A stretch of 64,000 bases of DNA from positions 558,001 through 622,000 of the forward strand of contig JAYWIR010000031.1 in assembly GCA_036172245.1 (NCBI GenBank), written 5' to 3'. How positions within the stretch are numbered: the stretch's first letter is position 1; each line of letters begins with the position of its first letter. The translations under genes were made by a program, and so were the position numbers. This DNA is from Raillietiella orientalis (taxonomy: Eukaryota). The notes beneath the pieces are model-generated. The model was not told where the DNA came from, searched no databases, and saw only the letters and a list, made by a program, of their open reading frames with translations. Below are positions 1 through 64,000 of this stretch, in pieces.

Positions 1-3000
1 GGTAATCTCGATAGAGTGCATACGAGTCTGTATGATCCATCCTAGGAAATGGTGTAGTTATCCGTGAACGTTCCTTCTTCCACGTATCATTACGTGAAGC
101 TGGGCTCATTTCAAAAAGTGAGGAGCAGAGTTTCCATGCAGCGAGAGCAGTGCTTTGCAGTTAATCACATGCGAACGATAGATTCAGCACGGTCCTGGGA
201 AAGGAGGAAAGCCAAAAATTGGAGTATTGGTTGGGCTCAAGGGGGGACGTGGTGCTACTCGATTGGTGGGTACCTTAGATTGGCATGTCAAAAGAAGAAT
301 GCAGAGTATCCATCCCTGGTTAGTAGTGAATTCGATTATCAGCCAGCGGAAATTTTTCAAATTTATTATCAGCTTCTCGAATCTATCGGGGAGATGTGAC
401 TGATGTGGACGTTCTTGATTTCAGGCAGTGCAGTAATGTAATCCTGTGAGTGTGAAATTGGATGAGGATTTCTCGCTCGGTTCCAAAAATATTCGGTTCC
501 AAATACGGTACAACTTGCTCACAACGGCGACAGCACTGGAGCGGCTACTTTTGCCAGTTCGTGCTACAAGGGACAATGAAAAACTCGCTTGCAAACTCTC
601 TACCGGACAGTCACATCCAGGATGTCTGCAATTGCAAATTTTATTTTGAATGTTTATTCTAAGAGAGCGAGAGAGAAAAAAACCCATTGCTAGAGGCTCG
701 TTACACCCGTGTACACGGCAACAGGATTTCGCCATACGCCCTTGTTCATGAAGAAGAAGACAGCAACAAAAACCGTCAAGAGCCTCTTTCTGAAAACTCT
801 TCTTTCGTTTTCCATGCTGATAAGAGAGTATTGGTTTCCTTGCGATCACAAGTTCCTTTCCGTATCAATCATCAATGATCGAAAAGGACGTCCAATGCTT
901 CTGCGGCTGTCATGATGCCGAAAGAAAGAAAAAGAATGCCCACAATGCTGTAGCACATAAATAATCAAGTTGTTACCTGAGCTGCATGCGATAATTGAAG
1001 CTGTACACATTACTTCACAAAAACGAAAAACTGGTTCGTGGGAGATCAGCCATCCTGTAAGATCATTTTATCTGGCGTGTCACAGGACTCCATCTCGTTT
1101 TTCTCGTTTTGCTCATGTACCACTGCCTTTCAGGAGTGGGTGTTCTCAAACAGACAGCAGCTTCGAAAAAAGATGTTCCGGAAAGCAGGAGAGAAACATG
1201 AGTTCCCAGGGAGGCAACCGATCTCTACGGCACACATCGGTTGAAAAGTGAAGCTCTTAATGAACCCTTTCTTGTTCATCCAGTCTTTTCCTCTGAAATA
1301 ATATAATTCAAGATTCTGGACATCGTATACAAGATTGGAACCTTATCCTGAACTCCTGACGACATCTAGATTCCTTTACATTTGTCTAAGAATCTCTGCC
1401 TGATCTTTTTGAGGTGGTTGAGCCACTTACAGCGGAGGATATGACGGCGAACGGTCCTGTTTGAATAATCTTCAAAGTCAGAAGCAAGTAAGTGAAGTGC
1501 TATGTCATGCACGAGCTTTCCTTTTTATTTCTACGGCCCTCTGGGTCCAAGTTAAGATTTGGATTTCAAGTCTGTATCAGCTTGAGCTCTGCTATACATC
1601 CACGTTAATTCTTAGGGGCGAATTGAGTGACACTGAAAAGCAGAGTTGAAAGACAAATCTAAAAACAACGTATGTGCAGACCCCAGAAAGTTGAAATACA
1701 TGCGTGCCTTCCATGATCAAAAGTTCGGAAGAAAAAGGAAGAGTCCCGAGATCAGACGTAAAGGAATCATCAGATTCAGTGCGGAATCCACGAAACAAAG
1801 AATCGCGCATCTCCGAAGAAAAACACAGACGTGAATCAAACAAGATGTTGGAGAGGGATAAAAGAACGGAAACCATGGAGAGTGAAGCGGGGAGTTGAAA
1901 GCTTTTCATTTCAGAAGATCAGAAAGGATTGGACACTCCAACACTATTTGACTATCTTCTATCCGTCATTATTACACCTCCTATCTTCAACTCTAAACCA
2001 TCTTGGACCCGTAAGTAAATATAAAACATCATCGAATGGAAATTGATGAGGATAACCACCGAATAGTTCATTTATTTCTCCTCATTGTCCATCGCATCAC
2101 AACCGAGTGATCCTTTAATACTCAGAATTCATATTTTCGTAAGCTAATTCCTGTCCACCATCTTAACGCTGTTCATTCGCAACCCCCCACATGACTTACG
2201 ATAAATCAATAAAATCCACAATGCAATGGAACCTATCCTATCCATTCGGAGGGGCTGGTTCATCACTGAGGATGGTGTCACAGAAATTAAGTGGAGGGAT
2301 AAAGTGTGATGTAAACAGAAGCCCTGCTAGAAATTCTCATTGCGATATTCGTATTCCAGATAGGCATTCAAACAGCAGTCAAGGATAACGACTCAACTCT
2401 TCCCGGCAGGAAGGCAAATGTCTTAGTGATCGAAGATGAAGGAAATCCCCAAAAAAGAAAAAAAAACCTACGATTCTTATTCCGAACCAAGTGGGGTGGG
2501 GGGGCATTCCCGATTTCGAAGGGTTTGCAAGTGCTTCCCAGCGGAGTCACTGCTGGAGGTGGCAAGGTGGTGGAACGGAAGACGCACCAAAGCTTTCCAA
2601 AATTTCCGTGGATCGGCGCGATAGAGTACAGTTTTGTGCAGTACCAATGAAGAGCTTTTTATTCGGAATGGTTTGCCGACACAGTGGACGACGTGCGGAA
2701 ATGAATCAGAGAGACGGATGGAGGTTCCATTTTGCATTTACGCAAATTTGCTCTTTCCAGAAAAATAAAATGATTCCATTGAAGTCATCTAGCCGAAACG
2801 AAAACCTGAGGCTTATGGATTTTGAGGTGCATAATCTTCTCAGAGAGCGAATGCAATCTGATTCTGAATTCTCCTTGGTTACGGAGTTTATCAACGGCCA
2901 ACCAAGGAAAATATCATTTGCGCTCAAATACAGAGCAAAATTTGTGCTCAGATTTTCGCATTAATGTAGGAACGGATAATGGTGATAATTCTGGAAAAGT

Positions 3001-4324
3001 CTGTGGAATATGTTCGGGAAAAAAAATAAAATCTCTTTCTTTTCTTCTTATCTATACACACTGAGATGTGTAGCTCTGTATCTTAGCAATCCCTCTCTTT
3101 TCCCAAGCTGGAGATTAGCATTTTGAAGAGACAACGAGGGAAGAATTAACGATAACGACTATAATCAATGATTAAGAATTCATTGGAGAGAAAGGAATTC
3201 AAGTGACAGTGAATCCGAGTGATTGAGCATTAGCAACGAATACAAAATGTCAGGGCAAAATGTCTTTCCAGATGCTTGTTAAAATCTAAGCCGCTTATTT
3301 GGACTGATCCCCCGAGTTTTCTCTTGGAAAAATTCTATCCAATTCCAAACGCAAAGTCAGAAAACTGAAAATCATGCAATTTCCGATGCAGTCCTTTTCG
3401 GATCTGCACCTCATTCCAAAGAAGGCAGGCTCCAAGAGATGCTTTCCGTCTCGTTCTCTTTTCAGCCACATAGAATATGCAGCGAATGACAGCCACAACA
3501 GAAAATTGGCTTAGCCGAAACCGCAACAGTTTGCTGTTGATTAGAAACACTTCCGGGATTGCTGCGAGTCCATTGATTACAATTTGACATCTCCGTATTT
3601 TACTGGTATTGGTCCAGCTTCCTCGGTTGTCGCAATCAGAAGGTGAAGTCAATATCAGGAAACTACGGGCTGCTCTCCAATTGGAATTTTCCTTTTGGAG
3701 TGGATTTTAGAAGGACAGTAAACCAGAGAGAGGAAGGAATATTAGGTATTGGAACTTTTTGAAGTTCCATGCCTATTCTGGTCCCTCTTCCACTCTGCGT
3801 GTTAGGTGACGTGCAGAAAACCAATCAGTGTTAAAGAGGTCTCAAGAATCTTCTGGAGCAGAACATCCCAAAGTTATGAACTCAGAGACTCTTCTAGTCA
3901 TAATTAACTTTGAAGCGCCCCAGTGGTCTTGAAGACCTGGTCATCCATTGGTGACAAAAGGAACCTTTCTCTTTGACTAAAGTACCTACCGTAATGAAAA
4001 AGGAAGCCTGAAAACAACCAGATGAAGAAGTTCTTCATCTTCCTTTCGCTCTCCATTGCAATTTCCATCCCTCGTGGAGGAACAGACACTCTTTTGGATA
4101 CGTAAAAAGAACCCCCTGCATGCTGTATGTTTGGCTCATTTGCAAGCGTTATCTTTAGCCGTTCATTAAAGAACTCGAAGGATAGCTGACGGGAAGAGCA
4201 CACTCAGGAGAATGGCACTCTCGTGGAAGTCCTCGGCTCTTCCAGACTCTTCATCTTTAAATGTGCTCTGTATAGACGAGCACCGAGACAGATATTTGGA
4301 AGGAACTCTCTTTGGTGCTGTTTC

Positions 4325-5146
4325 ACCCGAAATGTACTGGTTTTGGCAGGTGCAGGGGTCCCCGTGCTTGCACAGGCAGCTTTTTCTTCATCTGACTTGC
4401 TCGACACAACAGTGTCCTCGACCGGGCTGTCTTTGTACAGCTAAGCAAGAAAGTAGGTCGAGTCCCACTACTCGTAGGGGGCTTTCCACTCCCGTTGGAC
4501 CACACGATCCCCGGATTATAGGTATGCACCAGCCTGTACAGCTCCGCATCACGGAGCACTGCGTCGTCCAGTGGTTCCTCCTGCCAATGAGGTACATGGG
4601 GTGGAACACTCTCTGTACGATTTGTTCCACAAGTCGTACAGAGAGTGCTCCTGTGATACAAGCCGAACTTCAGGTCCATATTCTCCCGCGAGGCTATCAC
4701 CAGTTCGCCAGCTAGGTCGAGCTTCGGTCCTCCATCCATGGAGTCCCAGTTGGCTCAGAACTCCGAGTCCCAGAGGCCGAAAAACCTTCGTGGAGCTTCG
4801 GCGTCAGGACGGCGTATCTAGTTCCGTCGCCTGGAAGAACCTGGCCCAGGACTCCGGGTGGAAGGATTGCGCTGTGAAGTCGGATCCGAATTCTTGAACC
4901 CTCAACAGAAGCTGTGATTCATGAAGTTCGCCTCTTGAGAGTCGCCCCAAACGGTCCAGTTGTACCAGAACCACTCCGAAGAAAATGCCTGCGCGGAGTA
5001 ACACCCCCGAGCGAAGGAAGCAGCTCAGCTTGGCCGTGTCGCACCACGGGAGAAGGGGCCACTTGTCCCGAGATTCTTAGTTAGGCAGGTATAGGTGAAG
5101 TGGAGCCGACGCTAGGCATGAGACCAGGATGACAGGGGCGCTCCAT
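4325..5146 (-). pseudogene. FUCA: Alpha-L-fucosidase (GH29, FUCA1/FUCA2-like) pseudogene, N-terminal ~270 codons, no introns visible
   Basis: Stitching frames on the minus strand gives YLPN*ESRDKWPLLPWCDTAKL, SEWFWYNW, EFGSDFTAQSFHPESWARFFQA, SMDGGPKLDLAGELVIASRENMDLKFGLYH, ELYRLVHTYNPGIVWSNG, LYKDSPVEDTVV and CKHGDPCTC. These are collinear with GH29 motifs (WESLD.RPLP.WYD.AK; SEWFW; F.A.FF.P..WA.LF; GPKRDLVGEL; FGLYHS; WSDG; LYN.SPV.DTVV; CKHG). There are several frameshifts and an in-frame stop, and the nucleophile Asp of WSDG reads Asn. Confidence 0.92.
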
Positions 5147-6559
5147 GCTCGCTTTCAGATGGTAACTCCTCATCAACTGGAAATACATGGTTTGTGTCAC
5201 AGAGCGTCCAAGAGCTCAACTGTCTTCAAAAAAAACTTTCGAGAAAATGGTGGTAGAAAGCACTTTCGATTTCCCGAAAACTTCGACGTTGCTTGCATCC
5301 GATCGATCAACGCATGATTTATGTGTGCACGTGTTTTTTTTTTTTTTTCAAACGTGATGACTTCAGAGTTCTTCGGAAATGATCACGAGACACCTTCGAA
5401 TTGCAATTCGAAAAATATTAAAAAGGTCGAGTCGAAGCAGCAGATTAGCTCCCAAGCTCAAATTGCTTTCCGCCTTCAATTCCGGGATCATTCGTAGCTG
5501 ATGCCCATCTATCATAGGAATCTCCACTTATCTCTTGGTGCGTAACAACCCTCTACCGAAAGTTCATCATCCAAAGATGCACAGGATCTCTGAGTTTGCA
5601 GCAACAGAAATCGATTCCATGGCTGCCCTAGTTCCTTCCAAAGACTGACCAGAGTCTTCTGGATACTTGAGTCTGTGAAAAATTGATCACCATGACGGAA
5701 TACAGAAGGAAAAAACGCAGGGGGTGTTTCCCTGTGCACGCCCTTAACGATCGTCGGGCTGCATGATTTGTCTTCAAGGCCATAATGTATTCTAACCTGT
5801 GATTAGGACAATCTCGAATCAAGTCCCTAATCTCACAGCTCTGGTCAGTTCACATGTGCTCATGTCCACTGATTCAGCTGACCAAACAGCTTCCCGTGCA
5901 TTCGGTTCCTCGCAATCCCAAAGCAGTAAGACGATAGAGTTCCCGTTTAAAAGTCGCTTAAACTGTGCTGCGCGTGTCGTCTTTGACTGTCGATTTCCCC
6001 CCTCCCCCACATAGAAGAGAATTGCAATTATCTTGCAGTGTGTGTGCTTTTGCCGTTTCTGTTTCTCATGCACAGGCATCAAAAACAGTACTCTGCGTTC
6101 GAAATCCGCCAGCGCCTGAAAACTAATTGACTTCTCGTGAATCGATTCACTGTGCTCATTTCATTTTCTTTGGGCTCTGATTCTAAATTCTCGAGATTAG
6201 CAAAACTGAGCTTCTAACTGAGAATGAACTTTATAGGAGGTGGGAGTTCGGTAGCAACTGCTCCAGCGATATCAGCCAACGGAACGTGCTTTTTCCTTTT
6301 CTTCTTCCAGATATCATTTATCAAAGACATTCAAGAAATTCTACTCAGGGAGAAGCACACTCTCACAGTTCACGTGGTCCTAGATGGAAATCCATGCAGC
6401 ACAAATCCATCCAAGGAACCCGGGCCCGGATCCCTAAGAAGATTTACGGAAATCTCGACATCATGCGCGGAATCCAGGGACATCGAGAAAAGGCAGTTGT
6501 GGTTGTGACAAAGGCCTGCTGTGTCTCTCAGTTTCATGTGATGCGGATGCTTTGTGGCC

Positions 6560-9200
6560 TTCCCATGCATTCGTAAACTGCAATCGGCATCGAAGTCATC
6601 ATTTGAAATTCTTCAGAGTGCACACGGAAGTCAAAGAGGTTTCTAAAGCAGCAACCGTTCAAAGGGAAGCCTCAAATAGCAGAGCCACGCATGGTGCCGT
6701 GCAGGCAAGGAGGAAGCTCAACAAATACGTGAGTCCAGTTTGAACGGAAGTCTCCAAGCTAGCAGAAGTCGCTTTGTGAGGTCCAAACCCAAGTGGGTCC
6801 TGGAAGCGCAAGCACGACAACATTGCGAGGGATCTGCATGATCTCCGGCTTGGTTCTGGAGATTCGGAAGCCAGTTGCTTCAAAATCTGCAACCCTGTTG
6901 TTATCTTGAAGAGACAACGAGGGCACTGCTGCTCAGGAAGAATGCAGCCGAGATGCTGCGCTCCCAAATCACTAAACAAGATACCTCTCGATGAAAAAGC
7001 ATGGAGACCTGCTTGATTTTCACACAAGATATTCGAATTCATCCCCGATCATCACTTCGAGCCTATGAAATCCAAAAGCAATGAATTGGAGCGGTGCTCT
7101 TCAGTCGAACGCACTCTCATCCTTAAAAGCCTTCCTGGCGTAGCTTTGGCGTTCAGTGGTGCAAGAAATTCACCGTGCTGCCTCCCTTTGAATCCAACCT
7201 CCTTTTCGTTCACATCGGAAGTCCTCAAGACTTACGTCGCATCTTCCTACCTCTGCTCCGTGTGCTTTTCACCGCGAAGAAATGCCTTCGTCAGTCACCA
7301 CATGCCCATGTAGGACAGCAGTTATTCCGTTGCGAAGCCGCCATATGTGTTTCCATCGAAACTTTCCATCCCTTTGAGGAGGGACTTACTTTTGCTGCAC
7401 TCAGGACGAACTCTCGTCGAAGCAGGTGGGTCAACTAGCTGCATTCCCTTGAAACTTCCCTCGCAGTTTCTCGGTGGCAGGATGGAGTCGGAATTTTTCT
7501 TTCCTTTCTCTTTGGCTTCCCGCACCTTCGCTCGACGGAGACTAGGGCACAGTATCGCCCTGTAACATCTGAAAATGCTCTGCTCTTCTTCTCGTGAACG
7601 CTCCTTCGTCATTAACCTCTACCGTGGTGAATTCATCAAGGTTTCTGAAAATTCCAGGAGTACGCATTGAAAAAGTTTGCCATGACAGCATGGTTTCCAG
7701 CATTCTTTGCTCCATCGATGGCTTATGCACATGGTAACAGGAACTTTTAAAGGAACTTCAAAGATTCCTGTAGAAGAGCTTTTAATATTCTGGAGAATAT
7801 TTTATACGTGGGGTTTACAGCGTCTTCAAACCTCAGTTCATTTTCACTATTGCCTTAAAAGGTTTCTTTTCATCGTTCTTTCGACAAGGAACCATTTTTC
7901 CCAAGTGACCACTTAGGTTTCATGCAGTGTTCACGAGGTGCTGCAGTGTCGCAGGACCATTGCCATCTGTAAGAGGACAGATGGAGAGATGGGAGGAGAG
8001 TTTGATTTTTCCCTGGAAGCTTCTTACATATCGTGGCCATTGAGAGAAGAAGCTGAGAGAGAAGAGTTGTCACGGAGGACGCATAAAATTCAAGATGGTC
8101 GTTCGAAAGCCGTTCGCGATAAAGAGAAGACCCAGCACGTTCCATTTGTACATTTCGCTCCGCGATGAACAGGCGTGGGGAATGACAAAAAGGACAGGGG
8201 ATGCTTTGGAGAGGGAAGAAAGGGGAATCAGCATCATTTGGATAGCCTCAAAACCATGGCATCAAGGATTCATGTTATCCTGCATCCTCGGAAAAAACTA
8301 TTAGTAACATGAATGCATGCGTGACTGATGGATCATCATTTTTTTTCCATTCTCGGAAGTCCGATCTATTTGGTGAATTCCAAGGTGGAAAACGGTAACT
8401 GCGAACTCGAGCAGACAACATGAAAGCCATGTTGGCAAACGTTTTAAGAGCACGAAAACCACTTACGGGTGTGGTGGCGGCGCCTCGTTGCAAGACTCAC
8501 AGCACACCTACGTCGAATACGTCATTTCTGCCAAATGTCAGGGATTTTATCAGCTGCCCACTCAATGGTGCTTCAGGGAAATGCCCTGGACATGTCGGAT
8601 ATCGTGCGCGAGGGATTCAAAGTTCCCTAAGCAGCGTCAATCTTCTTCGAGTCCCGGACTTCCGGTCGCTGGTGCTCTCGCCGAAGCGGGCACTCCCCCA
8701 TCTCCTTTCCCTGCCGTACTTCTTTCCGTGCATAAGCTGCAAAGCCACTTCACTGAACAGCGGATCCGAAAACTGGCTCTGGGCGTGGCGATCTGCGTGA
8801 GTGGTTTCCGTATTCGGAAAAACTGAGCATCCTCCCAGAAAAAAAGCACAGAACTCATCTGATCCTCTGCTTGCTGACTGCTCTTTCGCGAGAGTTTTGA
8901 GTGCCCTATGCTCCCTTCCAGAATCATCAACCGCTGGGGGCGACTTCCCTTGCACTGGTTCGTTCCCACGTATCGAGTATAGTAAGAAAAACTGAAGAGG
9001 CATGCGGTTTTGGACAGATGGCACCTCATCATAGAATGCCACGACATCGATCTGTGAAGGATGATGAAAAATGTCACGATGATCCGGAATGCAATGCACG
9101 ACAGTTCGTGAACAGCGCCGGTCTCGAGCGCTTCCCTCAAGGAGTAACGACATTTTCGTTGAAAGGCTGCTGTAAACCTCAGTATTTTCCCTCCGCCACT
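6560..9200 (-). pseudogene. Degenerate NACHT-LRR (NLR-like) gene relic
   Basis: Ordered, frameshifted motifs on the minus strand: MSLLLEGSARD (Walker A-like, ~9150), VLFFLGG/VLFFWED (Walker B-like, ~8840), LTQIATPRA (sensor-1-like), ALKTFANMAFML (HD1/WHD-like, ~8440), then RI-type LRR-like text SDLGAQHLGCIL and SLQDNN (~6900-6980). Highly diverged. Confidence 0.45.
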
Positions 9201-12200
9201 CTGAGCTCTGATGTTTGCCTCTTCCAACGCAACGTAATGTAAACAGGAAAAAAAAAAAGTTTACCATCTCGGAAAGAACACGGTGTGCGTGCTCCGATCC
9301 GGAGAGTCACGGCATGCAATCCTGGTTAACAGGAGATTTCAGATTCCGCAAGCGCACCACGGATCAGCATCAGATTCATGTGCGAGTTGCCCTTAGAAAC
9401 GACAGCAGACGAAGGAAGCAGGAGAAATGTCTTTGGATATAGAAGCTCCTTCTTCGGAATCCTCTAAAGTCACTGCGTGGTGCAGCTCGTGAGCTCGATG
9501 CGCACCGAAGACTCTTGAAGTCAGGGACCACGCGGAGCTTGAAGACTCACCACACTCAATTAACGGCATGCAGCGAGAGAAGCTGCTTCCCGTGGGCACG
9601 TTCTGGCTCGACGACCAAGGCGTCGAAGCCAGCTAAGGAGCTCCTTATAAGATAGACAGGAGAAAATGGGTAGAAGCCAGACAAATAGAAAACGTGATAA
9701 TGAGGAAGGAATGCAACTTGCTCTCCTTGTGTGCTCGTGCACGAGCAAGTTTTGTGCTCAGAGAGATCGGGAGCGTTCACTTTTCTGAAATTGTTCGATG
9801 GAGGTTGGTGGTCAGTGACTCCCTCCCCTCTTGGCATGCATATTCGAGATTTTTTTGGTTTCACAAGTCACAAGGATTGTACTGAGGGGATTGCTTCGCT
9901 GAGGGAAAACTGCGCCTCCATTGGTTTCCGTGTCAGTGTTCGGGTGTTTGCGAGCCTGGAATTTCTCTGTGTGGTGAACTGGGGGCATAGTGATTCCTTT
10001 CTTTGAGCTTCATGCCGACCGACCTTTTCTGAGGAGGTCCATCGATGTCGCCGACTGCCATTTCCGGTGAAGGATGAAAAACCAGTGTTGCTGCCGCGAG
10101 TTTCTACAGTGTTAGGAAACAGAAGAAAACAACAACTGGTGCGTTTGCTGCTTTTCTTGTAGTATCTACGTCATATCTGTTGCAAAGTTGCTGCTGCTTT
10201 GTGGTTCCGCCTTAAAGCATGAAGGAGGAAACAGACTCCGAAAGCTCTGAAACTCATCTCTGGGATCATCCCACCTTGAGTCCACTTGATTATGATTCAC
10301 AGTGACTGGTGTCAACTGTTCCATAGCAAGCCAGCAAAGCTTTAGTGGGCAGTCTTAGCAGATTGATACATCTTCAGCAAGACCAGAGATGAATAACAGT
10401 CACATAGCTGTCTATGTGTATTTTATGTACACTTTTATGTTTGTCAAGGATCTAAACAGCCGATGGAAATTAATTGCAGATAATTTCGTAGTAGCAGGAG
10501 TCGCAGCACCAAGCGCAGTAGGTAGAAAATGAGAAAGCAACGCCATCTACATGACGACATCCTCCTTGAAGAGGACAGCAGAATCTGATGGTGGAATTAA
10601 TGAGTGCGTAAATCCCATTGAGGATAGGATTACCAGAATCCTGCACAGGGAAACACTGATGACCTTCCCTTGCCTTCCTTCCACCTCACCTAGAAAGTTG
10701 AACATTTTTTGCATCTCTTTATTTGGCGACCACTCCCTTCCTCGGACCACGCTGGCATGTCTGCTAGCTTCTGGTCAGCTCATTCAGAATTGTTTGGACT
10801 ATCTCAGGAACCAGCATCTCACTCTGCATTCTTCTATTTTATTTTATCTTTTCGCATGTTTACTGTTACGAGTTACCACATTATTCCGGTGCAAACGGGA
10901 GCCATAGCACTAGGACATGTATATAGCCTGAGCCCTAGTGCATCCACATACGAGTTGTGTGATCTCATGTAACCAAGTACACGTACACACTTGGTACGGA
11001 GAATCACTAGTGTACCCAGTTTGACTCACTGCTTTGTGCCTGAACCGTTCCTCAGCCTCCCCACCTTATGAACTTGGTCCAGGATGACACAATAGGATAG
11101 TCTCCCATTCTTAGTGGTGAAGTGTTCCTTATCCTGGAGACGTAAGACACTCAATGGAGCAAGTGGGTGTCCTTACTCTTAATGACTACTGTTCATGGGA
11201 GTTGACTTTTCTGCTCTGAGGAAAAATTCCCAAGGAGGCGCAATTTTCCTGGATTCGTAGGCTGGTTCAAGAGATTCCGCCTGAGGGTTTCGGTTGATTT
11301 TGTGAATTCTGATATCTCAAAATAACAGCGATCATGATGATAATGATGATATCAGCATTCACAATTCACCATTCCATTTTCAAATTTTAGAACATTCCAG
11401 TTTTAGAACCTTTAGGTGTTTCTCAAACTGAAAACCTGAAAATTTCTCGTTAAGTCTTCACTACACCTGTTCTAGTCAGTGCCTATGATTCCTGTAAAAC
11501 GGGAAAAAGAAAAGATAAAAATGCATAAAGAAAGGGTAAAATAAGAATTTCAAAATGCACTGTGGTTAATTACAGAGTTATGAAACTGTGGAAAATTCTT
11601 GTTTTTTTCTTGAGCAGATGTGTTCTTGTCTTTTTCTTCTATTTGTTGCTCGCGTAAGAAGGTAATGGATCCCTTTTTTATTTGCATCTTGGTATGAAGC
11701 TTTAGAGTTTGGTTTTCGGTTACAACTGCGGCACGCCAGGAGTCCATACTTCAGTCCCCGTTTTCCATGCTCCATACGTTTCTTTCTCCTTCGACTGGAA
11801 TCGCAGTTGGATTTGGAAGTTGCATTACTTCCCGCTTCTTGCCTATTTCAGAGGATGGGCGAAGGTTTCCCGAATTCAGATTACTCAAATCCCTGTTTGT
11901 GGTTTTGTGAAGAGGATGAAGCCGTTCGTCTGACTTGACAAACGTGCTCTATCACTGCTACGTGGAAATCGGACCAGCCGATACATGAACGTGGCCTGAA
12001 GACTCCTCCATCTCTACTCACCAGCACCGTCCATGAAAAGCAGACATCGTGAAAGGAAAAATCTAAGGAGAAAATCACTCGAGGTCACAGAGAGCTCTGA
12101 AAAAGTCCTCAAGCCATTTAGAAAGTAGAAGAAAGCAAAATGTCAAAAGATCTGTGAGCTCATCAACATGATGCCGAATGAAGATACAAATTTACCATCA

Positions 12201-15200
12201 TTGAACTGACGATGAGTAACTCCAGAACGTAAAGCTTTTTATTGTTTTCCCAGGAGATGGTCTTCGTATCAGTCATTCTTTCACATAAGCACTATTTCTT
12301 CGTTTACGCGAGACTCAGAACCATCTTTTCTCGCTTGCCAGGTACTTAACTCGACTTGACTCAACTTTGTTTAACATCTGCATCTGTGATCAGTGAAGAA
12401 AAGGACGCGAGACGAACTTTCTTTGCCTTTTCTACGAAGAGCGGCTCTTTCAAGCAGAGGATTTTTTTTTGCTGCTTACCCGGATATATCCGTTGGTATG
12501 AGTATAATCCACATTTCTGCATAAAGATTCCGAAAGGATGTGATGATACTTATTCGTGATCTCTCTAAATGGTCCATGTGCATACAGTTGCCTCACTTTA
12601 ATGCCATGAAAAAACGTGATCAGAGTTTTAAAGGAAAGCATTTTCTTCACCTCGCTCTTCATGCATTATTCTGGGTTAAGATGTCCATGATCTTGGAAAA
12701 GCTAGAGGCGAACTAGAGCTCTACTGAACGGGTTGAGAGAGAGAAACTGCCCTCCATTTAATGCTTCCCCTTCGAAGTAGCAGTTGCGAGGATCTACACA
12801 TTCAAACCTAAATGATGGATGCTCGGAGTTTGGAGTTACTCTGCATAACTCGAGAGACTGTTCTTCGAGGTTAACTGAGGTCACTGAAAATAATTTTTGA
12901 ACACTCCCAGTTAATTTTCTCGTCATTTCCTTGAAGTGTTTCATAAAAAGGTTTAGCTGATAGCTGCCAATCAACAGCCTTGCTCTGCCTGATATCTGAG
13001 GCATTCGGACACAAGAAAGACCTTCTTTTCATGGACGCGCAGTTATAGTTGCTGACCAGACAGAGTCAATTACTGGTTGGGATTCCATTTTTCTGTGCAG
13101 TGATGTCCATTCTTCTCTGCTTTGCACCCGCATCGGTGAACCCACTATTTTCTCCGAAATGCAAGATAAGGGTGCCGTAAGAACACGAATTTTGAAGATG
13201 TTCATAATCCGCTCGTTCCTCCCTCACTTCATTTTTCTTGATTTCTCATCAAAGTTGGTTTTCTCGAAAAATCACAAGAGTTTATCATAACAAACAGTAG
13301 GATTTTCATCAAGCCTCCATATCGATTTAGCTCCATGGTTTGGGGCGAAGAAATGATGAAATCTCCATTTAAATTCTTAATCTGACCTTTACTTCATCCT
13401 GCGCCTGCAAATGGTAAGTTACATTATATAGGACATCAGCATTTGCTACTTCAGCAGTTTATCGTGGAATAACAATTCTGAGGTATGTATAAGACCAACA
13501 AAATGAATTCAGGATAATGGGAGATACAAACGCAGATGCCTCCAGGTTACAGCTACACTCGCATTTCAGAGAAGCTTTGCAAATGCTGCAAAAGATTGCA
13601 TCCCATTTCTTTCCACGTGTGAGTACCCTCCCGGTTTCATGATCGTCTCCTGTTCGACTGTGCCCTGGAATACCTGCAAAAAGACCTCTGCTTTCCAATT
13701 TTGTTCCTTCACCTCATTCCTTTGAATGTGTCCTTTTCTTCTGATAACGTCATGGATGCACCAACTGATGGTGGTGTCTTAAATACTCCCAAATAATGTC
13801 ATTAATCTATCATATGCGCTCGCATGCATGGTCTTCCAAGGAGATTCTCATGGTGCAGTGCTTGAGGCAATCAAAAGATCAAGCACACAGTGGAAAGACT
13901 GCTTGTGCACTTCTGTAATTCCTTGCACTGCCGTTTCTTGAAGTTTCAGTTCGGAGGCCGACTCTGGCGACTGCAAAATTTCCTAGGATTTACACTAGAA
14001 ATCAACCTGACCCAGAATACAACATATGGACATCATTGCACGCTATGATAAGGTTTTAAAATGCCTGTTGCCGTCTATGAAGATCTACTAAATTAGTTAT
14101 AGAGTTCTCTATGAGAAGGAATTCGTTGAAAATAGGTGCCCCCGTCAAACGGCGAGTACTTAACAAAACAGAAACAAAAAGAGGAATGTTTGTGCGTGCC
14201 ACCCAACACGCTCCACTTTAATGGATTCCCTTTGAAACTCTCTTTCGGACTGCTTGCAGCCGCGTTGCTGCGTCTTTTGCATCTTAAAAATGATCGGAAA
14301 CGAATGAGATCAGTAATCATATTCCTCCTACCCTACGAAGAGGTGCACGTGTCGTCTGACCATTCTGTCCATAATCCATGTGATTGGTTCGGTTGGTTGG
14401 TCCTTTGGCTGCTGTCGAGCCGAGTTGAGTTCACAGTGATGGATCGAAGAAGCAAACTGTTCCCAACTTGGGAAAGCTCATTTGGAAGTTCCATTTGAAA
14501 AGCAAACTGTATAATGGGTTGCTTACAAATTGCACTCTGACATTTCGTTTCCGTGGTGAGCATTTCCAATCGTGGGTTGCGGATGAATAATAATGATAAT
14601 AATATATATATACATATATTCTCCTCCCCATTTGGACTCATCTCGCTGGTTTTGCCCCGATCTCAACGGAATCATTTCATTGTAATGCTAAACAGAACAA
14701 ACCTCTCCTTACTTTAACGCGTGTTTTGTTCGCATGCATCACAGGCCGGAACTAAAGCTTTAAAGCAATTTGCCCAACAGCTCACACATAACGTAATGGA
14801 ACTAAGAAAGGGTAATGGAAACCCGGCAAAAACTCTTTAAGACATTTTAATTAAAATAAATCTACGATTACAGCGACCGTGATGGATGCTCTGGTCTTTT
14901 GAAACTTGTGAGAAGTAACTGTAATTTGGTTCTGGCGAACAAAAGGCTTCGTACGCATAAAGTGGATGTTGGTTTTCAACTTTGAATATCCTTCAGCTTG
15001 AAAAATACTGTGCGCTTCAGCGTGAAGGTTTCACCCGGTTATGGTGCTTTCTAATTAGCAGTTAAGTGTGATTACTTTGACACGTCGGAAGGATGATATT
15101 GACCCGAGTCAAGAGTTTTCCTTCTCAATCTTCCGTCTGCGTTCTGGAGCCTTGGAATATTCACAAGGGAAGAAACTAAAGATTTCCCGATAACTGCTTT

Positions 15201-17289
15201 CTTTTTTCCTTGTTAGACTGTTTTATCTCCGAAAGCAGTGCGTATAATGAGTGTACCAGCCCGTTATGCCCAGCGCCCTCTAGGCTTTTTTTTTGGACTA
15301 TGCCGAAAGTTTAGAAAGGATTCGTGTCAAATCATCATCATACGTAAAGCGCATGCGCCTTGTGGAATCTTCAATTTTCAACGCTCTCCGTGAAGATACT
15401 TATCAAGGAAGACGTGATCAAGGTGGCTTATCAAGACATGCCTAAGATTCTTTGAGGAATACGCGCAATCTCCTCTGCATTTATGTGCTGAAGAACGTTT
15501 GGGAAAAGCCGGTAGTGCCTCGTTGGTCCAGGGCAAAATCAGTTTCTCCTGAATGAGATCAGGGGATTCCGAAATAATTTTCTATCTGATGTCGTAGGAA
15601 CTCGCTGCTTAGCGCGAAGAACGCAAGAGGAGGTTCCGGATGCAGACATACGAAGATCCGCAGCTGTTTGCACACTGTTGTAAGTTATTCATTATCTCTG
15701 TTTGCATACTGCCTAGGTGTAACGGGAGCGAAGTCCAGGTTTGGTGCAAGGAAACATTCCTTGCACCTTTCGGCGTTGGGATTCCTGAAGCTCTAGCCAT
15801 CTCCTGGAAATGCCCTTGATAGATTTCAGTGTCCTGCATGCCCTGTAATTGGAATAATTGCGATCCATATAATGGACCCGTTTCCAAGGAGTTACCGTGC
15901 TCTTCCAGCCACGACCGCGAAGGGCAGCTTTGATACCGATACTGCTGCCTGCTCATTTTCAATTACTCATCTTCTGAAGCAGCGTGAAGAAGCCGAAAGA
16001 TTCCTCACTTTTAGCTAGCGCACGTCAGATCAGGGTAGCAAATGACATCCGGGATTTGGTAGGCGGATGCAGCTTCCGAAATTGAAATCCGTTGGAAGAA
16101 TGCACGGGGTTTGGGAAACGTAGCAAGAGGCTCCTCTGAGAAAAAGAGAAAACCAAGCGTTCCCTGACAAGGGAAGCTGGGCTGGAAATTGAGTTGCTAC
16201 AAAACCGAATTGAGTGGAAATAGGTCGGGAAAAACGACCTATTTCCACTCAAGGATTTGAGACTCTTACTGAAGTGCAAGAAAAGAAACCATCTGTTGCA
16301 CACGAATACGGAAAAAATGAAAAATGAAAAAAAAAACGAAAATCGGCTCGTGCATCGATCCGAATCTGAAATCCTGGAGAGCTCGAAGAATTCTTGTTCC
16401 CAAAACAGTTTCGAAAGGGCGAGGTTTTCCGGCAAGCACCCTTTCTTTCGCCGTGGGGTGGGCTGGACACCCGAAGATGGAGGCTTTCGAAAAAGTCGAA
16501 AAGTTTGGAGTCAACAGCCAGGATGCAGCCAAGAGGAAGACGAGCAAGCACTGTGCAGGCGAAAGGGAAACCCTGAGCGCTTTCAACAGGATCTCGTCAA
16601 GGTCCATACAGCTCGCCGCCTGTCGAAAAGATGATGACTTTTCAAACAGATTTCCGAAAACGACAAGGAATCCTCAGCAACATCTTTGCTTCTTTCATCC
16701 TCTTCCTGCTATTTCGGCTTCTGGATTTTTCCCCAGCATATCATATGCTTTTCCCCCGTGCTTCCAGATTTCCATCCCGTTTATGGTTGCTTCCTAATCT
16801 TTATTTGTTGCAGACAGAGGGATCATGTCCTTCAGCTTCCGAATTCGACTTCCTAATCTTCCCCACAGGAAAGCGCTGAAAGCATCTGCCTTGGAAAAAG
16901 GGGGAAGAGAGAAAGAACTTGCGTCACTCTGATCCTTTCTCGAGAAGGCTGATTATAAATTCCGAATTCCACATCCTAAAATAAGGACATGAGTAATTAA
17001 GGATAAAAGGCCATTCCTAAATGGTTCCTCCATAGTCAGCTGGGTCTGTCCAAGGAAACGACGCCCCAAATCCTGTTAAGCAACGGAGATGGTGAAAATG
17101 AAACAAAAAATTCTTCTCGTTAACTACAAGCTCGTACTTCGTGCTGAGGAAGAAAAGATGTAAGGTCGGAGTTCGTTTTAGATACGTATCAAAGAAAGCA
17201 GGTTCCAGTTCCCGTTACATTTCTCAGGGATCGTGAAGGTCACCTTAATCTAGCGAGGGGCCACTAGACTATCGTAAAAATGATAGAAA

Positions 17290-18250
17290 CCGCGTTGCCA
17301 GATAATGCCGAGGTTCCCTTGAAACTCCATCCATGCCTGCTGTCCCTTTGATGGTCCATTGGAGGCGGAACTCGCCTCTAGAAGATGAGTTAGAATGTTC
17401 GTCTTCTTCACTGCTTTTCTCTTCACCCCTTCAGCCCCCTCTCCCGTCATCGTTTCCTCTTTTTTTTTTTTTTGTTTCCTTAATCATACTGTCATGAGCG
17501 ATGCCTCTTCGGAACGACACCAGAAGTAATAGAACCGAGCAGCAGGTAATCGTGCGTTTCTTTTTTTTACTGTCAGAAGGAAGGCGCGCGTTGGTGAACC
17601 CATCAAGATGATTTCTCGCTGCTTCTAGCTGCATTAGTAAAGAATCGCTGTGCAAATCCAAGGGAGTTTTGATCGCAGGTTCGAATCTGATTTTCCCGGG
17701 ATGCACGGCACTCATCGAGATGAGAGCAGCGCTGGTTCCTCACAGACGCCAGACTCGTTTGGAAAGCCACAGTGTCTCAACTACCGCTGTGGATGCGATT
17801 TTCTTGTTACCTGAAGGCGCCTTCCGATGCTGAGGAACGTATCGAGTTGTGGGCGAATTCTAAATCTAAAACTCGTTGGGGACTGATGTGAAAGCTGCCG
17901 ATATAAAGAAAATCCATGCTGAGGGCGATGGTTTATAGGATCTTTATTTATTACTGCAATGCAATAATCCATTCTTGGTGGCAGTCTCTGGAAGAAGGAG
18001 CTGGACACCGATTTGGTGTTGAAAAGATATGCCATTCGAATGCGATAGGGACTGTTACCAGCGATTTCTTCGGAAACGGTCTCTTTGAGACGTTGAGGAG
18101 CAGCATGTGAGAATGCGCATCGACCAGAGGTTTAGAAATGCCCCGAACGTTACGAGACGCGAAAAATTCACCAAGGGTCCAACATCTTTTGCCGATGGCA
18201 TTCTTCAAAGGATTCTTCAATGGATTCGGTGATTTATCTCCCATAAGACG
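17290..18250 (-). pseudogene. Degenerate leucine-rich-repeat protein gene (typical LRR with possible LRRCT cap)
   Basis: The minus strand reads RVLDLEFAHNSIRSSASEGAF followed by a GTAAC donor (~17810), then LMQLEAARNHLDGF, TNILTHLLEASS and MEFQGNLG. These resemble LxLxxNxIxxIxxGAF repeats and a LxGNP cap. There are stops and frameshifts. Confidence 0.45.
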
Positions 18251-20683
18251 CTGGTGATAACTTTGTGTGGAAAAATTTCCAGATTAGTCCACAGCTTCAG
18301 AGAAAATCGTTCAATTTGGAGCATTGGATTTTTCCAATTTTTATTGCGAGATCGGTGCATGCATCTCGGAGTTTTTTTACTGTACGGTCAGGCACACCTC
18401 TTGGAAGCCATCTTTCATCTTTCTTTTCATTTCATCTTTTTAAAAAAAGAAAAAAATTGCTTCTCTCATTTGACTCGTTCATTTTGCTCCCCTCAATTTT
18501 TTTTTTTTTGGCTCTTTTCGAAAGATATGCACCAGAAGTATTTCTACTCCCCAAGTTCTGTGTGAACCTGCAAGAAATCTACTCCCTCTGGAAGTTGGGA
18601 CACATCTCAGAGGAAGTAGATTGGGGAATTTAGAATCTTTTTCCGGAGTGCCCTATGATTTGGGAACAGTTTTGCTTATACTGTATGAGCATATACTGTA
18701 TATGTACGAGTCCTCATTACTGAGTCCTCAACGTTGTGCTATTCGTACTAAAATAGTTAGTCATTCCATTCATGAATTGAGGGGATTTTCACTCGAAGAA
18801 AATTTTTTGAGTTCTTTTACAGAAAGTGTTTATCGGAACGCAGAAAAACTCGAAACTGGGAGTACTTTTTCTTAGAGGATAGTCGCATCTCACTGAGAGT
18901 TTTCCGTTTCAGGTATTCAGGAGGTGCTCCAACGCATTCTTATCTTCTACGGAAGGCAAATTATCTAAACCATATGACCTCACTATTTTTTCTCAGGTAT
19001 CTTGCTCACTGGAGAGGTACTTCAACAAGATGGGATCAACGCTTTCCGCCACTTTCCCACCGAATTCGATGCTCTGATGCTCAACTCTCCTCATGCACAT
19101 TCCACCTCAATGCAGGTATCCAATGGATACCTTTCACGGTAGACATATGCTGGAGAATCACTTAATTGCCTTGATATTACTTTTCATCTGATGAGGCAAG
19201 CCACCTCTTGGGCCAAAGAGTACCTATTACGGGCCATTCAAAGAAGTCATTTATAAGAAAATATTTCCAAAGTACGAGAATTTAAAAGCATATCCATTCA
19301 TTGGCATTTTGATATCATTCATAAGAAAACAAATCATTAGGAATATCAACTTCGAAATGTATTGTTATTATAGAAGCGGTCGTAACTCATCAAGTACCAT
19401 TCCTAGTTCTATCAGAGGATGAAACATTCCTCATCCATCAAAGCCACAGAAGAATCAATTTGGGGACGCTACCGCACTGTACTGTGAAATAAAAGTGAAG
19501 GATTGATGCAAACGATGCCACTTTCATTTTATTTGCATTGTGAATGTTCACCGTGCTTTTTTTTTTTTTTTTTTTTAAAGAGAATGAGAATCCATCCAAT
19601 AATCTAGAAGTGAAAAACTTTGGCTTCAGACGTCCAAACATGGTATGGTCTTCATGCCTGAATCGAGACTCGAAAAAAAGAAAAAAAAAAGAAAATGTGT
19701 CACAGAGATGTCTTTGTGTTCATTCTTACGTATCTTTGCTTACTTGCCAAATGCTTGACTTATTTATTGCTGGTTGCAGCTCCAAGAAACCACCGACAGA
19801 AGAATCAAAGCAGGAATCAAATGAAATTCTTCCAAAAGTGCAGCATGGCACCAGGCTCGTTTTTGGAGGGGGCGAATATTTGCAGCCTGCCTGATTAAAC
19901 ACGAAAGAGCTGATGAAGAAATTGGGAAGCAAAGAAAAGAGGAAGTCAACTTGAAAGAGCAGTGAGGTAATGGAAGGACTTTCACTGCTCGACGACAAAG
20001 CAAAGCCAAAGAAAAAAAGGAAAACCGATTTAAAACCAAAAAAAAAAAAAACAGTCCGTAATTTTCCGATGGGCGATCTTTCTTTTTTCTTCCTCTCTCC
20101 TGAGCTCTTAAAAAAAAAACACCGCTGCCTGTTGAAATTGCCGTGGGTGGAAAATTCGTTTTCCCATGCTAAAGTTCCGAAGCATTTCATTGGAGTGCCC
20201 GTGAATTTTTGCTGCGCCGTTACACTTAACAAGTGGCTGTTCCCTGGACATGAATGAACAAGAAGAATGTATCAAGAACATTCGAAGGCACGTGATCCAC
20301 ACTTGATCCTCAAGCTGACCGAATGATGATGTTTCACAACTGAAAATCCAAACTCGTGTGCTTGCTGCAAGTTTGTAGGGCTCAGTTTGGTTTGGCTGCC
20401 CCGCGCACGAAGAGGGGCAGTGACAGTAGGAGTGACCGTTCAACAAGAACAACGCCTGCGTGATTGTGTACTATTACGACCACCAAAGGGCTTCGTTTCC
20501 GCATCTCCTGCTGACTTTCCCACCGTCGACTTTACTCGCCCGATTCGTTGCGCAAAGTTCCAGAATACTCTTCAGCTGGGGTTTCAGGATGATATTGCGG
20601 GTATGCCTTTCAGCTCGTTCTCCTTCGATGATCATCTAAATTCTCGAAAAGGACCCTCACTCATCTGATCCCTCATCCTTCTT

Positions 20684-21310
20684 AGGATGATGGAAATCCT
20701 TCTTTTCTGTCTTCGCAGTTCCTCGACACAATCCGGAAGGAAATCCTCCTTCCTTATTCTCTCCGAAGAGACCCTCGGAGGGGTCCGCTCCAGTTTTTCT
20801 TCTCTGAAGGGACCCTGGATAGGATCCGCTCCTGAAATTTCTTCTCCGGAAGGATCCTCCTCAAGGGATCCGCTCCTGTTTTTACTCCTCTAAAGAGAAT
20901 CCAGAAGGAGACGTTTCCGAAATTCAGAAGGATGCAGCTTCCCCGAAGGGATCGGCTCGCTTCTCTGAACTCTCTGGAGAGGTGGTGGCGACACACCTAC
21001 TCCATCAGTACAACGCGGAGGAGTCCTTCACAACCTGAGGGGAGCTCCCACGCCGTGATTCCTGGAAGGACTCGGAGGTCGACTCCCATTTGTTCCGGCC
21101 ATAATCGGGGGGCATTTGGTTTCAAACGCTACCAGTGCCGCACCCGGATCAATGTAGGCCAACCAGCGTCATCTTGTGGGGTGAACTCGGAGTCCACGAC
21201 GTGCTGCGTCGATTCCTTTGGAGTCTGTTCCTTCGAACCCATGACGCATGGTGCCATGCGCTGAGACCACCGTAATCACATGGCCTCCGACGCGGGCAAC
21301 TCCATCTGCC
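20684..21310. repeat. Interspersed non-coding repeat, copy A (empty allele, no LINE insertion)
   Basis: Aligns by eye with 42258-43690 (same orientation) and 31825-33525 (inverted). It shares the AGGATGATGGAAA start, the hairpin-rich minisatellite, CTCTGGAGAG, the ACCAGTGCCGCACCCG site (21131-21146) and the TGTAGG...CGTCATCTTG...TCCACGACG...TTCGAACCC...TGGTGCCA block. Confidence 0.82.
20757..20924. repeat. ~42-bp degenerate tandem minisatellite (about 4 units) inside the interspersed repeat
   Basis: TCCGCTCC recurs at 20784, 20825 and 20869. The units resemble TTCTCTCCGAAGAGACCCTCGGAGGGGTCCGCTCCAGTTT. Equivalent units are present at ~42530-42700 and, inverted, at ~33090-33270. Confidence 0.75.
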
Positions 21311-21559
21311 AATGCGATTGCATCTTTGCGGGCAATCTCCCTCCTTACTAACGTCGTCAAGGTTTCCGGATTTCCTGATTTCCCACCGTTCGCCCATTTC
21401 GAGAATTCTTTAATTTTCTCGTTTTTCTCGATCACAACCATCTGCTCTTCTCATCTCTGAAAGTGTCTCATTTGGACAGTTTTGCGATGTTAGGAACACG
21501 GGTGCCGATTTCATTGAGGACTCTGTTTCATTACAGGATGGAACTGCTTCGAGTCACTG

Positions 21560-23420
21560 CCATCCTTCAAGAAACGCAGATTTGTTTTTCTCTTCTGGAG
21601 ATCCACCAGTGAGGTATCTTTCTAACTATCTCTAGAGTGAAACGAGGTCCTGCCTCGAAGAGTAGAGCTTGTCTTCGAAGGCTGCCCAACTGTTCTTGCC
21701 ATGTTTGAATAGCTCGTTCACCTGGTTCGGTTTGAAACAAGATTTGCAAGAACGATGGAGGGCAGGTTTGGGGTAGGATTTATTCCGTTTCTTTGATGTG
21801 CACGTTCATTGACAGAACTGGAGGCAGTCTACTTTATGAGCTTCGAGGAAACGTCGCGATAAAAAACCGTGGCAACTGAAGTTTCTTGGAACAGGATGCC
21901 TCTTTTAGGTTTTCAGATGGAAAATTTAGTAGTTACGTGTTTCATGTTAATAATGTCCCAAAAGAAGACCTTCGGACGTGATCTAGAGCTTTCTAAGGTT
22001 ATCTAGAACTTCCACTTTGAGAGAAAGAATGGTGAGATGGATGACCTTCATCTGAGGACAGAGGTCGCAAATTTGCTGCGTGTATTTGCGAGTATCTGAA
22101 CCTCCTTCATCACTAGGAAAAAGTAGCAGAATTGCCCTCAGTGCTACGGGAATATGGAAAAAAGACCCGAGAGACCAAACAAGTGGACTTTAATGAGCAG
22201 TTGTACGTTGTGTGTCTACGTCACTATCTCCTTACTACGAAGTGTCGGGTAAACACAACCTTTTTAATGAAGCACGATAGCCCGATCACACTATTTACAT
22301 TGGTTCAAATGATCAATGATCAACGGAACTCGATTCATGGGGCAGGATGCATCAGATGAATCAACAGGTACAGAAAAAACAACAGGCATACCTACCCTTC
22401 TTTCATTTCCCTCTGAGACAGAAAAAAGAGGTAGAGGAACAAGAAAGACGACTGGGTAGAACCCATCGCTTTCAGGAAAAAGTCTAAAAGTTTTCACCCT
22501 CTATTCCCAATGAGCTCTTCCTTGTTGTGATAATACTGGAACCATCTATCCTCTAGACAAAATTTAATGTACCTGTGGCCCATCGTTTTCTGAGCTGTCG
22601 AAGTAGACGCAGACTGCTTACTGCCATCATTACTTTTAGGATCTCTGACAGTATCCGAAGTCTGTCACACTGATCTGAGTGAACCGAAGGATTGTGATTG
22701 CCATGTTGAGACCTTGGGATTCTCGAGACGAGAGAGCAGCCTGCCCTAGACGAAAGGTAAGACGCTAAAAGTTCGCTTTCCCAAGTCCACTTAGGTAAAA
22801 TCGAGGATTCTGAGGAATGGATGCCTGGACCGGGACCTCGGACGCGTTGTCGCAAGAACCATGAAGCTTTGCATAGATAGCCGACTTTGCATTGAGACGC
22901 GCCACATGTCTTCTGAAAAACTCCGTTGACTCTGTGGCCATTTCCGGGGATCGCAAGCGCTCAACAATCTTCAGGAAAAACTGAAAGTTTTCCAGATCTA
23001 TGACGTTATGCGGTAATCAGTCCCGCCGGAAGCAAATATCTGAGAGAAGGAAAACAGTTTGATCTTCAGTATGGTGCAGATGGGCGTGGAGAGGACTTGA
23101 GCTTTTAATCAAAGACATCTCGATCTAGACGGATGTGAAACCGTCAACTGCGCACTTTGAGGATTTCACCCAACGACAGTTTGGAATACAGCAGTGCTCG
23201 CAGCTGCCACCAACACTTCCTGTGAGAGCGATGAATCTCATAATTCTGAAGAGTTCAGAGCCTTATGATCCTGACCACAGGAAGGCTACATGAGAATGCG
23301 TCGGATCAAAACTGACTGATCTATCATTTTTCGGTAGTCCATTCTTGCAACTTTGCTTGTATAGAAAATGTCGTGCGATCCTGGGCATCCCATACAGAAT
23401 TTTAAGCCCCCTTCGAGCGG
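21560..23420 (-). pseudogene. Possible second NACHT-domain relic
   Basis: LKILYGMPRI followed by frameshifted TTFSIQAKLQEW (Walker A-like, ~23390), DQTVFLLSD (Walker B-like, ~23050) and EQLGSLRRQALLF (~21680). The similarity is weak. Confidence 0.3.
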
Positions 23421-26400
23421 ACCCAAAGAGCCAAGTTGCACTCAAGACAGGGAACATCATCCTGGTAAGCAATAGGTTGCAAATGCTTGACTTCTGTTTT
23501 GAAGATCATTAGCTCTCTGGGAAAGATTGCTGACTGAAGACATTACTTTGAAATGAGCATAGGAGCTGGAGACATTCCGGTTCAGGAAATAAAATTCCAA
23601 TGTATCCTTTTCTTTGATCTCAATGCAGGGTGTGACGAGGAGGCAGAGAGTAGGGCATGACACTCTTCCCGAGGTTGTCGCTGGCAAGAAACAAAGAAAT
23701 GTTTCCAGTCCATAGCAGCGAGTGAAGTGAGAAGTTGTTGAAAGAAAGAAAAAGGAGTCTTCCACTAGTGAGAGCTGATTCCCTATTTAAACTACTCCAA
23801 CCATGTTCTTTGTTACCTATTCTTGCTAATCAATCTCTTCTATCGGCCTTCTCTACTATTGGACACCAATATCATTCTCGCTCTTAATAGGGAGAAAACC
23901 ATCGGTAGTTTGCGCAACTTTCGAAGGCCTGAAATTCTGAGAACATCGCTTTGATCATGAGAAGAAAGAGACTGGATCCGTTTTCTAATCCTCAAGGACA
24001 TCTTTCCAAGTGATTCGTCCATCTCTTGTCCTCGAATCGACCCAAACCGTTGAGCTCGTTCTGTCCAAGAAGACGGTTTCTTCTCGAATTTCCGCCTCTG
24101 ATTAATTAGTGGCATCGCTTTTTTCCCCCTAAACATTTATGATCTGTTTGGCCCTGCATAAATTTGGTCTCTGTGTTTATTAAGGCATTTCAGTGTTTAT
24201 CTTCCTGTCACAAAGCTGATAATGACTTTTCTGTTCATCATGGATCACATGTTGCAACCCGCAGTGTTCGGAAATAACGCTTCGGGTCTTTCGAGCAGCT
24301 CTGCTCAGCTGCAGTAGAACCATCCAGCAAGCACGTAGAGGTGGCTGATCAGCCTAAAGGCGCTCTGGGTTTTCCTAAGCCGTCGCGGCTAGGGCAGACT
24401 ATGGTCTAAGGAGGCTTAAGCGACTTTGATTCTCGTCGAATATCAGGAGCCTTTTCCATATCTGTAGCTTGCTGATCACAGAGTTAACATCTCTGATTTT
24501 CCAGATAACCTGGAGTGGAAGTCAAGCACCCGAATGGGCAAGTGGCTAAAAGCCCACGGCCCATACGCACCGAGCAGACCGCTTCCTCAGTAAAAGGATT
24601 CTGAGATCTCATATAAACAGTCGATGTTTAAGGTAAACGAAAACAAATCTTCCAGAGGATGGAATCCCTTTTTTTTTTTTTTTTTGGAGCTTTCTGACAG
24701 ACAACTGCAAACGCCTCCTCCGATAAAAAAAAAAAAATGGGACATCCATTTCTTTGTATTTCTGTCTAGAATAGAAAACCGGATGAGGAATTATTCATGC
24801 ACAGTTCGCGACGAGAACCGTGAAGGTCGACCACCTTCCGTTGCGCTGCTCTTAGAAGCTAAGTGAGGTGGAGTCAAAGAAACGCGCTCATATTACGAGA
24901 CACTTGGATGTCCACTCAGATCCTTAGGTGAGTTTTTTCTTCACTTGTTCACGGGATCGATGTTTTTGCTCTTCTCTCGACGGACTGTCTTCATGGAGGA
25001 GGCCTCACCAGCGACTGCTTCCTTTTAAACAGTGGGTTAATGTAACGTCTGTCGAAGACCTTTACTAGAGACCTGCATCCCAACTTTGCACCTTGGTCTA
25101 TATGTTCTTCTGACTGCCTGGGACGGCTCACCAGAACCTATGAGAACGTGCTGAGGTAGCAGAAGGTGGCGGTACTGTTGCTATAGGAGTAGACTCCGAG
25201 TAAATAATTCTGGACAGGTGACCTTCTAGGATGCGAGAACGAAAGACGAGCTTCATCTGAATCGGATTTGCATCTCGCGGAATTTTGTGGAAATTAGCAA
25301 GAGGAGATCTGGGGCAGACTTTAGGTCGCTCGTAAGCGGGGTATGGAGATTCTCTTCGTGAGCAATGCCATGGCGTTTGGATTTAATCCTTCCCCATTTC
25401 TGAGGAAAAATTGAAGATACATTCCCACTCGTTTTGCGTTAAGGCTGAGCAGGCTGTGACAGCTGTCGCTGTTTGCTTTTGACCGTCCAGACATCACTGT
25501 ACCACACCTCGATTTTAATCGCGAAGCAGTTTCCAAGTGTTGGAAGACAGAAGTGCGTTCGTTTATCGCGTTCATCTATAGTTGGAAGACAGAAGTTCTT
25601 CCGCTTCATATTCATTATGAAACTATGAGACAAGCTCACAGTTTCGTTGCAGCTTCTTCAGCTTCGAAGGCAGTATCGCCATCGCAACCATTTTCTTATG
25701 GATGAAAAGAGGGCTTTGTGATTCCATTAGTTGAGGCATGCTGGAGGCATAAATACATCAATGAAGGGTAGAAGACAAGATAATTTGAACCTCCTTCCTC
25801 TTAATCTAAATCTACGAACTGCATCTCGTCTACCGGAGACTCCTGAACGGACTGCCAAAGCTACTTATCTCTGACCTATCAGTTTTCATTTCTCCATAGG
25901 CACTACAAAAGAGCACGAAAGTTCTCATTTTCCCCATTGAGATCCGCGCTGCGCTTTGCAAACAGATCTCCCTGGTAGAAGATTCCTTTTTTGAATTCAC
26001 TCGACTTTCACATGCACCCGGAGCGCTGAACCAGCAATGATTAAAGGATGAGGTTCACTTTGAACGGAATTAGAAAAATTTATTAAATCTCCTCCTTATG
26101 GCATTAGTGAGTTTTTTTTTTTTTTTACAGTATTGGTTAATCCCTTAGATCCCGAATCGATTGCTTTTTGACAGACAGACTTGTTTGCCTAAAACGAACT
26201 GCTTGATACCTTCTAGCCTGCAAGTATTACATGATGCTTGATCAGTCATTTTGCAGGACATTTTGATGAGAAGGACGAATACTGCAAGTTGTGCAGCTCC
26301 TTAAGGATTTTCCCTTGAGAATGCTGCATTCCAAATGATGCTGCTTGACAATTCTGCGGGCATTCTTAAGGGTTTTGGCTTATTTTTTCTTATGCCAATC

Positions 26401-29400
26401 ATGGATTGACCTCACAAGAAAGTTTCCTTTGCTTAAATATAACAGAATCTTTTCCTTTTTATTTATGAAGAAGAATTGAACTCTAGTTGGAAAATGCTGA
26501 GCTATAGTCGAGATTTTTCCTGTTTTGATAAACAGGAAAAATTCCGACACTCCCATATACTTTGTATTGTGTGCCATCTTCTTCCCTTGTTGGAAATATC
26601 TTGGGGTCGCTTTCAAACTTCCAGTAAGCAGGGAGAGCTCTGCTTCGTATTTGAGGGAACACCTCGACAGCAAAGAAAGGGTAGTGTTTTACATCTGCGG
26701 GCATTTTTCCAATTGCCAAAGTCACTGGACCGTGTGCCGAGTTCTGTAGCGCTCAACACATTACCAAGAATCTCTCTGAGAGTGCTTCGAGATTGCTTCC
26801 AATGCATTTTCCAGAGTTGCTTTCTCGCCTCCAATTTTGGCTGACTCTGCATATAGCACGTCACTTTCTTTTTTCCTTTTGCCTGAATGCATTTCTAAAA
26901 CAAGCATCACCTTCAATCCCTACTCGTTTCAATATCTGATCTTGTTTCATCCTTCCTTTGACTATAATGGATATCAAAGTCCTAATTCTAAGAAGTTAGG
27001 TGGCTTTACTTATTCCTCCTTTACTTATTCGTTTCTGCCAAACACAGGGATCGCTGTGATGAAAACCGATGAGGTCAGCCGACTGAAACAATTCTTCCTG
27101 CATCATGCTCCATTTCGACTCGACCTTCCTATAGAAAATGAAATTACCCCTCAATGAAAACAAAGGTTGGCTCCTGCTCCTTATTTCTTCCGAGAGAGCA
27201 AACACTTTCCAGATTTCAAATTTCTGAGATGCAGTGCACATCTCAGATGCTTCCTTCTTGGGAAGGCGTTTGGGAAAAAAACAAACCATTAGATTATCGC
27301 ATTCTATCCCATGATCGAGGATCTAAAAATTTCGTTTGAATTGGATGACGCTACTGGAGCGCCTCCTCGCCGTTTGATCTTCGTTCGACCAAGTCTTGAA
27401 CTTTGTGATTTTCTCCTCTGTCGATATCCAGCTGCAGTCCTGAGGACGCCGACATCCAAGGGAACAGGGCGTGGCGCACTGGGACCTGCTGTGGTAAGAC
27501 TCAAGAGCACTAGGAGTCCTTAAAGCACGTGTTCTCTGACGGCGATCCTAACGGCTCTGCTCCTCCCCCGTTGTCAGGTCAGTCCTGTCTTCAGCACGAT
27601 CTGGGAGAGTCCCTTTCTGGACAGAATCCGCCCTCTCTACTGCAGATTTCTCGAGATAATGGTTTCGTGTCTTCTACGGCAATCACATGTCGGCCTTCTT
27701 TTCTCCTGGTTGAACTCTCTTTCTTCTTATTTAATTCGACGAAAAAAAAAACCCAGTCCCATACCGCTCTTCAAATGTGCCTTCCCGTTCCAATGTTTCT
27801 TCTTCCTCAACAGTTTTATTTTTTACTGCCTCTTCTTTCCAGCAGCTTCCCACTCCCATAGTCTCCACCTAGTAAGTTGAAAGCTGAATCTGGAGACAAG
27901 AAACCCTGAAATCCGGAAACTGTTCCCATTTCGGCTGGAACCCCACTCACATCCTGTTTTTCTAGCAGCACCGGAACTTTGCATTTCACCTTTAGTCCCG
28001 GATGAACTCAGTGAAACTCCTTCTCTTGGTGAGCATCCAGTACTCTTCGATCAAGGTAGCTAGTGTGATGGTTCGTTCGATGAGCAGTTAGAAATGCCTG
28101 ATTCTGGCCTCTCGCTTCATTGAGGCAGGTTTTCGCTATCTTCAACTAATCCGCCGAGTTCTCTCAAGCACTATCCTAATCTGAGGGATCCAATCGTATT
28201 GCATCGCTTGTTACTCGGAATCTGCCTCCGCAACACTTCCGGTTTTTGTCATCACAATATTGTACTGACAAATAGAAGCTACAATCAATCTTTATCTGAC
28301 CATCATCACTCTCGTTGCATCACTGGTGTGCATGATTATCACGCGCGCACACAGCATTTCATCTCTTCAATCTTCCTTGAAATTCCAGTCCTGCAAATTA
28401 TCTCAATCTTCTCCCGTTTTTTCTCATCGCTCGCACCTCTCAAGAGAACTCACTTGTGTCTTTTCGAAGGATGTCTCACATTCCTGAGAACCGATTTCCA
28501 TCGAAACGGCTCATCCTCCGTTCTTCTCACTCCCTACAGTTCTTCTGCGCAAGATCAGACGCATCAAGATGTTTTGTTATTAGTCGATATTGCGAGGAAC
28601 GGTGTCAGGATCCCGAAGAATTCTCGGCAAGATTTATGGTGATCCTGAATCATCCTGTTTGTTCAGTCATTCTGAAATTCACGAATTTCGAGCTGAACGC
28701 CAGTGAAACTTTACGGAAGGCAAGGAACAAACAGGTCAGAGGATGGAACAGAACATGGAAAATCTAAGAAAAACAAGTAAGTGATATCATCCTTAACATG
28801 AAAAAAAAAAACAAAAACAAATGCAAAAACAAAGACTCTGAGATATGGGATGATGCATCAAGGATTTTCGATTTCTGCATGCTTATGACCACCTTTTTTC
28901 TTGTTGCTATGGAGGCAGCTAGGGGTAGTGAATGTTGATCCTGAAAACCCTTCCGATGAGAATGAACAATAGAAGATGCCATCATAGCGTTACGATCTCT
29001 TGGAATATTCTAGAGACAAGTTCAAGTTTTGGAAAATAGGGACTGCTCAATCTCTTATTGAGCAGTTTGAAACTTTAATGCAAAAAAGCTTTGAAACCGC
29101 AAACTTTGCAAAAGAGGAACCTTAAAACGTTTTCTGAAACGAATTGGGATGCAAAACCGACGTCGCCTCCAGCGGAAGTATCAGTCTCTGCGACTTTCGG
29201 TCCAGTTCAGCTTGAGTAAATGATTGCGGACTTGACCAGGTATTCGACGTATTTTTGCTGCGGTTCGCTGTGCATTGCATGGGCAGAAGACTTGGTCCTC
29301 TCTAGCAGCGCACGCAAACAAAAGCAAGAGACTCCGCATTTCCGATGATGCCATCAATGCAAGCATTTTCGCAGGTCGTCTTATTGACTTCACAGAGGTC

Positions 29401-30687
29401 AGCTGGTGCTGCTGCGTTAGCGCGAGACATGGACAAACCCCGTCTTTGGTTTCTTCAATATTTGTACGCTTTTTCAATCATTTCTCCCTCCCTATGGCTT
29501 CCTGCTTGCACAGGTCCTCGGAACGTTCTAGAAGAAAGTTAGGCAGAGATCGGAAGTGAGTCAGGAATCAAAATCAGAGAGAGGAACGAAAACAGGATAA
29601 AGAGATAAAAACCCGCAATCAAGAAATGCCGCGAGGGAAAAACAGATTAGCAGCTGATTTCTAAAATCACAACTATAAGGGGGGGAAAAAAATATGCAAA
29701 AATCCGAGGAGACAGAAGAAAAGGGCGCGGCGAACGAACAATTAGAAGATAATAAATGGCAATCTTGAGCTCAAAGAGTCTGAATTCCGAAAGAGGGCCG
29801 TGATCTCCAAGGATTTCTTGCTACTGCAGTTAAATCTTGATGGATTTCAGTGTTACTACTCCGAAAACAAACTTCGGTCAAATGACGGGATAACTAATGT
29901 TCTATTCCAGTAAAAAGCATCTTTTTGCTGTCCGATTGGCTGTAGGCAGAGCTATTGTCAGTAGTAAGTGAAGTTTTCTTTTTTTTGCGCAAATAAATAT
30001 CATGTTCTCATGTCTGAAAACACCTTTTGAAATCATCCGCACATCTTTATGTACAGGTAATCCACTGACAGGTTTTTTTTTCCCCCGCTTCAAAACAGTT
30101 GTGAGTTGCTTTCCCCACAGACAAGAGAGCACGATTTCTTCTCCCATCCCATTGCAGACGTGCAGGACTGTAATTCTTCCTTGCTGTTCTTTGCTAACAG
30201 CATCTTTAGCAGTGCCGTGCGCTTTGGCGCTTTGTTCTTATAAATAATTGTTCCATCAGCATTAGAAATATCGTTTTCATCTCATCTTGCAAAAAGCAAC
30301 GGAAGGAGCTTAAATCGGCATTTCTGCATCCACATCCGGTTTCCTCTATATAATTTTGCATGGTTTCCCTATCACAGTAGCCATCAGTAACTGTCATCAG
30401 ATGCTCGAAATCAAAATTCAATGAACTTCGCGACAGTAGCTTTATGCATGATGCCTCTTCTCGTTAGAAGAGCCAAAGAATACCTAATAATATGAGGCGC
30501 CTCTCAAAAGTAAGTAAGCTTTTCTGCCTCCGTTAGCAGCAGTCCAAAAAGTGAAGCTGATAATTCTCTATGCATCAGATGCAAATAAGAAAAAAAAAAA
30601 AACGGAGGAAGATGGTTGCTAGGTGTGGTGTGAAGTCCGTACTTCTCACCTAGTGGGAATTGCCTGGGAGAGGTGCAGAAGAGTACG

Positions 30688-31060
30688 ATGGTTCCCAAAT
30701 CCGGATGTGGGAATGCGGCAGAGGAGGCTGGTAAAGCTCAGTGGAACTGCACGAAAGGAGGCAAGAAGAAAAATCGGAAGGGAAGAGTCAATTGGTGTGC
30801 ATCTGCAAATAGTTGAAGCAGATGCACTCAGAAACAGGCATCTCGAGCAAGGCCATGTCGATGGAGAGCAGCTTCGTGAACGATATCTTTGAGCGCATCG
30901 CTGCAGAAGCGTACCACTTGTCGCATTACAACAGGCGCGCGACCATCACCAGCCGGAAGGTACAGACGACAGAGCGCCTACTGCTACCGGGGGGGAGGGG
31001 AGGAAGGGAATTGGCCCTTTGGGAAAGCACGAACCAAGCACAGGAACCAGAAATGGGCAC
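30688..31060 (+). pseudogene. H2B: Histone H2B pseudogene (orphon), essentially full length
   Basis: From the ATG at 30688 it reads MVPKSGCGNAAEEAGKAQWNCTKGGKKKNRK (cf. [22 protein letters not shown]). After a frameshift it reads [64 protein letters not shown]...ELA. There is a TAG stop at 30810-30812, and no other histone genes are in the window. Confidence 0.95.
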
Positions 31061-31824
31061 CGCGCAACTGCTGTCGCTCAATCATCTTGCCCGGCCAAAC
31101 CAACAAGAAGGAGAGAGGGAAAGACATCGTAGGACGAATTCATAAATAGAAGGACAACAGGAATAACTCACGACAGTGTGTCAGACCTGCAGAACGAACA
31201 TAGGCTACCGTCCACTTTTTGCTTCTGCACTACGTCCTGTTCCATCATTCGTCTCCTTCAAGAATAATCGGCCTTCCTGGGTGTAACGTCATCCCCTATT
31301 CACGGAAACGCAGCAAAGGAACACGGAAACGATCCTGAGAAAGGAGCCTGGAGAGTGAACAGTACGGAGATAATGCTAAGAGAGGACAAAATCGCCAACG
31401 CCGAGTTGGCGGGAGAAAAAGTTCTCCAAGACACCAGCAGCATCCTTTCTTCTCCCAGAGATCAAGAAGCCATGCGATCCCTCAGTAAGAGACAAGTAAA
31501 GGCAGGTAGCTATGAGGCACTTGGAAGCCGCTCCACTCATGTAGGTTGCCGATTTGAACGTGCAGCAGGGAAAGACGGGAAGGTCTCGCGGAAGGAGGAG
31601 GGATTAGAGCCGAATGCTCTCCGAAAACGAAGTATTTCATGGGTGAGTTCAGCTTGAGAAGGAATTGGAATCCCCACACTTGAGCCGAGTGACAGATGAT
31701 CCGGAGTCCGGAGAGCAAAACAGAAAACAAAAAAAAATTTCGATGCATTAGCACATAGTACTTGAAACAGCGCGTGCTTTTGCATATGCTGCTCTTCCTC
31801 GCAGTACTTGACAGCAGCCGAGTC

Positions 31825-33525
31825 GGTGCGAATTCGAATCCCAGCCTGGGAAAGATCGACACAGAGAATGGGAGATGCGTCGTGGGTTTCGAGTCCCCCA
31901 GTAGGATGGGTGGCTAATTCGGATGCGGAGGAACTGGTTGACACCTGAACACGCCGGGCAGCTTATTTATAAAAATAAACATACACGACCGTGGAGCAGG
32001 ACGTTGGATCTTGCCACCTTACTTATAAATACAAGAAGGAACCTCATAGGAACTGGCGCGCAGGCCGGAGGGATTTCGCCTCTGCAGCAGAGGGGAAGGG
32101 GAGACAAATAAAAGAAAAACAGAAAACGAAAAATTCAGTCAAAGAATGGGGAATTCGGGAAGGGATCACCGTGTTCTGGAGGGTGTCCTCTGCATCCTTG
32201 TAAGGATGCCGGAAGTTCCTGTTTCATGACTCCCAGATGGGCACATCTTGACGCTGCCCTCATGAAGATTACAGAAAAATAGATGGCATCCCTGTCGTTC
32301 CGGCCTCCTCTGGCGTTGCTCCATGCAGCCACGGTCCCGTCGCGTAGGCAACAGAGTACTGCTATTGATGCGGCCGGCATGACGGCGTCGCTCATGAAGA
32401 GGCGCTTTAAAAAGTCTCTAGCGTTGTCTCCGAGGATTCCAAGTGTCAAGGTAGAGCGTCTCCAAAGGAGTCGGAGGGCAACACAGGCCACCAGTTGATG
32501 CGGGAGGGATTCCTGCTCCCCGTACCATGCACAGTTTAGGTCCACACCCCACCGTGTCCAGTGATGCCGACGGGGGCTGCACGGAAGACCCCAGTGCAGC
32601 AGCATCAAAGCCGGATCCTGCCACTTCAAGGGAATGGTGCGCGTGTTCATAAGTACTGGAGGCCACTGCAGGTCTTCCTCCGGAATATCCAGCAGCACTC
32701 CCCAGCGCAAAAGTCCACGAGGTCGAGCTATCGGTGTCGCAGTGTCGGTGGCTGACTTGGCTTCCACTCGCGCAGGCTTCTTATCCTTCCGGTGATTTCC
32801 ACAGCAACCTCCCATCTGACCGTAAGCTGTTGTCCATGTGTTCCCTGGACTGGTTCTGGCCCTGGTGGAATCCGGATGTCCCTGGCCGAGATTGGAAGTT
32901 GATCCTCTGGGGTCCTTCCAGGAACCAAGGAGACAGTTTCGAAGTTCTCCTCCGGTTGTGAAAATGGGGCCGTCCTCCTTCTCGGGGTGGACTCTATATC
33001 GCGTTCCATGAAGCTGTTTGACACCCTTATCGGGGTTGCCTCTCCAGAGTGTTAAGGAGCGCGGTGCTCCCTTCGGGAGCGACGCCTCGAAGAAACTTGG
33101 GGCGTCCTTTCGGGGTTAGAGAAGGTGCAAACAAAGAGCAGTTACCTTGCGGGTTCCCTCTGGAGAAAAAATTCCAGGAGAAGATCCTTTTCTTGTGGTG
33201 CTTCCGGAGAGAACAAGGGAGAGGTCTTCTTTGGAGACAACCAGGGAGAAGGTTCCTTTCGGAATTCCTTACCTAGAGTAAGAGAAGAATAGACTCCTTC
33301 TTCTGGAGCCTTCCTGAATTCAGAGTGGTTCCTCTGGGGTTACCCCTTATAAAGTGAGGAGTTACGTGCACCCTCGGGTGGCTTGGGCAGTCTTTAAAGA
33401 GCTTCGGGAGTCCCCCTAAGGAGAACGGTTCTTCAGTACTCTTTGAGGATTACAATAGAAAGAAGAGAAATCTGGAAGAAAAGCAGCAAAAGCGGAATAA
33501 TTCAAAAGGTTTTCTATCTTTCTAG
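31825..33525. repeat. Interspersed non-coding repeat, copy B (inverted relative to A and C), interrupted by a LINE 3' fragment
   Basis: The reverse complement of 32860-33525 aligns along its length with 42258-42890 (e.g. CTGAAGAACCGTTC, AAGCTCTTTAA, GCCACCC, CTCCTGGAATTT, ACACTCTGGAGAG). 31825-31938 matches the tRNA-like block (GGGACTCGAAACCCACGACG). Confidence 0.85.
31939..32850 (-). mobile_element. L1/Tx1-type LINE, 5'-truncated (ORF2 C-terminal zinc-binding region plus 3' UTR)
   Basis: ORF 32135..32815 contains PLKWQDPALMLLHWGLP...CAWYGEQESLPHQLVACVALRLLW, a zf-RVT/CCHC-like region of L1/Tx1 ORF2. A T-rich 3' UTR follows. It aligns at DNA level with 42893-43526. Confidence 0.82.
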
Positions 33526-33979
33526 GCCAATAGTAACGACCTCCCAGTGAGGTCGCCACTGATCGTTTCTAAAGTATATATATACATAAAGGAAAAAAAA
33601 GCACCAACTGATCTAGATTGCATCATCATGTGCTCTACACGTATTTTCCAAGATTGTTAACATTGGTCTGTTCCCCCCAGAAAGTATAAGCGATTATGAA
33701 CTCTCATTAATATCTGTTTTTGCACACTCAATCCGCCCTGTAGGATTCAGGTAACTAAGCAACGAGTATTCAGAAAGCTGGAGAGCATCTATGGAAAGGA
33801 AGATACGCTTCGGTTCTCTTGTTGCTTGCATCTGCAATGGAATCTCTTCGATCGAAACCGATTCGAAGGAAATCTAAGACCGGAACACTTACGCTGTTAC
33901 ACAAAGGAACTTGGGGCAAACACAAGGCTTACGAAGGCCAGCTTGAAAGTTGCTCGAACACTCGGTGAACAAATATCAA

Positions 33980-36900
33980 AGATCAACAGCATTCGATTTC
34001 CGAAAGTCTCCATCAAGCTTTTTTAAGAGGACAAGGTCATTACGGAATTGTAGAGTGGAAAAGAACACCAACAGTGTTCCTGCAACATCCAAATGATTTG
34101 CCAGCGATGCTGGTTGCAGGCGAAGTCCCCGGAACTGACTGCGGAGGTGGACAACCCAAGATGAAAGCGAGCGCTCCAAGGCTTTCCGCGGAAGCAAAAA
34201 TTCCAGTACCCAACACAGAGATGCATGAAAATTGCATGGAAATCAGTGGAATTCCTTGAGCCAATCACCTCATCCAGGCTGCTGCTTTGCTGAAAGCAAA
34301 TTCTGGAAACGAAACTTCTTCCTGGTCCATTGATCTCGGGAAGAGCTCCGGGAGAGCAAATGCTGCATTCTGCTCCAGACTGCACAAGAGCTGAAACGAG
34401 AATCCAGCAGCCAGTGAGCTTTGCTATTCCTCTTCCCGTTCTACCGGAGCAGTGTTCTGATAACATTTGATTCTGATGAGTTATTTGATGGTGAGGGTGT
34501 GCAGATCAGGAGTTGAAATGATTCCCCGCTCGCTTCAAAACAGCATCACGCCCGACAACGTCAGTCTGATGTGACACACCGTGTTCAGAGAGGAAGAAAT
34601 ATGTATCCAGACGGATTTTCTGGATGATTGAAAGCACTCTTCTATGGAAACTCAACTGGCTTGACGTGAAGGCAAATGAAAACAAAAAGACTTTTTTGGT
34701 TTACCCGGATGAACAGCAGCACCAAATGGTACATTTCAGGAGTTCCTGTACAGATGAAACACACTTGCTGCTGGAACACAGTTGGTGTCCTCAGGCTGTT
34801 CTCTAAAAGTTATCACTCTGGATTTTTCCATAGTATGTGAGTTCGCGCATAAAAACCTGTAGAGAATGCTTCTTCCGACTGAACTTCGTTGTACTTCTGT
34901 GATGAAAGGAAGAATCGATCGTTGTACAAGAAGCTATGCTTCGGGTGAACAAGATAGAACATTTCGAGAACAAGATATTCGATTCCAGAGAGATTCTCTT
35001 TGGGTAAAATTAAAACCAGGACTTCCCATCCCGTCACTGATAAGTAACTCGGGGATTAGAGAACTTCTTCACTTCGGTTACTCAATTCGATGCTGACCAA
35101 TGCAAGCAGTGGTCAGTGAGGAAATTTTGTCCGAATAATAAACCTGAGCTCGGGCTCCTGGTCTATGCGAGTATTTCTTTCGCCTTTTACTAAATAAACC
35201 TGAAATCTCTATGAGAAAAATTCGAAAGAAATCAATGTGCAAATCAACAACAGTTAGTAACCATGGAATCTTTAAGGCAACGCTTTAATAACTCTCTCTG
35301 CAAGAGCAGTTCAGTGGTCAGGCATTCTATTACCTGAAACTAATACCGGAGCTACACGATATGAAAAAAATTGCTCTGGAGGCTTACAGAATCTAAATAG
35401 AACTGCAGGGAGGAATGGTGAAGATTCAGATTCAATATTCTTTTCATCTAGGTTATTAAATCTCTTGACAGCAGCGCATTGTAATCCTCAATGCTATTGA
35501 AAATAAGCATGTTGTTATCGCCAACTCCATAGAGGATTCATTCAGCAACTCCATTCCCTTGAAAAGAAGTGTTTCTATGTGAGTTGCATGGGAAAACATC
35601 GGAAAAATAATATTGTATTATTTTGAATAGCAGCACTAAGATTAACGGAAGATTTCAGTTGCAGTTCTAGGAAATGTGGTATATCCATGGCAAAGTTCTC
35701 TGGGCTCATGCATGCATCCGTCGCTTGGCCAAATACCTACCATTAGGCATCCCAGAATGTATTTTCATTTTCTCGATCCCGACACTTAATAGGGATAATA
35801 TTTTAAAATGAGGTTCCTTTCAAGTTGTGTAATGCGAGCCCTGACAGGGGAAACGAAATTTTTGTTGAAGATTATCATTCTTCAAACCAGTGGGAGAGGC
35901 TCAGGATGGTTCATGCGCCTCAGCATGGGTGTTCTGGTAATCAGGAAGCTCAAATGAAAGAATCCTGGTTTTGCACCAGGTGGGATCAGCAAGACGTTAC
36001 GTGAGGGCTTCAGGATTCTGTTTTCTCATATTTGTTTATGTCTTCTTCCCATCTGTGCTATTAAAAATAAATGAAACACTGAGAGAAAGACCTCATGCTC
36101 TCGTTGTGGGGATCGATATCTCCTCGGCCGCCCGCAAAATTCTATGAAATATTTGAGGGCATTCGGTACGCTCGATTCGTCCGGGAGTAACAGCTGAAGT
36201 CGTTCCCATGGCAGAACACCGGGGAAGCAAACAAGGGAACAGCGAAGTTTGGAATCCTTGGTTTTATTCTTCCCTATCCATTTCACCATTAGCGTTGCGA
36301 GCAAGGGCATTGGGCTGAACTGTGCATGCACGGCATCTTCGACCACCCTTTTCCGCACGAGGGTTCGCATCCACTGAACCCGCCGGCAGGATCAGACACT
36401 TTCAGAAGGCTGCAACCTTCTTGGATCTGAAATTCGTATACATTCCTCATAAATGGGTTTGTGGGGCTACGAAATTCCTTTGGGCCTTCCTTACAGTAAA
36501 CTTACGAATTTGAATCGTTCACCATTTCTTATTCTCAAGGGCATTTCTTTCTTTCCGCCTCTTAAAGAGTGCACATGCACCAATGTTTTGCTGCGTTAAG
36601 ATTACTTTTACTCGTGAAATGTCTCAAATAATAGCTGGGCTCTGTGTTTTTTCAAGAACAGATGTATCTTCACAGTAGTTGGGAATCTTCACAGCACGGT
36701 AAAGCAGATGCCTGATGCGGAAATCTTTCCAAGGAGGCAGCAGCCTCTTACCAGACAGATTACTTATCAGGCAAAAAGAAAACGATTTTGAACGCCGAAG
36801 AATACATGAAACGGAGAGTGAAGTCTTCTGTGGCTTCTTCGTTGCGCGGATCGTTTGCGCGGCCGTGGGCTTCCCATCCTGAGAAGAAACACGGTTAATT
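33980..36900 (-). pseudogene. Degenerate NACHT-LRR (NLR-like) gene relic
   Basis: Ordered minus-strand motifs: VFLL/DGKPTAAQTI (Walker A-like, ~36880), AFKIVFFLP, FSPMPLLATLMVKW (PxxL HD1 motif, ~36310), GFFHLSF (winged-helix FxHLSFQE motif, ~35955), then RI-type LRR-like KLTGCWILVSAL and QSSSLDEVIGSRN (~34250-34430). Confidence 0.5.
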
Positions 36901-38144
36901 AGCTATTCATTGAGACACTCCCGCAGAAAAAAAAAAAAAAAAAAAAGTGTTTCAGGAACGCTCGACGATCGAAGGGACAAAAAAAGATCAATTAGAAGAA
37001 GAAGAAACCGAGTTGGTGAGGGCTCGTTTGAATTCTTAAGGAATCCCGGATGGAATGCGCTTCGTGGTGCTGCTTTCTTGGTGGAAGAGACAGAAAAGGC
37101 GGGATTTCCGGATGGAATATACGAAGGAGAGACCCTCTTGTTCATTAGATGGGATGCTCTGCACGGAAACTCGAGGACCGGGAGGAGATCTTTCGTGAGG
37201 GGAAAAAAAAAAAAAAAAAAAAAACACTTCCCGCGGCCAAAGGTGGAACAGAAGTGGTAATTTGGGACCTGGTGGAAGGAAAACTTCGCACGCCACGCAA
37301 AGAGCTCAGCATTCCAGCAGCTGAGGCGATCTCTCGCTTCAGTTGCTGAAGAAATCGTGCTCAAGTTAAGACGAGGCTGCTAGCACGAAAGGAATGCAAG
37401 GCGAATGACTAGAAACGGAGTCTGCATTCTTTATAAATATCTATTAATAGTTTAAGATACATCCTAGAATGTCCATAATTTTAGATAAGAATCTACAATT
37501 GCAGCTGACTTGATTTATAGTTTTTGATTTCAGAATGATCAAACCTATTAACCTAGTCGAAATCATTTCATTAGGAGCCGGTGCCAATTCCACACTGCAA
37601 TTTTAATTTGGTCTGCAAAACAGATTGAGAAAATAGAAAAAAACAACAACCGTTCTTCGGTTCTATCAAGTTCTATCAGTGACATCACTCTGGGCAAATA
37701 CAGTGATGAATCGTACAAGTATGGGTGAGGGGTGAAAGGAAGGGGAGCGGAGGAGGGAATACGTTCTGCAAGATGGAAACTCAATTCTCAGAATTCAAGC
37801 TGTTCTTGCTTACGAAGCATCCGTGGTTGGAGCCATCCCTACTCATACGTGGCTGCTGCTGAGAAAAGTGGTTTGATTTTTGAGTGCTGAACCCACGTGG
37901 ATGTTGCGCGACACCATCCCGACTTCCTCCCACTATCTCCCAGGGCAATTTTCTCGTCGCTTGGGATTCGAAAAACAGTTAGCTGAGGGACAGAAACGAA
38001 ACACAAAAAAAAAATTCTTTTGCAATTCATCACCGAAGTCGCCTTTTCTTTATTCGATTCTTTCATTTGTTTGATGCTTCGACTTCTCGCTTGTTTGCTT
38101 CTTCATCGCAGGAAACTCCTTCTCCATTTCAACACGCAAAACAC

Positions 38145-38200
38145 TTTCCATACGTGATTCCACCCCTATCACGTATGGTGATTTCCATACGTGATAGGGG
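38145..38200. repeat. Perfect 16-bp-stem hairpin plus adjacent 14-bp direct repeat
   Basis: CCCCTATCACGTATGG (38163-38178) pairs with CCATACGTGATAGGGG (38185-38200) around a 6-nt loop. TTTCCATACGTGAT occurs at both 38145-38158 and 38182-38195. Confidence 0.9.
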
Positions 38201-38869
38201 CGTCAGGACGAACTGAGATACGTTTCCGTATCTTCGTCAAGAAAACGCTCCTTTCGTGTGAGAGGAGTTCACCAGGACGTTTTCGCTTTTCGAACGTTCC
38301 TTTCGCTTTTGCATCGCGAGATAAAGAACTCAAACGAGGAGATGCATGAAAGCTGCGCCGGTCCACGGATGAGAGTGCGAGTCGTCGGGTAGGCCTCCAT
38401 GAAGCAAGGAAATCCAATGCAAAAAGAAAAACAAAGGTTTCGAACAAGCGTGAAGAACAGAAGCCAAAAGCGCACTTTCGAGTACCACACCCAAGAACTA
38501 CGAGGAATGTCAGCGAAAATAAAAGATGCGACCATTGAATCTTCCCATTCGGGGGAAGGCCTTAATTCGGCTCAGGGGATTCTAGGGAAGAAGTTGTAAT
38601 TCTCAGGGAAAAGGAAGAGGTCTTGAGGGTAAAGGCTTCAGGCACGCACGAAGCTACAAGTCGCTACTGTCTTCGCGGAAGGCACCTTATCGTTTATTTC
38701 GGGATTATGTTTTGGGTGCATTTATCAACGACTCGCACTGTTTCCTCCTCTTCAAAGAGCCTTCCTGCCTAGGTCCGAGAGGATCACTTCGGGCAACCCC
38801 CCATTCTCCAGTCTATTTCGCTTTGGCTCGACAGTTCTTTTTGTAGGGGTAGAATTCTTTCCGAAGAGC

Positions 38870-39690
38870 TTCCGTTGCTTCGAGAGCCACGAGGGCACGG
38901 AAATTATCCACTTGTGTGCCGACTTGATTTTTCAGCTTTCAGATTTTCAGTCCGTGGTTCCCATTTTTTCCCTTTCAGAGATCCCTTTTTAGATTGGGCA
39001 CCTCATCTTGTGAAGATCAGAATAACAGCCGCCGTTACTAGCGAAAGGGCCGTCCCACCCTGCACTAATGTGATTGGATCGGTTGAACAGCTTCCAGCTT
39101 ATAGAAGCGACGTCCACACTTTGCAAGGAGAAAGCATTTTGGGGCCTGTAATGAACCAGAACAAGAACCAGTTTTGATTAATGAAGACGAAAAAAAGTGG
39201 GAACAGTAACACTATGGATGCTGGCTACCTTGACAACGGACTCGAAGGCAAGCTGTTCTTCATTTTCGAATATCGACCATCCACTGAGCAAGAAGCACCG
39301 AGGGAGAGCATGGTGACCTCAGCCAATCCCAAACTGTGTGCTCTAATGCCAGGATACAATTATGAGGAGGTCTTTAAGAACACGACAAGTTTGCGCGATT
39401 TCTTTCCTGATTTGCTCCTTCCGTTCTTTTTGCTGTTGTTGTTTTTTTCCTTTACGAAAAGTTATCTTCAGTTACCGACTCAGGTCATGCCCCTCCAAAT
39501 CATCCAGCCGCACGCGCGGATGCGGCACGAAAAAGTCCACAAGCGTAAACACGCTGAGGAACCATCGAGCTGACCTCTACGCGAACGTCCGAGAAAGCTT
39601 TCTCGGACGTGATTCTGCTGCGCACAACGGGCATCTGCAGCAGGACCATTTTGCCATCGTCCTGTTATCTCTGCCTGAGATAACAGGGGC
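38870..39690 (+). pseudogene. Ankyrin-repeat gene relic
   Basis: GSVEQLPAYRSDVHTLQGESIL, MPLQIIQPHARMRHEKV and VNTLRNHRADLYA...DSAAHNGHL resemble the ankyrin consensus (TPLHxAAxxGHxxVVxxLLxxGADV). Frameshifted. Confidence 0.5.
39585..39610. repeat. Perfect 26-bp palindrome
   Basis: ACGTCCGAGAAAGCTTTCTCGGACGT equals its own reverse complement. The peptide VRESFLGR appears in ORFs on both strands. Confidence 0.95.
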
Positions 39691-41099
39691 TTCATAAAGA
39701 CGGGCGCCGAAGCCGCCTAGACGTGTTAATAGGCAAACACGAAGGCGAAACTAATTTTATTCTTTTCCGGAACTGCTAGAGGCGATCCATCTGTTTGTTT
39801 ATTTTTCCCTGAAGAGTAAGGACAGAGGACTTCCATGATGGCAAAGGATCGGAAGAGCCCCAACACGTCCTCCTGAATGCTCGTCCTGTTTCACTTCAGC
39901 AGCAATGGAATGCACGTAGCCGCGACGACGGTGATTAGACCGAGAAGCGAGTGAAAGAGAAAGAACACGCAAGACGTGAGTTATCCCGAGCGCGCTGCTT
40001 TTTTTCCCTGGGAGTGCGCCCACTGCATCGGATCTCCTTAAGAGAATTACTTCTTGCTCTCTTCATCTCATTCCGGGCCCGAGAGACTTCCTCGGCGGTT
40101 CGCCGTTCGTTTTCCTCTGTGCCTAAGAGCGTGCCTCTTCGGTCCGTCGGCACGATATTTAATTAATGCCCCACACCGGCTCCGGCACGGAACGCAGCTG
40201 GGGAAAATGGGACCGGCAGAGATTCTCGAGGCATCTGAAGGCTGTTTGCAGATGAAGGTGCGGCAATCTCGTTAATTGGACCGTGTACAAACAGAGGATA
40301 ACCGTCGCGAGGTTCGTCTCCAGGCATTCGCGTATTCACGAGATGCTCCGCGTTTCCCAGTTCGCCGCTGGAATCGCGGCTGCTGCAAATCGTCCACACT
40401 TGGGTTTCCTCAAGCGGCCATCAACCGAGGAAGCGAAACGTGGAGATTGTTCTTCTGGGTTGCTCGCGGGTTGCGTAAGGCACTTTTGGGTCCGAGGTTT
40501 ATCGAGTGCCCATCAAAGCTCTTCGAAATTCTGTCTCCAGGTGGCTTCCGCGATTGCTTGGAGCTCATCGCACCTTCGTCCGCTCTCTGTTCTTTTCCAT
40601 TTCCCTTTGCATGTGACAAAGCATATTGGCCGACTCCCATCTTTTTCATTTCTTTTTACTTTTCTTCTGGGAGAGAAGAAGGCATTGTGAATCATCTGCG
40701 CATCAGGAAAGGTTTCAAGCCGTACGGTGCAGGGCCAGGGCTCTTCTGGATCCTTCGACACGGTGGGGGAATTTAGAAATGGCGCCATATGTCATCAGCA
40801 GCTATCGAGGGAGCCTTCTCGGATGATGTTTCTTCTCGGGGTCTCAAATTCCAGAGTGGATGCTGCTTCGATAGCAGCGCAGTACACGGACGAGACGGTT
40901 TTTTCACCTTCCATCGTGAGTCTCGAGAAAAATCAAGAAATTTCGACCCCTTCTCCACGGGAATGTTCCCATGGGAACGCTGCTGGCCGCGACTCGTTCG
41001 CCTATTTGGGAGGAAGCCGAGGATGTATTGCTTTTTGTCCTTTTTTTAAAAGGCCAGTGGCACCTCACGGGGAGGTCGTTACCATTAGTCTAGGACGAT

Positions 41100-42250
41100 A
41101 ATCACCAGGTTCTGACGAGGAATTTATATAACAGAAAGCAGTTAAATACATTGGTGTGGTAGAGCCGCTGGTTCTTCCACGTGCAAGAAACTTGCCGAAG
41201 AGCGGTGTGCAATCCGGCGAGATGAGCTTCGGCAGCGGGAGGGAAGGGGAAACAAAAACCAAAAAAAAAAATAAACAAAAACAACAGGGGAAGGGAAATC
41301 ATACACGGGAGGGGGGGTGGCAGACCGAGGAAGGGATCAAGGTACGCTGCCAGGCATCCTCTGCATCCTGTCCAGAATGCCGGCACGTTCTGTTCGGATA
41401 GTGCCTAGATGGGGCCCTCTCAAGGCGGTCCTCAGGAAGATTTGCTCCCAATAGATGGCATCCTTGCCATTTGGGCTCTTTTCCCTGTGTTCTAGGCCGT
41501 CGTGATCCCGCGAACACAGCAGAGGGGACTGCGAGGGATGCGGCTGGCGGAAGAGCATCACCGCGCACGGAGAGGTGTCTCAACATCTGAACATGTATCT
41601 GGGACTGCCCACCGGGGATTTGGAGCGTGAAAGGGTCGGAGGGCAGCACAATCCAACAGTAGATGCGGGAGGGTCTCATTCTTGTCGCACTGAGTGTCCA
41701 CGCTCCCCCTCCCTTGTCGAGTGGTGAAGGCGCACTTTGCACAGGATTTCCCCACGCAACACCAGCAACGCCGACTCCTGCAACTTGAGGGGGAGCACTG
41801 CACTGTTCCAGCACGCTGGGGGCCTCTTAATCTCCTCAGGAGGGATGCCGAGCAGCTCTCCCCACAGTGCAAGTCCTTGGGGTGGGACACTCAGGGTCGC
41901 AGCTTTCGTGACCTCCCGAGTTGTGTATGTCCCAGAGGTTCAGTCTTTGCTGCTATGCAGCACGTTAGATCCCACCTAGCCTGGATGACGCTACCCCTTG
42001 CGTCCCTGAGGAAGAGCAGTACTGAGGCAAGATGGGTAGACGAGGCCTGCAGCGTCTTCCAAGGGTTGCGGACGATCTCCTCCAACGACTTGCGAGCATC
42101 TATGCCTCGCCACAGGCAGAAGTTCGCCGTCTGTCTCGCGCCGTGGATCTTTCCCCAGGCGAAGACCGACCCCTGGAGCCAGGCAGTGCGCTGCGCGGGG
42201 AGTCAGGAGATCCAGGTGTTCTCCTCTTCCAGGGCATCTATCTGGCAAAG
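41100..42250 (-). mobile_element. L1/Tx1-type LINE 3' fragment (related, diverged family)
   Basis: The minus strand reads PLKLQESALLVLRGEIL, homologous to PLKWQDPALMLL of 32135..32815. It shares AATAGATGGCATCC and TCCTCTGCATCC with the 32-kb copy. It ends in YLDPF and a T-rich 3' UTR. Confidence 0.75.
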
Positions 42251-42892
42251 TTAACCCAGGATGATGGAAACCTCTTCGGGTTCTCACACTTTCGTTGCCT
42301 TCCTTCCAGCTGTTTTTTTTCCCTTTTGATTCTCAAGGAATGCTGAAGAACCGTTCGCCTCCGTAGAGGAGGCTCACAAAGCTCTTTAACGCTGTCCATG
42401 CCACCCAAGGGTGTGTCGACTCTTTAAGTTACGGGGGGTGCCCTGGAAGGGGACTGTCCTTTGAATCTACTAAGGGTTCCGAAGAAGGGACTCTGTTCCT
42501 CTCGCGCTTGGTAGTGTACCACGAAGGGATCCTCTTATTCTCTACAGAGGGATCCCTTGGAGAGGGCTACTCCCTGTTCCTCCTCCGAAGGGAAACCGGA
42601 AAGGATCTGCCTCCTGGAATTTCCTCTCCGGAGGGAACCCTCAAGGGAACTGCTCCTTGTTTTCTCCTCCTCTGAAGAGAACCCCAAAGGGATCTTCCGA
42701 ATTCTTTCTCAAGGGCGCTGACCGAAGAGAGCAGGGCACTTCTTGACACTCTGGAGAGACATAAGTCAACTATAAGGTACGCGATGGAGAATTCTCCCGA
42801 AGGACTTCTTTATTCCTGAAACTGGAATCCACTTGTAATCTCCGCTAGTAAACGGGAACATCCGGGGGTTTTCGAATTCCACCAGCGCCGCA

Positions 42893-43526
42893 GATGGGGG
42901 TATGCTGACCTAAACTGTTCTAGATGCGGGGAGCGGGAATCCCTCCTGCGTCTCCTAGAGAACTGTGTTGCCATTCGGTCCCTTTGAAGACTCTTTGCCG
43001 CGACTCTTCGAACACTCGGAAGCAACGCCAGAGACTTTGTAAAGCGCCTATTCCTGCGCGACGTCCTCACACCGGAAGCATCAATAGCATCACTCAGTTG
43101 CCTATGCGGAGGGACCGTGGCTGCATAGAGCAACGCCAGAGAACGCCAGAACGACAGGGATACCATCTATTCTGCTGTCTCCTTCATGAGGACAGAGTCA
43201 AAATAACCCCATCTGGGAGTCTTGGGACGGGAAACTGTTGGCATTCTCACAAGGATGCAGAGGACGCCCTCCAGCACACGGTGATTCCTTCCTGAACCCT
43301 CTCTGTTTTGGCTGTATGTTTTGTGTTTAATTTTTTTTGTTTTTGTTTGTCTCCCCTTCCCCTGTGCTGCGGAGGCGAACCCCGCTGGCCTGCGTGCCAT
43401 AGAATTTGGTTCTTCATGGCAGGTTCCTTCTCGTAGTTATAAGTAACTTGGTAGGATCACGCATCCTGCCACTGATGTCTAAGTTTTATTTTTAATAAAT
43501 AAACACCCGGGCGTGACCGGGTGTCA
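42893..43526 (+). mobile_element. L1/Tx1-type LINE 3' fragment (same family as 31939-32850), flanked by candidate 12-bp TSDs
   Basis: Encodes DLNCSRCGERESLLRLLENCVAIRSL* (CCHC-like region). AATAAA is at 43494 and a terminal hairpin ACACCCGG-gcgtga-CCGGGTGT is at 43503-43524. The flanks are ACCAGCGCCGCA (42881-42892) and ACCAATGCCGCA (43527-43538). Confidence 0.85.
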
Positions 43527-43569
43527 ACCAATGCCGCACCCGAAGCCTGTAGGACGACTAGCGTCATCT

Positions 43570-43680
43570 TGCGGAGGGACTCGAAATCCACGACGGGCCC
43601 CTTCTCCGGGTAGGTTTCGAACCCGCGACAAGTGGTGCCACGCGCGGAGACCGCTGCCATGTGGCCGCCAACGCGAGCTG
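43570..43680 (-). other. tRNA-derived (SINE-head-like) segment of the interspersed repeat
   Basis: The minus strand reads GCGTTGGCGGCCACATGG (A-box-like) ... CGCGGGTTCGAAACC (B-box), then a second B-box-like CGTGGATTTCGAGTCCC. It is conserved at ~21180-21295 and ~31825-31900. It does not form an intact cloverleaf. Confidence 0.5.
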
Positions 43681-46600
43681 CACTCTGCCGTTCCTGAGGG
43701 CACCACACCGTTTGAACGTTGGCCGCAAAGTGCTCCCCGGAGGATGGGCTTTCAAGGCTCCTCATTCAGCCTCCACGAACAAGACGTGGATTAACTGAAT
43801 CCCCGTATATTCGGTAGACAAGTGGTTAGAAGCGCGATCTCTTGTTTTCCAGCATATGATGAGAGCGAAATCACGTTGAGTGGAGAAAGCAAAGCATGAT
43901 CAATCTCCATGTGAACGGGATAAAGGGAAAGCTCATCATACCCATTGCTTCTTCGATCCAGATTCTTTCTGGAGGAAGGATGGAGTTCTGTGCCTGCGAT
44001 AACTGTCGTTTTTCGAGAGCCTCCGCTCTTCATGGGCTGCCAGAACCGTGAAGGGGGGGTAGAAAGAGAGCACAAAAGTTCAAACCTTCTAAGAGGGATA
44101 GATGGACCAAGGATGCTGTGCCTGCTAGCCGTTTTGTCCTGCCTGCAAGTCTGCAGGAACCAGGGTCGCGGATGCGGGGACGTTCGCGAAGAAGGTAAGC
44201 TCTAACTGAGGCGAACCTCACAGAAAGACCGGAAACTCACGGATGGTTTCCCAGGCAACGCAACCGACCGCATCCGAGAGAAAAAGAGGTCTGCTGGAGA
44301 CACAAACGCAAATTACAAAGGAAGCAGTAGGGAGCTCAGAATTGCCATCCTACTAATCCCCATGTGATTTCATCTTTCCGTGAAAATCCGAATGGTTATT
44401 TACTGGAAATTCTGGAGACAAGTGGAAACCATGGTTTCCAAAAGTCGCCGTTTCAAACAGAATTCGGCTAACTCTTCTTTCATCGTGTTCTTCTCCAGGA
44501 ACTCTTTCTGAGGTAAGGGTAGCTGAACGTCATAGAACACGGCCTAGCGTGGATGCCAGGAACGTCATCACCGTGGTGACCTCCTTCCCAAAAGGACGAC
44601 GACGAGATGGTCTCACCCACCGGATCTGGGAACCATCTTGACACCATCCTGCAAAGGATGGTGTCCAGGAGAATGTCGGTGACCTTCCCTCTCCCCCCTT
44701 TCCACACAGACAGTTGAACGTGTTCCTTCGTTTCTTCATTTGGCACCCCTTCCTATCCATGTAGCCCGCTGGCAGGTCATTCTGAATTGTTTGGACGGTT
44801 GTTCTCCCTTGTTTCGTTGCGTGCTTGCTGTTACGAGCTAAAAGAAGCGCCGGGGCGCAGCTAGGTGCCACAGGTTGGGATGACGTCCTCTGCTCGTGCC
44901 TCCTGGAAACGAAGGAAGCTCCTGGATCAGAAAAATCTGTGCGGTTCTCTCCTCATGAGTACGCGCTCAGCGTGTGAACGCGGGGACGTTCATGCTGGAG
45001 GCTGAGTCCTCCTCAGCTTCTCGCGATACGTGTGCGCAGCTTCTTCTTCCATGGCAACGGAACTCTTTCCCCTCCTCAGCGTTTGATAGTTGCCACTTGT
45101 AACCTCACTAAACTAAGGAGTTTGACAAGATTACGAAGCACACGGCATCCCTGCTTTCCTCTTGAAATGGCACTCTATTAATCAAGGATGGAGTCCAGGG
45201 TTCTTCGAACATCGCGCGTAACGATGCTGATGATCATTCCCAGCCATCAGCATCTTCAAAGAGCGGTGCCTGCGAAGAAATTCGATGAAAAAAAACGAAA
45301 GAAGCAGCTCATAACGCACGCGGTCATCGAGATCTGTTCCATATTTAGCCGTTTCGTAGTTCGAAATGGATAACTGCTACCATGGAAACAAGCTAACGGC
45401 TTATGCACTGTTACCACGTCAACAATAGGCATCCAGATGGAAATAAACCAACATGTTTACGATGGAGCATAATGTTTCTGCAAATAATACCGAACAAAAG
45501 AAGAAGAAGAAAAAGAGATCAAAAGAATTCCAAAAATTGATTTCTTATGTTAATGATGCCGGAAAATTTCCTCATAAATTTACAAAATTGGGGAGAAGAA
45601 AAAAAAAAAAAAGCATTCCGATGTGGGAGACGCTGCAATACTTTCGCGCGCTCTCTCGTGCGTTCTCGCAAAAGGGGACTGGACCGGACACCGGTCAAGA
45701 GAAGAGGAAGCCTCGGAAATCTTTTTTCTTCGCTCGAAGAATCAGGTCGGTAATGCGAATGCCCAGATACTAAGCGTCGTCAAAATATGCAAAGGAAGAG
45801 GGAAGTTCCATTCCTTCCCATTTCTTGCGCTGGGATCCTTCCGTGGAAAGTTTTGCCGGTCGAAACATCCAGCTGCGAGCGGGGTGGGAGCAAGATGAGC
45901 TCTTCGTCGCCGGACTCCCCGTAGGTATCTTCCATTTACTCGCAGGACAGAAGAACAAATAAAGAAAAGAAAGTCGGGTTATCAACCGGCAGCAAAAGAA
46001 GGACATCGCCGCCCCCGGAACGCATTCTTAGAGAAAGAAGAGGAGGAACGCAGCGTCCTCCCCCGACGGCCGTTCCAATCTTTATGATCGCCTTCCGCTG
46101 CCGAGGTGAAGAACGACGAATGGCATTCCTCCGAGGAAAGTGGACGAGCACGCATGCTGCCGCCGACATGTGTTTGCGAGCACCAAGGAAACCATGAGGG
46201 TCCCCTCCTCGCGGCAGCTTCCTGCGAAAGCGCCCGATCCCGTAAGGCTCCCGAGCTTAATTGTCACGAGAGCTCCTCCGACGCTCCCGGCGAAAGGTGT
46301 CGGCATTCCTGCCCCGTCGAAGCGCGGATCGCCCGCTAATGATGAGCGACTTCGGCTCCCTCTTTGCCGAGTCACCGTTCACTTCGAAGCTCCTGGCGCA
46401 CGTGCTGGGAAAGGCACCACGGCAACTTCCCGATGGGTGACCGATCCACCGGACTCAACTCCTTGGTGTCAACAAGAGGTGTGTTCCGTGCAAACAAGAG
46501 CGGGTTTGAAACCTCAGGGAGTCCTAAGTCCCCAGTGCTCCCGTTTTTTCCCAGCCTGAGGCCCACGATCCTTTATGATCAATACAGGCTCCATCTACTG

Positions 46601-47209
46601 ATGCTTCAGGTTTTTACGAAGAAGAGAGCATTTTTTCCGCGACAGACCTGGCATTTAATTGGAAGCATCTTCCTTTCGGGCCGCGAATTTATTAGGAACG
46701 TTCGCTTTCCTCCTCTCATCTTTCCAATGCATCGTTTGGCAAACAGCATTGCTTAAGCCAGGAGCCAAACTGTCACGTAGGCAGACTGGGAAACTGCTTG
46801 CGGTATGTGGACTGGGAAGTCTTCATACCGAGACGCAAAGATCAGTTAGAAGTAACACAATTTAATAGGCGTAGAAGAAGCCGAACCGATTTAGACTACA
46901 GTCTCCAAAGTCTAGTGAATAGGGCGAGACTTTTTCTCGTACGAACGATCTCCTTCCCCTCCAAACTGAAGCTCCCTTCCCATGACTCGAAAACTCCCAC
47001 TCTCCTTCATGATTTGCAGCTAGGATGCCCCGAAGCTGTGAGGCAATCGATTTCTAGCTCCTTCATGCCACGAGATTTTCTTGCACTCGGTCTTTCGCGA
47101 CCTCCAGGGATCTTGCGAAAAAACTTTCAAAGCATTCATGAAATCTCCCTGGGCGACGGTAGGGTGTGTGCTGAAAGACATGATTTTCCCCTAGTCCGAC
47201 AAGAGGTAG

Positions 47210-50200
47210 TCCGAATTTATTAACAGCACGAAAGAAGTGTACATTGCTTACTCACACAGAACAACACAATCCATGCAAAGTTTTGCGTGTGGCCTCACTC
47301 AAGGTGTTTAGCCACGTGCTGAAAGTCGCTCGTCTTTGCCGTTACCCTTTGAGGAAATAAATGTGGCTCCTGAGGGTCTCCGTCTAGAACACTTTTGTTG
47401 AGCCTTATTTTTTGTTTGCCGCCCCTCATTCGATGAAGGCACTGGCGCAGCGCCTTCCGCGAAAAGTCTTATGGGGCGCTGCGAGGTCCTGGATGCTCCT
47501 GAAAGAATTGGTGGAGCCTCGCCAGGACGCGGTCTTGGGCAAATTGATCATTGAGTAGATCAGACTGCAGGTGCAGTTCCGACTTCTACTCCTGTGTGGA
47601 AAATTGTGGCTTCCCCATTGGCGTGCTCCGGCACGCCACATCTTCCGGCGTTGTGCTGGAAGTGCAGGACTTCTTTAGCTTCTGCCGCGCAACCTACGCC
47701 GTGGAACAGGATTTGGCTACCCCCTGAGACATCTGTCCTCACTAGTGGAAGCACATCCGTCAATGTCCTACCTCCTTATAAACTGAGACGCCTGGTGGCA
47801 GGAGGCTCTGGAGATGCAACTTTTAAAATGCACCCAGAGGAACTGACAACTGCAGGGTCTCCTGCGCAAACCGCTGGGAGATCTTCTGCAGAATTAGACG
47901 CAATAGTCCCAGATAGCCATCACATCCCTTGCCGCAGCACTGTCTGCCCTCAGGGAAAACAGCGACAGCAGCCAACAGGTGGGATGGGAGCTCACCTGCA
48001 ACATTGCAGGAGTCGAGAAACTCCTGGACGGCTGCGAGAGGAGCGAGTTGGTGAACGTTGTCACTCCTCGTTTCCAAGGAAAGGGACTCCTTCGGTGGAG
48101 TGAACTACCTTATGTGCCACCCGAAGAACTCTTTGACCCTTCTCTGTGTGTGATCACCTCCTTATTCCCGCTCTGGCAGAAAGAGGATTGATTGTGCTGC
48201 TTCTAAGCTGGAGATTCCAGTGCAATCAGAGAATGCACCAGGTTCCTGGGTATTGCTTCCCAGAACTGTTCAAGTTGGACTTCAGTGTCCTCGAGGATTG
48301 TGGCCGAGACTCTCTTCGACGCTCCGTCGGCAGCAGGACACTGCAACGGGACCTTTGGAGGCGGTTCTTGCTGTGGCCGCGTCAGCCAGCTGTCGCATTG
48401 TCCAGCCACCGATAGGCTTCCTGCAGGCCGAGATCTTGCAGGAAACTCCCATTTCGCCGGTTGGCAGATGCCCATGTACCTAGATAGTGGAGGACACCGC
48501 TGTGGCGAAGGAGGTGGCTGGTGTGTAGGCCAACATGATCAGCTCACTACCCACCGCCTCCAGTGTTCTTCCGCTGTTCTTCTGAAACTCTCGGCAACGG
48601 GTAACTTCCGACGGGGCCCGGGCGAGCTGGGCCCACGTCCTCACTTTCTTCTGCCGCCATGCCGGAGTGTTCGCAGGGCGGCAGCAAATCCACGTGTTCG
48701 CTTCCAACAAAGCAGTCACACACCGGAGTGGAAAACCGCAAGATGGGAGCCGGCGGTGGTGACACTCAAGCAGGGTTGAGACTCCTTCACCACCGACCAG
48801 CAGCCGGGAAAGCAAACGTGAAGGGGCCCACCAATGGGTGACCCAGTTCTGTGCCACGAAGGCCAGTCTTCGGAAGTTCAGTTGAACTTCCATGCGCTCC
48901 AATGTCATGCGTCAAAGTCCTCCTCAGCGACGAGGAGCACACAAGTCTTTTAATCGGACTCAAGACCTCCCATTGCCCCAGAGGGCTTTTCGAAGGAGGT
49001 CCTTCTTTCGTTTCATCATGCCGGGGGAGGAGGAGCGAACAAAAAGCATGGGTCGGAGGACAGGAACAACAAAGGTGTTCCAAATGACGTCCCGTTCCGG
49101 CAACCAGAAGTCACCTTCATCGAACGGGCCGAGCGCCGACTCTGCCTTCTGGAGGCAGCCAGACCACGCTTCCGTAGGGGAAAATCCCCCAGCGGCACGC
49201 CGAGGTACTTGAAGCATCTAACCGTAAGGATCCGCAAACGGGCCCAGTCCGACTGCCCAGCCACGTTGCGCCGACCGGACACACTCTTGACTTCTCTCTG
49301 TTCACCTCTGTTTAGTAGCTCGAAGAATCCCTCGAGTGAGTCTTCAGGGGTAGACATGGGGAGCAGCAGCAAGAGGTCATCTGTATAGGCCGACACGGCC
49401 GGCATACCGGAGCACGAGCTCGGCAGGGAAACCAGAGTATCGCTGTACGGCCTCAGCACCTACTCGAAGTAGGTGTTGAAGAGCAAGGAGTTCGGGCTGT
49501 CTCCATGCCTCATGCCGCACCGCACCGGAATGCCGTACACGTGCCTGCCGCTGAAAAAAATGTTCAGCATTGAGGAGTGCGAGCTGGAGCGCCGATAGGC
49601 CAGGAAGACGGTCAGGAACCCCAAGCGTTCCAGAAGCTCTCGGAGAAACTCCTGGTCGACGCAGCCGAACGCTTTGCGCAGATCCACCGCGATCGCAAGG
49701 GCTCCCGACGCATCCCCCAACAGACGGCTTCCTGGTCCCTGGTTCTTGAGGAATCGGGAATTCCCCGGCCTGCTGTGTCAACCCGCTGTAGCAGCGCGAG
49801 CCAGGTCCGCTCGAGGAATAGGTTGGTTTCCATCGATCTGCCGGGAACAGCGTACGTCTGTTCTGGACTTATGAGCATTTCGGCCACTCGTCCGATTCTC
49901 TCGGACCACAGCTTCGTCAGCAGCTTGGCGTCCGTATTTACTACTGTAATTGGCCGCCAGTTGCCAATGTTGCGTAGGTCTCCTCCTTTAGGAGAAGCCT
50001 TACTTTAGCTGACCGGAACGAGTCAGGAACGTCGCCCGCCGAGTCAGCACTTCCATCTTCTGCACCAAGGGCGAGAGCTATGCCGCAAAGCCTTGGTAAA
50101 ACTCTGTGGACAGGCGGTCCTCCGCTGGCGCCTTTCTTTTCCGGAGTTTTCCGATGGCGCTGGTGATTTCTCCTATCGAGAAAGATTCCGCGAGCCACTG

Positions 50201-50585
50201 CCGCGTCTCCTCTCCTATAGATGGGTCGTCTCCTGGCAGTAGGCGCTGCGAGAAGTCTCTCTCCAATGAAGCCTTTGCGTAAAGGGAGGAGTAGTAATTG
50301 CGCCCAATGAGCCTGACTTGCTGACAGCATTCCAGGCCGTTTTCGTCCAGCAAGGTGGCCGAGCCGGACTGCCAGGCCTGGAGCGCGGACCCCGCTCGAA
50401 ACTCCTCCAGTCGACGTACGTCTGGCCGTCTTTGCCATGGCCGCGTCTGCAAGAACGCCCGCTCGTTCCGCATACCTCCGTTAAAACCGGTGGAGAGGCA
50501 GTCCATTGGGAATCTTTCGCAGAACTTTCGGACCGAGTGCTTGACAGCGTCCCAGTCCTCGAGTCTCTGCACCGCTGCTCCTCGC
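47210..50585 (-). mobile_element. Degenerate L1/Tx1-clade non-LTR retrotransposon ORF2 (RT domain to C-terminus), 5'-truncated
   Basis: Collinear motifs are WDAVKHSVRKFC, KAPAEDRLSTEFY, GDLRNIGNWRPITVV, LISPEQTYAVPGRSM, IAVDLRKAFGCVDQEFL, GMRHGDSPNSLLFN, VSAYTDDL (YADD) and FKYLGVPL, plus a C-terminal Cys/His region near 47600-47750. AATAAA lies on the minus strand at ~47217-47222. Multiple stops and frameshifts. Confidence 0.93.
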
Positions 50586-50589
50586 AGGA

Positions 50590-51800
50590 AGCTACCTCTG
50601 GGTTACACCTCGTAAGATTTCAATCGCAGGCACTATTCTGCTGGAGGTTCGTATTTTTTCTCTTCTGAACACGATGCTTGCGACGAAGAGGGCGATGGCA
50701 GTGTGGACCATAGGATTGTATCGAGGAACGTCCCGGTTCCCTTCAAACATCCATTCCCGGATCTTTATCTTCGTCGACGTCTGCAGTCTGGTCACCACAT
50801 TCAGCGCTTCCCAGTCCTGGTATAGCTTCAGGCAGATGAGAACATGTATCTGTGTTTCCCTATCTCCACATCTTGAAAATTCCATCCTGGAAGTTGGCTG
50901 CCCAGTGTGTTTCACTGGATCCATTCAAGATGCCTGCGTGGGAGAACACGAGGATATCATCCTGAGTGTTCTGTGGTAGGTCGCTTCTCTGATTGTTTGT
51001 CCAACCGCTAGCAGATTCACCACAAGGCGGCTGGCAGCTTTTTCGAGGGCGACATCTTGTTCTTTTTGGGTAGTCATGACTTCGTGGATGTTGCTTCTGT
51101 TGATGAGGCACCGTGCATTTGTTTTCAGTTTCCTCCAAAGTTCCCGATTCTTGTGGGTGAATTTTCCTATTATCCTTGTTGCGTGGCGATACAGTCCATC
51201 CGCCTACCCGTTCCGACTTCGCCATGCCCGTGGCTTCCTCTTCATATCTGGACTGCTCCGCGGTAGAGCAACGCTTCCGGACCGTTGTATCCTAATGAAT
51301 GCAAAGTGAAGTTCGGCAAGGAGGAGAAAACTCCTGTGGAGTCAACAACATCCTTCACGATGGCTTCACGATGTCTCAGTGGCGGACTTCATTCCCGATC
51401 TGGAGACAATGGGATCCAGGGAGACAGGATGAGAAGACAGAAATGAGAGCGATGCTTGAACGCATGGGCTCCTGCCGGGGGGACCACGGAAAGCGTGGGA
51501 ATTTTCACGGTACGGCGGTCAGAGTGGGATGAGATGCTTCTGGGAATCGCATTTTGTGGCAGTGGTCACTTGTGGAGAACTGATCGCAGTCGTGGAGGGT
51601 CATTCCTGGAATATCCACTTCCAGGTCTCTCGGAGGACTGGAGTGAAGTGCGGGATAACGGTTGTCAGTTCCTCCTGCAAAAGTTTTCTGCCTCTCGGAA
51701 CGATTTTGACTTGGTGAGTCGTCGTCATTCCTTGTTTCCTCTCCCATGTGGGGTCAATGCTACCCCATTCTCCACGTTTACCTATTGGTGCTACCATTAG
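50590..51800 (-). mobile_element. C-terminal fragment of a second L1/Tx1-like ORF2
   Basis: SDLPQNTQDDILVFSHAGIL followed by SRCGDRETQIHVLICLKL (C..CG..ET..H.L..C pattern). The upstream boundary is approximate. Confidence 0.55.
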
Positions 51801-52569
51801 ACCACTAGAGTTGTTGACCAGCTTCGCGTAAGCTCAGTGTGCTGCTTGGGGCCATCCTTCCCATTTCGTGGTGAGATCCAGGAGTCGTCGCGCCGAAAGA
51901 CACGATTTCATTTTCTTCTTGTCTCGTGTGCTTCATTTTCCGTTCAGGGAGAGGCTCTTATCTAAAAGAAGTGCGATGAACCGTGGCAATTTCCAGGACA
52001 AAGACTGGAAGTCGAAGTATACGGTACCCCTTTGTTCGTCCCCGCGTGTGGAAATTATTCTAGATGAGGTCATTCCTCGCAAAAGTTGCTCGTTGGAAAG
52101 TCACGAGCAGCACCTTCCTGCTCTTCGAAAGGATCCGTTCGTGGAACACCATCTTTTGAGTGCGTGAAGCTTTGATACCTTGCGCGACCTCCGACTGGTG
52201 GGGCTGCAATCAGTGAAGCAATTGCACGCAGAGGGTGTGTATTTCCCTGTACCTATTTTGCTTCCTATCTTCCCTTCACCGTCCTCATGTTTTCCGAGTC
52301 CAGCGAACAGTGAGTAGGCAGAATGCAAGTTGGAAAGGAAAAGCTTTTCTGGACATTCTGCGGTTCTGCTAATGAAAGAACGCATCCGCCGAGAGAGAAA
52401 GAGCAGGGACTTCTGAACGAAAGCTCATGGTTTTTCGGAAAAGGCCAAGCGGAGTTTAGAGAGGACACAGCATTATGGGGACGATTACTTGGACATGGCC
52501 ATCGTAAAATGCGCTCACAGAGTAAACGAATTTCGAGAGCGAAATGCTCTCTAAAGACAAAAAGTTGTG

Positions 52570-53230
52570 AAAAGACTCCCAAAAAGTGATCATCGGCGTT
52601 TCATTCATGAATCTTGAGAACTGCCGTAAAAGTACCTGGGATTCAGCTCAGCGTCCACCAATGCAGTTGATGGGGATCCGATAAATCGGAAACTTCATAT
52701 CCGAAACGAACCGTTTCCAAGGTGTCGAAGTGCGTGGTTTCGTTATGGAAGAACAGTAAGTTGTCAAGAGATGTGGGAATCCAGTGCGCACAAAATACCT
52801 TGAATATTGATGATCAGAAAAGTTACTTGATGACTGTTTTGCAAAATAATGGAAAGCAGCATGAGCTTGGAGATTGATGTGGATTGCGCTTTCAGCTGTC
52901 ATGGGCGACTTGAGAGAATTCTTCTCCAGAATGAAAAGATCCGATAACGAAAACAATGTTCTGAGACGACTGTAAGAACGCAGCAGTGTTGCCATCAACT
53001 ATGATGAGACAAACAGAAAATAAATAATGGGCTCATCAGAAAAATACACGTACCTGCGATTATGATGGAAGGTTACATTTAATGATTTTATCATTTCGGG
53101 ATGATGTCTTCTGATGACACGCACGATGAGCACATGTCTGCTGCGGTAAGGAACTGCACGTATGCTGTGGAAGTTTCTATGCATTGGTTTCGGTGCAAAA
53201 AATGGCTTTTCAGGATTCACGATGCCTTTG
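52570..53230 (-). pseudogene. GT31-family (core-1 beta-1,3-galactosyltransferase/fringe-like) relic
   Basis: VLIVRVIRRHHPEMIKSLNVTF...YVYFSDE, QAHAAFHYF, SLDNLLFF...FDTLETVRFGY and CIGGR*AESQVLLRQF follow the order of the C1GALT1-type motifs (V..TW....FFS; K..AF.Y; ENL...DP..P.YFG; SGGAGYVLS..AL..F). No DxD motif is recognisable. Confidence 0.45.
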
Positions 53231-56200
53231 GCTTTGGGATCAAGTTATCCAGGTTTCCCCTACGTAATGAGATTATGAAAAAAGGAATCCTAATATGTAA
53301 GCCATTATGTAATGAATGATGGGAGACATCTTCCCGAATTTTCGGTCCTGGATATTGAGAGGCTTCTGTCTTCCAACCAATATTTTTCTTTCCTTAAGAA
53401 GCTCCCAATCTAGCAGCGCCGCTCATAATAAAAAGCATTGGGCTGTTGATTCTGAGCAGCACATTTCAATCCCCTAATTTCATTAGATTCTCGGATCCTG
53501 ACTAGTTTGGCTTTCAAGACAAAAATATCGGGTTCGTGCACTCTTGAAATAGTATTTTTCTTCGAGGAGAATCCCCCAAAATCTTCGAAAAGCATCCACT
53601 ACGTATGAATGATCTCAGCAAGGTTTTTTATTTTTTCACATCACCGTTTTGCTGATTCGGTTTTGGGTTTCGCCATCCATAAGTGTAATCTCATCCTCAC
53701 CTGATTTTGTTGTTTACCTTATTCACTGGGCTCCTGCAAGAATCCGACTTTCTCACCTTTGGGGGGGGGGAGGGGATCCACGCTTCGAGTGTTTATTTGT
53801 GTACTGCAAACTACTGCAGGAAGAGTCATGGTCCCAGATGTGTGCAGCATCTTTTCATGCCCTGGTTGTTGGAGCATTCTTTTGGGCGCCCTCAGCATCT
53901 GCTTAATTATTTCGCCCCATTTTGCCTTTCATGTGAATCTTCTTTTTGAAACCTGTGTTCATGACGTCACTCATCCAGGTAAGGACGGAGACGCTCTCAT
54001 CCAGAGAAGGCATGACGGATGCGGGCATTTCGCGAAAGTCTGCATTCTGACGAGCGCACAGAGGACCGTGTCGTTCACTTCTGCGAACGCACCGCCGCCT
54101 CCTTTGAGTGCAATGAACGATTTGTTCCCTGCTCTTCGTATTTGCAAGTCCTTCACACACGTTTCTCTCTCCGTGAATGATCTTCATTGCGGTGGGAGAA
54201 ACGTTCTCAGTTTAAGAATGAAGGGAGATGAATTTTTCTTTCGCTGCCTCTTCAGAATTTGATTTTCCTTGTGGTAGCAGCATCTTTTGAAATTTTCAGT
54301 CTCGTCCTCCATGGGATGGTTTTCCCATCAAGACGAGAATCTCCGAACACTTTCTGGAATTCGCTCCCTGGCTGACACCGTGCTTTCATTGCAGTCAGCC
54401 AAACCTAAAACAGTGAGCTCCTACTTGCTCAAGGGGTGCATTTCTTGATTCCAAAGAAGTGCAGAAGAAGATGCCAAGCATAGGAAGTCTCCATTCTTAG
54501 TCCTTTATGTGGAGAGGCCAATTTAAACGAACGTTATGGTTAAATACGGACCTTATTCCTCTCTTGACACGAAACTACATTAACCATTTCTGAGGTCAGG
54601 AATTTCAAAATTTCTAAAATGGCACAGTCGTGGTTTGATTGCCACGCAAATCACGACGTGTTGCCTCGAAGCAAAGTCATCTGTACGACTGCAACTACCA
54701 CAATGAAGACGCCGACCAAACGAATTCTCCATTTTCCGTGGAGTGGTTTGATTCCAGTGAGATAAATTCAATGGGGAATGATGCCGCAATGTCTTTTCTC
54801 ATTCAGAAACACAAGATCATTATCTGAAGTCGTCGACTGATAAATTGGGTTTGAAACTTCTGATTAAAATGAACTTTACGCTTTTGTCTTGAGATTTCAC
54901 ACGAATCTTGAAAACTGGGAATGGGACTCCACACATTGTCAAACTGAAGGATCTATAGGTTGCCCCTTTTCCTTATCTTGGGATGATAAATAGACGAAAG
55001 ATTCAATCATCAGCAATGGATCAGCCTTTGGCTGCATAAGCGACCACATGCATCCCCGGAAGGATCTTCGTGATTCTTCTGCCTGAACTCCGTTTGTGTG
55101 CATCAAATGTTTGCAATTAACATTAGAGGCACACATCATCAAGTTTTGCAAGAAACGAAATTCTCAGCGCCAACTCTCTTAGCAGAGATGCTACATTCCA
55201 GTCTTGTTGCCTCTTGAGTTTTCATCGGCCGCCCCTGCCACAAAATCCTCGGAGTAAGCAGAAACTTTTTTCCGGGTTTTTCTAGCTCAAGATGAGCATT
55301 CGGATCACTTGAGAGGAATCCTTCGGTTTCTGGAGTTCTTTCAATCCTCTAAAGTTTCACAGCTCTTAGAAACCCGCCCATGTATGGCTCAGTTCCAGTC
55401 GACCGTACCTTTTTTTTTTTTTTACCCTTGAGAAATGTCTGAAAAATAACGAGTATATCAGCACTGGAAACCACACAGGGTTTCCAGGGATTCGGACCAA
55501 TCGTGCGAAGAGCAAGTTGTGTAAGGAACCGCAAGTAAGGTAATGTGTGAAAACCACCACCTTCTCTCCATCCGAGAATTCTCTTCCAGGAGCTCCCTCA
55601 GAACCCTCATGCGAAGAATTTTTTGCTTCCAACCTTGGAGGGATGCTCAGAGAGCAGCTGCAGAATGAGCACATTGGCGGTCGAGGGAAGGAAAGGCTCA
55701 ACACACACACTTTTTTGCACGATTCCTCCCTCTCTGCTTCAATGAATGCTGATCACATCCAAAAATACACATACGAGGGCTGTGTGACGAAGCATTTCTG
55801 AGATTCCGTCTAGCAAAGGAACGAAAGAAGTGATATGGAGACTGGTGAGACGCATTTCGCTCGCAGCTCCAAAGGAATGATCACAGCTGCGGGATTGTCA
55901 AACAGAAAGGAAGAGCAAAAGAAACTATTTATGCATTTGTCCTTGAAGGTACGTTTAAACTGCTCCATGTCTGGTACTCTCAATCTTTGAGTAAACTGAG
56001 GGCATGAGCATCTGAAGAGAATCACTCTACAGATACTTTATCAGTTTTTCTCGAAGCTAGCTGGAAGACGTCCATCAACGAAACCAGCGAGGAGTACCAC
56101 TTGATATGGGGTTCCGTATCAGCACGTGACTGGAACGTCGGTAGAAATATCAATGGGATTCCTGCGTGCTTCACGGATATCTTACAGATCTGGACACTCC

Positions 56201-59200
56201 GGGAAGAGATGCGGGATAAAGTGATGCAGCAACCACTATGTCTTTTCTCATTCTAAATTAAAAGCCGATGACAATTTGTAAGTAGAATTCGGCTCTTTAC
56301 CGGAGCTTTTTTGTCAGCAAAGGTTGATCAAGTCCGTGCTTACGCTGACCTCTGATTAGAGAATAGGATTCTTGGGAATCCATGAAATGAACTTCAGAAC
56401 TCACCCCTGAAAAATTGCTTTTTCTTCATACGTCTCTTCCTTCAAACACTGAGCAAAGTTTTTCCATTTGTTTGCGAGTTCGTTGCCTCACTAACAAAAA
56501 CCTTGAAGGGGCAGGTCGCGTACTATCCATTTTGTCCGTATTGCACCCAAGAAACTAAACCTGCTCTTTAGGAGACTGGACACATATCGATCGAAGGAGA
56601 CAACACTGAGTTGCTTCCATGAGTCCTCTTTGTTTTTCCCCTGTTCCTGTTATTCGAGTTTCCCGAAAAATTTTTTTTTTTTTTTCATGCAGATCAAGGA
56701 GCATTTTTCGTTGCAATTGATTTCCTTTTGAACGTGGAGCAGATCTGTTTGTGCTCATCGAGGCTCTAGTGAAAGCAAATTGATTCTCCCACCGATTCCA
56801 TTAACTGCCGTTGATTAGAATGGAGATCAGTTCAGCTGTTTCGTTGTAGCAAGCCCATAGCGATGGAGATGAGCCCAATCATCAGCTGACCATCAAAACA
56901 AACAAGCAAACAGCTTTTATGGAAACAGAGGTAGGAGCCTGGCGTGACGTGGACAGATACTGAAGCACGCCTCAGGATTTGTGCTTTTTGCACGTTTTCT
57001 GAACTCGGTTTGCAATTTCCACCGATGCACTGGCATTGCCTTTCAGGTTTGATGGCCAAAGTGATTCTGGTTCGTCTGGGACACCTTCCGAGACGTCGAG
57101 AGGCTCGTCGGAACTATTCTGTCTTGTCGTCTTGGAGATACCGTCCTTGCGCGGATCTGGAACTGCGAGCATCAGCAGCATAATCCTTGCGTTTGTTTTC
57201 TTCCAGAGCCACTTTGACTGTACTTCTGTTGTGGCTCTGCAGGCAGACGGCACATTCAGTTCCTGAGCTGCAAATCCACTCATGAGGCGCGACTCAGCCC
57301 TTCCCCCATTGCTGGATGTCGCCCAGCATGGACGTCGTTCATCACCAAGGCAGGAGGTGCGGGGTGCTCAAAGAATCCCCAGGGCACGTTCTTCAGACTC
57401 GTGAGGAGCGTCAATAAACAGACAGCGACAACGTAGAGACACAACGAGATGGTGATTCGAATAGAGAAGGCCTTTCTGAAACAGATCTGAACCTCCAGGA
57501 ACAGATCAGCAGTTGAAGTCAGTCTGTTCCAGGAATGGTGTAGTGCTCCAGGGCGAAAGCGAGGTGAAATCAGTCACAAGATTGTCCAGTCTGCTTGCCC
57601 TTACGAGCAATCCGCGAACGGCATTAGAAAAGGCAGAGCGAATAGAAGATTGGCTCCCCCTATCTCGCTCCCGAAGGAGTGCTTCAGACCGTAAGAGCAG
57701 CTGTCGTAGGATCTCTGCTGTGTCGGGATCTGGATAACGACGAGGGATGCTGAGGAAATGGAAATTTCTGAAGGGGGGTGGCACAGCACATCAGAGAAGT
57801 GAAGTGCCCGAACACTGGAGGCGCCCTTCCCCCTTCATCCAGGTTCACAACCGCCCCGTGAGGAGCCGAAGAGAACAGGCAGAAGAAGAAGATGCAAGGA
57901 AACCTCTTTCTTCTTTTTCTCGAGACTCCGAGTGGATGCAACCGGCAGAATTCCGAACCATGCGTCCACGTTTTGTGGATCGTTCCGTCACAGCATTTCG
58001 CGCTATCAGGTTCCACAGCTTGCAGTCCGACAGGGAGTGGATCAGCAGAGCTCCACCACGGCCGTGTACCACTGACTTTTCCGAGTCAGTGGCGACCCTC
58101 GTGACCGAATTTGCGCATCGCTTGTACTCGACCCTCACCGGCTGCTTTCGACGGCGCGGAGGAGTTTTCAAGAAGCGACGTCGGTGGTTGTGCGCTGTCG
58201 AAAGTCGAACGTCAGGACCCCGCACTCCGAAAACCGGACCCTAGAAGCCGGAAAGCGAAAGCTCTGTCCAGGGCACCTTCCGATCCCACGTCGGCGTTCC
58301 TGTGATGGCATTCAGCTTCAGAGACAGGTGTTCGTTTGCTGCACAATCCCAGAAGACCTACAAAAACTTCCCTGAAGGGGGAAGCGAATGATTATCCGTG
58401 TGTGTCCAGACTCTCGTCTTCCCGAAATGTGAGGAGATGCTTTGGAGCTTCCCTTCCCTGGGAACGCATCCGTCCTCGTTGACATCGACGCTTCATCTTT
58501 TTCATCTCCGAAGCCGTGAAGGCAAGATGACAGATCGGACGGGTTCATAAAATGAGCTGCGCATCCTCTCACGGGAGGAAAGTTCAGAGCGGCTGGCAAC
58601 AGGGCCAATCCTTCCAGACGTGTCTGCAGGGAAGATCAGGGCATTCGCGGAGGAGGGTCCTCGCTACCCATCTTGTCGTCACCCATTCAACCGGACGATC
58701 ACGCGTTTCCTTCTCGCACCTGCGAAAGTTTCCAACCGGGGTCTTTCTTTTTCTTTCGAGATTCCAAAAGCGAGAGTCCTGAAGGGAGCATGCAAGGATG
58801 GCTCCTCACGTTGGCGGTTTTTGTGAGGCAGAGGGCTCCCGGCATGTCGACGGTGCGCGGAACTCGTCCCGAGGGAAGTCAAAGGTGCGGCGGCGGGGTG
58901 ATCTTGCGAGAAGGATGGAGTTCGGGGGAACCGAACTCGCGTTTGCAGGTCGCGCTTGACCTAATCTCCAGGAAAAGAATGGAAGGAGTAAAGGGGGAAG
59001 CAGACGGGGAAATCTCAGGAAGGAAGCAGTGAATTCATCCTATTTCGCTCCTCCTGCTTTCGGGTCACCTTTTCCTTCCAAACGGATTCCCCCGCTCCCT
59101 CCAGAGGAGCGCAGCCTGGTTGCTGTATGTCGATTCTTGCCTCCTGGATGCCTACCGGAGATCCATCCCAGCCGGGGAAGGATTTTCAACGGTTTCTTTG

Positions 59201-59559
59201 ATTACAAGCATCGACTTGCTTGACCATATCCGGCCCTCCGAGTCAGACCGTAAAGGCAAGGCGACCGGTAGAACTGACTCACCGCCACAAGCACTACACA
59301 TCCGCCCACAGGAAGAAACTTCAGTGTGAGCCTCCCCCAGGCGCGTCCCTGTTAAAAGAGCGCGCGCGATCTCCCCCCTTCCAAGGAACGGGGTCCCGGA
59401 AAGACGGAGGAGAATCTGGCCCTGGAAGTCGAGGAGGGATCTGTGCGCCCTCCGCTAGATGGTCAGAAGGAACATGCGCTTCCCATTCCACAAGGAGTTC
59501 TGGGAACGCAGAAGGAACTGACCTTGCGGCATCCCGCTGAGGGGCGCTGGCAGTTGTTT

Positions 59560-59960
59560 ATGGATCATCCGAGCTCATGGCATTGCCGGCGGGTACGAAG
59601 GAGCCGTCTTCCGTCGCCGCGCGATCGCGCACGCGCGGTGGGGAAGTTGCGACCCCACGGTCGCGTCCGATGCGGCACGTCCGGCGCGTTACACGGATGG
59701 CCTCACGCGGGGCTGCACGCACGGTGACAAGCACCAAGCAAACGTGCTGACGCGGCCTCCGAGGCGGTCGAGAACGTCGCCGAGTACGCGGCTGCCCACG
59801 ATCTCTTGACCGCGAGCCAGCAGAAGGGTTATCGCCTCGGGCCGCGCTGCCCGTCGGCGGAGAGCGAACGCCACCCTTCTCCAGCGCGCGCCCTCGCCCG
59901 GTTCCCGCGCTACCGAGCTGCGGTCATGCTGATCCCCAGCGAGGTCGGGCCTCTCGGGAG
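59560..59960 (-). pseudogene. Possible ankyrin-repeat relic (GC-rich), abutting a LINE 3' end
   Basis: ALRRRAARPEAITLLLARGQEIVG resembles one ankyrin repeat. Weak. Confidence 0.28.
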
Positions 59961-62900
59961 TTTTTCTTTCGGTCACGCCGGAGGTTTATTAAAAATCAGC
60001 CAGTTAGGAACAAAAGTTCCCAACCGATGACTACAAGAAATAAAGGGGAGAGTCCATTGGCACGCAGGCCGGGAAAACAGAAAGTCCGGAACGGAGAAGG
60101 GACAAGGGCGCAACAAAAAAAACAAAATGGGGGGAAAGGGGCAGGGACCTTTGGTGACGCGCAGTAATCACCAGGATACACACACAAAAAAAAAAAACAC
60201 CAAGAAAGCTACGGAGCGAATGGGGACGGAGGGATAATAATAATAAAAAATAAATAAATAAAAATAAATGGAGGGAAGGGCCAAGGATCACCGAGTTCGC
60301 CATTCCAAACCGTCCATCAAGAGGCGGTGGATACCCGTGATCTTTGTTTCTTCTCCCAGGTGAGGCCACCTGGCGGCCTCCCCGATTCGAGTAGCTGCCA
60401 TCCGGGTGATCCCCCTTGGATGCGCGGTGATTTTCTGCACTTGTCGGACCGAAAGGATGAGGCTGATGCAACCCATGGTTGCAATAACAGAGCCTGTCGA
60501 GAGGTCTCTGAGAGCGAAGAACCACCGCAGCACGCCTCTTGCGGTATCCTCCTGGTGCAGAAGTGCTGTTTACAGCCTCCACCACGGTTCTTGGACGGCA
60601 CTGCAATCCAAAAGGGATCGACTCCGTTGATCCGCTCCTGCCACAGTTCGGAGATGCAACCCCTCTGGAAACTCGACGTCATCTCTCGTTACATGGAATT
60701 CGCAGTGGATGAAGAGCAGTACGGCCTGCTTCCAGGCGAGGGGGAACAACAAACTGTTCACCAAATGGGGAAGGATTGCTAGTTCTTCGGAGAAAACACG
60801 CAAGAGTTCTCCCCAGCTAAGGAGTCCCTTTGCCAAAGCACGCAGAGTGGCAGCATCCACCCGCTCGCCCGTCTTCCAGCAGCCGAAGAGTCTGTTTTTT
60901 CCAGCGATAGTGCAGGAAAACTTCCATCTCGCCGGTAAGCAGCTGTCATCTCTTGGCCCGAGGGCAGACAGCGCCTCGGAATAACTCGCCAGCCTCTCGG
61001 AAGTTCCGAGGGGAATGTGTGCGTCCGTCGGTGTGCACCCGTCCTCAGAACATTACCTTCCCGCTAGGCACCGGAAGGGAGGAAGAAGGAAGGAGGGATA
61101 GAGGGTAGTGCTTCGGGATGAGATCTGCTTTCACCTGCGGGACAGTGGGCTCTCTGGCACTGGAGGACCATTTGCTCCCTCGACGGCGAACCCTGCACGC
61201 TCGAGATGAGGTGGTGAAATGCTGAGCGGCTATGAAGCGAATCATGACCCTTCCTGCGCCGGATACCCTCTTCCCAGCGGGGAGGACGACAGTGCGGAGC
61301 CGACCACACGTCGACGACGTCGTAGAAGGAAAGAGGAGGAGGGCGCATCCGGCCTGTTCCTCTAGCTCGCAGGAGAGCGGCGGGGAGGTGGCATCCCAGG
61401 TCGGGACACGGAGGAATCGTTCGTTTCGAGCGCTCGTCTTCCAAGATGGCGGTTTCCAATCCATTTCCCCGTTCTGCTGGACCCTGGAGGCTGCGGGTTT
61501 CAGCTCAGTTTCCGAAGGGCTGAACGGCGGCAGCCACCGGGAGCGACCGGCGGGAGGAGCGTCTCACTGTTTCCCCCGGAAAGATGCTACTCACTCGGAG
61601 AGACCACCGAGACACCACCTACCAGTCACTTGCGGAACCTTCCCAAAAGAGCGACCGCGACGTCGGGAAACTTTGTGGGAGATGGGAAGAGGAGTAAGTG
61701 CTCCTTCTTTGGAGAAGGAGGGCGAAATGCGGGCAGGTGCCAGGGGTGCGGCACCGTGCCTTCCCAGAAGCACAGATTTTCGGAAACGGAACCGCGCGAT
61801 CCTCGCGTGGAGGCGCAGGCAGGCACGTGTGTGTAGGGGCGAAAGCTGCTTCCTTGGGGAGGACTCATTCCCAAACTGCAGATGGGGGCGGTCGACCGCA
61901 TCCACCCGCCGGTCGCGACTGCCGCCAAATACACTGGGAAGAGTTCGGTGGCGGCAGGCAGGGCAGGGCGGAGGGAGACAGAGCGAGCGCCTCTTTGCAC
62001 CGATGGTCGACCGATTGTCGGAAACGCATGCCGGATTCGTGCGCACTCAAGGGCTCCCTTCTTCCGCGTCCTGAGAGGAGACTTCCAGGTGGAGCACCCC
62101 GCTAGCCCGCAATCATTCACCGGAAAGCCTGGAGGAAGCGCGGCACCCGCCGTTAGCGGTGCCAACTCTCCCGAGGGAAGGCACTCCAGATCCCATGCGG
62201 ATCGGGATGGCGCGGAACTTGCCGACGCCTCGGATGGAAAGTCAGACGCCCGTGGATCCGCGCCAACGGTCGCTGCACGAGGAGAGATTCCGTTGAGTTT
62301 CGCCTTCTCGTCCATCTTCCAGTTTCCAACGTCCTGGTCGCTACCTCTGCTCCATAAGTTTTGCAAGCCTGGAAAGAAATCTCCCCGACCCAGCAGGGCT
62401 CTTGCAAGAGGCTCGGATGAAACTCCACCCCTGGAGGTGGTGGGGTCTGAGAGTCGAGACCACCGAATGAGTTTCTGCCAACCAATCCTGGGGACTGAGG
62501 ACTCCTGTTTCTTGAAGAGGATTCCTCTGACCATCTTTCTTCCCGCCTCCTGCAGCTCCTGAGGGCATCTTCCTCCTCTTCGACGATTCTGCTTGCTGGA
62601 CACGTGCCGAACGCACCTCTGCTTCAAGAGCTCGCTTCGCAAGACCTTGGCAAAGAAGCATCCCGTCTACATGTCCCACGAGCGTGACGAGCGAAGCGGT
62701 GCTAAGGAACGGCGTTCCTGAAGACACGGTTCCTTCCTGCCACGAGAACCATGAACGCCAGGAGTGTTCCAGAAGCTTCTCTGCACGACCTTTCTCAAAG
62801 AAATGAAATGCAGTGGCGTCGTAGCCAAAGCCGCAGGGATACAAGCTGTCCTCCAAGTATTTTACCGAAGCTTTCTAAAGTGGACCACGCTGCGGACGCC
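59961..62900 (-). mobile_element. Degenerate L1/Tx1-type LINE related to the 32- and 43-kb copies
   Basis: The 3' end on the minus strand is AATAAACCTCCGGCGTGACCG-AAAGAAAAA after a T-rich UTR, and the ORF ends ELGDPW. PLAWKQAVLLFIH...LLDCSAVQEPWWRL is homologous to the 32-kb C-terminus, and GSDQDVGNWK (~62330) resembles GD....NWRP. The 5' boundary is uncertain. Confidence 0.65.
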
Positions 62901-64000
62901 TTCAAGATGTTGCTATGATGCTGTGGCTTTCCTTGGACTGCGCTCTCTCGAATTGCTGTGGGTTCTTCCTCCACCGAGGCTCACGCTGCCTTCGTGATAC
63001 TCTGTCCTGAGGCGTGAAGGACGAGCAGCGCAGACTGCCCATCGGCTGGAGTGGCAGGAAATTTGGAAGACCTGGAATTTACAAGTGCCACAAAAGGTCC
63101 TCTGGAGCTCCTGAATACTCTGAGAAAATGGGCTGTTGCGATCCTCAACACTCGCCGACATCCACAGTGTCCGCCTATGTCAGCCGCTGCAGTTGAAACC
63201 AACCTGATCCCGAATAAAAATTGATCTGGGTGAAAAGTCCCGGATTAAAGATGGCGCAAGAACACCCTAACTGGCTACGTGGGTGCGCGAAGATTTCCGC
63301 GATGTCGGCACAAAATAGCGGCAGACCTTTCATCTGATGAGCCGCTTGTCTGAAGTTGCACCGGTAGGTCCTTGATATCACCGAGAAGATGAAGCGACAG
63401 ATCCCCCAACAAGTTTTTCGTCAGCAGAAGTCACAAGTCCAGCAACTTTTCCACCTCTCGTTCCAGCTTGCTGCCCCCTAGGTGCAGAAATGGCAACCAA
63501 ACATCATTGCTGAGCTTCCTAAGAAATGAAACGTAGCTGAGTTACTAGAGATGGCTGCAGTGTATCGTGGCAAACTCTTTCAGGAGCCCGTCGGCCGCTC
63601 TTCAACGAAATATTTTAGTGTGCATTTTGAAGAGTCTTCCGATACATGTTTTTCCATAGGAATGGCTATCAATGGCTTTTTTAGTCTCGAACGCAGCTTC
63701 CTTCTCCAGAAGATGCGACTATTGGCCTTCGCGAGTTTCTCTGTACGGAGATTCAGTTTCCTTTTCCTTTTGATATCCCTGGTTCATTCTTCACCTACGT
63801 GATGAGTCCTGCCTAACTTTCACTGCTGCCATTTTTTGCATGAGAACTTTTTCTGCCCATTTCAGTAGACAGCATTACGAGGGAAAGAATAACCCACCGG
63901 AAAACTTTGTGAGGTCAAAACACCACACCGTCTTTGGAGCTTTCATGACTGAGAAAGTCGTGAAAGCTCCAAAACAACAAAGTCAAAACAACGGCCTAAA

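Follow-up and report, generated by a model that had tools for sequence, protein, structure and literature searches.

One of the closest described counterparts of the locus analysed here is Tx1L of Xenopus laevis, a LINE that sits at a defined sequence inside an interspersed repeat, Tx1D, which coexists in filled (composite) and in empty form (PMC1950540, PMC4494074). Both features recur in the window, by which we mean the whole 64,000-nt stretch of Raillietiella orientalis contig JAYWIR010000031.1 that was analysed. The same two accounts (PMC1950540, PMC4494074) also point to two differences. As a DNA transposon, Tx1D belongs to the non-autonomous piggyBac type, whereas the host repeat in the window has no established terminal inverted repeats or class, and the specificity of the Tx1L endonuclease was shown biochemically, whereas that of the elements in the window is putative.

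A second counterpart comes from crocodilians, in which Tx1-Mar LINEs and SINEU elements sit in Mariner-N4_AMi (Kojima 2015, PMC4494074). There, as here, related LINE families occupy two hot spots of one host transposon, in opposite as well as in the same direction, and the spacing of the hot spots is similar, being ~590 bp in Mariner-N4_AMi and ~635 bp in the window (PMC4494074). Moreover, the 16-bp duplication reported for SINEU-3 (PMC4494074) finds a 13/16 match exactly at site 1 of the host repeat (42258-42273, minus strand); a match of this quality appeared somewhere in the window in 39 of 100 shuffles, and only its position is striking. According to the same source, the nicks of the crocodilian system and those proposed here would lie 7 nt apart, and SINEU carries a poly(A), as Tx1-Mar presumably does, in contrast to fragments B, C and D in the window, which have none (PMC4494074). 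Identity with the crocodilian Tx1-Mar/Mariner-N4_AMi pair was rejected because the CpG observed/expected ratio of the window is 0.85 (that of TpA being 0.50).

Keno, Dewa, Mutsu, Kibi and Koshi are Tx1-clade LINEs specific for U2 snRNA, tRNA or 5S rRNA genes or for microsatellites (Kojima and Fujiwara 2004, as cited in PMC4494074 and PMC4640811); the elements in the window would share with them an APE-type nature and sequence-specific insertion into multicopy targets, but the target here has no detectable likeness to an RNA gene. Dewa-like targeting of tRNA genes found no support, since neither the window (ARAGORN) nor host copies A and B (Infernal) gave a tRNA match. LINEs aimed at another transposon, even at two hot spots of opposite orientation, are already described from Xenopus and crocodilians. 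The term Tx1-like is used here as a provisional label taken solely from targeting behaviour, and target preference is common in the Tx1 clade without defining it.

The host repeat and its insertions

The host is an unclassified interspersed repeat of ~0.9 kb, of which self-BLAST and nhmmer profiles recovered exactly three copies in the window (Table 1), amounting to 2416 of 64000 nt (3.8%). Three copies of one non-coding repeat had been claimed in the original prediction, which took them for empty and filled alleles; with 62-70% identity to each other, they are diverged paralogues. Its delimitation of the repeat needed correction on the left, where the repeat reaches 33573 in copy B and 41043 in copy C. 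In copy A, ~180 bp of the left part found in B and C are missing, and ACCAGTGCCGCA occurs once (21131-21142) with no insert, just as had been described. Copy C is broken up by two insertions, LINE fragments C and D, and its middle part contains an internal 43-bp tandem repeat (42577-42692). Internal tandem repeats are likewise present in Tx1D.

Table 1. Positions of the host repeat copies, the LINE fragments and a further reverse transcriptase fragment in the window.
Feature	Position	Strand	Description
Host copy A, uninterrupted	20640..21330	+	Site 1 empty, ~20678-20693; site 2 empty, 21131-21142
Host copy B, right part	31800..31938	-	Starts with 3' duplication copy, 31927-31938, ACCAGTTCCTCC in minus-strand reading
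LINE fragment B, 919 bp	31939..32857	-	C-terminal ~230 codons of ORF2 and ~200-bp 3' UTR
Host copy B, left part	32858..33573	-	5' duplication copy 32855-32866, ACCAGGGCCAGA; site 1 empty, 33515-33530
Host copy C, leftmost 58 bp	41043..41100	+	Ends in left duplication copy of D, 41085-41100, TTAGTCTAGGACGATA
LINE fragment D, ~1150 bp	41101..42250	-	Within site 1 of host copy C; 3' end CTGGTGAT
Host copy C, middle	42251..42892	+	Right duplication copy of D, 42251-42266, TTAACCCAGGATGATG; 5' duplication copy of site 2, 42881-42892
LINE fragment C, 634 bp	42893..43526	+	Last ~130 codons of ORF2 and 235-bp 3' UTR
Host copy C, right part	43527..43700	+	Starts with 3' duplication copy, ACCAATGCCGCA
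LINE fragment F	47865..48230	+	Partial relative
RT fragment of another element	49615-50004	-	RVT_1, E 5e-6; closest PDB match human L1 ORF2p, E 8e-4
LINE fragment E	59970..60948	-	Distantly related, sharing 29% aa identity with B; A-rich end

Terminal inverted repeats were not consistent among the copies in the window, and a classification of the repeat as a DNA transposon was not upheld. An origin from tRNA, 5S or snRNA found no support either: ARAGORN found no tRNA gene in the window, no Rfam family matched the window at gathering scores, and Infernal gave no match of host copies A and B to tRNA, 5S or snRNA at E≤10. The resemblance of the target context to the 3' half of tRNA-Leu, which had been suggested from the letters, was thereby not substantiated.

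At site 2, fragments B and C occupy the identical nucleotide of the host repeat in the identical orientation, while paralogue A is empty. They have a common 3' end, GGTGTCA, with no A-run or poly(A), in agreement with the predicted GTGTCA termini, and differ in their 5' truncation points, with lengths of 919 and 634 bp (~910 and ~630 bp had been estimated). Both are flanked by a target duplication of 9-12 bp, ACCAGNGCCGCA. In copy C it reads ACCAGCGCCGCA (42881-42892) and ACCAATGCCGCA (43527-43538), i.e., 12 bp with 10 of 12 positions identical, so the near-identical target strings reported around this insert were recovered. In copy B, the reported ACCAG is present at both junctions (32862-32866 and 31934-31938), and the corresponding 12-mers are ACCAGGGCCAGA and ACCAGTTCCTCC, giving a duplication of 9-12 bp. 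A shared 3' end combined with 5' truncation of varying extent is a trait of LINEs, as are target duplications.

One objection raised in advance was that the left duplication copy in C might be microhomology internal to the LINE. Counted by eye on the sequences, this 12-mer agrees with the empty site at 11 of 12 positions, and the LINE sequence of B at the homologous place at 4 of 12, which identifies it as a real target duplication. The additional 5' stretch of B (~290 bp) is homologous to D and E and is therefore genuine LINE sequence. An ORF running across the 5' junction of B (32138-33115) was counted as chance, since 5% of shuffles were equally open.

In fragment B, the loss of 1 nt close to the natural stop shifts the frame, and fragment C has three in-frame stops ahead of its natural stop TGA (43289-43291). 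The 3' UTR of C includes AATAAA and a terminal 8-bp hairpin; a conserved 3' stem-loop was not found, a clear terminal hairpin being present in copy C alone.

The second insertion in copy C, fragment D at site 1, is new here and goes beyond the original prediction. It is distantly related to B and C (31% aa and ~60% nt identity), lies in the orientation opposite to its host copy and has a target duplication of its own of 12-16 bp. It is frameshifted, carries stops and is devoid of poly(A). Site 1 is empty in A and B, and 12 bp of copy B (33515-33526) match 41089-41100 and 42255-42266 in copy C.

The remaining pieces of related LINEs are fragments E and F. The 3' flank of E is unrelated to the host repeat and makes the sole readable 3' junction outside it; the 3' end of F was not found, and this fragment was left out of the junction count. 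With D inside copy C, three of the four readable LINE 3' junctions of the window therefore fall within the host repeat, an enrichment with a binomial P of 2e-4, or 4e-3 when B and C are taken as one event. The sample behind these values is the window, in which two copies of the repeat are filled, one is empty and one LINE relative lies off target; in the same sample, both B/C-family copies (2/2) are at one site.

Elsewhere, the window includes a fucosidase-like ORF, which gave no taxonomic information, and an H2B pseudogene. The latter scored marginally higher against a first group of PDB H2B chains, presumably of invertebrate type (86.6-85.5 bits), than against Xenopus-type 'H2B 1.1' and human chains (~84 bits), a further indication against a crocodilian context. 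A dinoflagellate origin was rejected, as a search of the window for a spliced-leader relic found none.

Coding remnants of the LINE fragments

In every B/C-family copy of the window, the truncation point lies downstream of the RT, and these copies encode neither an endonuclease nor an RT; the only RT fragment in the window belongs to another element (Table 1). The insert ORF has a C-x2-C...H-x4-C motif, visible but mutated in each copy. In the ESM-Atlas, zf-RVT, the C-terminal Cys/His zinc knuckle of L1/Tx1-type ORF2, was present in 21 of 30 neighbours with a top score of 0.97; this evidence is weak because recognition, at a value of 2068, did not reach the mark of 2300. Pfam, including zf-RVT (PF13966), gave no domain in the C-terminal ORF at E≤10, and the AlphaFold model of this ORF was unusable (pLDDT 41.6).

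Searches with the LINE ORF returned little. A word-indexed search, run with a single sequence and with a 7-row profile over longer proteins only, gave no relatives, and a PDB profile search gave no match. Exhaustive phmmer over 1.84 billion representatives gave one match, an 87-aa JGI/IMG fragment from a 2870-bp contig, and two metagenome scans yielded 268 and 42 pattern matches, none of them confirmed. No full-length relative of the B/C LINE was found in the protein and metagenome searches. The differences between B and C are spread evenly over the three codon positions (29/138, 35/136 and 25/137), so there is no sign that their source elements diverged under selection. Overall, all LINE copies are old and decayed, with stops, frameshifts and substitutions even over codon positions.

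Origin of the filled and empty copies

The best reading of fragments B and C, with a probability of roughly 0.65, is that they are independent, site-preferring LINE insertions into the host repeat. The ~0.9-kb repeat would then be a preferred landing site for one candidate clade of L1/Tx1-type LINEs, and the members of one family would have entered two paralogous host copies independently. Target-primed reverse transcription would have started from the same bottom-strand nick, TTCC/ACCAG on the sense strand (the slash marks the nick), and the top strand would have been cleaved 9-12 bp further downstream, presumably by a sequence-specific endonuclease. This would account for the ACCAGNGCCGCA duplication, for the differing 5' truncation points and for the lack of a poly(A). 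The diverged relative D would have entered at a second site, GGTTTC/CATCATCC, which lies on the opposite strand of the repeat, with a duplication of 12-16 bp. Independent site-specific insertion had been put forward in the original prediction; its single insertion nucleotide, different 5' truncations and separate duplications stood (2/2 in the window), and the independence stood in part, the scenario of one ancestral insertion being disfavoured only.

That scenario, which we consider unlikely, assumes one insertion into an ancestral copy, duplication of the host-LINE composite by segmental duplication or mobility of the host repeat, and subsequent loss of the 5' ~290 bp from C by a flush deletion. 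Three-way site patterns (B=C 108, A=C 79, A=B 70) are in its favour, although the closeness of B and C relative to A is predicted both by a common filled ancestor and by subfamily structure of the repeat; the even decay of codon positions is also in line with it. In one and the same B-C alignment, the inserts are identical at 472 of 616 positions (76.6%, 18 gap columns) and the host part at 496 of 741 (66.9%, 181 gap columns), and the higher similarity of the LINE part, with ten times fewer gap columns, argues against a single event. Omitting the internal tandem-repeat region weakens this contrast, with 384 of 543 positions (70.7%) identical in the host versus 76.6% in the LINE (P ~0.02), and some host windows outside that region reach 74-75%. 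Moreover, the deletion breakpoint would have to fall ~0-3 bp from the boundary of duplication and LINE with no evident microhomology, and D represents at least one more independent entry of the LINE clade into the repeat.

A very improbable course of events is that all three host copies stem from a filled ancestor and that A was emptied by recombination between the 12-bp duplications, in which case A would not represent the state before insertion. Copy A is indeed the most derived on the left side, owing to its ~180-bp deletion, and has the longest branch; however, recombination across 12 bp is a rare event, C would still have to undergo the flush deletion, and site 1 is empty in A too, as in B. 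More or less random LINE insertion, with the coincidences produced by repeat nesting in a gene-poor and repeat-rich window, is scarcely credible: although E lies in an unrelated flank and two other sites in the window carry the motif but no insert, three of four junctions within 3.8% of the window (P 2e-4) speak against it, as does the coincidence of B and C in nucleotide and orientation, ~1 in 1700 positions-by-strands of the repeat.

A possible recognition core and the meaning of the locus

After a 1-nt shift, sites 1 and 2 both read TTCC/AYCAKC and agree at 8 of 12 positions; the window has two more exact matches to TTCCAYCAKC, at 10587-10596 and at 30251-30260, neither of them with an insert. 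A speculative and improbable extension is that two lineages that diverged within one LINE clade might use a common endonuclease recognition core, TTCC/AYCAKC, splitting two opposite-strand sites of one landing-pad repeat, a core that resembles the crocodilian Tx1-Mar/SINEU target. If this were true, a target-recognition code would have been kept across very distant animals, and unrelated host repeats would have been recruited through a chance motif. Keno-like ancestors that targeted snRNA genes are a possible source of such a code.

In site-specific LINEs, nature provides cases of programmable integration with little damage, and every LINE/target pair that is added is a data point on the reading of DNA by APE-type endonucleases. 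In this respect the present locus has modest value, given that its copies are ancient and dead, that their clade is a candidate and that the behaviour is known from frogs and crocodilians. Nonetheless, the window offers a clean, small example of this behaviour, in which each of two sites is filled in some paralogues and empty in others.

Two insertion sites within an interspersed repeat

The LINE clade of this window strongly prefers defined sites within another repeat, an unclassified interspersed element of ~0.9 kb (the host repeat), and the case is a real and tidy one. Relaxed self-BLAST and nhmmer, with profiles built for the left flank, the right flank and the insert, gave exactly three host copies in the 64 kb, as originally predicted, and the strings and coordinates proposed for them were correct on re-reading the window. 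Copy A is uninterrupted, while copies B and C are occupied at the same point (site 2) by LINE inserts of 919 and 634 bp, respectively. Both inserts terminate in GGTGTCA with no A-run, which bears out the predicted lack of poly(A). The copies had been described as empty and filled alleles; being just 62–70% alike, they are instead old paralogues. The suggested tRNA-like target context was not recovered either: no tRNA was found, no Rfam family appeared at gathering scores, and copies A and B had no tRNA, 5S or snRNA match at E<=10. No consistent terminal inverted repeats of the host repeat were found. Its least alignable part is an internal tandem-repeat region (43 bp x 2.7 at 42577-42692 in copy C; 27 bp x 2 at 33206-33259 in copy B).

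Coordinates of the insertion-site features and associated LINE elements
Feature	Position	Strand	Sequence or size
Empty site 2, host copy A	21131-21142		ACCAGTGCCGCA, single occurrence
Left duplication copy, host copy C	42881-42892		ACCAGCGCCGCA
Right duplication copy, host copy C	43527-43538		ACCAATGCCGCA
5' duplication copy, host copy B	32855-32866	minus	ACCAGGGCCAGA
3' duplication copy, host copy B	31927-31938	minus	ACCAGTTCCTCC
LINE D	41101-42250	minus	~1150 bp
Natural stop of the LINE C ORF	43289-43291		TGA

Host copy C also contains a second insertion absent from the original prediction, the more distantly related LINE D at site 1, so that its order is 41043-41100, LINE D, 42251-42892, LINE C and 43527-43700. 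Copy B 33400-33526 aligns with C 42383-42255, and B 33515-33573 with C 41100-41043 (79.7% over 59 bp); both alignments include the 12 bp at B 33515-33526, a segment that thus has two counterparts in C. Both junctions of D were aligned with uninterrupted B and A sequences, placing D as an insertion in copy C, flanked by TTAGTCTAGGACGATA and TTAACCCAGGATGATG as a 12-16 bp duplication.

Within the window, three of the four readable LINE 3' junctions (B, C and D) lie in the host repeat, which makes up 2416 bp or 3.8% of the sequence (binomial P = 2e-4, or 4e-3 with B and C counted as one event). The flank of a further relative, LINE E, is unrelated to the host repeat, and another, LINE F, has no readable 3' end. 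In LINE orientation, site 2 reads GAATTCC/ACCAGCGCCGCA and site 1 GAGGTTTC/CATCATCCTGGG; after a 1-nt shift permitted by the junction, both become TTCC/AYCAKC, with 8 of 12 positions in common. This 10-mer is present five times across the window, where 0.89 occurrences are expected; three of the five lie within host copies, and at the other two, elsewhere, there is no insert. A sequence-selective APE-type endonuclease would likely nick the bottom strand at the slash, reverse transcription would then be primed directly on the RNA 3' end without poly(A), and the top strand would be cut 9-16 bp downstream of the nick.

LINE character of the inserts and neighbouring features

The inserts are LINE 3' ends, an assignment made mainly from anatomy: they share a 3' end but are truncated to different points on the 5' side, are flanked by target duplications and have an ORF tail resembling a zinc knuckle. 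The translated open frame of insert B is 50% identical over 143 residues to C, read through its stops, and more distantly related to D (31%; 41388-41981, minus strand) and E (29%; 60465-60860, minus strand). A six-frame search with a profile of the LINE copies added partial copy F (48057-48230). The ORF contains a C-x2-C...H-x4-C motif, and its damage differs from copy to copy; in LINE C, the natural stop is followed by a 235-bp UTR with AATAAA ~25 nt short of the end. No Pfam domain was found in the ORF even at E<=10. In the ESM Atlas, zf-RVT was present in 21 of the 30 nearest clusters (top score 0.97), which is weak evidence, since the recognition value of 2068 falls short of the tool's threshold of 2300. 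An AlphaFold model had a pLDDT of 41.6 and could not be used. Protein searches gave one match, an 87-aa metagenome fragment, and metagenome scans gave nothing. The LINE copies are ancient and inactive.

The open frame of LINE B (32138-33115, minus) extends by 86 codons across the 5' boundary of the insert into host sequence, probably by chance in TA-poor DNA; equal openness was seen in 5% of shuffles. Upstream of LINE E, a GC-rich stretch (58000-62900, 57-59%) carries on each strand long open frames that overlap (e.g., 61629-62666, minus strand, 346 codons), all without a Pfam match, and may be the decayed body of E. An isolated reverse-transcriptase fragment (49615-50004, minus; RVT_1 E 5e-6), nearest among solved structures to human L1 ORF2p (E 8e-4), has no link with the B/C family; ORF pieces adjoining it had no Pfam match.

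Elsewhere, a decayed histone H2B fragment (30813-31142, plus), covering the C-terminal half of the fold, aligned over 62 residues to PDB H2B chains (E about 1e-23) and is probably a pseudogene. Its score against the first-listed chains, which we take to be of invertebrate type, is marginally above that against Xenopus-type and human ones. A 143-codon open frame (4326-4754, minus) weakly resembles alpha-L-fucosidase (Pfam E 4e-7; human FUCA1 E 1e-6) and may represent an exon or a pseudogene; searches gave no close relative. GC content climbs past 40 kb, from about 43% to 53-59%, and the observed/expected dinucleotide ratios are TpA 0.50, CpG 0.85 and GA/TC 1.23.

Probable independence of the insertions at site 2

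The predicted independent insertion of B and C at one site is the more probable reading. The left 12-mer of copy C matches the empty site at 11 of 12 positions, whereas the LINE sequence at the homologous place in B matches that site at only 4 of 12 (counted by eye), so the 12-mer is a true duplication. Moreover, the additional 290 bp of B are LINE sequence common to D and E. In global alignment, B and C share 76.6% identity in the LINE part (472/616, 18 gap columns) and 66.9% in the host part (496/741, 181 gap columns). Together, these sequence comparisons argue for two events. However, the identity contrast becomes marginal once the tandem-repeat region is left out and host identity rises to 70.7% (384/543, from summed alignment windows). 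Site patterns place B nearer C than either is to A (108, 79, 70), and B–C differences fall evenly over codon positions (29/138, 35/136, 25/137), meaning that nearly all of this divergence is neutral decay. A single event nevertheless requires a deletion that stops flush with the duplication, and we consider it unlikely.

Relation to known target-specific LINEs

Target specificity is described for many LINEs of the Tx1 clade by Kojima (2015, PMC4494074). In Xenopus, Tx1 goes into Tx1D, an element of piggyBac type; in crocodilians, Mariner-N4_AMi receives Tx1-Mar families and SINEU at two hot spots (around position 240, opposite direction; around position 830, same direction), and other Tx1 families prefer Harbinger or LTR elements. 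The Tx1L endonuclease is described as highly site-specific by Repanas et al. (2007, PMC1950540). The arrangement found here closely parallels that in Mariner-N4_AMi: its two sites lie ~635 bp apart, and insertion at the upstream site runs in the opposite direction. The SINEU-3 duplication, as published there, matches 13 of 16 positions at site 1 (42258-42273, minus), exactly on the insertion site of D; a match anywhere in the window arose in 39 of 100 shuffles, and only its position is notable. The window itself is not crocodilian, with observed/expected ratios of 0.85 for CpG and 0.50 for TpA and with the H2B pseudogene marginally closer to the chains taken as invertebrate. Either the match thus arose by chance or it hints at conservation of the recognition core, and the second reading is very improbable.

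LINEs preferring sites in another repeat are thus already known, and the present case belongs to that kind.
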